Assembly (NCBI GenBank): GCA_021613535.1
Contig: CP075494.1
Location: 2,356,001-2,420,000 of the forward strand
DNA from: Adineta vaga
Taxonomy: Eukaryota > Animalia > Rotifera
DNA: 64,000 nucleotides
Direction of reading: 5' to 3'
Below the pieces are notes generated by a model. The model ran no database searches, was not told the origin of the DNA, and was given only the letters and a program-made list of their open reading frames with translations. Positions 1-64,000 of this stretch are shown here, piece after piece; position 1 is the stretch's first letter; each line of letters starts with the position of its first letter. The translations under genes and the position numbers were made by a program.

Positions 1-180
1 TCACAATCACGCTACTTTTTTTTATATCAAGCAAGTAATGAAAACATTTGTTTCATAATCAAAAGAAAAAAAAGGAGAAAGATAGTCGCTACATCTATTA
101 AGCACTACATTAATTCTCTGGCTCTTCTTCGTTTTCTGTTTAGTTCGAAATGTCGATAAATTCAAAGTTTCGAAAAAAGT

Positions 181-217
181 CGGAAACCAGGAGGAATCAG
201 GAGGTTTGGCAACCCTG
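181..217. mobile_element. Probable terminal inverted repeat of a hAT-type DNA transposon; the element extends off the left edge of the window
   Basis: The reverse complement reads CAGGGTTGCCAAACCTCC, a common hAT/Charlie-type terminus. The partner end is not in the window. Confidence 0.4.
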
Positions 218-347
218 GTGTGGATGCACGTGAATTTTTTCAGTCTTTCTTGGTTTCTAACAATCAGACGAGCACATGCATCGACTTTTGTATGGACATT
301 TATTTACAATCATTTATAAAACAACATTCAAACCAATTCTACTTCAA

Positions 348-1319
348 CTAAGTAACTGTTTTTAATGAGTGAATTCTATGTGTATAACATACTGCATTTG
401 GTACTACTTGATTTTGTCGTCTCGTTCCTTTTGCAACTATTGGTTGTCCAGTTAATTTAGCAAAAAGAATTTCTTTCACTTTTTTATTCATAATGAATAT
501 AAATATTGAATGAATGGCAGCAGTGAAAGAAAATGCTAACACTTGAATTGAATACAATTGCCATGGAGCTTCATTTATACGATTCATGATTAAACACAAG
601 ATATATGGAATACCAGCAATAGAGTATAGATTAAAAGTGAGGATAATATTCTGAAAAACTCTTTTGCTTCTTCGAACTCGTAATGTACTTTGACTGTTTG
701 GATTAATACGAGTTTGATAAATTGTATATCGAAGAATAATTACATACAGAATCATTAACATTAACATAGGTCCAAATGCAAAAAGAATACCAATCGAAAT
801 CGCCGTTGGAAAATGATGTGCTGTTAGAGTACAAAAATGAGATTCTGAATCATATTGATAAGCATAAGGCGAGATAAACATTCCAACTGCTATGATAACA
901 TTAATTAACCAACTAATGATAATGATGATCCAAGTTATACGAAATGTTAAGAGATATTTATGTTTGTAGAGAACTGTGATGAAAAACTGAGATATTGCTT
1001 GAGCTATACAGGAATGTGCTACTAAACCAGTACTAAATACCGATAAACAAGCAGTAATTTGACAAAATAATGTATTCGGCGGTGATCCATTGATATAAAT
1101 TTGTTGAATAAATGAAGGTATTTGAATTGAATAGGTGATTGCAAAGAAGAATAATGAAAAACATGAATTACATACATGAAGATTGATAACAGATCGACAA
1201 TGTGGATGCCAACAACGAAGAATGATAAATAATACAGTTGACGTACATAATATAACAATAAGCCAAGATATTAACAGTAGAATACAAACTATTTCGTGAA
1301 AGCTCTTATTTTCTATCAT
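348..1319 (-). CDS. Orphan rhodopsin-like (class A) 7TM GPCR
   Basis: 323-aa intronless ORF with about 7 hydrophobic segments, FCQ at the start of TM3, a degenerate DRY region (AISQFF), an ECL2 Cys and a TM7 NKKVK tail. Confidence 0.8.
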   Translation of the reverse strand: MIENKSFHEIVCILLLISWLIVILCTSTVLFIILRCWHPHCRSVINLHVCNSCFSLFFFAITYSIQIPSFIQQIYINGSPPNTLFCQITACLSVFSTGLVAHSCIAQAISQFFITVLYKHKYLLTFRITWIIIIISWLINVIIAVGMFISPYAYQYDSESHFCTLTAHHFPTAISIGILFAFGPMLMLMILYVIILRYTIYQTRINPNSQSTLRVRRSKRVFQNIILTFNLYSIAGIPYILCLIMNRINEAPWQLYSIQVLAFSFTAAIHSIFIFIMNKKVKEILFAKLTGQPIVAKGTRRQNQVVPNAVCYTHRIHSLKTVT

Positions 1320-1739
1320 TTTTAAATAACACCTCGTGCAAACAGACTTTATTCGACTCAGTCGAAGAATGACACAACCTTAATGATTATATGATAATAC
1401 GACGCACATAATTTAAGGACTCTACTTGTCATCAAGAAAAAAATGAGTATCTAAGATAAGTATTCATTTACAGAAGATGTTTTGTTCTAGATTAAAGTTT
1501 ATACCAGAACATGATATTTGCGACTACTTGATTATTAATTAAAACTTGGAAGTTCGGTTCTTCTGATTATGAAATCTATGCTTACGGTTGCACTTATTCG
1601 ATATTCCGTTATTACTTGAAAAGATGACAATTGACATTTTAATTCTTTCTTCGAAGCAAACGACACGTTATATTATATAAATTGTAGTGATAATACAATA
1701 CTAATATTGCATTAGGTAGTATCGGTATAGTTAATATTG

Positions 1740-2320
1740 ATATTTCTTTAGAGTGAGACGGTTCCTCTTCGTTTGCACTCTCAAAATGATGCTGATGAAT
1801 GATGAGTTCACTGTTGCGTTCTATGAATTCATATAACGCCAATTTACTTGTACGTTGACAAAGTTTTACTAAAGCAGCACCGTTGAAATCAGTAGTTTAA
1901 TTGGGTCGATAATTACAGATCAACGTTTTTGTGCTATCCGTGACTTTTCTAATGTTATATTTAAAAAATTGCTCGACAAAATTTTTCATCAGGTAAGGTA
2001 ACATATATCAAGAATTTTTGTGATTAGTAATCGAGAAAACATCTTTTCTACTTGGACGAAGAAGAGCCTTATCAATTATATCTGATTGATTAGTTGCAAT
2101 AATAACAAACACATTTATCAGTGTATCTATCTCGTCCTTTTCGGTTAAAATATTTTGTAACAATACGATTCGTTGCACCATCTTTATCTGAAATTCAATT
2201 CAAATAATTAAGAAAGAGTATGTTCGGTGTAGTTCGACGAGCTTTATCAAATATTTCGTGCAGATCCAATTTTGATTGATTAAAACATTCACTCAATAAC
2301 ACAGAAGCTTCAACCAAAAT
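1740..2320 (-). pseudogene. 5'-truncated, frameshifted CDC48/p97 (VCP)-like AAA+ D2-domain fragment
   Basis: Manual translation across frames gives EIFDKARRTTPNILFL, GATNRIV, NILTEKDE...NVFVIIATNQSDIIDKALLRPSR, LIYVTLPDEK and FNGAALVKLCQRTSKLA. These are colinear with p97 D2 (EIFDKARQAAPCVLFFDE...[23 protein letters not shown]...FSGADLTEICQRACKLA). Stops and frameshifts are present. Confidence 0.8.
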
Positions 2321-2321
2321 A

Positions 2322-2404
2322 AGGGTGGTGTGGGTGTAGGTATGGCTGAGGTTGGTTCTCACTGTATCTTCTCCTTCATTTGACCACATTCACACCCACA
2401 CCCT
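2322..2404. repeat. Telomere-repeat palindrome, site P1
   Basis: AGGGTGGTGTGGGTGTAGG ... CACATTCACACCCACACCCT, with a long spacer containing TCTTCTC. Confidence 0.8.
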
Positions 2405-2987
2405 CTTTTTTCTTTAGTGATCTTATCACATTTATGATCTCTCGACAAATGAAAGAGCTGCAGGAAAAGATCTCAACGCAGTTTTAAAATAAAAGATGGC
2501 GTTAGGTATCGCATATCATATAGCATATCATAAATCTAGATATTTGAGAAAAACAAAGCATTACATTTTCCATATATTTGATCATTTACTTTTCATAGAT
2601 TAAAATCATTGAGTTTAATCATACATTATTCTATTATTTTGTCAGAATGCAATTGTAGGATTAGGATTAGACTAAATTAAAATTTACATCCACGGTCCTT
2701 ACACACATTCTGTACACTAGAAGAATAAGAATATTTAGTATGGTTGAACTAATTATTGGAATTACAAGATATTCTATCTCACAGAAAAATGATTATCAAT
2801 ACTTTTTATCGTTTATTATCATCTTGTATTGGTTATTTAGTTTTAAATAATATTATTTTCTATCATTACTTCTAGGAAAAGAATTTATTCTGGAAAATAA
2901 AAGTTTTCGAAGTGTATTGGTCATTTATAGTGATGATTTATTGAATTCTAAACAGAAAAAAACAAGAAGAAATTATGAAAATGACAA

Positions 2988-3043
2988 TGAACGAGTGTGA
3001 GATGGATGTATTTCCTTCTTTCTCACCCACACCCACACGCTCA
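2988..3043. repeat. Telomere-repeat palindrome, site P2
   Basis: TGAACGAGTGTGAGATGGATGTA-TTTCCTTCTTTC-TCACCCACACCCACACGCTCA. Confidence 0.75.
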
Positions 3044-3347
3044 ACGATAGTATTGTGCAATACCATTGGCATATCAGAATTTCACTGGCATAACCAAGAT
3101 CATTCAACGGCGTGCGTTTTAATTTCTGAAAAATCATAACACAATTACTCAAATTTTTGCGTTGTTAAGGAAAAAGGGTATTCAACTACACAATACATTT
3201 GAATGCAAATAAATATTTAGAGATAGTTTCTTACTATGACACTGAATAACATAACATAAACAAAATAATCTTTTACAATTACACGTTTTTTCTTCCTTTT
3301 TTGAACCGTTAACGACAATAAACTGATTTATCTATGATTGAGATACA

Positions 3348-4217
3348 TTAATTTATTGTCCGAATAGGTAATACTTGCATTTTTCGACGTTGAAAATAAG
3401 TTTGTATAATTTTTCGTATTTCTCGATCTAGTAAAATATTACATGCTATCGCAAGTGTAACAGAGAATGTTTGACAAACTAGATGCGCATAGTACAGTAT
3501 AATATTAGAATAAGTTGATAATATTATATTTGGTAATCCAGTAATAACACCAATACTAATTATGATCATTACATTTCGAACAAGTTTTGGATCACGATTT
3601 TGATTTTGAAGTGAATTATTCAGTGTAACTGCATTTCGTCTTGTTTTATGAACTTGATATATAATGTAAATATGAATGAAAATGACTACTATAATAGGTG
3701 CAACTAAGTTAATAATTAGAAGATAAAGACTAATAAGGTCATATTCTGTTTTTAACCAACAAATAGTTCTCGGATAGAAATCAACTGTGTCTAATACAAT
3801 GACAGGTGATGTTATGATAAATATCACTAACCATTGAATTAATATTAACGTATAATGTGTTCGAAATGTTCTTAACCATTGATATTTCATTGATAAAATA
3901 GAAAAAAAGAATCGAGATATTGCTTGAATCGTATATGAATGCATTACTAATCCGATTGAAGTATAGGTAAAATAAGAACGAAATCGACAAGTAAGATTAC
4001 TTGTATCCCAAGAAATAAAAAGAGCATAAGTATAATTAATAATATAAACAACTGAAAAAATCATTGATGCAAATGCTGTATTACAGATAAGTAAATGATT
4101 AACTGTATGTAAACGTGATTTTGTTCGATAAACTAAGATTAAAGTAAATAGACCAATGATTATACAAATGATTCCAAATATTGATGAGAACAAGGCTGCT
4201 ATTTCAAAAGGATCCAT
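3348..4217 (-). CDS. Orphan rhodopsin-like 7TM GPCR
   Basis: 289-aa intronless ORF with 7 hydrophobic segments, LICN in TM2, CRFR...QAISRFF in TM3 and an LDREIR tail. Same family as 348-1319. Confidence 0.8.
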   Translation of the reverse strand: MDPFEIAALFSSIFGIICIIIGLFTLILVYRTKSRLHTVNHLLICNTAFASMIFSVVYIINYTYALFISWDTSNLTCRFRSYFTYTSIGLVMHSYTIQAISRFFFSILSMKYQWLRTFRTHYTLILIQWLVIFIITSPVIVLDTVDFYPRTICWLKTEYDLISLYLLIINLVAPIIVVIFIHIYIIYQVHKTRRNAVTLNNSLQNQNRDPKLVRNVMIIISIGVITGLPNIILSTYSNIILYYAHLVCQTFSVTLAIACNILLDREIRKIIQTYFQRRKMQVLPIRTIN

Positions 4218-4471
4218 GTCAAAAATGAAGATAAATTAATTAAAGTGAAATGAGAAATATTTATATAGAGGGACATGCTGAAAAGCGACATTATCTAACT
4301 TAAGCATGAATTATATAAACGAGACTAATTTAAGTTCTATATTAGGAAAGAATGTTTAAGAAGACGTATTACATCTTATTTTTTACTTTCTTTCTAGTAA
4401 AAATATCAACAAGATACAAAAGAAAAATTATATTTTGTTTTTGGTATTCTTCTCAACCTCCACCATGGAGA

Positions 4472-4492
4472 TCGCTAACACCAACACCCTTA
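4472..4492. repeat. Half-site P3 (C-rich arm only)
   Basis: TCGCTAACACCAACACCCTTA. Its reverse complement TAAGGGTGTTGGTGTTAGCGA nearly matches the left arm plus spacer start of P16 (AAGGGTGTGGGTGTTAGCGG). Confidence 0.55.
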
Positions 4493-4699
4493 TTAAAGAT
4501 ACATGTCGAATGTCATATACATGGTGGATCTTAATAACAAAAATTAAGATTAAAGTACAAACCACTCAAATTCTCACCCTGAATGTGAAAAATGAAATTT
4601 GATTCATAACAATGTAGTGATTTGTTGAAAAGAAAAAGAAGACAGGGCTAAAATTTTCTACCTTGGTGTAAAACTTTAAAGTGATCACCGACACAGATG

Positions 4700-5520
4700 A
4701 TACTTTATCTGAATTGTGAACACCTGTTTCTTGAGTAACTGTGGGTAACAAACATCTAAATGAATGGTCATTCAGTACATTGAAAATATAATATAAAGTT
4801 CTTTTACCGTAAATACAATCGAAACCAACGAAGTTTAGCTGTATCACCAATTTGCATTAATCGCCAATAGTCCTTAAAATGAAATCAAATTTATTTATCG
4901 TATGGAATTAATAATATTCGCCCTGAAATTATATACTTCTATTAGTTCTTCTAATCGCTTATTAAGATCTTCAGTCGATTCTATTGAACATAAATGATAT
5001 GGACTCATATAATGATAAAGTATGGTATCAGAATCCAGTGATCCATTAGGAATATTTGGTTCAATATTTCGTACATATTGTGGTTCGAATTCTTGATCGA
5101 AATAAACTAAAGCTAATTCTGGAGTTTCTAAGAATTCACGAAACCAGTTGGATGTATTTATATTGTATCGCTGACCTTTGACATTCAATTTTCTGTATAG
5201 AAAAAAATAGAGATTGTTACTGATGTTCAATTTCTATTAGCACAAACTCAATTTCGATGATGTCCATTGGTAATGAACTATATGAAATGACTAAGGTTGG
5301 CATTCCGGGTGCATCAACTTGAAGATTCGATAGTAATAGATTTGATGGAAGCGCTAGGCCATGAGGAGTTGTTTGTGCTTCATCCACTTTAATAGAAGCA
5401 CACGATTTTATCGGATAAATAAGTAACTCTCGAATCACAATAGATGATGCTGCTGTTACCATTGAAACTTATTAACAAAACAAAAATTAAAACCGATAGA
5501 ATGGGTAGATAATCAGATAC
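4700..5520 (-). pseudogene. Degenerate MOSC-domain (mARC-like) gene
   Basis: IRELLIYPIKSC (MOSC_N), SPYHLCSIESTEDLNKRL...YNFRANII and RCLLPTVTQETG (MOSC C-terminal Cys motif) lie in different frames. Some breaks are not explained by introns. Boundaries are approximate. Confidence 0.7.
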
Positions 5521-5883
5521 TCGTGATAGGTCGTATAGAATCTTAGAGCAATAGCTTACATGAAAGTACGAAATCATACGAAAGACGATATGAAAAATCA
5601 TTGTTTCAAACAAGTATGATTTTTTTAATCATTTGTAGTACTTACCTGATAAACAATGATACTGAAGTTTAAATATCTTAAGGATAGCAGGAACATAGTT
5701 ACGACAAAGTCTATTGCAACTCATCACTATTGATTAAAACAAAGATTCTCTGTGTCATTCATGTCGAAAAAAGTCGTTGCATGATGTTGAATATGATGCA
5801 AGATCCAATGTCACACATATTCACGGTGAAAAAAAACAAATTCATTTCTTCATTATTGTGAATCTTATTTCATTTATCAAAAT

Positions 5884-7932
5884 TTAAAAAAAATATAAAA
5901 ACTCAACAAGAAAAATAAGAATGAAATTTGTGTGGAATTTATTGGATACATTGATGATTGGTTCAATATCGGTCATATTGATTCCCCAATAATTTGTTGT
6001 TGAATTCGCAAACACAGTGTATAATGTTTGATTAATAACTGGATCTGTATAAAACCAATCGATTCCAATCAAATTTTCTTTCAAACTACATGTATAATTC
6101 AAGGTATCTAAATCGACTTTTAATTCTTGTTGATATAAATATTGAAGAATGATTTGTTCTGTACATGTTGCCGAATGAAAACTACCTTGTTTCGTATAGG
6201 ATTGAACGGCAGTAACATGTGCTAAACCTTTCATTTGAACTAATTTTGTTCGAATTGATTTCATTTGAAATAATTTTTCAACTTGTTGTGCTGTGGACAA
6301 TGGAGAATTATAATCTAAATCACCGTTAAATAATAAAACACCAGTTCGTTGGGACCGAAATGATTTTTGATTAACTTCAAATTTTCCCCAATAATTTGGA
6401 TTTCTTTCGTATAGAACATCTTTCAGAGCGGTTGGTAATGTATAATTATACGTTGATAGTTGTGTTTCATCACAGAATGGAACAGGACCGGCTCGTGCCA
6501 AATTATATCTATTGACTACGCTACTACCTATACAAAAATCATTATAAAATTTAGCATTTGTTTTGATAGTTTCGTTGATGTCGAAGCCTATGAAATCACT
6601 CCAAATTGTTAAACTTAAAACATTTCCATCATTTGGATATTGTTGTGGTGGATCAATGAAACGTTGGCCTATGGCTTGTTGAGCGATACTAATCATAATG
6701 GGCAATGCTCGAGTGAAGACTCGTTGATCTTCAACTGAACAACGATAGAGACGAGCAATTAATATAGCTGTTAGTGGACGAACATTCATTAATTCTATGC
6801 CTTGATTTCCAATAAGAATAAATAAATCCCAACTGTTCAATCCTAGATTAGTTGAACAAAGAGGATTTATCAATTTTGTTTCGAAAAGTATTTGTAATGT
6901 TAATGCGACACTGATTATATCTTGATTTGTTCCAGTAACAAGACTAAATGCTTTTGAACATAATAGATCTTGTTGACATGTTGATAAGTATAAATAAAAT
7001 CGATGATTTAAATTATTCACTTGATTCCGAAATACATCGGAATCTTTTATGGACATAACTCCATCCAGAATAATTCCATCGATGACTTGAATGTGTGATT
7101 TTATTGATTGAATCGTTAAGTATGTTTCAATAATGCCAGTGCCTAAATTTTCAATTAAAATCAACAATCAATGAATAACCAGACTTCGTATGACCAAAAT
7201 AAAAATCTTGTTCGTTTTTATTTCTGAGAAGTGACTATATCATCTTTCAAGTTGTGACTTACCTTGACTCAATCCATAAATATAAGTCGACGTGGAGTTT
7301 GTTGATTGTGATTGATTTATCGCATATTGAATTTGATATTGTAAATCTTGTGCAATATTTGCATTGTTCATTGCATGTATTATTTTCAATGATTGATCAG
7401 GTGAAGATGGTACTGTGGTTGCAATTAATTCTCGAGCGCAATCAGTCCAACTAGTTGCTGTATAACAATGAATCGATGGTTTACTCAATCCTGCTCCTCG
7501 ATATTGAAATAAATACATTATTGGATGTGTATTCGTATAAATCTTATGATAATTATTTAGAACAATTTCTTTTAGCATAGTTATACCAAATTGTTCCATA
7601 CCATATTGTGAACCACCACCCCCGTTAACAAGCCAATAATTAATAATATGTTCTGAAAATGAATTATTGACCGGTGGGAGTGACGATATAAATACACGTT
7701 TCACATGTAAATCTGTTAGTGGAATTTCTTTAGTTGAATTATAATATTGACTATCAAATGTACTTGGATTGAATTGATTCCATTCTAGTGGACTTGTTAA
7801 ATACATACATTCAGCTTGTATTGTCACATTGTCTGATATCGTTTTTAGCAATGATCCATCATTGAATGGGCATGAATACCAACTGATGGTTATGGAACAG
7901 AAGTTTAATAGTAGGAATAATTGATTCTTCAT
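5884..7932 (-). CDS. Secreted alpha/beta hydrolase (TAP-like peptidase family), 2 exons (7932-7263, 7142-5884)
   Basis: Signal peptide, NGGGG oxyanion loop, GLSQG nucleophile elbow completed across a GT-AG intron (CAAG|gtaagt...tttag|GC), GDLD acid, AH His and a hydrophobic C-terminus. Confidence 0.75.
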
Positions 7933-8336
7933 TTGTTATTTGTACGATCTGTTTGTGAAAAGAAACGAAACAAAATGAAAAATTTCGTATATCTATTGTT
8001 AGTTTGTGTTGAATACTCTTCAAAACAAACTTCGATACTACTAATAGATATCAGGCGACTCTGCGCACATTTATTTCGACAGGTCTGATATGTTATCAAA
8101 CAAAAGAAAGAAAAAAAGAAAGAAAGAGAAGTAAAAGGAGAAATATAGTGCGCATTAACGAATCTTTTATAAAACAAGATTAGAATACACATCTATGCAG
8201 CTATCTAATATGTCAAATATTTGTCGAACAACCATTTAAAAGCTCTATAAATATTTATTCTTCGATTTCACATTAAATCTATATTATGAAAGCGTCAGCT
8301 TTGAGCTGTTTGTCCTGATTAAGTATAATAAAAATC

Positions 8337-8401
8337 TAGGATGAGGATCCGTTCTTCATCCACACTTTCACTCCTACCCACACTCACACTCACACCCTCA
8401 A
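8337..8401. repeat. Telomere-repeat palindrome, site P4 (short G arm, long C arm)
   Basis: AGGATGAGGAT-CCGTTCTT-CATCCA CACTTT CACTCC TACCCA CACTCA CACTCA CACCCTCAA: about 7 degenerate hexamers. Confidence 0.7.
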
Positions 8402-8529
8402 GACACAGATTCTGATGCAATTAAGCAAAAACATAGTCATTAGCTAGTCAATATAAACGTTCGAGTTCGTGAAGACTATATACTGTTGTATCCTCTACAC
8501 ATAACATTACTTGGCGTGCTTTTTGAAGA

Positions 8530-9675
8530 CTAACAAAATATACAGATCTTATTTGATACATTTGATGAAGTTCCATTTACGGGCGCAAGATCATTCGGTG
8601 TTACATAGATCCAATTTTTATCGGCCGTAACTATAAGATTATTTTCTATCTGTTCCATCACGTAACGATCTTTCATCTGATTAATTAACGTCAGATAGGC
8701 ATCTTTTCGATTCACCCAGAGACGAACTGTACCTCGCTGATGATTATAAGCATGGAACATCATATAGCTATCGCTGGTGGGCGTATCACCTGCGACGATA
8801 ATCGGCATTTTCCACTGATTTATATAGGTTAAAATAGCGGCGTACTTTCCGGCGAACGCCGTTTGCGGAGACCACAGAGAGGAAGTGAATTTTAAGTTTA
8901 AATTTTTCTCCTGATCGTAAGTATTGTCTTCAATCGCTTTTCGAGATATCGTCAATTGAGTATTATTTCTTAGCAGCGTAGATATTCCAATAATATTCTG
9001 CGGCTTAACATTATAACCATACTTTGAATCACTGAGAACCATTCGTATTAATTCCTCGTGTGAAGCTGTAATTATATAGACTTCAATTCCATTCGACATA
9101 AGACTATTAAAGAGTTCTTGTTGAGCTCTGTAAAAATTTGGTATAGGCGCATTGTACTCAGTCTGTATAATAGAGTTATTATTTGATGTGGTCAACATAG
9201 TTTTGATTGTTGTATTACCAGTGTTCGATTGCAACATTTCATCAACATAGGTTTTGAGTTCGTTGAGAGTCATTCCAGAGAAGGCTTGTGCAATCCAATT
9301 ATAGCAGATAATATCATCGAGCACAGTACAAAGACGATAATAGTAAGAGAAGAGACTTTCTCTATGTTTTTCTGTATCTATAAATGGAATGAGTTTTAGT
9401 GCTTGATCAAGATTTTCACGGTTTAACACGTTTTTCATTTCGAGATAAGCAAATGTTGATTCCTCCAAATCCCATTGATATGTTGTTTGATCAGAATCGA
9501 AACAGGCATAGGAACCACTATGTGCATTACTTATGATCACTTCTTCCAGTTTTTCAGCTATTCTCGTTGGCCAGGCATTAAGATTGACACGGGATAGAGA
9601 TCGTTTCACGGGTAGTGTATTAACATCGACAATTAGCCAGTATAAGAAAAGAAATAATGAAAAAAGTTTGGTCAT
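8530..9675 (-). CDS. Secreted HAD-family phosphorylcholine phosphatase (PchP-like), candidate horizontal acquisition
   Basis: Signal peptide, HAD motif I YACFDSDQTTY, ESLFSYYYRLC, motif II YIITAS and motif IV AGDTPTSD. These resemble Pseudomonas and fungal phosphorylcholine phosphatases. Intronless. Confidence 0.8.
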   Translation of the reverse strand: MTKLFSLFLFLYWLIVDVNTLPVKRSLSRVNLNAWPTRIAEKLEEVIISNAHSGSYACFDSDQTTYQWDLEESTFAYLEMKNVLNRENLDQALKLIPFIDTEKHRESLFSYYYRLCTVLDDIICYNWIAQAFSGMTLNELKTYVDEMLQSNTGNTTIKTMLTTSNNNSIIQTEYNAPIPNFYRAQQELFNSLMSNGIEVYIITASHEELIRMVLSDSKYGYNVKPQNIIGISTLLRNNTQLTISRKAIEDNTYDQEKNLNLKFTSSLWSPQTAFAGKYAAILTYINQWKMPIIVAGDTPTSDSYMMFHAYNHQRGTVRLWVNRKDAYLTLINQMKDRYVMEQIENNLIVTADKNWIYVTPNDLAPVNGTSSNVSNKICIFC

Positions 9676-10061
9676 TTTCTTTTCGTTGTTTAACCAATGT
9701 AAATATTATTTACTTAGGAATCTAAAAATTGCATATAGTATTTTTTTAAATTAAGCGTAAAAAACACATATTTTTATGACTTAATAAACTTACCGTTAAT
9801 AGGATCTTCGTAATAAAAACATGTACGAAATCAACGAGTCATTGAAGATAATATCCTTTCAATATGCATATGCACTCGTTGTAATAAGAATATGTACAAA
9901 TCAGCAGACCGTAGAAGATAACGTGCTTTCGATGAATCATGAAATATAATGTAATTTGAATGCGTACTGCGATCGTTTTTTTTCGATAGTGTTAAGGTTT
10001 GTCCAGTGCAGTTTCAGCTTTATTGTCTTATTGAAGAAAATACATGCGTTGAATAGAGTAA

Positions 10062-10079
10062 TACACCTACACCCTCAAG
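10062..10079. repeat. Half-site P5 (C-rich arm)
   Basis: TACACCTACACCCTCAAG; the left arm is not recognisable. Confidence 0.55.
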
Positions 10080-10559
10080 ATTTTATTCAAATTTTTCACG
10101 AAATAAGTTATTATTCACATGATACATCGATGAGATAAAAGAGAATTATTCATATTTTAAATGAATGACTAAACAAACAAATTTTTTTCTATGAACAATA
10201 CGTATATTTATTTCTTGCTGTCGTTTGTGAATTTGTGCGTTAAGAACATTTTCCATCGATTCAAAGTGAATCGAGCAAGACAAGCGACAAGAGAAAAAGC
10301 GCTGACATAATGGAACCTATTGCTTGCAGCAAAATATTCTTTAAAAAGAAAGCTATGATCTGTATACTAGCTCACTAGTTATGTTTGTTCTACTTTGATG
10401 TTGATGGTCTATAATTATTATCGGAAGAAAAACTATTTCGTTTATTCATTTATAATGAATTATTCTCGAAAATTAATAAATTTTACTCATTCACAATTTA
10501 AAATGCTTTTAAATGAGAATCCAATGGAATTTTCTTCATGTATAAAAAGAAAGATTATA

Positions 10560-10614
10560 TGGAGGTTATGGATGGGAATAATCACGAATTGTACAACACT
10601 CTCATCCACCTTCA
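10560..10614. repeat. Degenerate palindrome, site P6
   Basis: TGGAGGTTATGGATGGGAAT ... ACTCTCATCCACCTTCA; the arms remain mutually complementary. Confidence 0.45.
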
Positions 10615-11039
10615 CCGGGATATGTTTTATTCACAAAAAAATTATTGATAAAATGTTTAAAAAAGATAAGTCGCTGTTTATTAGTGGATAAGTGTATCTG
10701 ATCGATGTCGAACGAAATAAAGAATCATTGCTACCTGGAGGGACTAATCGGGACATATTTTAACTCAAAGTGTATTCAGTTTGTTCTGTATTTGAAAATC
10801 GCAAGTGATTTATCACGTATTTGAGATGACATTTCATCAGAATTCAATGCCATTTATAACAGATACAGCTATTTTATACTCTTCTGTTCGTTTTAATCTT
10901 TAACTTTGATATTTGAGAAGGTAATTGATTGATGGGAGATAGAAACCGATGTGGGGAAATCGATAACCTTTTACTAAATTAAATTTTCTTCTAAAACATA
11001 AATGCAATTCTTTAACAAGCAGCAGAATTAGTTCGAATC

Positions 11040-11963
11040 ATGGACCATCGTCGTTTACATTCTATTCTTCTCAATCTTCGACATCGTCTTACTGATAATG
11101 ATCGAAAACGTCTTCATTTCTATCTTGGTAAAGATGCTGTACGAAGAATTCAAGATCATCCAACACTTACTGGAACTCTCAATCTCATTGGATCTCTTAT
11201 TGATAAAGATAGAATTAATAATAAAGATCTCAGTTATCTTATCAACGCACTTGATGAGATTTATTGTTCTGATGCTGCAAACTTCTTACTAGGTAAATTC
11301 ATTAATTTTATTTGATAAAATGTTAACAGTCTCTATAATTAGAGTATCAAAAGCGTACGAATCAGTTCAATCAATCAATCCATAGTTTATCGAAAATTCT
11401 GCCGCCTTCTCGACAGAATCATACACAATCATGTAGGTAAACTAGTAGAATCATCCGATATTCTGATTTTATATCAACTTAAATTTAGTGGGACTCCATC
11501 GAGATGATAATAGTCATAGTGAAATAACGGGCATTTCCAAGAAAAAATTGTTGACGAAATCTTCTTTTCTATTCGTTCTGTTATGTCTTATTATAAATGG
11601 AGAATTATTATTTTTCTCTCTTTGGTGTAATATCAAGTTTCGTCAATTGGAAGACAAAAATCTTGGATTTATGGAAGTAATAAAAGAAATGGAAACAAGT
11701 CAACATGCAAATTCTATGAACTTGAATGAATCCGAGAAGAAATTGAAAATATTCGAAGGTAAGAACGTACTTAAATTTCTTCCAAAGAATAAATATCCGA
11801 ATGACTCTAAGGCTTGGCAAAAAACACAAACGATTTAAAAGAAAACATATATTTCTCGTATTTCGTAGATGATAAACATACAGTCAAATGTTTGAAAAGG
11901 AACTATGGATGTGGATTTAATCGTTTAGGTTACTCTAAAGTAGCTCACACATATTTCAAATAG
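11040..11963 (+). CDS. Death effector domain (DED) + single transmembrane + coiled-coil protein, about 4 exons
   Basis: Exon 1 has a DED-like pattern (LTDNDRKRLHFYL...LNLIGSLIDKDRINNKDLSYLINALDEI). A later exon has a TM segment (FLFVLLCLIINGELLFFSLW) then a coiled coil. GT-AG introns at about 11293, 11437 and 11759. The last exon is uncertain. Confidence 0.65.
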
Positions 11964-12289
11964 TTGGTTTTTTTTAAGACTAAATTCTATGGAACGAGTT
12001 TTCTGTAGAGAAAGAAATCCGCATGTGCGATTTACTAAAAGCTATAGATTCAAATTAACTATTTTTTGATTCAGTAAGACTAAGTAGAATTTTATTATTG
12101 TTTGAACAGTGTTGTCAAGAAATCCGGAAAATAATAATCCGGAAAAATAAAATCCGGAAAAATAAAAATTCGGAAAAGTAAAAATCTGAAGAGTGAAAAA
12201 TCAAGGAAAATTTTATTCGTAGTGTAATAGTGATAAAAGATATAATAAGTAGAAATAATGCAGATGTGAGAGACAATTTGATAAGAAGT

Positions 12290-13927
12290 TTATTTCTTCG
12301 AAGCTACCAAAAGAGAGAGTCCGTCGAGAAGTTCGGCACGATCGATGTCGCCGTTGCAGAAGCGAGTACCTAAATTATCGATGTGTTTCTGCATGGCCAA
12401 TGTCTTCGGCGCTTTCTTCTGTTGCGCTCCCGCTTTAAGCTTGAGATATTGTTGTTGAAAGGTGACTTCTTCAGCTTGCAAGCAAGCGATGAACGCCCAC
12501 ATGTTAGGATGAGTTTTGTTCATCCGTTTATTGAAACGATTATTCCATCCTTTGAATGAGAGAAGGGAAATGCTTCTCGTTAACAGATTGCAAGAAGACA
12601 AAAGGGAGAATTATTCACCCTCAACGTGATTGTTGGTGCGCACATTGAGATCCGCCACATTCCATAGGCTCAACTTGATGTTCTTCATCCAGTGGTCTCG
12701 GAAGTAATCGATGAGATCATCGATAGAATCGGGCGCTTCTTCCACGATGTCGTCGAACCCTTGTTCGATCTGATTGAGTGGAAGCAGAGCCAAGGCCATA
12801 AGCTTTCTAGCTAAAGCGCATGCTTCGAGGTCAGTCTTGTAGACTGTAGCAAGCCCAAGTGTCTGAATTCTCCGATGGATTGCTTGAGTATAGTGGAAGT
12901 AACAACCCTTGTGGTGACTGTTTGGGAACTGAATAGAGGAAGAAAGAGAAACTAGATTTTCTAAGAACTCGGATAGGGAAAGAATCACTTCGCTGTCGAT
13001 GACGCCGATGAGTGCCACTTCGAAATCAGTTGTCACTCGTGTAGGTTGGAAAGCAAGCTTGAGACGAACGGCATGATCCTTGAGAACGCTAAATATATGC
13101 TTGTAATCAAAGGCCTTTCGCTCAGTCATGAGCACGATGACGCAAAGAAAGCCTGGATGGCGTTGTTTGGAACAATTTCATGGATAAATTTCGAAGAAGA
13201 AAACTCACTCTGTTCGTGCCTAAGCCCGTGAATGGAATAGACTTGGGCAAAGTGTTTCGGTGACGTGCTAAATGTTCCATCCATCAAGATATGGGTGCAT
13301 TTGAACAGAAATTGAAGTTGTTCCTCCGTGGCGAACATGATGATCCGCCTGGAAACATCATCATTGGCGTGCCAGACGTGATCAGCCAAAAGATAACGTT
13401 CGCCATCCAGGGCGACCTTGTAGCACCGGGCTATGTAGAAATCAATTGAGGTGGGAAGAGCCGGCATTGCCTTTCGTCGGTGTAAGTTAAGCCCAGCTCC
13501 TGGATACCATCAGAGGGAGAGAAATATTAAGGGAGAGGGAAACTTTTCGTCACTCACGAGCTTCGTTCGCTGTTGGTGCCGTGACCAGAGCTACCTTCCA
13601 TAAGCTCGCCTTAGCCATTTCTTGGTCGTAAATCTGGCCAATAGATGTTGTCTCACCGGTGACGCGAATCTTGACGGTGTTCATCAACTGACGAACTTCG
13701 ATCTGCTCTGGGATGGGAGGATGGCAGTGATCGTTCTTCTGTTTGGTTGCTACACCAGTGTTTGTGTTCGTGTGGGCGACGGCGGGACAGTGCTTAAATT
13801 GGCAGGCCCAATAAGTGGTCTTCACCGTAGGCTTGCCACTCTGTTGATAGAGATAATCGTCAATGACGAGAAGAGACTTACCTTTATTGCTGTTGATGTA
13901 GGAGTACGGCGGATTAGTAGTGGCCAT
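12290..13927 (-). CDS. FLYWCH + MULE-domain DDE transposase, about 5 exons
   Basis: YLY...YWACQFKHCPA...HCH (FLYWCH), LMDGTF (first D), TTDFE (second D), GCYFHYTQ (CxxH) and RTNNHVEGWN (E). Short GT-AG introns, the first at 13557-13500, join the ORF pieces. Confidence 0.9.
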
Positions 13928-14108
13928 TGTAACAAGAGGAGAGGATAAGTGGGAATCGTGGGTGTAATAGTTGACTACTAACTAGTTGGTTAGTTTCTGT
14001 TTTATCAAGTAATTCATCGCACTATATATATGGTCGTGGAACTGTGGGGGAGAGAGTGTATGAACAAGGGAAAACGAGGAGAGATAGATAGTACTAGAGA
14101 AAGAAATA

Positions 14109-14112
<4 letters not shown>

Positions 14113-14146
<34 letters not shown>
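14113..14146. repeat. (GA)n microsatellite inside the MULE 5' region
   Basis: About 17 GA units seen directly. Confidence 0.95.
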
Positions 14147-14150
<4 letters not shown>

Positions 14151-15172
14151 AATAGTATGAACGCAGAGCGAGAGAGTGAATAATACAAAGGAAACCAGGA
14201 GTACGTTAACACAAAGCAGATCAATAGCTGTTCCTTTGAATTCTATCAAAAGACACAGAAAAAGAAGAAACGTATCGATATTGTTATGATCCAGCAGTAT
14301 GTGGCTCCTATGATGGAGAAGAGACATGGCTGGATAGCTCTGTTGGTATAGCATCCGTCAGGTACGCGGTACGACCGAGGTTCGCTTCCTCATCTGGTCA
14401 TTTCTTTTTTTTCTCTCTGTTGTCATACTATCTCGCTGAGCGGATGATATCGGTTATGAGATTTCCATGTTCACAAACATGTTTTATTTCTTTTCCGGAT
14501 TATACTTTTCCAGATTATTTTTTTTCCAGATTTTTTCGATTCCGGATTTTTCTTTTCCGGATTTCTTGACATATCCGTTTGAACATTAGTCCAAAGAAAA
14601 TGATTTAAACGCATTATCAGTATAGTAAACCTATTCTAATCGACCTTTAGATTGAATCTAATCTGAAACTATAATATCTTTGATTAATTTTTGATCATAT
14701 TCTATCACACGCAAACGATTGTGATCAATTGAATTTTTTCCCCATCCGTTTTCACCAAATTAGACATTGTATTTTAAAAATCCTCAACCCATGGAATCTT
14801 TCCATGATTAACTGAAATATTCAAGCCCCTATCAATTTGTGACTACAAGCAATGATGAACAATCAAACTTTCTTGACGCTCCACAGTACCTGATAAATTA
14901 TTAACAACAACCATCTTTTCATTCATCTTTTATGAGAAACAATTTTGAAGGCATTATTTCCTACTGAGATTCAGCGTAAAAACAAATTGTATAATTCAAT
15001 GATATAATGACCTGTTTTCAAAATTCTGGAATGATGTTGCGACCCCGATTTCATACATACTAGTATTTCATGGAATAAACCCATTCTACCTTACATCATC
15101 CACAATGCCTTCCATGTTCTTACTATCTCATAAGCTTCATGGTTAAAGGTCACAGAAACTTTAAGGTACACG

Positions 15173-17590
15173 GTGAACCTGTTAATTAAAAAGCAAATCG
15201 ACATGATCATACACTGCAATCCTTCATCACTGCATAGACCAACCAGAAAAGCATTTGCTAAAGACTCCACTTTCATTTATCGAAATTTGATCACTTATTT
15301 CGATTCTATATTTTTAGTTTATGAAGAAATAAAAGGCACATCATCTATCATCACCAACTATCACCGAAACAACCAAAACACACATAACTCTATTTCCAAT
15401 CATCACTCCAGCTTACGTGTCACTTATCATAACATTGGCTCCATCTATAATAAAATGGGTAAATATTCAAGTGCATTTACAAACTACAACAAAGCACTCG
15501 AAATTGAACAAAAGTCTCTTCCTTTCGATCATCCAGACTTGGCCATTAGTTACAATAACATCGGTTCAGTGTATTACAAGATGGGAGATCATTCGACAGC
15601 TCTGGAAAACTACAACAAGGCACTCGAGATTCGACGAAAATCTCTTCCTTCCAATCATCCAGACTTAGTCACTAGTTACAACAACATCGGTTTAGTCTAT
15701 TACAAGATGGGAGATCATTCGAGAGCTCTCGAAAACTTCAACAAGGCACTCGAAATTCAACAAAAGTCTCTTTCGTTCGAGCATACACATTTAGCTCCCA
15801 TCTTGAACAACATCGGCTTAGTGTATCATGACATGGGAGATCATTCGAGAGCTCTGGAAAACTACCACGAGGCACTCGAGATTCAACAAAAATCTCTTCC
15901 CTCCAACCATGCAGACTTAGCTCCTATTTACAACAACATCGGCTCAGTCTATTACCAGAAGGGAGATCATTCGAGAGCTCTGGAAAACTACAACAAAGCG
16001 CTCGAGATTCAACACAAATCTCTATCTTTCAATCATCCAGATTTAGCCATTAGTTACAACAACATCGGTTTAGTCTATTACAAGATGGGAGATCACTCGA
16101 GAGCTCAGGAAAACTACAACAAGGCACTCGAGATTCGACGAAAATCTCTTCCTTCCAATCATCCAGACTTAGCCATCACCTTGAACAACATCGGTTTCGT
16201 GTATCATGACATGGGAGATCATTCGAGAGCTCTTGAAAACTACAACAAGGCACTCGCGATCGAAAAAAAATCTCTTCCTTTCGACCATCCAGACTTAGCC
16301 ATTAGTTACAACAACATCGGTTTAGTCTATTACAATATGGGAGATCATTCGAGAGCTCTGGAAAACTACAACAAGGCACTCGAGATTCGACGAAAATCTC
16401 TTCCTTCCAATCATCCAGACCTAGCCACCACCTTGAACAACATCGGTTTCGTGTATCATGACATGGGAGATCATTCGAGAGCTCTTGAAAACTTCAACAA
16501 GGCACTCGCGATCGAAAAAAAATCTCTTCCTTTCGACCATCCAGACTTAGCCATTAGTTACAACAACATCGGTTTAGTCTATTACAATATGGGAGATCAT
16601 TCGAGAGCTCTGGAGAACTACAACAAAGCGCTCGAGATTAAACACAAATCTCTATCTTTCAATCATCCAGACTTAGCCATCACCTTGAACAACATCGGTT
16701 TCATGTATTATGAGATGGGAGATCATTCAACAGCTCTGCAAACCTACAACAACGCGCTCCATATTCAACAACAATCTCTTCCGTTCAATCATCCAGACTT
16801 AGCCACTAGTTACAATAACATTGGTTTAGTATATTTCAAGAAAAGGGATCATGTGAGAGCTCTGAAAAACTACAACAAGGCACTCGAAATTCAGCGACAA
16901 TCTCTTCCTACCAATCATCCCGACTTAGCTGCCATCTTGCACAACATCGGTTTGGTGTATCATGACATGGGAGATCATTCGAGAGCCCTTGAAAACTACA
17001 ACAAGGCACTCGCGATTCAACGAAAAACTCTTCCTTCCGATCATCCAGACTTAGCCATTAGTTACAACAACATCGGTTTAGTTTATCGCAAGAAGGAAGA
17101 TCATTCGAGAGGTCTCAAAAACTATAACAACGCCCTCGAGATTCAACAAAAATCTCTTCCAGCTGATCATCCACACTTAGCCACCACCTTGAACAACATC
17201 GGTTCAGCGTATCATGGTATGGGCGATCATTCGAGAGCTCTGGAAAACTACAACAAGGCACTCGAGATTCGACAAAAATCTCTTCCTTCCGATCATCCAG
17301 ACCTGGCCACCACCTACAACAACATTGGTTCAGTGTATCATGGCATGGGCGATCATTCGAGAGCTCTGGAAAACTACAACAAGGCACTCGAGATTCGACA
17401 AAAATCTCTTCCTTCCGATCATCCAGACCTAGCCACCACCTACAACAACATTGGTTCAGTGTATCAGAACATGGATGAACATTGGAGAGCTCTAAGAAAA
17501 GTCAACAAAGGAGTGAAAATTACGAGAAAGATGTCTGAAAAAGATCAATTATCTCCTGGTTTCAGTTTTCGAGAAGATTTTTTCGCATGA
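15173..17590 (+). CDS. TPR-repeat protein (kinesin light chain/nephrocystin-3-like 42-aa repeats); true 5' end uncertain
   Basis: 17 tandem 42-aa (126-bp) repeats of type HPDLAxSYNNIGxVYxxMGDHSRALENYNKALEI. The ORF begins at GTG and there is a likely splice acceptor at about 15318. Confidence 0.85.
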   Translation: MNLLIKKQIDMIIHCNPSSLHRPTRKAFAKDSTFIYRNLITYFDSIFLVYEEIKGTSSIITNYHRNNQNTHNSISNHHSSLRVTYHNIGSIYNKMGKYSSAFTNYNKALEIEQKSLPFDHPDLAISYNNIGSVYYKMGDHSTALENYNKALEIRRKSLPSNHPDLVTSYNNIGLVYYKMGDHSRALENFNKALEIQQKSLSFEHTHLAPILNNIGLVYHDMGDHSRALENYHEALEIQQKSLPSNHADLAPIYNNIGSVYYQKGDHSRALENYNKALEIQHKSLSFNHPDLAISYNNIGLVYYKMGDHSRAQENYNKALEIRRKSLPSNHPDLAITLNNIGFVYHDMGDHSRALENYNKALAIEKKSLPFDHPDLAISYNNIGLVYYNMGDHSRALENYNKALEIRRKSLPSNHPDLATTLNNIGFVYHDMGDHSRALENFNKALAIEKKSLPFDHPDLAISYNNIGLVYYNMGDHSRALENYNKALEIKHKSLSFNHPDLAITLNNIGFMYYEMGDHSTALQTYNNALHIQQQSLPFNHPDLATSYNNIGLVYFKKRDHVRALKNYNKALEIQRQSLPTNHPDLAAILHNIGLVYHDMGDHSRALENYNKALAIQRKTLPSDHPDLAISYNNIGLVYRKKEDHSRGLKNYNNALEIQQKSLPADHPHLATTLNNIGSAYHGMGDHSRALENYNKALEIRQKSLPSDHPDLATTYNNIGSVYHGMGDHSRALENYNKALEIRQKSLPSDHPDLATTYNNIGSVYQNMDEHWRALRKVNKGVKITRKMSEKDQLSPGFSFREDFFA

Positions 17591-18137
17591 GGTTGTGAAT
17601 ATTTGGATTGGAAAACAGATACTGTTAAAACCGAGTCTCGATATCATTGATCTAGTTATCTAGTTTTCGTTTTACTTATTCGATTATTATTGAGTCTTAA
17701 TAGAAACGCTAAATGGTTTTACCGGTCGTTAGCTTTATGGCAGCTTTTTATTTTAACGTGTTCGATGAATCAGAAAATATTGAGAGAATGTAGCAAAATA
17801 TCACGTCACAAACGAAGACATGTGTGAATGAATTGGTGGAAGTTCTCGTAAAAATGCGAAAAGGACGAACGATAGTGAGAAATGTTCACAGTTGTTGTGT
17901 GATTGTGGGAGATATACACGTAAAAGGTATGGGCGAAATACTGGAAATTTTAGACGAATGTATGAAGTCAAAAATAATCGAAGTTACTATATAAAATTTA
18001 AATAATCAATTTAAAATCATACGGAAGAGTATGTGCAATATTAAATATACGGGCTGCTTTTCTTTAGTATAATATTGCTTGTCAAAGCTTTATATTTGTA
18101 TCTCTAGACAGATCAGAGTGAAGTACATCAGTGTATC

Positions 18138-18184
18138 ATGAGGGTGAGGGTGTGGGATAGTAGGACGAACACTCACACCCTCAT
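18138..18184. repeat. Telomere-repeat palindrome, site P7
   Basis: ATGAGGGTGAGGGTGTGGG-ATAGTAGGACGAA-CACTCACACCCTCAT. Confidence 0.9.
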
Positions 18185-18573
18185 TTTGCTTTTTTACATG
18201 AATGAATGGATCATTTTGAATGAAAAATTATCATATTTTTTGTTGTCAGATGATCAACGCTTTCTTTTCCGATACTTTTTTCATTACTTATTTCTCATTT
18301 TACGTGGCGTGTACTTTTTTTTGTTTATTATAAGAAAAATTCTATATTGCATTTTTAATACTCTTTCCGATAGTATTTGTTTTTTGTCGTTCACTATATG
18401 ATTAATACTGTCCGACATAAAAACATGCACAGAAGCAAGTTTCGTTGCTCATAGGTATGCACTAGTATAGTCAGACTGAATGTGGAGAGAATTATTTCAA
18501 AATTTATTAATGATATCTTTGTATCTAGTTTATCGTAACAGAACACGGAAAAATAATAGATAATACTCTTAAA

Positions 18574-19640
18574 ATGTTTTATTCTTATCTAAACACGACG
18601 ATGTTAATTTTCTTAATGGTAACTGTAAAAAATAGTTCTTCGCTCCGCATTGGTTCAATATCTAATGCAACATTCATCGCAACATTTATTGGTGAAACAT
18701 TATCTAACATAAGTTGTATGCAATGTACATGTGTTGGTTTAATGAATTCTGCTGTTGGATGGAATTGTATGACAATAAACAACACATGTCAATTGATCAA
18801 AAACTATTCATTAAATGATACGGGATTAATAACAATTAATTATACAACTTTCTTCTTCCAACAATTTCCACTGGAACTAACAACTAATCTGACGAATGGA
18901 GAGAGTACTATAGCAGATGATAGAATCACGAGGACTGAAACAAGTATGTCTTAGACATTTAAAGTCATGATTTCATGAGTATTTTTGAAAAAAGAATTCT
19001 TAATAACGGAAAATTTCTTTTTAGTCACACTTTCAACAGCAATCAGTAAGTAGACAATATATTATTTCATATGAAAATAAATTTTATTAATTTTAAAGAA
19101 ACATTTAGTCGACTAACACATAATAATGATTCTATTTTTGGAATTTGTATGACAGGTATTGGCGGTGACAGCACACCGAGTAATGTATCTGGCAGCAATC
19201 AATGTAATTTCTACACGGGACAAGGTCCAACGAATGCTATTGACAACAATACTTTAACAAAATATACTAGTTTTGGAAATGGTACAATATCAACTTCGAG
19301 TACAACACAGGGATGTTATACTGGATTCTATATAACACCAACCAACGCTCCGTCTGTACTTACAGGAATTCAATTCTCAACGGGAAATGATTATCCAGAT
19401 AGAGATCCAATAATAATTGCTATAGAAGGAACTAATTCAACTTTGTTAACAATAGGAAATAGTTGGACATTAATTTATTATGGATCTAGTGGTCTTAATA
19501 ATAATCCAGGACGATATCAATTAGGTGTACAACAAATATTTAATAATACAATTGCTTTTACAAGTTATCGACTACTGACAATAACTAAAAGAGGAATAGG
19601 AATAGCAGTTCAATATTCTGAAGCTATTTTATTTGGCTGA
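18574..19640 (+). CDS. Secreted protein with a Cys-rich (PAN-like) N-terminal domain and a discoidin/galactose-binding-like C-terminal domain, multi-exon
   Basis: Signal-like N-terminus and CxxCxC...C...C motif. C-terminal domain has NAIDNNTLTKY, GIQFSTGNDYPDRDP, FTSYRLL and VQYSE. Introns lie between about 18945 and 19100. Confidence 0.6.
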
Positions 19641-19848
19641 ATCCTTCAAATATGATTTGATTTGATTTACAATTGAAATTAACAAATATATATATATATA
19701 TTTTTTTAATCTTCAATGATGTTTATTACTGCTGGATATGAAGAAAAAAGTGAATTATATATTAAATTTTATCAAGAATACATGTATGTTTGTGTTCGAT
19801 TACTGTCTATCGTTTAGTTTATAAGAAATAGAAAAAAAACTCTTATAG

Positions 19849-20931
19849 CTATTCAACAAGACGTTGTGTAGCAGTATTTACGGTTCCATTCATTGATGAA
19901 TGAATCTTATTGATTTGAAATAAATGTTTAATTTCACGACGAAATCCACGACTTGAAAGAATTGAAATATGAAAACTAGAAGAGAAAAAAGTAAAGGAAA
20001 GTATTTTAGTAAATTGTCCGATGACGTCATCAATAGATTCTTGTAATGATGTTTTATCCGATCGTTCAGTGACTACATCATAAAGTAGTCGACATCCATA
20101 GGGAAGAAACGAGACAATTGCAATGATTGCTTGAAGAAGTAACATTAATGTTAATTGAGAATCAATATGATGAAATTGAGATTGTTTTATTGTATGTTGT
20201 TGTATTGAAACAGGAACCATATTTGTTCGACGTTGTAAAGTATTTTTCAATGATCTTCGTAAAAGATAAACTAATAAGAAGACAATAGTAAGTGGAAATA
20301 TGTTAAGTAAAATGGCTTCTAAATATTGATCAATAATATCATAGAATTCAGATGGTGGATCGCAATCATCATCTTCTAATGTATAGACGATAGCTCGATG
20401 AACTAAAATTGAGAACCAGAAGAGACTTGAAATAATTACTAATTTACGTGCCAATGAAACACGATTACTCCATTTTCGATAGGCTAAAATATAATGAAAT
20501 AGTAGTTATGTTTATAGAACATATTTATATTCACCATTTGAACGTTGTGTTGATAGAATTCGATCGATGGATGCTAATGTAAAGAATGTAAAAGAACACA
20601 AATAAAAATAATATTCAGCAAATTGTCGACTTTTACATATATAAACAGAAACTGTTTTTACTGGAATATCAAAACCTTTTTCAATTATTCGTGTAAGAAG
20701 TATAAAATTCAGTACAACGAAATCAGAAAAGCTTTGAAAAACTAGATAAATTGTATAAGCTCGACGACGAAATAATGTTGATCGATAAATTAAAAGATTA
20801 CCAACACAACCAATATTACCCATAATTAATAGAAATGTTCCAAGCCAAATGTTGATATTAGTTCGCATTGTACGAAGAATAACAATTGTACTATCACTAC
20901 TAGTACGAGCACTCATATTTGTTGAATTCAT
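19849..20931 (-). CDS. Orphan rhodopsin-like 7TM GPCR, 2 exons (20931-20535, 20483-19849)
   Basis: GN in TM1, ICK...ASIDR, SFLPY in TM6 and FRRE in helix 8. A 51-bp GT-AG intron restores the frame. Confidence 0.85.
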
Positions 20932-21430
20932 TGTATCTTGATCTATTGTAAACTCAATTCAAACTCTCTCTGATTAGATATGAAAGTAGATGTTCTATCC
21001 AACTTATTATTTATAGAAATTATCAAGTCTGAAACTGTCATTTGAATTACGTTCCTTTTCTTTAAACATTTCACGTTTCGATACTCTCTCTGTAACTTAA
21101 ATAAAAATGAAAGATATCATCAGTAATGATTTTTCCACTTGATGAGATAAATGAACATTATTAATACTGAAGTTATAACCATCAACCGGGATTTTAATGT
21201 GCTCTTTTTTTTACCATGATTTCAATCACTAGCTGTATATAATTGGTAATAATATAAGACATTTTCCCGTGACTCTTCTATGATTTTTTTCGTCTTTCTT
21301 CCTCTTAAATTTGAATAAATTGAAAATGGTCAATAACGAAAAGATTTGTATACATGTACACTAAACTCTGATCATTATTTCGCAGAGAAATCGATTTAAA
21401 TACTGAAGATATAAATTAAAATGAATAAAA

Positions 21431-21486
21431 CTTGACGGTGTGGGTGAGGGTTAAGACTATAGCACACCCACACCCACACCCTTAAG
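21431..21486. repeat. Telomere-repeat palindrome, site P8
   Basis: CTTGACGGTGTGGGTGAGGGT-TAAGACTATAGC-ACACCCACACCCACACCCTTAAG. Confidence 0.9.
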
Positions 21487-22278
21487 AAAAACAATGGAAA
21501 ATGCTGTACAAAATGTAAAAATTGTTAGATCTCTTTTTATATCAAAAACAATTTTACGATTATACATTTTTAGAGTCAACTTCAACGTATACATATATAT
21601 ATACGCACTGATAACCATCAAGATTATTAATCACGCGCGAACGATATAAGACTCGAAACTCGAAGAACGCAAGATAAAAAAAGAAAAAGTAGGTTATAAT
21701 GGAATAAATATATGGAAAGAAACAAATATAAAGTATTATATCATCAACAACATAGATCTGGTTCGTTTCGTACTACAACAGCAGATTTATCTATTCGATC
21801 TGTAAAATTTTCCAAATGATTTACTTTTGATAATTATGCTCATAATTTCAGAACTCTACAAGAAGCACTCTTTGAGATATGCTTATGTCAAATAAAATAT
21901 GACCTAAGTGGAAAGAAAATTTTTATATAAATTAATTTTAATCTATAAAAGTGAGCCTTTAAAAGTACTTTTCGTTTAATTAGAGTAAATATTCTGGAAT
22001 CTTCAAGTCTTCTCAAGCTGATAGTTAACAATGACGTAAGCAACAAGGATAACAAATATATTTTCCTACGTCAAACATATAAAGCAAGAAAGGCATTACT
22101 CGAAGGCGTGTTTTTATTTGAAAACGTATTTGCATACATTTTCTTTCTTCATGTTCTTAATTTCATTAGTCAAATAAACTTCTAGACAAATAAGATACTT
22201 TTTCAACAAAATCTTTCGACGATTAAGTATTTTCGAACTAAACATATTGTTTATTTCTCTTTAGAAAAATCAATAACT

Positions 22279-23241
22279 ATGTCTTCAGACTATGAAATAA
22301 TCGCGTTATTATCGTCAGTTTTAAAAGGTTTACATAAATTTGGTGGACCAGTTGTAATTATTATAGGAAGTATCAGTTGTATTCTAAGTTTATGTGTTTT
22401 TGGTAGAAAAACTTTACGAAAAAATCCATGTTCAATCTATTTAATAGCAATGAATATTAACAATCTATTTTTAATCTATACATCAACATTATATATGACA
22501 TTAGCAATTGGTTATTCTATTGATCTAACAACCTACAGTGTATTCTTTTGTCGTTTCCGTTTTTATACAATGTTCTTCCTTGAAATCTTATCTCCATGTT
22601 ATCTCATATTGGCTTCTATTGATCGAGTATTAATTACATCACAAAATGCTTTAACTAGACAAAAGAGTACTGCTCGTCTTGCTTATATTTCTATCATTAT
22701 TGTCACTATATTCTGGTCAATAGTTCATTGTCATTCACTTATTTTTATGAATCTTGTACCAATTGGTCCAAATTTTTCTGTTTGCCTTTTTCAGCCTGAT
22801 TCATATTTATCAGTGATGAGTTATTATCCATTAGTCGTTAAAGTGTTTCTCATTCCTTTTCTCATGATCATTTTCGATTTATGGACAGTAAGAAATATTC
22901 GAAAGACGGTTAGAACTGCTCCAGCTTCTATGGTATTTAGGGCAGCAACATCAGGTGGAAATTCACAACTCATTCGATCAAAAGATCGACAACTTATTCG
23001 AATTCTATTTGTTGATACAAGTGTCTATATTTTATTCAATTTAATACAATCTGTTATTGTTATCTATCAACAAATTCGTCAAAATCAATCAGCAACTACT
23101 TTGCAAATTCGAATAGAAGGCTTTGTTTTTGTTCTTGCTCTCACATGTTCACCGATTCCATTCTATGTTGGATGTTATACCAATTTAATTATATCGAAAA
23201 CTTTTCGACAAGAAATGAAAAATATTCTAATGTTCAAATAA
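22279..23241 (+). CDS. Orphan rhodopsin-like 7TM GPCR
   Basis: 320-aa intronless ORF with LRKNPCSIYL, FCRFR...LASIDR, KDRQL and SKTFRQE. Confidence 0.85.
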   Translation: MSSDYEIIALLSSVLKGLHKFGGPVVIIIGSISCILSLCVFGRKTLRKNPCSIYLIAMNINNLFLIYTSTLYMTLAIGYSIDLTTYSVFFCRFRFYTMFFLEILSPCYLILASIDRVLITSQNALTRQKSTARLAYISIIIVTIFWSIVHCHSLIFMNLVPIGPNFSVCLFQPDSYLSVMSYYPLVVKVFLIPFLMIIFDLWTVRNIRKTVRTAPASMVFRAATSGGNSQLIRSKDRQLIRILFVDTSVYILFNLIQSVIVIYQQIRQNQSATTLQIRIEGFVFVLALTCSPIPFYVGCYTNLIISKTFRQEMKNILMFK

Positions 23242-23372
23242 GTATTGTAAAAATGTTGTCATTCGTTTGTCAAATAATAAATAATTCTTTATCATGATAT
23301 GAAAATTTTATGATGGTTTTGAAGCAAAATGATTTTAAAAGTTCATTAACGAACAAATTATATGTTTAGGTC

Positions 23373-23428
23373 GGGGTGGTGTGTGTGGGTGCGATTGACG
23401 AATAAATATACGACACTCACATCCTCAA
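23373..23428. repeat. Telomere-repeat palindrome, site P9
   Basis: GGGGTGGTGTGTGTGGGTGC ... ACACTCACATCCTCAA. Confidence 0.75.
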
Positions 23429-23489
23429 TCACTTCTGACATACGCCCTAAATCATGTTCATATGACTTTTGTTGAGAGTTAGGGGCCTG
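23427..23489 (-). pseudogene. 63-bp diverged copy of helicase coding sequence 29706-29766
   Basis: Manual alignment gives 55/61 identities plus a 2-bp insertion. Peptide QAPNSQQKSYEHDLGR versus QTPNPQQNSHEHDLGR. Confidence 0.9.
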
Positions 23490-23527
23490 AGGGTCATTCA
23501 TCGGAATATCCGCACCCACACTCTTGA
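23488..23527. repeat. Telomere-repeat palindrome, site P10
   Basis: TGAGGGT-CATTCATCGGAAT-ATCCGCACCCACACTCTTGA. Confidence 0.7.
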
Positions 23528-23668
23528 CGAGAGAAGAATCGCGCATTATATAACACCCTTATTTTCTATTTGTAACGATTAAAAAATGTTAATTTTTATA
23601 CTTTATTTTCTTTTTATTAATATTGATGTTACAAAAAACAAACAACAGCAACTATGTTCTGATTTTCT

Positions 23669-26600
23669 TTATTCACGTTTGATATTTTTGACAGTATTGC
23701 TAATTTTGTTTGTTTGTTGACCTCTTAAAAAATTAATCTGATATTTTTCTGGACGCCCCGGAAACTGAATATCAATCATTGAAGATCCTCGACCTGATCG
23801 ATACGATTGAAATGCTTGTTCAATCTGATTTTGTACGAGTAATTCATAACGAATCCATTGACCATTCTCGTTACAGTAAAACCAATTTAAATTATCTACT
23901 GGCTTCTGTAGTGGTCGACGATCGATCAATCGTTGATATGATGTTCTTGTATTAATTTGACGATTTTTTTGAAAATCAATTTTATACGTTTGAGGAACAT
24001 CATCAATATAACGAGTCACCGGTGGAGTAACAATTTCAGAAGGTCCACCATTTAGTTTCCAATGTTCATAGGATTTCTCGAGTATTTCATTGATTGTATC
24101 ATTGTTCGGCTCGAAGTTTCCATTATCTTGACGCCAATACCATCGAAAAGGTGCATTCCAAGAAGATTCATTATCAACATACTGTGGAATGTCAGAAGGA
24201 AAGGGTGATAATCTACTCGCAGTGTTGGTTCCATAAGTAACAACTAATACTGGTAAATTAAATGCATAAGTCCAATCGACTGGATTATCAACAACATAAC
24301 AAAAATTTCCATGTGTTATAACTTGAGGACATCGAAGAATAAAAGTAATAAACATTTGACTAAATCCAGCTTGAGTACCACCTTTTTGAGAATAACCATG
24401 AGAAATAATGGCTGTAACACCAAAATATTCACCACGACCATATGCTTGACCTGCGCGACGTTTAGGATCAAAGCCCGTTTGACTAATAGCATCAATTGCT
24501 TGAAAAGGACAACCATGATAAGCAAAAAACCCTTTGGCTAAATCTGGTGGAAAAGAATGACCTAACTCTTGATTACCCTTATAAAATCGCGTTAATGATT
24601 TGTATTGTTTTTCCAGATAAGGATTTTCATCAATACGACCAATAGGTTGTACTGTTTTATCTAATGGCCAATTATCTTGAACAAATTTTTTAGCAGCAAG
24701 AAAGAGTTGCGGCAAAAATTCTCGACGTTTCTTTTCTTCTATAAGTTGTTCACATGTTCTATTGAGATGAAATTCGTCATCGATAACTTGACATTTCGGA
24801 CAAACATTTTGTCCACATGTTAAACAGGTTTGATAACCATAATTAAGTTGAATTAATCCTTCACATTCATCATTCGGACAAAAGACACGATCATCTTGTT
24901 GAGAATTTCTTGTTAAATAATATTGAATCGAATTTTTTAATAAATGTGTTAATAATTGTTCATTATTATTAAAGATAACTTTTATATCACGAATATGAAT
25001 ATTTGATTGACAATCTTCACATCGAAGAGGAAACGTATGAGTTGCAGCAAGAGATTGTACAGCACATCGACAATAAGCATGTCCACAAATTCGAAATAAA
25101 CTGGTCGAAATCGATGATTTTTGTTTACAAAAAACACATCGGCGTTCTTGTCTTTCTTTTCCAAAAACATTCATATCTTCCTCATTTGTCATATTATCTT
25201 CATCATCATCATCATTATCTTCTTCTTCGTCACTTTCTACATCATCTGTATTCGCAGTAATCTCATCCAAAAGTTGAAGAACTTCATTTTCACATAAGTT
25301 CAAATCTTTTAAGGAAACATTTACTTTACCCATGATTGTTATTGTTGTTGTTTTTGGATTAAATGAAACTAAACAAGATTGCGATGCCCATCGTGATCCA
25401 ATTTGTTGTAATTTAACTGATGCTGCTTTTTGTTTTCCAAAAAATGTTGCGACAAATGTGCTTAGTTCATGTTCACGAAAACGTTTATCAAAACCATCGG
25501 AATAATCAGCAATACGTCTCATTAGTTGTCCTTGAGATGTTTGTGGACCACGAATTTCAATATTGGTAAAAAATTTATTTGGATTAATCTGTAAACATAA
25601 TTCCTGTGCCCATTTTTGTATTTGACCAATTTCTTCTAATTCACAAAATAATTGTTTTTGTCGTTCGGTATTTAATTTAATATTGATGGGTGCAAAGCTT
25701 TGTGCAAGCATTGAAGCTGCTAAACTTGTCTTTTGAGGAGTTCCATGACTAAATGTACAACGTTTACCAAAATTTGGAATATTTTTACATTTCACTTGAA
25801 CTTGAAATTTTTCACAAATACTATCGAGGATTTGTTGAAAGTTCGAATATAAATCTGTTCGAAGAATAGTTATTACTGCTGATCCATCGACAATCCAATC
25901 TGATTTAGGTAATACATCATTCGTATTTGTTGTTGTTGTTGATTGTGATGAAGTGAATATCTTTAGAGCAGCTTCACGATTGATTACAGTGATACGAAAG
26001 AGATTTTTTGAAAAATTCTTAGAAGTAGTATTAGAAGCATCGTCGCTCTTCATGACTTTAATTTGAATATATTTTTGCATTGGACCTTTCTTACCAGTAA
26101 TAGTAATAGGAAATGACGTTTGACATAATTGTAGATCATATATAGTTGCAGCTTGATTACGTTGTTCTTCATTATGAAATGTTATTTTTGTCCATCCAGT
26201 TAGATCATTTTTTGTACGTCCAACATAAATATCTTTAGGAGTCGGACCATTTCCTGTTTGAAGACATTGACGAAGAAAAGTTTCGTCATTATCCAAAGGT
26301 AAATTGTCCAATTTAAGAAATGATTCTTTTTGAGTTTTATCTTTTTTTTCATTTATTAAAACACATTTGATGATAATATCAGTACCGTATCGTTGAATAA
26401 TATCTTCTTCATTGATATTTGCTGGAGCTTGAATAACAAGTTCTCGACCCCAACTTTCTTTTTCACTATCACGAGATTTTCCAAATTGATTTTCTTGTTC
26501 AATCAAATGATATGAAGGGATTTTATTCAATGCCTGTCGATATGTATTTTCATTTTTAAAAATCATATAAACATGTTTATTCGTTGTCTTTGCTGTTCTC

Positions 26601-29600
26601 ATTTTTCCTGTACAAAATCCATATTCTTTGATTTCATTCCATTCAATATTAATCATCTTTTTTATCCAATCTTTTAAATCATTTACTGTTTGACATGGAA
26701 CATTCTGAAGATTAAGTTTTAATACACTAGACATTTGATTAATATGTGTACAAACTAAACCACTTTGAAATTTTGCTTTTATTGGTCCACATTCTAATAA
26801 ATCATCAGCTTCGCAGAGTTTTTTCATAATTTCATCTCGACAACGTTGAACAATAGGTGTGATTGTTGATTTCGTTGTTTCAAGACCCCAAATCAGAAAA
26901 CGACATTGTGTTCGATCATATTGATAAACAATCCATTTTGCCCATGGTTCTGATTGATAAACTTTTAATTTTTGACGAAGAATGATTGCGCAAATTCTGA
27001 ACCAATACCATCATATGTATCTAAATTTTGTATTAGATTGATCATAACATTTGATCGCGGTATTGGATGAAGTCGTTCAATAATATAGTCTCCTGATGGT
27101 AATTGCGTAATCGTCATGGCAACAAAATATTGATAAATTTCTCGATCTGAATCTTTATTAAGTTTTTGCATAAATACACTCGTATTCGTAATATTAGCAC
27201 GAATATCTGTTGATACTAATCGGACACCTTCAATTGGTAATTGTGGTACAAGTAAATAACCACATTGTTCGGGAAAAAGTTTTGCAAGATGATAACCAAG
27301 AATTTTAATTGTATCTTCAGACATTTCATCACGTGGCTGAAGCCAACGTGCATTTTTTATTTGTTTTATAATCGATGTACAAGATGTGTCAATATGTTGT
27401 AAAATTTTATTATTTAAACTATTTTCATTACTATGTTTTATTCGACATATGCAATATTTAATTAATTTGGAACATTTGGAACATTTTCCTTGTATTTCAT
27501 TTCCACGGACATTTTTCCAAGCGTTATAAACCGAATATAAATGAATAAGATCACTTTTATGATTATGAGCTTGAAGTGCAACACGTGTTTTGGCTTCGTC
27601 TTTGGCTTCTTTTGTAGACCCACCCATGAAGAAGAGCGTGCCAGGTGCTGAAAGAATTGCCACTATTGCCACAACAAGATCTAATAAACTTTTATATTCT
27701 GTATAAACATCGACGATGAACGAACTTAGTCGAGGATCAAGACCAAGTTCTGTAAATAATTCACCTCTTTTTGTAATTTTTTGTTCATTCATACATTGAA
27801 GTTTTGTAAGAAGATCAAGAGAATTGTTAATTGTGTCAATGGGCGGTTGATCCATAAATGGAAAAGTTTTTGGATCAAAATTTAATCGAATAAGTTGTAA
27901 GAGAACAAGATCAAGTGATGATCGTAAAATTTCTGGTTCAATATTTTGTCGTTTTAATTCAATATCTTCATACAAACGAACGCAATGACCAGGCGCAGTT
28001 CGTCCAGCTCGACCTTTGCGTTGATCAGCAGATGAGCGTGAAATACGTACAGTTTCAATGACAGTAAGACGACGTTTAACATCATAACGAGCTTCTTTTG
28101 CTAAACCAGAATCAATAACCAATCGAACATTTGGAATAGTTAACGATGTTTCAGCAACATTCGTACAGAAAACAACCATTCGTCTATCTGTTTCGTGAAA
28201 TCTAATAACTTTTTCTTGATCTTCTGGTGATTGTGAACCATATAAGGGAAGTGGAACACAATCGTCGGGAAGTTTGGATTTAAAGATTTTCAATGCTCGT
28301 TCAATTTCACTTTGACCAGGAAGAAAAACAAGCGTATGTCCTTCATGTTGAGGATATAACTCGATAATGGAAGGAACAACATGTGATATGATTAACTTTT
28401 GATCAGAACAATTCGGCGGTGGTAGTTTTTCAGCTTTGGTTACGGGAAAAACTCGACCTTCAACCTTCAGAGGTGTACTAGTAGAACGATCGAAAAATTG
28501 AAGAAAACGAGTGGGATCAATTGTTGCTGAAGCAATAACAACATAAAAATCATCAGGACGTTTTGCAAGTAGAAGTTTCGAAATCCCAATGACAATATCG
28601 GTATTTAAAGAACGCTCATGAGCTTCATCAATGATAAGTGTACGTATATGTTTTAAATCAGGATCACGTTGACTTTCTCGAATAAGTGCTGCATCAGTCA
28701 TAAACATAATATTTGTTCCTACTACTCGATTCCCATGACCAACTTGATATCCAACGGAATCCCCAACTGATTTCCCATCGTATTCTTCAGCGACACGACG
28801 TGCCAGTGAAAGCGCAGCAACTACACGTGGTTGAGTACAAACAACAAGTGAATCAAAATATTCAGCAGCATATTGAGGTAATTGAGTACTTTTACCACTG
28901 CCAGTTTCAGCAGTGACAATTAAAACACGTTCACGTTCAAGACGTTGACAAAATATCTCACGGCAGGAGAAAATTGGCAAGGAAGCTTTTTCACGATCTT
29001 TGATTCTTTGTCCCAAAGTTTTTAAATTTGTTTTCTTGATTTGTTGGTTTCTATTGTTTTTCAAATTAACATTCTTAGTTGTTTTTTTCTGCTGTAATTT
29101 CATCTTACGCTCTGGTGAATGAATTTTCGAACATTGTTCATCTTCACAATCATCTCCTTGTTCACATGGATTCCATTGTGGTTGATGAAGACAAGTGCAA
29201 TTAAAGTTCGGACATGCAATCGGTTGATCACATTCCGATGGTCGTTCACTTGGATGATTAAGTTTGCAAGATATTTCACGACATTCAGCACCTGATGGAC
29301 ACAGTAGTTCATTACGATCTGGTGGATGTAAACATAAACAATCGAGATTTGTGCATTTTTCTTTATTAGAACATGGTCGAGCTCGAGTATGTGGATGTAA
29401 CTTTTGACAATTCCATGATTTACATTTTCCACGTAAAGGACACATTTTAGCACGTGTTTTTGGATGTAAAAATTTGCAATTTGTAATTTTGCAAACACCA
29501 CCATCGCGACATTTTGCTTTTCGTTTAAACGGATGATTGGCTGTACATTCATAATCGTCACATTTTTCTCCATTCATGCATGGATTCCACCCGTCAGGAT

Positions 29601-30372
29601 GATCAAAAATGCAATCGATGGTAAAACACTTCACTCCATTACGACATGATCTTGCGTTTGTATTCATCGACTGTGTTGAGCTAATCGAACTTGTTGATGA
29701 ACTAGAATCACTTCTGACACGCCCTAAATCATGTTCATGTGAATTTTGTTGAGGGTTGGGAGTCTGTTTTTTTCCATGAGCCAATTTGCACGTTGAATTT
29801 TCACACGATTCGTAATTTAAACATCGTTGATGGCGGTATTTGCATTCATTACTTTTCTTTCGACATAAGTCTTTATTCGCAAAGTAACACAATTGTCGTT
29901 TATCCTGATCATCTTGATTCTTTATCTCAGCATCGAGTGTGATATTCGAAACTGAAATTGTGTTAGTAGACATAAGAGATGTTACTGGTATAAAACGATT
30001 GAAATGCTCTTCTTTTGATTTTGTTTCTGTAGAAAGTTTAAACTTATGTTGTTGGTTTAGTAATGATTCTCGTTCTTGATCTCTTTGAGAAAAATTGACC
30101 TGATCATTACGACGTGACGAAACAGTGCAATTGATTTTTTGTCCTTGAATTGAAGCACCTGACCATTGACGGACAAATTCATTTGCGTCTTCTTCATTGA
30201 CAAAACCATTGATCCATGCACAAGGATTCTTATTAGTATTGAAAATCTTTGGAATAGAAACACGCAATGTCGGTGGTAAATGAAGTTCTTGAGCAAGTTT
30301 TATAGAATCCATTGATGCAGGAGGTGGACTGACTCGAACACTCCATTTATTCGATGAGCTATTTGATGCCAT
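23669..30372 (-). CDS. Giant multidomain protein: RRM-like, CCCH zinc-finger array, DEAH RNA helicase, RRM/KH-like region, RING-IBR (RBR-like), PARP-like catalytic domain, two WWE domains; one frameshift near 26990
   Basis: AETGSGKST, TQPR, DEAH, SAT, TNVAETSLT and QRKGRAGR motifs; more than 10 C-x5-C-x4-C-x3-H units; CVFC...CGHAYC...CEDC then FCPNDEC...CLTC...CPKC...H; AYHG...AYGRGEYFG; two WYW/WFY...R.I.R WWE repeats. The two ORFs (26965-30372, 23669-26827) are joined by an open -1 frame with no intron. Confidence 0.85.
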
Positions 30373-31272
30373 TTTCTTTAAAGAATAGAAGATTTGTGTT
30401 TATGTATCTGTGAGAGAAGAAATAATTTCAAAGAAGAGAAACGTATGTTTGGATTTGTAGGTATATGTTTAAACAGATTTTATACTAATTACATAAGAAA
30501 AGCAGTAGTGTGAATTATGACTTCTTAAAAACAAATTTTTGCGACTGAATCAAACCATAACAAGCAGTTTCATCTGGGTTTTTACCCAGTTCTTTTTTCC
30601 CATTCTATTGCACAATGAGAAATTCATAAAAGTGACGTTGTGTATTAAATCGATGAAAAATTGAAAAATACTTCAGAACTGTTTTATAACGACAACTGAA
30701 GAAATAAACTAAGACACAAACTTCAACTTCAATTCAAATAACAAATCAAATATTTCAACATATCCGACATCAAACGAATGGATGACATGTAAAGGACCTC
30801 AATTTATTTACTGAATCAATATGAGAAGAGAGTCAAGATACAAATGAGTGAAATCGAATGAGTTAATCACTTTTTTGAAATCAATAAAATTGACGAGGGC
30901 AATGATGTCGCTCGAATGAGCACTAGATGTCGGTTCGTCTACTTATCCATTGTTAAATTAAATTATTTAAGGATAAACAAAGAGATCAGCTGAAGACAAT
31001 TTCCTTTTGCAAATATTAATTTGATATTATGGGAAAATCTGTTGCAAATGATTTGACTATGAAAATTAGGCACAGTTTTTGAGTGATATTTCAATGATCG
31101 ATCTGTAACCAATCGAAATAGAAAAAGCAGATCAACAGTTTTTTTTTCAGATTTCAAATACTGATACAAAATATTAACCGCAAAACAGATCTATGTTGTA
31201 TTTACTTACGTATTTCAAATAAAAATAGCTTTCTTTCATTGAATAGAATGGTCTGATATATTCACACGCATC

Positions 31273-31301
31273 TTGAGGCAATAACGACACCCACACCTTA
31301 A
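31273..31301. repeat. Telomere-repeat palindrome, site P11 (short left arm)
   Basis: TTGAGGC-AATAACG-ACACCCACACCTTAA. Confidence 0.65.
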
Positions 31302-31406
31302 AACATCTTGTTTTCATTAATATTCAATTTATTTAAATTTTCAGAAATACAATAACAAAAGCTTCAATTCACAATACAAATTAAGTTTATTTTATAAGAT
31401 TATCGT

Positions 31407-34400
31407 TCATCGATCAAAATACATCTGAAAACATAAAAATAAAACTATAGGAGACAAATAACTTCACAATAAGGGAGATTTTTACTCGATTAATTTGATT
31501 GACCAATTGTTTTGTTCTTAATGGTAATGCATTCATTATATGTAAATATTCTCCACGCATTTGTTTATCTCTTTCTTCTTGTAATTTCCATTCGGGTCTT
31601 TTTCGTAAACCTAAAACAAATATTTATCATCTCTCCTTTCTTCTTCTATATTCAATGAAATTTACCTGTCCATCGAAGAAATTTATTTAAAATCAATAAG
31701 AAAACTTCTGGATCTTCATTGGATTGTTGACGTGCAAGACGAAAATTCTCATTGATGATCGAAAGAAAGATACTAAGACAAATGAAAACAACAATGACAA
31801 TAAATAAAGTCAATGTAAATGGACCAAGAAATGATCCTGCTCGAGATAATTGATTTGAATCAAATTTAAGTAAAATCATTTCAAATAACATTTGACTAGT
31901 TTGAAATAATGTTGAACATGATGATAATTTTGAAAGAAATAAAAGATAAAATAAACAAAGAAATGATACGAAGATAATTGAAAACATCATTGAAAATGAA
32001 ATTAATTCTTTCATTGATAAACGAAGTGTTTCACTGAATAAAGATAAACGACGATTAAATCGACATAAACGAAGAAATTTAATTGTACCAAAAAAACAAC
32101 AAAATCCATTGAAATACGTCAGAAGATCATTCAGATACGCCGATGACTGCAAATTAATATAAAGATCACCTTGACTCTCACGAAAAACTTTGGCAATTTC
32201 TTTTGCAGTTTTATATCGAGAAAAGTAAACTCCGATGGATGAAAATGAACAAATTATCAAACCAAGTTCAATGATTGACCAAAATTGAAATAAATATTTC
32301 CATTTTAATTCGTAAATTGTTTGAAGTTCATTCCAAAGGAAATAAAGAATTAATATTAAATAAAGAATTATACAAATCATTTGAAATAATGATGTAAATG
32401 CTAAAAAAAAAGAACGAAGTTTCATCTTTATGAGAAAGAAAATTTACCAGATAATTGAATTGGTTCAAATCGTGATTGAAAATGAATACTTCCAGTAGAA
32501 AGAAATTGATTTTGAAGTGTTACAAAAGTAAATAATTGAATATTTGGATTATAAAGTGACATTTGAATTTGAATAAGACGTGTTTGTTGATCAATCCATC
32601 CCAATCGATGAAGTTGTGACAGATTATTTCGGAGATCTGATAATGAACCTCGATATTCATATATATATCCTTTTTCACTTGTACGATAAAGAAATGATTG
32701 CGATATTGATGGACTAAATCTTTCTTTCGATTGATCGAACCATCCCGGTGAAAATGACCGTCTTTCTTCATTTGATCCACTCAGATCATTCCGACAGATT
32801 GAATTGACTTTCATTCTTTTCGGACATATTTGTGCTCGAATTCTAAATTGTTTCATTAGAGCCCAACCAATGATTCGATTTGAAGTATCATTCATATATC
32901 CACGAAGATATTCAACATTCTTTCCATTGTACCATTTTTGTGCACGAAGATTTCTAACAAAATCTTTTTCTAACCAATTCCAATATTCATTAATCGACAA
33001 GATCTAAAAACGAATATAGATGAAATGAAAAGAAAGAGAAAAGAAAAACAAACTTTTGGTTGATGAAATGATTTTCGAAGATGTTGAACTTGAAATGAAG
33101 CATTTTCATTTCGATTGGAATAAACAATGGCCGAAAGAAGTGCGACAAAGGAAATATAAATAAAGATTTCTCGAATAATTGACCAAATTTGTAATTCACG
33201 AAGACGAATTTGACGAGCATAAGCGATTTCATTTGGAGTTAAACGATTTGGACGAATAGTTGAAACTTCAATTGATGAATGAAGATATTCCTCATCATTA
33301 TTGAGTATTAATTGATTTTCATCAAAATATTCTTTTGCTTCTTCATCTTCGTTTGTTGATTTTTGACAGAAAACAGCAAAAAATATTGTCAATGATAAAA
33401 TCTATTCAATAGATAATTATTCAAATGACAAATATTAAGAGAAAATATTTACTTTAATTGGTTCAGTTAGAAGAATTGAAGAAAAGAATGATGAAAGAAC
33501 AGAAATTAACCATTGTTGACTTTTTATATCACCAAATTCAATTCCACGTGCAATGATTAGAAATATCGAAACAATAATTGATAGAAAAGAAAGTCCATAA
33601 ATAATAAAGATAAACCACCATGGAAACGTTATTGAACATTTCTTCTTTTTCTTTTTCGTAACATTTTTATTCGAAAGAGAATAATGAGGAATAACTTTTT
33701 CTAATGGAGAAATTCGTTGATGACGAGATCGAAGACGACGAAACATTTGAATTAACAAAAGACTTGGAATCAATGAAATCAATTCACTTATTAAACCAAC
33801 TAAAATCTAAAATAAACAAAGAAATAACGAAAGAGAGAAAAATAAAGAAACAAACTTGATCTGATGTAATAGAAAATGATCCAAAAGAAAGATTTGTTGA
33901 TGTTTTCACCTTAGCTTCATTTGATAAATCATAATACATAATATTTGATAACATTGAAACGAAAAGTAAAACAAAACATGACGTACATCGTTGAACACGT
34001 GTAAATTGATTTGATGGTGGACGAGAAAAGATTGAAAACCATAAATGACCATCCGATAAACTATGAAATGCTTTTTTAGATAAAATATATGTAAATTCTT
34101 TCTTTTCTTCTTCATTAGCCACGGGAAAAACTCGTTCAATTTTTCCATCTTCTTTTTCCACAGCAAACCATCGTTGAGAAATAAAATGAAATGTTTCCAT
34201 TGTTTGTAAATCTCGTACAATGATATATTTAAGAAACCACGATGCTAAAGAATCTTCACCGGAATTATCATGCCAAATACGAAGACAATTTAATAATCCT
34301 AATGATTTTGGAACAGACATGATAAATGAATCAATTCCACCACGTTGAAAAATCTTTCGTTGTGAATCTGAAAATGTTCGAATACGAGTGATATTTTTAT

Positions 34401-37400
34401 CACCATATAAAACAAAATGAACTTTTGATGTTGTTCCCGAATCTTTCCTTTGTCCAGTAAATACAATTAATTGATAATAATAATGATCTGATGATTGATT
34501 ATCAGATAAAGGTGTTACACCTAATTTTTCCAAATCTTTTTTATCTTTCTTTCGAGCATAGATCATTAAAATAATATAAATCGTTGTTACGGTGATAACA
34601 GTTAAATAAATTGTTTTATTTTGATAAAACTCTGCATTAGCTAAAACGAATTTCCAATCGATCATTTCAGGTAAAATTAAATATCCACTTGCAAATTTTG
34701 TTAAATGTGTTGAAAAACATTCTGTTTGATAATGAGTTGTATTTGATCCAACTATTAATCCATCAGATTTCCATTGATTATGTTCATTAAGATAATAACA
34801 ACCAGATGTAAAGATTCGTAATTGATAATCTGATGTAAATTCAAATGATTCGTTTGGAATAAAAAATGTTTTATTTGATGAATTTAAACAAAGATCATTG
34901 GAATTTAATTCTCGTAAACCAAAAATTAATGTTTGATGACCAATTGTTCGTTGATTATCAATAAAGTGTATATGAGTTTCATTGGAAGGACAAAATAAAT
35001 CCCATCCATCGATTTGATCTATTGAATTGTTTAATTGTGGAATTTGATCAAATTTATAAATTAATAAATAGGATAGATTCAAATTTAATGATTGAAATTC
35101 AATATGAATGGAAATTGGTAATTGAGAAGTGATATTAATGAAATGATAATGAAATGTTTGATTATGTCGAGTAGAATTAAATGATGAAATATTATAATAA
35201 ATCATTGGTGAAATGATATGATTGGGATCTCGTGGAATAATCAATCGAATTCGATATTGTTTTGTTGTTTCAACGGAAATTTCATTCCCATTTCGATCTA
35301 ATAGACTTAAAGAAATCATTCGAGAAAGATTTGTATTGGAATTCTTTTCAAAAATAGCTAATCGTTCTATTGTTGACTAAAAGATACACAGAAAGAATAA
35401 GAAATGTTTATAGAAAAAAAAATTTACTCGAAGAGAAATTATTGAATTATTATTCAGAGATGAAATGAAATTTGATGGAAAATCGATTTCTACTCCTCCA
35501 ATTTGTTTTAATTTTTTATTGAAAATTGATGAAATTGAAATTGTTTCCAATAAAACAAAGATTTCTTCGGTATTTATTTCGAATTTTTGATCAATATTCA
35601 AATGAATATTCAATGAATTTGTAACTAAAGTGATAATCTGATTTACTTCATTTGTTATTTGTTTTGTAAGTTTCTTTTGATAATATTCATTTCGATTGTT
35701 ATTTATTATTTCCATTGAAAAATGATTTTCATCAACAAATAATTCTGCAACATATCAAAATTATTTTTTCTTTCAAAAAGATCAAATTATTTACTTAAAT
35801 TTGACCAATCTGACTCTAAATCTGTATCATAATCATCGGGTGTTTTTATTGAACTATCAAAATCTGATTTTAAAACATTTGTTCGTTCTTGTAAAACACT
35901 ATTAACACCCTATGATATTCATAAAAGAAATTAATAAGTAAAGTTTATTTTTAATTAATTACGGTCAAAACATTTGCAGCACATTGAAGAAGTTGTTGAC
36001 CTGTGATTTGAATATCTTCATAAGGAATTTTTGTTGATAATGAATACAGAACTTTTGATAATTGATAACATTTATTTGATACAATCATCTATTCAAAATA
36101 AAGAAATGAATAAAAGATTTTTAAATTTAATATTTACAAGAGTTTTTCTTGTTAATTCATTTGTTGATTGGGTAAGTTGAATTAATGTTGATGATTGAAA
36201 TTTTAGACTATCGATTGTTTTCGCAGGAAGATCAACTATGAATTCACTAAGATATTCTCGATTCTCTGCTTGAAAATTGATTTGTTCATTGAATTGATTA
36301 ATAATTGATTGGAAATTGTTCGAATAAAAAATTTGATTCTGTTCTAATGATGCAACAGAGATTTGTGTTGGTAAAATTCCATCTAAAGAAAAGAAGATAT
36401 TATTGTATAAAAGAAATGAATTTCATCAGACTTTTTATTGTTTTATCAAGATTTGCTTTAGTTATTTGATTAAAATCTTGTGAAATAGAATTAATAAGTT
36501 GTCCAATAGAATTTTGATCTTTAATAAAAATTAATTCGTCTAATAAATTAGTTGTTGATTTTGATAAAACAAAAATCGATGTTGAAATATTAAATTCAGT
36601 TATTGAATTCATGAAATCACGAATTTGAACAACAAGATACAAATTTCCACTTGGAAATCGAACAGTAAAATTCGACACAGGTGAAAAAGCAATGATTGTT
36701 CGTTTTATTGAATTATTAAACGAATCTAAATGAAATAAAAAGAAAATTTCAAAGAAATCTTCTATTTAATTTTCTTACAAAATAAAGAATAATCTTTAAT
36801 ATTATCTTTATTTTGCCAATTAATACAAATAATTTGAAAAAGAGTTTCAATTGTTCCATTTATTGGATCAATTAAACAAGTTCCATTCGATGGTTTTGGA
36901 TTAATTTCAAAATTTAATGAACTAATACTTATTTCATTTTCAAATGAATAAATAACTTCAAATTTCCAAAATGTTTCATTTGAATTCATTAAAAATAAAT
37001 CTTTTGTTGATGTAAAATTCTTTGTATTTCGTCCTTTAACACAAAAAATTTATTTTCTTTTTAAAAAAATAAAAATATTTTTACCAAAAAACCATTTTTT
37101 TTCATAAAAATTCATTTCGGGAAATAAAATCCATTGAGTTGAATTCTTCGATTGGTAATAAATATTCCATTGAATTATTTCATTCAAAGGACATTTTCCA
37201 TAACAATAGGAATATAATGCAACTTGTGTTGTTGGATTTATTCGTTGATATTCAAGATTTGATGAACAAAGTGTTGAAATAACACATCTAAATTAAATTA
37301 ATGAAAGAATTTAATCAATTCGGAAATGATTTACCCAATTATAATCATTGGTCTTTGTAAATCTTTAATTTGAACAAGAACATAACCAATTGCATAAATT

Positions 37401-39565
37401 GATGAATTTCGACGATTATTCATTTGAACCATAAATTGATAGGTTTTATTTAATTCTAAGGACTCACGAAGAATTCTTATTGATGATTCTTTTGGAAATC
37501 TCCTTTCATCAAATTCATATTTTGTTTGATTTATTAAACAAGATGATAAATCAGATGAATCATTTAAGGAATTTATAATAAAATCATTATGATAACCGTA
37601 AATACGACAATAATATTTATAAATCCAATCCTTTGAATTAAAACAAAAATAAATAAAGAGAAAAGAATACGAAAAACATACAGATGAATTAAATGGAAAA
37701 CCATCTGGATCATAAGAATAATTTCCTGGATTAAAATAAAGATCTTGTTCATATCCAGATGTGATCATTGATGTTCCTAATGGAACAAGATTTGCTGTAA
37801 TTCCTGTTGGATTTATTTGAATAAAAACTGATTGAGATGATTGAATAGTAGGATTAATTTTCATTGAAACAATTAAAATTAATTGATAAATTCCATAAGG
37901 AAGTATTAATGATGGAATATATAATTCATTTGATGTTGTTTCAATTGAATCAAATGAAAGTTGATTTGTACAATTTTGAATAATCCATTGAGATTTAATT
38001 AAACGAGATTTTGAACAATTTAATTTAATGATTGATAAAATATAAAAATCTCGACTTCGTCGAATTTGAATTGGTGATGAAAATGTTGATTGAGGAATTA
38101 AACGAATTTGAGGATATTCACATTCTATTTTTATTTTGAAAAATATTCTTTTCTTTTCTTTGAAATAAAAATTTACTTGGTTTTTTTGGAGAATCTGTTG
38201 TTTCAAAATCTTTTTTATTTGTTGAAAAATTATTTGATAAAGTTGATTGAATTTCTGTTGAACTTTGAAAAGTAATTTTTTCATCTAAGAAAAATAAAAG
38301 AAATTTAAAAGAAAGAATAAAAATTTTTGTTAAAATTAAAAATGTTTAACTTTTTTAACTTTGAAAAAATATGAACAAACCCGTAGAAAATCGTGTTGAG
38401 AGCGATGAAAATGTTGTTTTACTTTGTGTTGAAAGATAAGTTGTGGAATCTAAATATTAAAAATTAATTTAATTCTTTTTATCAAATCATAAAGGAATTT
38501 CATCAGAAAATTATTTTATCAATTGAAAAATTCATATCTTTTTCTTCATCTCATTTTTACTTACAACAAGATTCTTTTTCAAACATAAATTTTTGAATTC
38601 GATGATTTTGTTCATCACTAACATAGATATTTCCATCAACATCGAAACTATGAGTACACGGATGATTTAATTGATGAGATTCTGAACCTCTTCCATTACA
38701 TCCAAGTAAACATCGGAAACCATTTCGATCAGATCCAAATATACGAGCATTTACGTATTCAACAATAAAAATATATTTTTCTGCATCTAAAACAATTCCA
38801 GTTGGGTGTGAAAGTGTAATTGTTACAGGAGAAGATCCTTGTCCTGCTTTTGTTATTCCATTGATTTTTCCCAATTCGAATTGTTGAATACGATGATTGT
38901 AATAATCTGCCACATATAAATCATAATTCACATCAACAAAGATTCCATGAGGACCGTTAAGCTGATTCGAAGCAGAACCTTTAGTGCCATTTCCAACAAC
39001 AATTGTTGTTGTCATTGAAATATCATTTAACCATCTTTTCACTACTGCATGATTATCTCTCATTGAACAATACAAAGAATTGTTTTGATCAACAAAGAGA
39101 CCATAACATGTTGAATAAACATTCATGATATTGGTAAAAGTTTCATTCTTTGAAATCCATTGATCAACTCGAAGATTCGCTGCACTATTTTCAATAAAAA
39201 TATCTCCGAGATTTGTCACAAACATGGATAATGGGTTTGAGAAATCTCCCGAAATCGTTTTTGTTGGATTTGAACTTTGATTGAACCAAACTAGAATTTC
39301 TTTCTTGTTTCGATTAAAGGTATAAATTGTGTTATTTGTACTGATAAAAATGACACGAGGATTTTGTCCAACAATGGTTTTATTAGCAAAAGTAATTCCA
39401 TTTGGATTCCAAGTTGCATTCGAACAAAATCTTGGTTGATTAAATGAAATAGCTAAAATAAAAAGAAATTTTCTTATTAAAACAAATTAATTTCTTTTAG
39501 AATCATTTTAAATTACTTAAAGTTTCATTGATAAAAATAAAGAGAAAAAAAGTTGATTTCTTCAT
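31407..39565 (-). CDS. Polycystin-1-like (PKD1/REJ-like) protein with N-terminal NHL repeats, many short introns
   Basis: Signal peptide exon at 39565, NHL repeats (LYVADYYNHRIQ, IYVSDEQNHRIQ), S/T-rich linker, REJ region, GPS (CYY...WKSDG...TECFSTHLTKF), PLAT (VFTG...SGT...IWHDNSG...SWFL), FTRVQR and a polycystin channel domain (GWIDQQTR, LYNPN, GPF). Stop inferred at 31407-31409. Confidence 0.85.
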
Positions 39566-40995
39566 TGAAATGATCAAATGAAAATATTTTTACAAATAAA
39601 TTCAAATAGAATTAAATACATTTATTCTTTTTCTTTTGGTCACCATTTCTATTTAATCACGTTTAAAATATTTGTAATGAAAATCAACAATTTTTCTCTT
39701 GGAAAAATTAATTTAATTGATGATTTTTTTTTCTAATAAAGAAATCTGATCATAATCAATAAACGTGATTTTAAATCACAATTCAACATCAAATTGACGT
39801 CAATGAATTTTGTTATCACGATTTATTTAGAAACACGTTCGAGACTTTGGTTTTGATTTTATCTATTGATTTTATCAAATTATACACTTAAAGATTAGTT
39901 TTCTTCGTCAGAGAAAAATGTGTTTGAATGATTCTCATAGAGAACATTTATGTATTCAAGTTAGAAACACGTAATTTGACATGTTATTCTGTCAGTGATC
40001 TTTAAGAGAATCTCGAGAAAATAACGATTTTCTTGAATTCTATGATTAATTAATAGATGATAAAGAATGGAAATATCAATATAGTAACATAATCATAATT
40101 TTCACAATAATAGAACTCGATTATCAAAATCTTGATACATAAATATAACAAATCTACTCGATAGTTCTTATTTCTGTCCTTGTTATTTCGTCTTTATCAA
40201 ATATGTTGATATTAATAATCAATTATATTTCACAATTGCTTTTCTTTCTCTCAAGTTGAATCACTCTGTCAGTTAGAAGGAATTTCCGGAATGTTCAACA
40301 TCGCGGAATAGGATGACTGCTCTGTTGAAATAGTTGAACACCTTCACTAAAATGAACTGATCCTCTGTTGATATTTGAAATATGAATGACTGAAAATAAA
40401 GCTAGATAGTTTTTACTGCTTTTTAAAATCTCATGAATTTCTTCCTCATAGAATTTATTCGTCAATGACTAGACAGATTACAAGGAAAAGAAAAGTTAAA
40501 TCACAAATAAAAGTAATATGAACTATTATATTCTTATCTTCTTCGTTTCTATAATTAACTTATACTATATAAAAGAAAAGAGACAGACATCAGAGCATAA
40601 TTGGAGTATTACAAAATCCAGATAATAACAATTATGAAGATTTTCATTTATTTCGCATCGCATGGTTACTTAAATATAAATAGCAAAAGATGTGAAAACA
40701 GAATTTCATACTATGTTCAGTTCTTTTGTTTTTTAAGTTTATTTATTATTTATATTCAAAGAAAAGATATGTCAATGAGCAACGTTTTGTTTTGTATCGG
40801 TGACTTCTTTCTTCTCAAACATGTGCTAACTAAAAGAAGAAATATATTCAGATAATAACACGAGAATATCGGTGTTCTTTATTGCCGTAGAAAGGAATAA
40901 TCTAGATGTATACAGATAATTTCAATCGAAAAAAAGAGTATTCATATTAATGATTTTAGATAAATGCAATATAGTTTTTACAAACAATTGTACTA

Positions 40996-41442
40996 TTATT
41001 GTTGTTTGGGTACTAATTTAAGTACTTCACCATTATTTGTTTCAATAATTAGTATTGGTCCAGAATGAATGTCCATTTTTTGTATATTTTCGATGAATTT
41101 AAAAAGTTTAGATTCTTTCTCTTCCAATTTGTCGTCCAGAATACCCACTTCTGTTGAGCTACATGAAGATGATTTCCATTGGCTAGTAGTAGGATCAAAT
41201 TTTACAGAACACCCAAAACTGTTAATCAATCTTGCGCCAACAATAAAACACTTGACTGATTCAATATATTTAATTCGTATATTAACATCATTAAATTCAG
41301 GATGTTGCGTAGATTCTATAATTGTCCAATTACCAATAGCATTCATTAATGGTAATGATGAGATCATATGTCTTTGAGCAAAGCATAGTATTAAGAAAAT
41401 TTGTAAAAAAAGCAAAACACCTTTTGATTCATTCTGATTCAT
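40996..41442 (-). CDS. META/HslJ-like domain protein, candidate horizontal acquisition
   Basis: GNWTIIE...INSFGCSV...SSTEVG...EEKESKLFKFIEN...LIIETNNGEVLKL follows the META domain pattern. Intronless with a hydrophobic N-terminus. Confidence 0.55.
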   Translation of the reverse strand: MNQNESKGVLLFLQIFLILCFAQRHMISSLPLMNAIGNWTIIESTQHPEFNDVNIRIKYIESVKCFIVGARLINSFGCSVKFDPTTSQWKSSSCSSTEVGILDDKLEEKESKLFKFIENIQKMDIHSGPILIIETNNGEVLKLVPKQQ

Positions 41443-42087
41443 AATATATATCTTACGATGATTTGTACGGAGAAGTATAATAATGAGGGAAGAGAATAAA
41501 ATATGACTCTTTTATAAGAAAAGAACAAAGAAGAAGCATTCATTGTTGAATATTGATCAACCATAAAATTGAATGATATGTAGATGTCAGTTGAAAATAA
41601 AGAAAAGATGTTTTTTTTTCTAAACTGTTGTAAATTATGAGAGGTAAACTTATTGAAATGAACATGAAAAGTTGCAGTAAACTATAAATGAATAAATAAA
41701 TATATATTTATATATTATTGGAAGACGAAATCAAATTGATGATATTCCTATAGATGGAGTAAACGAGTATTTCTCTTTTATTCGTCATTACTCATATCTA
41801 TATTCTCGAGTTTTCGTTGTTGATAACAGAACAGTTAGATTTAATATTATATATACTCTCTTAAGAAATCAAAATTTGACTTAAGTTTTCTTTAATATCT
41901 GAAAGAATCAGATTTACATCATCACAAGTAATTCCAAAAAGTTCTCTCTAATAACAAATCATGTGAAAAGAGAATATGTATTTAGTAATGTATGCATTCG
42001 TTTATTTACATATAGACTTTTTTGATTATGATATTCAATCGGATATTAAAGATAGTATAACTGTGTTCCTATAAGAAAAATTAAAAC

Positions 42088-42132
42088 GGGTGTAGGTGAA
42101 TGTTCCTTCTTCTCTCATCCACACCCACCCCT
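42088..42132. repeat. Telomere-repeat palindrome, site P12
   Basis: GGGTGTAGGTGAATG-TTCCTTCTTCTC-TCATCCACACCCACCCC, ending about 17 bp past the stop codon of the gene on its right. Confidence 0.85.
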
Positions 42133-42148
42133 ATTTATGATTATAATT

Positions 42149-45100
42149 TCATGTCGGATTGATTCTTTGAATGCTATGACATATTTGTTTAGTTATAAGA
42201 ACAGCAATTAATCGACAAATAATAACTAATCCACCATATAAACCAATGAATATTGTTATACCTTGAATAAGATTTGTTTTATCAATATATGAATAGATAC
42301 ATAATGATGGTGAACATTCATAAAAATATTTTGTATAATTTATCTTATAAATCAACTGTTCAATCATTAATTTATCTACAAGTGTTTCAATTGTTTGATT
42401 TAATGAAAAACGACTATTAAATAATGATGAAATATTTATTGCATGAAAAGTATTTGTTGAATCAATACATTCTTGATTATAAAAACATTGTAATATTGTT
42501 TGTAAAATTGATTCAAGTGGATAACAACCAGTTAACATATTTCGAGATGAAATTACACATTTTGATGCTAATGAACAACTACATCCACTGTAATTTACAG
42601 GTACGATATTCGCAACAATATAATCTTTAGAAAGACGTGTAAGATCAAATTGCCAATTAGTAAAAAATCCGTTCATTAACATATTAGCATGTGTTAATTC
42701 TCGAATTAATGAAATAGTATTAATAAATGATTGTGACATTGTTTGTTCAAATTCATTAATAAGTAGTTGAATTTGATTAACTAACAAATCTGATGATAAA
42801 AGTTGATTATTAATAAAATCAGTTGTTCCTAATTGAAAAATTGAATTGTAAACTGTTTCATTTGATAAATTACAAATTGAAGAAAGTAATTGAAATTGTC
42901 CAACAGCTGAATAATAAAAATCATATAGATCATTTTCATAATCAGTAACTTTTTTTTTATATAAATAAGAAATCCATCGATTAGTAACAAAATCACTTGA
43001 ACAAATTTCATGAAAACGAGTTGTTAAATTTAAAAATATTTTATATTTAATTGATAATTGTGAACAAGAACATTCTAATGTTTCATAAGATTGTTGAAAT
43101 AAATCTTTATAAATTTCTAATGAAGGTTTCATAATTTGAACAGTAGTTATATTATAGGTGTAAATGTAGAAAACATACATAATATACTTAGACTTGTAAT
43201 AACTAAAATAATATGTAATCGATGAATAATATCATTTTCATCATGACAAATAAAGATTTGTTTAATTGAATTTAAAGAAATCGAATGAAACATATTATTT
43301 GTAAGAATTTTATCAATAAATTTAAGTCCAAAAGTGAGAAAAAGTTTTAATACAAGTGATAATCCACCAAATATACTTATAATAGTTGTAATACTAATAA
43401 AAATATGATTTCGATCTTCATATTGATATGTACATGATAATGGTAAACATATTTTATAATATGATGAATAAGAAACATCTGATAACCATCGATCAACCAT
43501 TAATCGATTGACAAGCATTTCCATTGTTTCACTATATAAATTAAGATTTGGATTGAGAGAAGAAAAACTGAAATTGTTCGGTGAACGTAAATGTTTATGA
43601 ACTGTTAATAAACATGATATATTATAAAAACATTCTAATGTTGATACAAATAATGATTTTATGAAATAACAACCAATGAAGAAATTTGAAAATGTATATA
43701 CGTGATTTTGTCCACCTGTATGTTCCAAATGAATAATTTCAGCATTTGTATAACAAGTTGGTGATAAAATACAATTACATTTGAAATGTGTTATAACATT
43801 TGATATAATATTTGTTGAATATCGATTCATTTTTGGACGGATATTTAGATCACGACTAATCAATTGATTTCCTTCGTTAATTCGTTGAATGAGTTGAATC
43901 GTTCTCTTAAAAGTATTAATCATTGTAAATTTCCAATCTTCAATCGATGAATTAATTTGAATCTGAAAAGATTGTTGAGGAAGAACTTGTGAGCTGACAA
44001 ATTCTCTTTTAAGAAATATTTCAACTGCATCATCGATGGTTTGTTCAGCTTGTTCACAAAATAATCCTAATAATCTAAAATGACTTTGACTAATATGACG
44101 AAATTCAAAATAATATGCGTAACTAACACTTAAACTATCACTTATATTATTGAATCCATCTGTCAGAAATAAAATCACTTCGACATAATTGATGATATTG
44201 TGGTTGAATTCTTGTGAAATTCGAATAAGATATTGAAATTGAAGTACATGGACATGAGAGTGATTGAGAATATTCTTGTTGTAATTCAATAAATTGTAAT
44301 TCAGTTGGATAAAAAATCGTTTGAGAATGAATTGATCTTTGTAAAAATACATAAATAGTTATAATTATCATTGAACCAATGAGAAAAAATAGATATAATC
44401 GTGTAGCATAACGTTGAAAACGTATTTGTCGATTTGTATTAATTGATTGTTGAAAAATATTTAATTCAATTAACCTATCTCGTATGATTGCTTTGAATTG
44501 ATATAAACGATTTTTGACTAAATATTAACAATAGAAAAAAAAACAAATTTTTATTTAGTAAACTTTTATAAAATTAGTTTTGTAATGTATAAAAATGAAT
44601 GAAGATTATATTTTCATTCTCAACTGCTCATGTTTCTATTGAAAATTTTTACTTACTAGTAGTTCGTGGTTTCGGTGTTCGATCTTGTAGTTGTACAATA
44701 ATTCGAATAACAAGTGATATGATTATTCCGAGTATTAATGTTAAACTAGACAACAAACCAACTAGTTTTTGTAATGTATAAATAAAACCACGTTTTGATA
44801 CTTTCAAATAAGTACACGAAGAGGGTGCACATTCTGAATAATAATTATTATACGAAGTATTCATTATCCAATTTTCATTCATCAAATTACCGATCATTGT
44901 TTTTACAGTTGCTGTTGGCTGATAGGAACTTTCGGTGTTCACAATCATCGCTTTGAATGTCTCGTTTGTTGAAAAATATGAAATCAATTTGTTTACACAT
45001 GTCTGATTGTAAAAACATTCGAGTGTTGAAAGAAGAAGCGAAGCTACTGGTAAACAACCAGATGACATTCCTGATATAATCCATGTCATCCTGTACTGTT

Positions 45101-45908
45101 CATTTGGTGACAAATTTCCGAATATATTTGAAGTACCTGCTTCTGTTTCATCACAACTTCTAGATTCACAACGGCATAAAAGTCCATTTTTTTGTATGTA
45201 CACATACCAGAGCAACATGATATAGTCTCCACCGTTGATTGTGTAAAAATCGTTTGTCTGCACTCCGGATATTAATACATTACTGATCATTATTCTATCA
45301 ATTAGTCTTAATTGAGATTTAAAAGTATTTGGTGCTGTTAATTTAAATTGTTCAATAGTTGCACTTATTGAAGATCGAAGATAACTTTCTTGAATAACTT
45401 GTTGGCTCATCAATTTATTTTGTTGAAAAAGAAAAATATTTCGATCGGTATTTGATTTGGATAAACGACAAAAAGCAACAAGTGCTTGAAATTGAGCACT
45501 ACCATAACGTCGAAAGTCTGGAACAGGAAAACGAGTTGAATTTGCTCCAGAATTAATCGCTTTAATCCATCGATCAGTAATAAAATCACTTGAACAAACT
45601 TGATGAAAATTTGCTTTGAATGAAATGAATTTACCATATGAAATAGAAATATGAGAACATGAACATTTCGCAGTAACAGGAAGATGTTCAAATTGTTCTT
45701 TTGTTGGATTTTGTATAACAATCATTACTGATTGTTTGGATAATAATAACATAAGACCAACAATAAGAAGAATCAATATAATAAGTAGAATATAAATTCG
45801 TGTACCAATAATATTCCATCGACGTTGTTGAGCATTTTCTTCTTCATTAGAATTGGATGTAGGTGCAAATAGATTCAAATTGAGAAAAAGCTCTTTTAAA
45901 GATGACAT
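42149..45908 (-). pseudogene. Three-module cysteine-rich multipass membrane protein (uncharacterised family); two frameshifts
   Basis: Three ~400-aa units, each TM-CxC...HQxCSSDF...GC...STLECFY...CxPxxCxY-TM. One intron at about 44652-44520. Frame breaks at about 44155 and 43170 have no splice signals. ATG at 45908. Confidence 0.7.
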
Positions 45909-45932
45909 ATTCACAGAATAAAAGATAATTAA

Positions 45933-46520
45933 TCTATCTAGACATATATAAAGAGAAAAGTTTGTTTGTCTGTCGGTTCACTATACACTCAGCTTCTGTA
46001 ATAGAGAGCACCATCAAACTTTCCATGGTACTTCGCTAGATCCAGAGGGGTTTAACATCACTGAGGGGGTCAGGAGGAGAGTGCTGGGTAAAGTCACATC
46101 CATGTCAGAAATAAATATAATTCGGTTGCTGTAATAGCTGGCGCGTCGAAAGCTTCATAACACTCACTCACCTCCAATAAAAATGGAGAAAAGATCACCA
46201 GAAACAAGGGAGATCGGTGAAGAACTGAATGAAGTTTCATGCATGTCAATCAACAAAGTTTAGATACAAGCACGAACGGTCGTTGGTAGTAATATACAGA
46301 GTTCTTGATTTTCGCACTGTTAATTCTACGAGTCGTATATAAGAGTGGAAATTGAAAAAAAGTATAGAATTTTGCCTCTAACAAAAAACTCGAGAAACGT
46401 TATGTATCAAATATTGGCTTACGAAAAAATTATTTCACTGAAAAGACTCTTTTCATCGATGAAGCATATATGACAGAAAGATTGGCGAAAAGAAAAGTGA
46501 TATTTTTGAATAAACTACAA
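45933..46520 (+). mobile_element. Possible Helitron-like element 5' end, degenerate
   Basis: A|TCTATCTAGACATATATAAAGAGAAAAGTTTGTTTGTCTGTCGG...ATCAAACTT resembles typical animal Helitron 5' ends. No 3' hairpin/CTAG end was identified, so the right boundary is uncertain. Confidence 0.4.
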
Positions 46521-46543
46521 CGTGAGGGAGGGGTAAAAGAAAC

Positions 46544-46609
46544 TTAAAGGGTGTGGGTATGGGGTCGCTATTAGCAAATAACATCCACACTCTCACACAC
46601 ATACACTCA
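46544..46609. repeat. Telomere-repeat palindrome, site P13
   Basis: TTAAAGGGTGTGGGTATGGGGT-CGCTATTAGCAAATA-ACATCCACACTCTCACACACATACACTCA. Confidence 0.8.
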
Positions 46610-46630
46610 CAGAGCATGTTACATCGGCGA

Positions 46631-48206
46631 CACTATAAAAAAATAAGAATTTTTACGGAACCAAAAAGGATCTTCCCTTGGGCACAAAATCAGAACCATT
46701 TAACAAGACCGACCAAAAGGTTTGACACGGTAGTATTACTATCTAGTGACACACCAGGTTACACAGGAATGGTTAACCACGGAAACACTTCGATGACCCA
46801 ATCACCTATGAAAGAAGAATAAGTTTATATTATTCATATATACGAACACATATTTAGATGAATATACGTTTTCTAACAGGTGATGTTGTTGTAACCGGCA
46901 ATAACATTCATGATATTTCTATGTATAGGGATATATGGGTACTCGCGATTAGTCATGCATTATATAAAGGGCGGTGAGTTTAACTGATCAAGATAAGATT
47001 TAAAGGTATATCATTGCGAGTTATATATATGGAGTAAAAATAACACTTTTTTTTTATAGAATTAAAGATGGTTTCTTTCTGTAATGGTAGTTGTTAGGAA
47101 ATAACAATAAAAATATAAAAAACGGCGCTCCTCTTGCTGAACCTTCTATAAAAATTTAAAATAGAAAACTGATATAACAGTTAGCACTCAAACATCGCAA
47201 TAGTAACTACTTGTGCTAGCTTGATTTACTCGAATTCTTTATATTTATTCTACTGAAATCTTCTCTCTCTAGAATTCACTATTAAGCATTAACTGGTATA
47301 TTCAACTTATAATCTACCCCTTTTGTATGAATTCTCTAGCTACTAAACTGCTGCTTGATTTCTCCCTTGTACGCTAACAAACACACATTCTTCTTTATTT
47401 TAGGGCGGGTCAGTGAGAACTTAAACTTCATTTACTACCAGATATTGCGACCATTTCATTCTTCATATTATGCTAAATATTTCTCCGATTTTAAAAGCGA
47501 AGTTTACACCTCTGTATCATCTTTTTGACTTTCTGGTAATCCGATTTGTTTCTTCTAAGTAAAAATTATACTATACATCTGTGATCCTTCGCTTGTTTCC
47601 ATCATTACCATGGATACTGGTGATCTCTGATACATTTTTATGCTGCCAACAAAGTATTTTTTCTTAAAAAGATCTCAAACTTTTTGAAACTTTCTGTAGC
47701 TATACAAACCACCCTACGTTGCACATACACACTATCAGTACCCAACGAAGTTATTCAAGGCGTCATAAGAAAACTACGGGATCACCGGAAGATGAACAAA
47801 CTTAGCCATGTTCTCCTGTCCAGCACGTTAAAACTTCAACAAATCCAGACAATAATTGGCACTCACCGCAAAAATACATAAAAAACTATGGAAGATTTAG
47901 TACACTGTCGGTAGCTTCCTGCAAAAAATGCAAAACAGCCAGAACTATGCCAGGTTCAGTACAAACTCGGCGGAACCATCCCTAGTTCCGTTCGAATGAT
48001 GCGTAACCATCAGTAGTTTGGTTCCACACATAAAGAACCTTTTCGAAGTTTAGTAGGAAGACTACGAAACTATATGTGAATTTCTGAAACTAAAAAGTGT
48101 TTCTTCGACGGCTACGGAACCTTCTACACTCTGCCGAACTTTTTATAGTTCACCGCAGAACTACTGAACCTTTAAAGTACAGTAAAGTACCTTTTTCTTT
48201 AGAGTG
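46631..48206. mobile_element. Probable non-autonomous CACTA/EnSpm-like element
   Basis: Left end CACTATAAAAAAATAAG; right end (reverse complement) CACTCTAAAGAAAAAGG. Subterminal GAACC/GGTTC-rich repeats at 47900-48190. It cuts off the gene fragment to its right. TSD not confirmed. Confidence 0.5.
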
Positions 48207-48611
48207 TACATTAATTGATATTCACAAAATTTTCCGAATACTCCCTTAGTAACAGAACAACTACATAAAAATGAGTTAGTGATCATTTCTTTAATAGATT
48301 GGTTAAAAAATATAGTAATATGTCGCATAATCATCGGCTTTTTCGATACTTGAACCCCATTTGAGTACTTCATGAGGTTTAATATTAGCAGAGATTAATT
48401 TTGAAAACTTCTGTAATTGTCCTCCATTATAACATTCCATTTCTGTAAATTCATTATTAATCAAATGAATATCAGATCCGTCGTAGATACAATGAAATTT
48501 CTCTGTTGAATGACTATCATCCATACTATTCAATTAAATATTTTCATGATTTTGATCCACGTTTCTACAAATGAACATTATAAGCAACAAAGCAATCAAG
48601 AAATTTCTCAT
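48207..48611 (-). pseudogene. N-terminal fragment of a secreted/receptor protein with an EGF-like motif, truncated by the CACTA-like element
   Basis: Signal peptide MRNFLIALLLIMF..., then VLKWGSSIEKADDYA...FLCSCSVTKGVFGKFCEY. Contains a stop and a frameshift, and ends at the CACT terminus. Confidence 0.6.
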
Positions 48612-48878
48612 GCTTTCTATATGAAAGATTGTGTGCAAATATTCTATTTCTTCTCTTGTTTTAATATTAAAACTCAAAGATCATTTATCTTCATATATCG
48701 CGTGATTTTATTCAACTTAGAGAAAAATTTGTTTGAAATATTAGCTCGCACATAAAATCTGTCAACGTGTTAAGTCATAGATATTCATATTCTCAATCAT
48801 CTATTATGTTAAAAGATATGAATAAGTGCCACTGCTTTACATGCACTTGATTTCAAAATGAATTATAATATTGTTATC

Positions 48879-49613
48879 AGAGAGCGAAACGAGGCAATAT
48901 TTTACTGCCTGGCCTCGCTTCGCCTCGCCTCGCCTCTGTTTTTTAGAATGTTATAGAAAATAGTATTGAGAACGTCATCTTTGCTAAGAATATAATCTAT
49001 TTTTGTGATACTTTCAATTTGTAATGCATTAGATTCTTTATCAATTCATCTGACATAGTTTTATTTCCTGATAAGTTAACAAGAAATAACAATGACAAAA
49101 AATAATTAGTAAAGAATATTTTACATATTTTATATTTTCATTCTGTTATTTTCAATCGATCGTAGAAAAAATATATTATTAACTGTTGATGGTTCGATTG
49201 TAGATCGCCGTTACGAGACAATTTGTCCCGCAGCACTAAATTCTCGTTCCACGGCTGCGAAACTACATGAGATACAACAATATCTCTTATCCAAACGAAG
49301 TAGACATGGAAATGTTGATTCGTCTATTTAGGCCTCAGATACCCTATAAAAAATGAAACAGAATTAAAATAGAATTGATCAATGACGTTCATTAATTTAC
49401 ATCTAAGTCAGGTTCATTACCTGACTTAAATGAGAATGAAACAATCACGTGTTAATTTTGGTTTTAATTCTGTTTCATTTTTATAGTGTGTCTGAAGTCT
49501 TCGTCATAGATTATATGCGCTTGTCGTTCATAGAATTGAAAAAAGATTATTTCTTATCAATATAGATGTCGGTAAAAATCGAGGGAGTACTTCTCGCCTC
49601 GCCTCGCTTACCT
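48879..49613 (-). mobile_element. Internally deleted hAT transposon retaining the dimerisation-domain region
   Basis: Minus-strand 49320-49145 reads STFPCLLRLDKRYCCISCSFAAVEREFSAAGQIVS*RRSTIEPSTVNNIFFLRS (hAT C-terminal ERxFS motif). Ends are CAGAGAGCGAAACGAGGC and GCCTCGCCTCGCTTACCTG, with GCCTC subterminal repeats. Confidence 0.75.
49331..49499. mobile_element. MITE nested in the hAT remnant (PIF/Harbinger-like ends)
   Basis: Imperfect TIRs of about 45 bp: GGCCTCAGATACCCTATAAAAAATGAAACAGAATTAAAA and TTTTAATTCTGTTTCATTTTTATAGTGTGTCTGAAGTC. TTA on the left, TTC on the right. Confidence 0.7.
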
Positions 49614-49985
49614 GATCGTCTGTTGGACTATTGAAAAGTGGACGTCTGCCGATATCAATACTCCTACCGTTCACTGAGCCCTTCCCATTCGTTAAATGAA
49701 CCAGTGGTAGCTGTCAGTCATTCGGTAGAAAGTTCACTGAACTCTAACAATCTTCACTATATCAGTGATCGTTTTCCAGAAATTACACTGCACTAATTAC
49801 CAGTATAGGAATCTATTCATATATTTGAATCAATTCTGCGAAACCTTGAGCCACTATATGAGATCATTCATGGTTCCGCAGAAGCTATACCGAATTACTT
49901 TCAAGTATTCGAAACTATGAATTGTTCTTTGTACATAAATCGAACCTTCAGAGAGACAATCGGGTGATTCAAAGTTTCCCATGAA

Positions 49986-50110
49986 TTAAGGGTGGGTGCG
50001 GGTGTGGATCTTTTTGTCTTCTCTCACCCACACCCTTGCCCATATGCACACTAATCTATACCCACCCTTCTAACATGTTTGGCACATTCTATCTAACCCA
50101 CACTCTCAAG
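49986..50110. repeat. Telomere-repeat palindrome, site P14, with two extra C-rich arms
   Basis: TTAAGGGTGGGTGCGGGTGTGGA-TCTTTTTGTCTTCTC-TCACCCACACCCTTG, then ATACCCACCCTT (about 50058-50069) and AACCCACACTCTCAAG (50095-50110). Confidence 0.85.
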
Positions 50111-50280
50111 GTGGTTGAAATCTATCGTTTGTAACTTAGTTTTATTTTATTATTGATCACATGTATAGAATAGATTTATGACATAAAATATCATTATTGT
50201 TTATAAAATAGTCAAGTGTCACTAAACGGTGCCACTACAATAACTCTCATTTTCCATTTTCGAATACAATAAAAGATAAA

Positions 50281-53200
50281 TCAAATTATTCGTGGTATGA
50301 TAAATTTCAGAACTGTAACTAAACCACCAATCAATCCAAATATTGTTGTTACTATATAAATGATATCATTTCTTGTTTCATAACTATAGATACATTGTAT
50401 TGGTTTACATTCATCATAGTAATTTTCATACATTGGATAAAAATTCCATCGTTCAATCATTAAATTTTCAATAATATCTTTGATTGTAGAACTTTCGACA
50501 TATTTAGTTAGTGATGACGAATTAAGAGATTGTACTTGTATAGTTGAAGACAGTCGTACATAAGTTTGTATTTGTTGAATACACGAATCATCAAAGAAAC
50601 ATTCAAGCGTAGATTGAAGTAATGCTTCAATAGGATAACATCCTAAATAGAAATTTGGTATTGTAAACAGTTCTGTTTCAGGTCCTGCTGCATAAATAGA
50701 TAACGGTGCCTTACATTTGGCTGATTCATGACAAGAACAATTAGAATAAAAAGCTGGATATGGTCTCATATAATCATCTGAATCTGGTTCACGTAAGACA
50801 AAATTTCCCGGTAATACAGAAGCTACATTATTTATTTGAGTTGTATTACGAATGACTGCCATTGATAAAAGAAAGCTGGTTGTCAATGATGATCTAAATT
50901 GTTGAGCGAATGTCTGAGTTTGTACTTGAAATAAGTGATCGGGTGTAACAGATCGCGTAATATATTGAGTTGAATAGAATCGAATTAAATTATCAGAAAT
51001 CATTTGATTTATTACTTTACAAAACATATTCAATGATTGAAATATATACGTGCCTGTCACTCGAAAATCATATATATACGTACCGGCAGAACTTTTAGAT
51101 TCTTTAAGATACCGAATCCAATCATCGGTTACAAAGTAACTTGGCATATACGATGTAATGTATAGTTAATATAGAGAATTTCATCATAATTAGTTGCTAT
51201 TTTCGTACAAGGACATGTTAAAGTTAGGAGATATTTAGAATATAATTGCGAGTATGTTGTGAGAGAAGGTGAATAAACATGAATAGTTTTCTTAGTATGC
51301 CTCAGTGAAGTATATAAGAGTATAATTATCAACAAATAAATAAATGAGAAAATGAATAATTTTGTTGATATCCTTTGTTGTCGAAGTCGATATTGATCTG
51401 TTGTAGAGGGTACAGATGGAAACATATTTAAATTGACTGAAAACTCTTTTAACTTTTTCCATAACGCTATGATTCGTTCATAATTGATTGTTACTAAAAT
51501 GAAGAAATCAAACGAAAATTCAGTTGCTCATCAACGATAGGAGACTACCATTTTTTTATATATAGATATTCTGCTAAAGTCACTATATCATTTACTACTG
51601 AGCAATTACTATATCTCTCCGTCATACTGATAAGTTAAAAATAATTTAACTTAAGTTTTATCAGCTATACGTACCATTGATTGATCTTTGGTTTGTTCTT
51701 TTTTTTCTAATAAAGTTGACAACTTTTGGTATGATAAGTTTCAGAACTGTAACTAAACCACCAATCAATCCAAATATTGTTGTTACTATATAAATGATAT
51801 CATTTCTTGCTTCATAACTATAGATACATTGTATTGGTTTACATTCATCAAAGTAATTTTCATACATCAATGAGAAAATCCATTCTTCAATCATTAAATT
51901 TTCAATAATATCTTTGATTGTAGAACTTTCGACATATTTAGTTAGTGATGACGAATTAAGCGATGGTATCTTTATAGATGAAGATAATGCTAGATGGGGT
52001 TGTATTTGTTGAATACAAGAATCATCAAAGAAACATTCAAGAGTGGATTGAAGTAATGCTTCAATAGGATAACATCCTCTATAGAATCCTGGTACCGTAA
52101 ATACTACATTTTCGTAAGAATCTCCATAAATAGAAGAATGATCAATACTTGAGATCGACGAATCACAGCTTTGGTTAGGATAATATACACTCAACGTAGT
52201 GATTATATTCCCTCCGATGAAAAGCACAAAATTGGTCAGCGCAGCACTGTACAAAATATTGCCTTGCGTTGTGCCTCGAATCAACGAGAGAGATAATAAA
52301 AAACTTGCTATTGTTAAGGATTTGAATTCATCAGTCATTGCTTTGATTTCTGACTGAAGCGTTTCTATCGGTATAACAGATAAACTCACATATTGAGTTG
52401 AATAATATCTAATTAAATTATTAGATATTGTTTCTTTAACTAAATCACAAAATCCTTTCAGCCCTTGAAAAGCATTCATGCCTGTAAAACGAAAGTCGTA
52501 AATACTGAAATATTCCTCATAGAGCGTTCTACTAAAACTATTAATCCATTCATCAGTGATAAAATAACTCGAACATACTTGATGTATTGTATAGTTAACA
52601 GCAAGGATTTTATCATATTCAATCGATATTTTTTCACATGCACATGTTAATGTTTGTGAATATTGAGAATATAATTGTAAATATGTTGTAAGAGAAGGTG
52701 AATCGATAGTAGCAGTTTTTGTAATATTTATCAATGATGTATATAAAATGAGATTTGTTAAGGGTATTATAAGTAAAATAGTAAATAATCTTGTTGATAT
52801 GATTTCATTTCTGAGTTGGTGTGGATCAGTTGAAGGTGGTACGGATGGAAATAAATTGTAATCTTTTAGGTATTTTTTTAATTTCTTGAATAAACGAACG
52901 ATTGCTTCACGAGATGGTATGCCTACATAAAACAGAATATTCATGTTAGTATCGATGTAATATCTCATTTCAAAATGATCATAAGGATGATATTTATTTT
53001 TACGCACACTCAACATCAAATAATTGGAACTACATCAAACAGATCAATTGGTTAACACTTTGGATGATTAAATTTGTATCACATAAGAACAAAAGATAAC
53101 CAAAACTGATTTTCTATTCTCATTTTATTGATTTACGTATTGTACAAATTGGAAAGCTTTCCACCTTCTATTCTCTATGGTACATTTTATTTTCTAATAA

Positions 53201-54632
53201 GGTGTGGTAAACCATAAGATACTAGAGTGCAAAATACGACTATTCGATTCCATCTATAAGTTATTTTTCCAGGACGATCGTTGTTCTATCAACCTTTCTA
53301 TCACCTTATAATGATAAACAACAAAACTAGAAGTTCTTTTCTCACAAACATATATCAAAACACTCTTTATGTATTCCTTACCAATTTGTCGATTTTCCGC
53401 TGTTCTTTTTTTTCTAATAAAGTTGACAACTTTTGGTATGATAAGTTTCAGAACTGTAACTAAACCACCAATCAATCCAAATATTGTTGTTACTATATAA
53501 ATGATATCATTTCTTGTTTCATAACTATAGATACATTGTATTGGTTTACATTCATCAAAGTAATTTTCATACATCAATGAGAAAATCCATTCTTCAATCA
53601 TTAAATTTTCAATAATATCTTTGATTGTAGAACTTTCGACATATTTAGTTAGTGATGACGAATTAAGCGATGGTATCTTTATAGATGAAGATAATGCTAG
53701 ATGGGGTTGTATTTGTTGAATACAAGAATCATCAAAGAAACATTCAAGAGTGGATTGAAATAATGCTTCAATAGTCACGCATCCTTTATAGAAACCTGGT
53801 ACTGTAAATTGTTTTGCTAGAGCAGGATATTGATAAATAGAAGTTTCCGAGTGACATGTAGCTGTACTATCACAAAGACAGGAATCGTACCATTGTGGTT
53901 CCGGAAGTATCGTATTGCTGGGAGGTACAATGTAAAGATAATAATTTGATTGATGTACCATGAGTAAAGCATTACTATGAGTTGTACTTCGGATGAGTGA
54001 AATAGATTCGATAAATTTTGTTTTAACGGATCGTTTGAACTGTTCAGTAAATGTTTCAATTTGTGACTGTAATAAATCAATCGGTATAACAGATACACTA
54101 ATATATTGAGTTAAATAAAATTCAATTAAATTACTAGACATTGTCTCTTTAACTAAATGACAAAATTCTTTCAGTCCTTGAAAAGCATACAAGCCTATGA
54201 AGCGAAAGTCGATATTAGCCATCGTTCTATAGAGTTTCGGCCGAAAGTTACCAATCCATTCATCAGTGATAAAATAACTCGAACATACTTGATGTATTGT
54301 ATAGTTAACAGCAAGGATTTTATCATATTCAATCGATATTTTTTCACATGCACATGTTAATGTTTGTGAATATTGAGAATATAATTGTAAATATGTTGTA
54401 AGAGAAGGTGAATCAAAAGTAGTAGTTTTTGTAATATTTATCAATGATGTATATAAAATGAGATTTGTTAAGGGTAGTATAAGTAAAATAATAAATAATC
54501 TTGTTGATATGATTTCATTTCTGAGTTGATGTGGATCAGTTGAAGGTGGTACGGATGGAAATAAATTATAATTTTTTAAGTATTTTTTTAATTTTTTCGA
54601 AAATTTATTTATAATTCTAAACGTGTTTTCCA
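50281..54632 (-). pseudogene. Gene of three tandem module-exons (same cysteine-rich membrane module family), 5' end missing or decayed, one frameshift
   Basis: Exons at about 54632-53381, 52922-51676 and 51493-50281 with phase-compatible GT-AG introns. Each encodes NLFPS...STRLF-TM-CxC...HQVCSS...STLECFF...CKPIQCIY-TM. Frameshift at about 51145. A possible decayed fourth unit lies at about 55787-56100. Confidence 0.7.
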
Positions 54633-56199
54633 CTAAAAAATCAATTAGAAATATGATATATTTATCAACTGAATATCTTAACTTTTCTATTATCTTAATG
54701 TGAAATAGTTATGCAAATGTAGTTAAAAGTCTCAATTTCAGTTTTGTTCACAAAAGTGAATCAATAATGAATGTCGACAGTCGTGAAACAAGGAATTACT
54801 TTAACGATGGTATAACAGAAAGATATTTTCCTGCCCGTACATTGGAAAATAGAAATCTTTTGTTTTGCATATGAAATTTTATAAACAAAAGAATCGCGGG
54901 GAATTTGTATAAATAATACTTACTAACTATTGAACGAAATGAATGCAATAAATGCAATTATTTGATAAATGTGTGTATACTGTTGGTCGTTATTATCCAA
55001 TTGCTAAAATTTCAATAAAAACTGGATCTAAAGCTTAAAAATAATTTGTTTTTAATTCTATAATATAAATGAAAGTTATGTTTTTTGAAGATTGTTTTAC
55101 ACGATAGTTATATGAGTTTCCACAGACTTTACTAAGTTAACTCTATCTATTAAAATATATTGTCTAATACTTTCATTTTGAATATGCACAATAATCATTA
55201 AAATGCTAATAAGAAAAATATTATTTTCTACAGGAAAAACTCAACAAATTCTAAGTGTACTAGAAATAAAATATGCTATTTACTCTTTTTGTCAAATTGT
55301 TTTACTGTTTACACTGCTGCATAGCTGACAAACTTGCAAAATGAACACAATCATTCATAAAGAAGATTGGATATGGATTAACTGTAAAAGATTGATGTAT
55401 TGGATAAAATCATTATGATTCAAGTCTATTAATTACTGGTACAAAGAAAGGAAATTCTGTCATTAAATGTACAATACGCTTCGAAATGTAGGAGAGTTGA
55501 CTAGTATAAAAATTAAAATAGTTCGGCTTGAATTTTCAGTTTAACAGTATAGTCGAAAAATGATTCATCATATTTGTATAAGCAACAAATGAATAATATA
55601 AATAAAAACTAGGAAAGATTGATTGTTTAAAAAAGTATGTTCTTACTAGTTTTTACAAGAGAGTATTTATTTTTTTTATGAATGATTATTATACCGTGGG
55701 TGTATCATGCCTAAAAAAAATTACATTCTATTTATCATTTTACAGGACCACATATAATTAAAATAAAAAGAGGAAACAATGAGTACCAGATTTTCTATTC
55801 GTTATATTCTCATATAGATTTAACAGCCTGTTAATTATTTTTAAAACAACAATATGATAATCATTTTTACTGATTATACAATTGAGATAGATAAGAAAAA
55901 TACTAAAATATTTAGCATTACGATATATATATATATATAAAGATTTCATTATGTTTGGCAGACAATTTTTGTTTACTATTATAAAAAATAAATAGTTTCA
56001 TATTTTTTTCCAATATTTGTTATATCAAAAGAAATTTAAGACAGAACGTAGTTCAGAAAGAAAAGTTCGTAGAGGAACTTAATTTATGTGAAGTCTTTTA
56101 CAAAGAAATTTAATTTTCAGTGGTCATACAGTTTTAAAGTGTTCTCTAAAATCCAGCTTGAACTGTTTGAATCATTGAATTTTGACAATGGACAAAAGA

Positions 56200-56570
56200 A
56201 TTTCACTTTTAGATCAATTTGTTGATGGTAAATCAATGACACATCACCTGTTACATTGAGATTCAATAGTGTTCGGAGATTATTCTATGAATGGTACTAT
56301 AACTGAGATCAGTCTGTACTTCAATATTATCTATTGTAATATGAGAACCATCATTAATATGGTCGCGAACTTGTTCCATGCTTACAAATCATGGGTGGTC
56401 TTCAACAACTTCTCGGTCTTCAAGAAATAATTTCAGTCAACTTCCTACTTTTCAAAGGCCAGGAGCTTGATCGTCAAAAACAGAATGTAGCTCATTATAA
56501 ATAATGCTTGTTTGAATATTCGGTGCGCAGTACGTACTTTAATGTCTAAACGAAAAATTTCTTTCTCTAT
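56200..56570 (-). mobile_element. Degenerate mariner transposase remnant
   Basis: Frames read EKEIFRLDIKVRTA, IIYNELHSVFDDQAPGL, EQVRDHINDGSHITIDNIEVQTDLSYSTIHRIISEH and VTGDVSLIYHQQI. These match the mariner HTH domains and the TGDE catalytic motif, with internal deletions. Confidence 0.75.
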
Positions 56571-57060
56571 ATTAGAAAAAAAAGGATGGTGTTGTACTTT
56601 AGTCTCTCTATGTTGCTTTATCTCTGTTGGAACACAATTATACACTATGTTTATAATAATAACAATAATGAATGTGTAACACAAGCAGGCACTAGTGATA
56701 GAAGAACTTATGTAGATAAAGTTCAAGCTTTTCGAACATTCAAATCTACTAATTTATTAGTAACAACTATGTACTCACACTTCTCTTCTGTTTTAATTTA
56801 AAAATCTATCTCAATATAATCGTTTTAAAAGTAATTCCTCAGATGCAAATTCATTGTACCACAGTTGTCAATAAAAAAAAGATTCGGCGATAACCGATGA
56901 ACAATACAGATTTAAAATCATAGTGTTTGACAACCAATTTATCAATCATTGATATTTTTTCGGAATATTGATAAATGAATATATTATCATATTATATTGT
57001 CTGTTGACTTTATTTTTATCACGTATGATATTCAGTGTTGATGGTTAACCTTAGTTTATT

Positions 57061-57789
57061 TTAAATATTTATTGATGTACGAACTACAATTAGAAAAATA
57101 GAAAGAAAAATTGCCAATTTTGATGGAGTTGATATAGTGCCGAGAGCAGTAATAGTAACATCAGCACATGATAACCACATGACACCAGAACCATCTTCAT
57201 TATTACGCCAATAAAATTGAAATATTCCATCTGTTGTCGCAGTTGAAGGAACAGTTATTTGAGCCAAAACAATTTGTCCTAATTGAAATCCAATGGCTGG
57301 TGAAGGACCAATGGATGCTGTTGTCGATACATTTATATAAGTAAATGAAATTGGAGTAAATGTTGAATTAGACATTGTTCCATCACGATAACGAATTTGC
57401 CAACCATCTGTTGGATAAATTGTTTGATTTTCTGTTGTATGAATTTGAGAAATAAATATTTGAAGTGTTTGTATTGAACCAGCTCGCCATGAAGCACTTG
57501 CTGTACCACTAAATCCTGAATCGTATGTACTACCTAATGAGGCGTTAGTTAACAATGTTGAACCATTACAAGTTGTTTGACTTGTTACACTTGCCATAGC
57601 TAATGTACTATTGGCTGCTAAACTCCAAACTGGTCCTTGAGGTCCTAGTGTACCATTAGCAGTGCATGTTGAATTCATACAATAAACATTTCGAGGAGTT
57701 GGATAAACGAAATAACCATGGCCGGAAATTCTTGATACAAAATGGATTAATATTCCAAAAGCAAGAACGAGAAAACAACGAGTGAACAT
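57061..57789 (-). CDS. Lytic polysaccharide monooxygenase-like (histidine-brace, chitin-binding type-4-like) protein, probably GPI-anchored
   Basis: Signal peptide directly followed by HGYFVYPTPRN (mature His1), second His in ISQIH, FQFYW, WLSCADV and a hydrophobic C-terminal tail. Intronless. Confidence 0.75.
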   Translation of the reverse strand: MFTRCFLVLAFGILIHFVSRISGHGYFVYPTPRNVYCMNSTCTANGTLGPQGPVWSLAANSTLAMASVTSQTTCNGSTLLTNASLGSTYDSGFSGTASASWRAGSIQTLQIFISQIHTTENQTIYPTDGWQIRYRDGTMSNSTFTPISFTYINVSTTASIGPSPAIGFQLGQIVLAQITVPSTATTDGIFQFYWRNNEDGSGVMWLSCADVTITALGTISTPSKLAIFLSIFLIVVRTSINI

Positions 57790-58389
57790 TATTTAGCTGA
57801 TTTTAAGAGACTTTTTTTAGAATGAATATCAATATCGAAAAAAAAGTAATTTTATAGTGTATGGATACGCAATATCAATATGAAAATATATATATAGAAT
57901 CATGTATACCCATTGAATTGCGCATGTTAGTTATTGTATACAGAATGAATATTAAGAAAGAAGAACAGAAAAGAAATGGGCATTACTAATGAGAACGAAT
58001 ATATTATATTTTGCTTCAAATAAACAAATATGAATGGCGTAAAGGGCCTTACTTTCAATGTTTATCGGACAAAAATCATTTATGCGTTAGAAGTAAAATC
58101 TTCACATACTATTATATAAAAAGGAAGTATTACGATGATATAAATAATGCAATAGACGAGAGTAGGAAAGAAAAATAACGATATTGAAGAAAATCAAGAT
58201 TACAGATAAATTGAAAATATTTATTAACGATTATTTCTGTTTATTGATTTTACATTAAAAATAGTATTATTCATGGCGACTTGATTTATTTGTACAAGTA
58301 AAACTGTGTTCTATCAATAAAATATTGTTTCTGTAACTTATAGTTATTTATCAAGACCCTTATCGATAAAAAAAAAGAAATATTTTTCA

Positions 58390-58435
58390 TTGAGGGTATG
58401 GGTGTGGAACTAGTAGGACATACATCCACACCCAT
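58390..58435. repeat. Telomere-repeat palindrome, site P15
   Basis: TTGAGGGTATGGGTGTGG-AACTAGTAGGACATA-CATCCACACCCAT. Confidence 0.9.
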
Positions 58436-58829
58436 CTTCTTCACAATAAATTGTCGAAAATGCTACTTTCCAGTCAATTGTTAGTATATTTTTGTCTATA
58501 GAGTAAACTTGCATCTGTCAGTCATATTCAAAGCAGATGTTCAACTTTATATCTAAACTTTCATCATATAAGTAGATTGCACAACACCCTTGCAATATCT
58601 ACGATTCTTCTTTTCTTTTATACATGAATACCTTGCATTTTCATTCGTTTCTTTTATCTTGACTCAAGAGAAACAGATAAGGAAAGAATTTCATTACATT
58701 AATATAAATGTTTATATCTTCAGGATCTAACTTGCTGTCGTCATCTGAAAATAACTAGGTGCTTCTATTAATTTAAAACGTTAGACACAAATATCAGAAA
58801 GAGACAGTGATACCAAAACAGCATATAGC

Positions 58830-59420
58830 ATGAATAGTTCATATACTATAAGCAAAGGGAATGTTGAAGTAACAGATGTGACAAGATCGGCCGAGAATTT
58901 TGTAGGTGATACTCTTATGACCAGGCAACAAAAATTAATCTTAAACGAGTTTTACGGTAAATGCGATCAATCTTGGCAACTGATTTACAAAGCTACGAGA
59001 GATGGATTTGATGCCGCTTCATTTCATCGTCTCTGCACAAATCAAGGACCGACAATGACACTTGTTCAGTCAACAACTAACTGTCTGTTTGGTGGATATG
59101 CTTCAAAGAGTTGGCAATCTTCTTCAGGCTTTGTAGATGCTTCGGAATCATTTCTTTATCTGTTGACCAATGCAAATGGAAATCAACCGACAAAATTTCC
59201 TTATAATAATGATGGAAAAGCATTGTACAATTGCTATTCATACGGACCCATATTTGGTGAAGGAGCTGACTTGTATATCAGTAGCCGAAGTAATATATAT
59301 CTTTGTAGTTATTGTAATTTAGGTGTTAGCTATGTTAACTCACTTGATCTTGGCGTAAATACCTACACTGGCTCACAATTCTTTCAAACCAATGAAATTG
59401 AAATTTTCAAATTATCTTAA
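58830..59420 (+). CDS. TLDc-domain protein
   Basis: WQLIYKATRDGF...FHRLCTNQGPT...FGGY...SFLY...YGPIFG...DL...EIEIF. Confidence 0.9.
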   Translation: MNSSYTISKGNVEVTDVTRSAENFVGDTLMTRQQKLILNEFYGKCDQSWQLIYKATRDGFDAASFHRLCTNQGPTMTLVQSTTNCLFGGYASKSWQSSSGFVDASESFLYLLTNANGNQPTKFPYNNDGKALYNCYSYGPIFGEGADLYISSRSNIYLCSYCNLGVSYVNSLDLGVNTYTGSQFFQTNEIEIFKLS

Positions 59421-60189
59421 TCGTTGACAGAGACTTAAAATAAAAACTCTTATTTGCAGTCAGTTTTGTGAGAAACTCTGTTGTCTGTAGAAATTCAAGT
59501 TCGAACTATATTCGAATCGATGGATAAACTAGAATGAGCAGATGATGTACCAATATCAAAATATATTGAAATTGAGATAATATGAATAAATCAACATTGA
59601 CTACTAGTAGTTTCAAGACTAGACTTGATACATATGGATGCTTATAAATATTCAATATCGACTGAATAGAATTCAGAACATGTAAGAAAAAAGTATCGCA
59701 ACAAATGTGTAGAAAGGTGAGTAACTTTTCGATGAATATAGAAAAAGGATACATGATGATGATAAAGCATTTAATCTAGAAGATATGACAAATACAATTT
59801 TCAAGGATATACTTATGGTCCTATTCCCTTAGATCTTTAACGATGTCTCTTTGTATACCAATTGCGAAAAAATGTTAATTAAAGATTGAAAAAACTTCCA
59901 ACCAATGTATAAAATTATTTCATTTAAAATATGAGTAGTTGGTTTTGATAAACAATAATTATATTGTCAGTAAATCGAATATTAAGTAATGTAAGACGGA
60001 ATCGATTATTCCAAGTGACGATGGAATCATTATCGGATCCACGATATGACCAAAATTGATCAGTCGTATGATTTATTAGATAAATTCAATGTTTTTTATT
60101 CGAAAACTATGTTGGGCAGAAGTAAAACGCATTATTCACTGCAGAATAACATCGCTTTTTATATTTAGTGAAAATAAAAATTCGAAAGA

Positions 60190-61353
60190 AAAAAAGAAAT
60201 TTTATCAATTTGAGAATTAGTTTTAACTTGTCGAACAGTAAATAAAACAAAAGGTAATAGAAGTACTTCATGTTCATTGTCAAATTCCGAGATGTGTGGC
60301 ATATTATTCGATAGTTTTGATAAATCAATTGCAGAATCACAATAATCAGGAAAATTAAAAACCAACAATACACTTTTTCTTCGAGTTATTGATCGAGGCG
60401 CTGCTCCAAACGCCATGGCGACCTTTGGATCTTTTGAAGTTGACCAAAATGTTTTTGATCAAATTGTACCATGATATTTTAAAGACCATCGATATGCGTA
60501 TATACTGTGTTCGGTTATTCTGACACCGCGATAACATGTACCTCGAAAATGACGCCCCTTGAGTTTATCTAATGATAGTAGTAGACTGCTATACAATGCC
60601 ATAGTAATATAAAAAGGTGTTTGAAGTGTATATAAACGTATTGACTGTTCAATTTCATCATCTATTAAACCCTTTTTTGCGAACAATGTGCATTTTTTAT
60701 ATTGTTTATGATTTGTGGTAACATAGTGGTCAATTATTTTATTAAGAGTATCGAGTAATTGTCTTCTATCTGCTATTTTACCAAATAATTTTAATTGCAA
60801 GCAAGTATTAAATAGGCGTAGGATTTGTTGCATTTCTTTAGTATTTGAATTTGAGCAACCTTCCAACCAACGATCACCCTTAAATACTTCATTTACATCA
60901 CTATCATCATAATCATCACCATCATCAATTTGATCATTATTGTTTTCGACGTTCGTTTCAAATTTATTAGATTCATTCCGCATAGATTTGTCATCACAGA
61001 AACGATTAATACCTCCAGGACGATAAAATAATTCACGAATTTTTTCTGTTTGCGCTTCTTCATAAGCTGTTAAACCATGGCAATTAATCTGATGTCGTAA
61101 ACAATCATATTCAATTAATAGCAAACGAATGATTTCAGTATGCCCATAGTACGTTGCAGCTTGAAGTGGAGTACTCCCATTACTTTCTATATGATTTAAA
61201 TCTTCAAAAGAGATACAATTCAATAGTTCTTTCACTCGTTGAATATCACCATTTCGACATGTCCAATAAAATTCACTTACTTTACCTGTAGAAAGAAATA
61301 TTGAAAAAACATTCTATTGTTCATTCAAAATACTTTTCAATCTTACTCGCCAT
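60190..61353 (-). pseudogene. Ankyrin-repeat + R-S-E type ADP-ribosyltransferase gene with an in-frame TGA
   Basis: Micro-exon ATGGCGA|gtaag at 61353, ankyrin (FYWTCRNGD, GSTPLQAATYYGH), RLYT, CYRG, WSTS and ENEHEVL-type EHEVL. TGA at 60459-60461 lies between YRG and STS in one frame. The 3' end is approximate. Confidence 0.8.
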
Positions 61354-61469
61354 AAGTAATATATATCGTCTATTCTGATCGAACACAGTATAGATTTTAC
61401 AAGTTCTTCTCGTATTTAAAACCGTGAAATATGAGTACGAAAATCGCTTAATCCTTAACTGATAAAAAA

Positions 61470-61525
61470 AGGGTGTGGGTGTTAGCGGATAAGATTCATA
61501 CCCTCTCGCTCTCCGACACCCTCAA
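61470..61525. repeat. Telomere-repeat palindrome, site P16
   Basis: AGGGTGTGGGTGT-TAGCGGATAAGATT-CATACCCTCTCGCTCTCCGACACCCTCAA. Confidence 0.8.
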
Positions 61526-61620
61526 GTTTCAATTTTAACACTTATGTGTTTATTAATGAATTCTAAAATGAACTCAAAGAAACAAGACAAGAAAGAAAAA
61601 GAGTATAAGTTTGGTGTAAA

Positions 61621-64000
61621 TTATTCACTCGATTGAATTCTACACTCTGAAGATAATGGATTATCCACGTATTCAACAATAATTTCTGATTTTAATGGAA
61701 TTTTTTTATCATTTTTTGTACGTTGCCAGTTCTCAATATTTTCGTATGTTTTCAATTTGAGATCCCGTCGAAATCGACTATTTGCACTTTCGGGTGTAAG
61801 TAATGGTCGGAATTTTGATGATTGTGAGTTCAACTGGAAGGAAAAATAAAAAATTATTAGTTGTATACATATGTCGTAAAACATCTTACGTCAATCGATA
61901 TCTGTGCCTGACTCGTCTGAAGTTCATTTTCAACTAGATCATTATGAGATGGTGAAACACGTCGATGAATGGGATGAAACCAAAGTTTGTAAAGAAGAAA
62001 AACCATTGCAAATATTTCTATAAGTGAAAAACTAAAGAGAACTGTACGAAAGAAAAGTGCTCCGCGGCGAATAATCGGTGATTGATTATTTTGAACAAAA
62101 TAAATTTCTTCTGTAAACTGAATATTAATAGTCGTTTCTTTCGAATCATATCGTAAATATTCTCCTCGTTCTGCGAAAAACAATTCATCCGAGAGAATAT
62201 CCGTATAAGTTATGAATGGAGCCCATATACCATCGTAATATGTTCTATCGTTGCGTGTCAAAGGCTTTGTTACATTAATAACTTTGATGAGACGTACAAT
62301 GAAAACAGTTGCCAATCCAATCGTTTGATTATTCGTATAAAAAAGAGTACATACGTCAAGTTCATGTAATCGATGCAATGCGGAATCTTCCGTTTCGACA
62401 TCGGATTTTCCATGTAGACAAAGACGAAGTGCTCCGATGAAATAAGGTCCACTAATACCAATACGAACATTTGATGTATGTGTAGGTAGATCAAAACTAA
62501 AGGAACCACTACTACTGTTCAATGATAATGTGCAATTTGTTTCGACTATCGATAAAGGAGTACCTGTATGTCGATTACGTTCAACAATAATATCATTGCA
62601 TTGAGCTCGTGTATTTATCAAATGTATCGTCATAGTAAACGGTTGTTTATTGAGCATATTGAATATTTTCCAATAAGTACCATCAATTCCAGGTAAGGGT
62701 AATTGAAGTGCATTATCAAATTTCGAATTTCGTCGATTATTATCGCATTCCTTGTGAACAGCTTCGCTTGTCTCAATAGGATATGAAACGAAGAAAAAGA
62801 AAGCAAATATCGCACAATATATAATAATAGTAAAAATGACGATCGATGCAAGACCACCAATCCATCGTTCTCCTTCTCCTATGAGATCATTATGCTTGAA
62901 AATAACTTTCGCTCGTTGACGATAAATATCGATCGGAGTTGGACGTCGATGTTTAATGAGAAACATAATAGACCACATCATTAAACATAATGCTGTCGCT
63001 ATTACAGTCCAGAACAAAGGTGTAAAAACCAGACAACTGAATTTTATGTTAGTAGGAAAAAAGTTCAATAATAATAAATCATCGTAATCATCGATAGTCG
63101 GTGTATCCGGATAACTAAATGTTTGAATATATGAATTAAATTCAGTTAAATTGACCTCATCACTAGCACCTAACGGACAAAATGCACTCGAATTACAAGA
63201 TTGACATTTAATCGATGGATAATTTCCAGGATTTTTTGTATTCGGTGGACAGATCGTACACGGACCAGGACCGGATGTATTTTTATAAGTTCCACTTACA
63301 CATGGTTTCGGTTGCAAGACATATAGGCTTCGTGAATCGATTGATACGAGTTTCATAGAACAAAATCCAGCATCAGCAGATGGAATATATACAATATCAC
63401 CATTTCGTAATAGAATTAACAAATTATTCGACCGTGTTCGAATCCGACGGAAAGAATGTTTACGCCAAGACTTTGAGCGTTGAATTCCATCCAAAGTTTG
63501 TTGAATATTCGGAATTATAAAACTAGGTATAATTGCACCACGTGCTCGATTACGAACGACATTTTTATATACCTGTATTTCCGATTGCGATGAATTGTGA
63601 CTTGTAGATTTAAGTACGAGTATCGCAAGTGTTTCATCATCATTAAGCCAAATAGCTGACCGACCAAAACCATTCCAAATTTCGGATTCAGTAATCTCAT
63701 GAAATTTCGTAACAAATCGAGCTAATTTATTTCCATCCATATACGCAACTGTTACTTTATTTAATTGAACTTCACCAATAGCTAATGTCGTTCCCGAAGG
63801 ATTAATTGAAAGTGACATATCATAATCTTGATTATAACCGATTCTTTCCGATCCTTGAATATCATTCATACCAATAGAACTGACGTTAATTACACGAAGT
63901 GGTTGAAGTTCGAATATATAAAGACATTGTTTACTTCGTGAATTATTTTGAATTAAGTGAAATCCAGCAACAGCAGCCCAATCATTTTTCAGATCGAATG
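61621..64000 (-). CDS. Multipass membrane protein with a GCC2/GCC3 (ephrin-receptor-like) Cys-rich motif; 5' end outside the window
   Basis: Long ORF open to the window edge, with PCVSGTYKN...CTICPPNT...CQSC...FCPLG, three hydrophobic segments and a final exon after an intron at about 61890-61835. Confidence 0.7.

Follow-up and report, generated by a model that had tools for sequence, protein, structure and literature searches.

The 64,000-nucleotide window of the Adineta vaga genome analyzed here (contig 5, 2.36-2.42 Mb; the genome comprises 100.8 Mb in 6 contigs) contains 16 palindromic sites, each composed of a G-rich telomeric tract, a non-telomeric linker of ~10-42 nt and a C-rich tract. 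The sites are located at breakpoints between DNA segments of unrelated origin. The explanation that we favor, with somewhat better than even confidence, is that free DNA ends were healed by reverse-transcriptase-templated synthesis and joined head to head, leaving the palindromes as scars that mark the junctions of a subtelomeric mosaic.

Distribution of the palindromic sites

The arm GGGTGTGGGTG occurred 23 times in the window when one mismatch was allowed, compared to 0.13 occurrences expected from shuffled sequences. All 16 palindromes of the original prediction were recovered at positions that agree with our mapping (Table 1). Most of the half-sites it had listed proved to be full sites with a decayed or very short G arm. 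Sites 18142 and 23480 are crossed without gaps in independent public runs of 2013 and 2022, so these are not assembly artefacts; neither an empty-site allele nor a newly formed one was seen.

Table 1. Palindromic sites and the captured fragment, in window coordinates.
Feature	Position	Approximate mapped position	Strand	Composition
P1	2322-2407	2322		G tract 2323-2348, 42-nt linker, C tract 2391-2405
P2	2996-3044	3000		G tract GAGATGGATG, decayed; linker rich in pyrimidines; C tract 3024-3040, then TCAA
P3	4462-4494	4470		..GATCGCTAA, linker-like, and short C tract; G tract not recognizable
P4	8340-8404	8340		G tract GATGAGGAT, decayed; linker; C tract with CCCTCAAG at its end
P5	10046-10082	10050		Short C tract, outer leader CCCTCAAGAT
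P6	18137-18186	18139		G tract, family D linker ATAGTAGGACGAACA, 12-nt C tract
P7	21429-21488	21430		Leader CTTGAC, G tract, family A linker TTAAGACTATAGCA, C tract followed by TTAAG
P8a	23370-23428	23373		G tract, 22-nt family E linker, C tract ending in CCTCAA
Captured fragment	23427-23494		+	Copy of helicase-gene sequence 29706-29773, between P8a and P8b
P8b	23470-23531	23472		G-rich end of gene origin with AGGGT, linker of 18 nt, C tract, then TTGA
P9	31270-31302	31272		Leader ATCTTGAGG, G tract of only GG, linker of 9 nt, C tract of 10 nt, then TTAA
P10	42084-42134	42088		11-nt G tract, 20-nt pyrimidine-rich linker (C-like family), C tract
P11	46543-46612	46548		G tract, 20-nt linker, long and decayed C tract
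P12	49986-50038	49990		G tract, pyrimidine-rich linker (17 nt), C tract (exactly 11 nt)
P12b	50039-50110	50039-50110		Two more linker and C-tract units in direct order (..CTAATCTAT-ACCCACCC and ..CATTCTATCTAA-CCCACAC..TCAAG), resembling family B; G tract nearly absent
P13	58387-58437	58390		Leader TTGA, G tract, family D linker AACTAGTAGGACATACAT, short C tract
P14	61464-61527	61470		11-nt G tract, fixed register before TTAGCGGATAAG.., long decayed C tract ending in CCCTCAAG

As had been claimed, the sites avoid intact coding sequences: none of the 16 lay within a stop-to-stop ORF of at least 120 aa, with such ORFs covering 59% of the window (P ~5e-7). The proposed spacing of one site per ~4 kb was likewise borne out, as ~35 sites were found in the surrounding 154 kb (~1 per 4.4 kb). 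By comparison, two weak arm matches were found in a 70-kb mid-chromosome sample and none in the 40 kb at the contig start. Window genes use both strands, and sites were found in tandem, convergent and divergent gene-end settings, the latter at P7 and P13; P10 lies 17 bp beyond the stop codon of ORF 42149-43180.

The predicted order, with the G arm preceding the C arm, held wherever both arms were visible. Genome-wide, perfect-arm copies with 5-35 nt between the arms were arranged G-then-C in 386 cases compared to 3 in the C-then-G order, which served as the reversed control; the palindrome is present at hundreds of sites at least. Directly abutting arms (0-4 nt apart) were found at no site in the genome.

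Segment boundaries at the palindromes

The original prediction had asked whether breaks in synteny coincide with the sites, and we found that homology blocks end at the palindrome edges 2408 and 18141. At the left edge of P1 an AAA-ATPase pseudogene is truncated, with AAA profile positions 22-64 beginning at ~2335, and the 627-bp segment starting at its right edge (2408-3034) has a 90% identical copy at 4.275 Mb of contig 5. The block 10452-18141 is duplicated on contigs 1 and 5; P5 is its left limit within ~380 bp, and paralog homology stops at 18141, one base ahead of P6. Only these two block edges (2408 and 18141) are base-exact, the remaining ones lying 120-380 bp from sites, where diverged paralogs give no finer resolution.

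The captured fragment of ~68 bp between P8a and P8b matches the helicase gene at 92% over 50 bp (E 1.7e-12), and the alignment extends to ~23494. Its G-rich end supplies most of what had been taken for the G arm of P8b, which is largely gene-derived sequence. Paralogs of the helicase gene itself (83% and 76% identity) carried no sites. Furthermore, the closest paralogs of the intervals are scattered over unrelated genome positions, with different loci for each interval. Target-site duplications, as an ordinary MITE would leave, were not observed: the best flanking repeat averaged 2.66 nt, compared to 3.26 nt in mismatched controls.

Structure of arms and linkers

Within a site, the length and sequence of one arm do not depend on those of the other. 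The arm lengths are uncorrelated (rho -0.07), and arms of the same site are no more complementary to each other (0.72) than arms of different sites (0.74). Every tract has its outer edge in a single register, between A and GGG, and in front of it there often stands a portion of a constant leader, (C)ATCTTGA. The leader is graded: GA is commoner than TTGA, and TTGA commoner than ATCTTGA. Leader-like ends of this kind were seen at both outer sides of palindromes. From this edge the tracts grow inward in 6-nt steps (11, 17, 23 nt). On one side the tract enters the linker, a non-telomeric tail of defined family and length, in fixed register; the opposite tract is independent and usually longer and more irregular, with a length asymmetry that is not significant at the 10 loci compared (P 0.06 and 0.11). 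Arms decay freely among the window sites, and copies with identical linkers have arms from 9 to >40 nt. Hairpin or cruciform potential was detected at 4 of 5 sites (z -2.5 to -4.6), and the P6 hairpin has a predicted energy of -11.3 kcal/mol.

The linkers form recurrent sequence families, with 13 pairs in the 154 kb scoring at least 18 compared to 0.96 in shuffles; the family E linker of P8a, for instance, recurs at -22808 and 72561 in window coordinates. Family B comprises 99 copies when up to 2 mismatches are allowed (52 forward and 47 reverse), most of them within a few Mb of contig ends. All 42 copies of its exact core are preceded by a G tract, with no G-free stretch in that position in any of them. 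The tract beside ..CTAA measures 11 nt (7 of 21 copies), 17-18 nt, 20-23 nt or more and ends outward in CCC followed by T; the arrangement "tail, 11 nt, TCAAGA" was found in 19 copies. In sub-family B1 the second tract joins the tail through 3-4 hypervariable bases flanked by constant stretches on both sides, while in at least 13 copies of sub-family B2 (..GTTAGTATTACATC..) both linker junctions are in fixed register. Family F comprises 9 copies, each followed by a C tract. All inspected copies of families B and F with visible flanks lie within palindromes, and copies of one linker family have neither flank in common.

Origin of the palindromes

The suggestion that the sites are scars of telomere-capped fragments ligated into arrays fits best with the scattered paralogs, the exact block edges, the cut pseudogene and the flanked 68-bp fragment. 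Consistent with the proposed signature of end-to-end fusion, the order is G-then-C, as in head-to-head telomere fusion relics such as human 2q13. Plain telomere-telomere fusion is nevertheless insufficient, because no arms abut and the linkers fall into recurrent families: fusion relics are single, long, abutting arrays, whereas here tracts of 10-40 nt occur at hundreds of sites at least, always with a templated linker between them.

In the scheme that we favor, two free DNA ends would each be extended by a telomerase-type reverse transcriptase and then joined. The template would be a putative RNA, 5'-tail, CACCCACACCC, UCAAGAUG-3', used either by telomerase reading beyond its boundary or by an Athena-type enzyme. 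A raw DNA end would align at the leader region and be extended across one or more repeats, and run-off synthesis through the tail would leave a 3' end that is neither telomeric nor capped. A second end, capped with telomere repeats, could then pair with or abut it through its G overhang, which would prime the second strand, giving a G tract, linker and C tract. Repeated on chromosome ends and loose fragments, such events would assemble a subtelomeric mosaic of segments the size of genes, stumps of pseudogenes and very small fragments, with the sites arising as by-products of repair or capture rather than serving in recombination. No source RNA or gene for the template was found; all inspected B and F tails with visible flanks sit in palindromes, and no exact "tail, 11 nt, TCAAGA" source locus exists.

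In bdelloids, short interstitial (TGTGGG)n repeats of subtelomeres have been read as footprints of end healing and Athena/Terminon attachment and lie, like the sites here, in gene-poor, transposon-rich and foreign-gene-rich regions (PMC7943196, PMC8494291, PMC11258130, PMC2861651). Hexamer and subtelomeric enrichment are common to both, but these papers count hexamers and contain no description of obligatory head-to-head pairs whose linkers fall into families; the 2007 PNAS, 2008 Science or 2017 Terminon papers may hold an earlier account of such pairs. Breakpoints in A. vaga have been proposed to carry neotelomere scars (PMC13564844). Inverted junctions and self-priming are known for Penelope-like elements (PMC8557442, PMC3846280), and those deficient in endonuclease start synthesis at exposed ends or breaks and have (ACACCC)n 3' ends (PMC3846280, PMC6431247). 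Athena and Terminon elements, which belong to this group, attach to G-rich ends by a tail and (ACACCC)n 3' end, and at a genuine hammerhead-bearing Terminon 3' junction (L022) the leader and C-tract junction are identical to those at the palindromes. Terminon tails downstream of the hammerhead cleavage site (12-32 nt) are also similar in length to the linkers (~10-40 nt). However, the standard Athena model yields tracts in direct orientation (C..C in element sense), whereas those here are inverted (386 to 3), and the sites have no hammerhead, reverse-transcriptase ORF or element body. An origin of the linkers as hammerhead-cleaved Terminon tails found no support: they had no significant similarity to 17 such tails, hammerheads were absent upstream of family B or C cores and from the 154 kb, and the single Terminon tail tested forms no palindromes.

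A clearly less probable explanation is that each palindrome is a tiny non-autonomous retroelement. Its putative RNA would be a hairpin running from leader through G tract, linker and C tract to a second leader, with a 3' end resembling that of Athena/Terminon; an Athena-type reverse transcriptase would copy it onto free ends in one pass, repeat slippage making the arms variable. This would account for the invariable presence of the linker, the confinement of inspected B and F linkers to palindromes with no other source locus found, the leader-like ends on each outer side and the sub-families with diagnostic changes; for the double fixed register of B2, copying of a whole palindromic template fits equally well as a two-end join. 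The absence of target duplications is likewise expected when priming occurs at free ends. What speaks against it is the independence of same-site arms, the tendency of the arm distal to the fixed junction to be longer and irregular, and the hypervariable B1 junction tetranucleotide between constant stretches.

In yeast and plants, telomere-like boxes serve as regulatory sites. It is improbable that the palindromes are likewise functional cis-elements, paired sites for a telomere-repeat-binding (Myb/Rap1-like) protein acting as insulators, boundaries or nucleation points of subtelomeric silencing and kept intergenic by selection. Their strictly intergenic location, their frequency of about one per gene or gene pair and their potential hairpins or cruciforms would suit such a role, but close paralogs of the same genes lack sites and all gene-end configurations occur, which argues against a required regulatory function. 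Furthermore, sites are essentially missing both from the 70 kb sampled in the chromosome core and from the 40 kb at the start of the contig, their arms decay freely, and they coincide with truncated pseudogenes and homology breakpoints. A secondary, co-opted regulatory role may exist.

We regard as very unlikely a view of the sites as DNA transposons of the miniature inverted-repeat or foldback type, whose inverted ends resemble telomeres and whose transposase lies elsewhere in the genome. In its favor are the inverted ends sharing an outer motif (TTGAGGG..CCCTCAA) that is conserved, a copy number of at least hundreds and linker families resembling transposon sub-families, but target-site duplications are absent, arm length varies despite identical linkers, paralog flanks are not contiguous and genes are cut at the edges. 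The intervals, which have the end polarity of a small linear chromosome, resemble the ciliate telomere-bearing elements Oxytricha TBE1 and Tetrahymena Tel-1 in starting with the C strand and ending with the G strand; those, however, are fixed-sequence transposons with their own transposase and target duplications, whereas the intervals are unrelated host segments.

Least likely by our estimate is an integron-like or other site-specific system in which a recombinase excises and inserts gene cassettes at attC-like palindromes, since the shared layout of imperfect palindromes separating unrelated genes, and the two duplicated blocks that end exactly at sites, are set against genes on both strands, arms of widely varying and independent length, no fixed core beyond the telomeric repeats, no evidence of excision, close paralogs without sites, linker-family copies with neither flank in common and, as had been predicted, no recombinase or integrase in the window (Pfam scan of 30 of 33 ORFs of at least 120 aa); the intervals also include pseudogene stumps and the 68-bp fragment.

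Distribution and arm order of the sites

The palindromes are a real and genome-wide feature of Adineta vaga. In this genome of 100.8 Mb and six contigs (GC ~30%), the arm GGGTGTGGGTG was found, at up to one mismatch, 23 times in the window (contig 5, positions 2,356,001-2,420,000) versus 0.13 expected matches, and clustering of the arm matches reproduced the list of palindromic sites in the original prediction. Each site consists of a G-rich telomeric tract (the G arm), a non-telomeric linker and a C-rich tract (the C arm). About 35 sites were present in the 154 kb centred on the window. A mid-contig sample of 70 kb gave two weak arm matches, and the first 40 kb of contig 5 gave none.

As had been proposed, the G arm precedes the C arm at every two-armed site in the window, and the same order prevailed throughout the genome. 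Genome-wide pattern counts, which are lower bounds, gave 386 perfect 11-mer pairs in G-then-C order at a spacing of 5-35 nt versus 3 in the exactly opposite arm order, which served as the reversed-pattern control. At a spacing of 36-66 nt the corresponding counts were 314 versus 4, most of these pairs belonging to the sites already counted at 5-35 nt, with longer arms. In addition, ~290 kb of sequence was read directly. The claim that the sites lie outside coding sequence was also upheld: none of the window's 16 sites falls within an ORF of at least 120 aa, and ORFs of this size together cover 59% of the window (P about 5e-7).

The sites at 18142 and 23480 are bridged by contigs that were assembled from independent 2013 and 2022 runs; one such contig differs at 13 bases and has zero gaps. 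Because these contigs cross the sites without a gap, the sites are real and common to the haplotypes or strains that were sampled. The assembled contigs of four runs, covering 5.9 kb, contained no allelic empty site, and a single metagenome scan for sites in other species returned two GC-rich contigs only, both of them chance matches.

Structure of arms and linkers

The arms have the characteristics expected of repeat-addition synthesis. In family B, a recurrent group of linkers in which the stretch before the C tract (the tail) ends in ..CTAA, the tract adjoining this end measured 11 nt in 7 of 21 copies and 17-18, 20-23 or more nucleotides in the others, that is, 11 nt plus multiples of 6, and its outer end was invariably CCC followed by T in the 21 copies. 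The order tail, 11 nt, TCAAGA was found in 19 family-B copies. At the outer edge of tracts we observed a graded leader, GA being commoner than TTGA and TTGA commoner than (C)ATCTTGA, and tracts started in the register A|GGG. These features agree with de novo telomere addition, in which repeats would begin at a break, in a register set by the template and with short homology to the template flank. Arm lengths within a site were uncorrelated (rho -0.07), complementarity between arms was no higher within a site than between sites, and arm-length asymmetry in ten loci amounted to a trend only. Hairpin replication and a selected stem were rejected on this independence of same-site arms.

The linkers are not random filler. 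A linker separates the arms at every site, and the whole genome holds 0 perfect arm pairs at a spacing of 0-4 nt, which suggests that capped tracts do not fuse. The original prediction had offered scars of telomere-capped fragments ligated into arrays as one reading; the G-then-C order is shared with telomere-telomere fusion relics, and the directly abutting arrays or random filler of such relics are not. Family B, consisting of the core CTACATCTATCTAA plus CACCCACACCC, is present in 99 copies genome-wide at up to two mismatches (52 on one strand, 47 on the other), lying mostly in the few Mb nearest the contig ends (for contig 5, 19 of 24 copies in the first 3.7 Mb). Its downstream junction, ..CTAA followed by CACCCACACCC, is fixed, and a G tract lies upstream in 42 of 42 exact-core copies and in 10 of 10 loci read. 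A source gene for family B was rejected, as all 42 exact copies sit within palindromes and no copy with a G-free (C-tract) upstream stretch was found genome-wide. A polarity along the chromosome was likewise rejected, with 10 forward and 9 reverse copies of the family on the left arm of contig 5.

Further recurrent families are characterised by TTAAGAGTATAG.., ..GAGTGAAGAAGATATA and ATAGTAGGAC.. linkers. A 22-nt linker family occurs three times within the 154 kb, a 40-nt family has nine copies, and 13 linker pairs within the 154 kb scored at least 18 versus 0.96 in shuffles. The 3-4 bases that separate the upstream tract from the core differ among copies of sub-family B1, in which the stretches on either side are constant; sub-family B2 (..GTTAGTATTACATC..) has fixed junctions on both sides of the linker. 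At 50039-50110 of the window, two consecutive linker-plus-C-tract units have the same (direct) orientation, an arrangement that is rare. Most of the sites originally described as half-sites do have a linker, and their G tract is decayed or very short.

Segments separated by the sites

By Pfam, the ORFs of the window encode rhodopsin-type receptors, a TPR protein, a helicase-IBR-PARP-WWE giant, a PKD1-like protein and TLDc and ankyrin proteins, together with one weak LPMO match and several products without a Pfam match. DNA searches of positions 1-17600 and 17600-31600 against the genome placed the closest relatives of each interval at differing locations (see the table), and no paralogous block crossed any site in the searches of 1-31600.

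Features of the window and their relatives elsewhere in the genome
Feature	Window position	Strand	Content	Relatives
Interval	2408-3034			contig 5, 4.275 Mb (90%)
Receptor	3351-4420			contigs 6 and 3
Interval	5972-7883			contigs 6 and 1
Single collinear block	10452-18141			contig 1 (two copies); contig 5, 3.24 Mb
Insertion, 2.5 kb	12096-14588		~90-nt terminal inverted regions of AATCCGGAAAAATAAA-like sub-repeats; ORF with FLYWCH zinc finger	at least five other copies (91-97% identity)
Interval	19844-21049			contig 1
Helicase gene	23669-30372	minus	two long ORFs: DEAD/Helicase_C, IBR, PARP-like and WWE domains	contig 5, 3.42 Mb (83%; 1 Mb away); contig 1 (76%)
PKD1-like gene	31652-39225	minus	several ORFs: NHL, REJ, GPS, PLAT, polycystin domain, PKD channel	diverged relative (63-80%) ~65 kb downstream, window coordinates 99929-102922
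Three tandem paralogous ORFs	50281-54633	minus	no Pfam match; 72-98% identity in parts	

Two block edges match sites to the base: position 2408 is the first base past P1, the site at 2322..2407, and 18141 is the last base ahead of the site at 18142. Furthermore, the AAA domain of a pseudogene starts at profile position 22, at the left edge of P1, and the truncated gene and the block edges coincide with tract starts. We found no target-site duplication, the best flanking direct repeat averaging 2.66 nt versus 3.26 nt in mismatched controls. Ten loci with identical family-B linkers have neither flank in common, on which ground break-induced replication of a linker plus its flank was rejected. 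The three tandem ORFs have no palindrome between them, and a site is therefore not present at every gene boundary; no sites were found within 1.5 kb of the helicase paralogs.

A copy of helicase-gene sequence 29706-29773 sits between two sites at 23.4 kb, and the G-rich end of this captured fragment replaces most of the next site's G arm. TTGAGGGTTGGG is present within the helicase gene itself (29746-29760), and its captured copy (23472-23494) occupies the position of a G arm; with a native G-rich stretch in this position, the telomere-like sequence inside the fragment may itself have served directly as the joining end.

Neither the contig 1 nor the contig 5 paralogous blocks contain the insertion listed in the table, which probably represents a young DNA transposon with no relation to the palindromes. 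The flanks of the window, at -8034 to -6784, 88776-90474 and 103219-109211, contain a tandem array whose units measure ~140 bp, plus two inverted duplications of recent origin (97-98.5% identity).

Origin of the palindromes and comparison with known systems

We lean towards reading the palindromes as reverse-transcriptase-templated junction scars of a subtelomeric mosaic. In the inferred sequence of steps, a telomerase-type reverse transcriptase would extend each of two DNA ends before these are joined head to head. On the fixed-register side, one continuous copy would have been made of an RNA ordered tail, short C-rich template, leader, giving in succession part of the leader, repeats of 11 nt plus multiples of 6 nt, and the tail, and the opposite side would be an ordinary short, irregular telomeric tract joined where the copy ends. 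Capped tracts would be non-fusing, and a tract would become joinable only once synthesis runs off into the tail.

A broader bdelloid end-joining route based on reverse transcription is possible, though rather unlikely. Small RNAs made of tail, CACCCACACCC and UCAAGAUG would enable any free end to be healed by telomerase or an Athena-type enzyme; run-off into the tail would make the healed end joinable exclusively to a telomeric G overhang; and loose fragments, foreign DNA included, would thereby be stitched onto chromosome ends to build subtelomeric mosaics. Arm lengths and linker family would then form a readable and datable barcode at each junction, and the shared leader and register would reveal the template region of the bdelloid telomerase RNA. 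To our knowledge, no telomerase RNA is known for Adineta vaga. The search for a unique locus combining tail, template and leader gave none, and an exact tail, 11 nt, TCAAGA locus is absent.

Should the palindromes be junction scars that follow a fixed grammar of leader, quantised tract, family-specific linker and second tract, every past join could be located and oriented, which would bear on the assembly of the gene-rich, foreign-gene-rich bdelloid subtelomeres and on the rejoining of shattered bdelloid chromosomes after desiccation or irradiation, and the grammar would predict the template of the telomerase RNA along with the sequence flanking it. If they are merely a known by-product of Athena, their value would be less, yet they would still be precise segment-boundary markers that hexamer counts miss.

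The main rival, unlikely in our judgement, is a self-copying hairpin mini-retroelement. It stays a serious one because both linker junctions are fixed in sub-family B2.

Short telomeric-repeat stretches have long been recognised in the subtelomeres of bdelloids, where studies record them as hexamer counts (PMC7943196, PMC8494291, PMC11258130, PMC2861651); they have repeat, location and junction grammar in common with the palindromes. No description of the G-linker-C architecture was found in the literature covered, outside of which lie the 2007 PNAS, 2008 Science and 2017 Terminon papers. Penelope-like elements that lack an endonuclease are described as priming at breaks or exposed ends, with (ACACCC)n or (TCACCC)n downstream of a hammerhead; telomerase caps their truncated 5' ends, and host genes are captured between units (PMC6431247, PMC3846280). 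Inverted junctions formed by Penelope-like elements have been described (PMC8557442), and scars of neotelomeres have been suggested at breakpoints in A. vaga (PMC13564844).

Athena/Terminon elements, which belong to this class, resemble the palindromes at the 3' end, where a short tail leads into (ACACCC)n, itself joined in register to a G tract, as in family B; in L022, a Terminon 3' junction, the C tract and TCAAGAT leader are identical to those of the palindromes. However, these elements have a hammerhead directly upstream of the tail whereas the palindromes have none, and the truncated 5' end of a standard Athena is capped by same-orientation repeats whereas the palindromes have inverted order. 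Throughout the genome, the cores of families B and C were without an upstream hammerhead, with matches at control level; the motif was likewise not found in the 154 kb, and Rfam gave no matches on the window. Linkers as hammerhead-cleaved Terminon tails were rejected, since local alignment of 30 linkers with 17 tails gave none above shuffles (all P >=0.19), as was the Terminon tail ..AGAATGCTTTACT as a linker, which never follows a G tract despite four hammerhead copies.

Fusion relics are large and their arrays abut directly, whereas the palindromes are small with an obligatory linker; MITEs and foldback transposons have target-site duplications, whereas the palindromes have none and their arms are independent. 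The suggested integron-like cassette system was not supported: palindromes differ from integrons in nearly all defining features, Pfam scans of 30 of the window's 33 ORFs of at least 120 aa found no recombinase, genes lie on both strands rather than co-oriented, and the sites have no conserved core, sharing only telomeric repeats of variable length.

Across contigs 1-6 we observed ~35 hammerhead-ribozyme 3' ends (CTGANGA..CGAAA..), mostly near contig ends and including L022 and a second locus, L021, each with a 12-32 nt tail followed by a C-rich telomeric tract. These are presumably Athena/Terminon 3' ends. Two of them score just below the Rfam Hammerhead_1 threshold (33.6 and 31.6 versus 34 bits).
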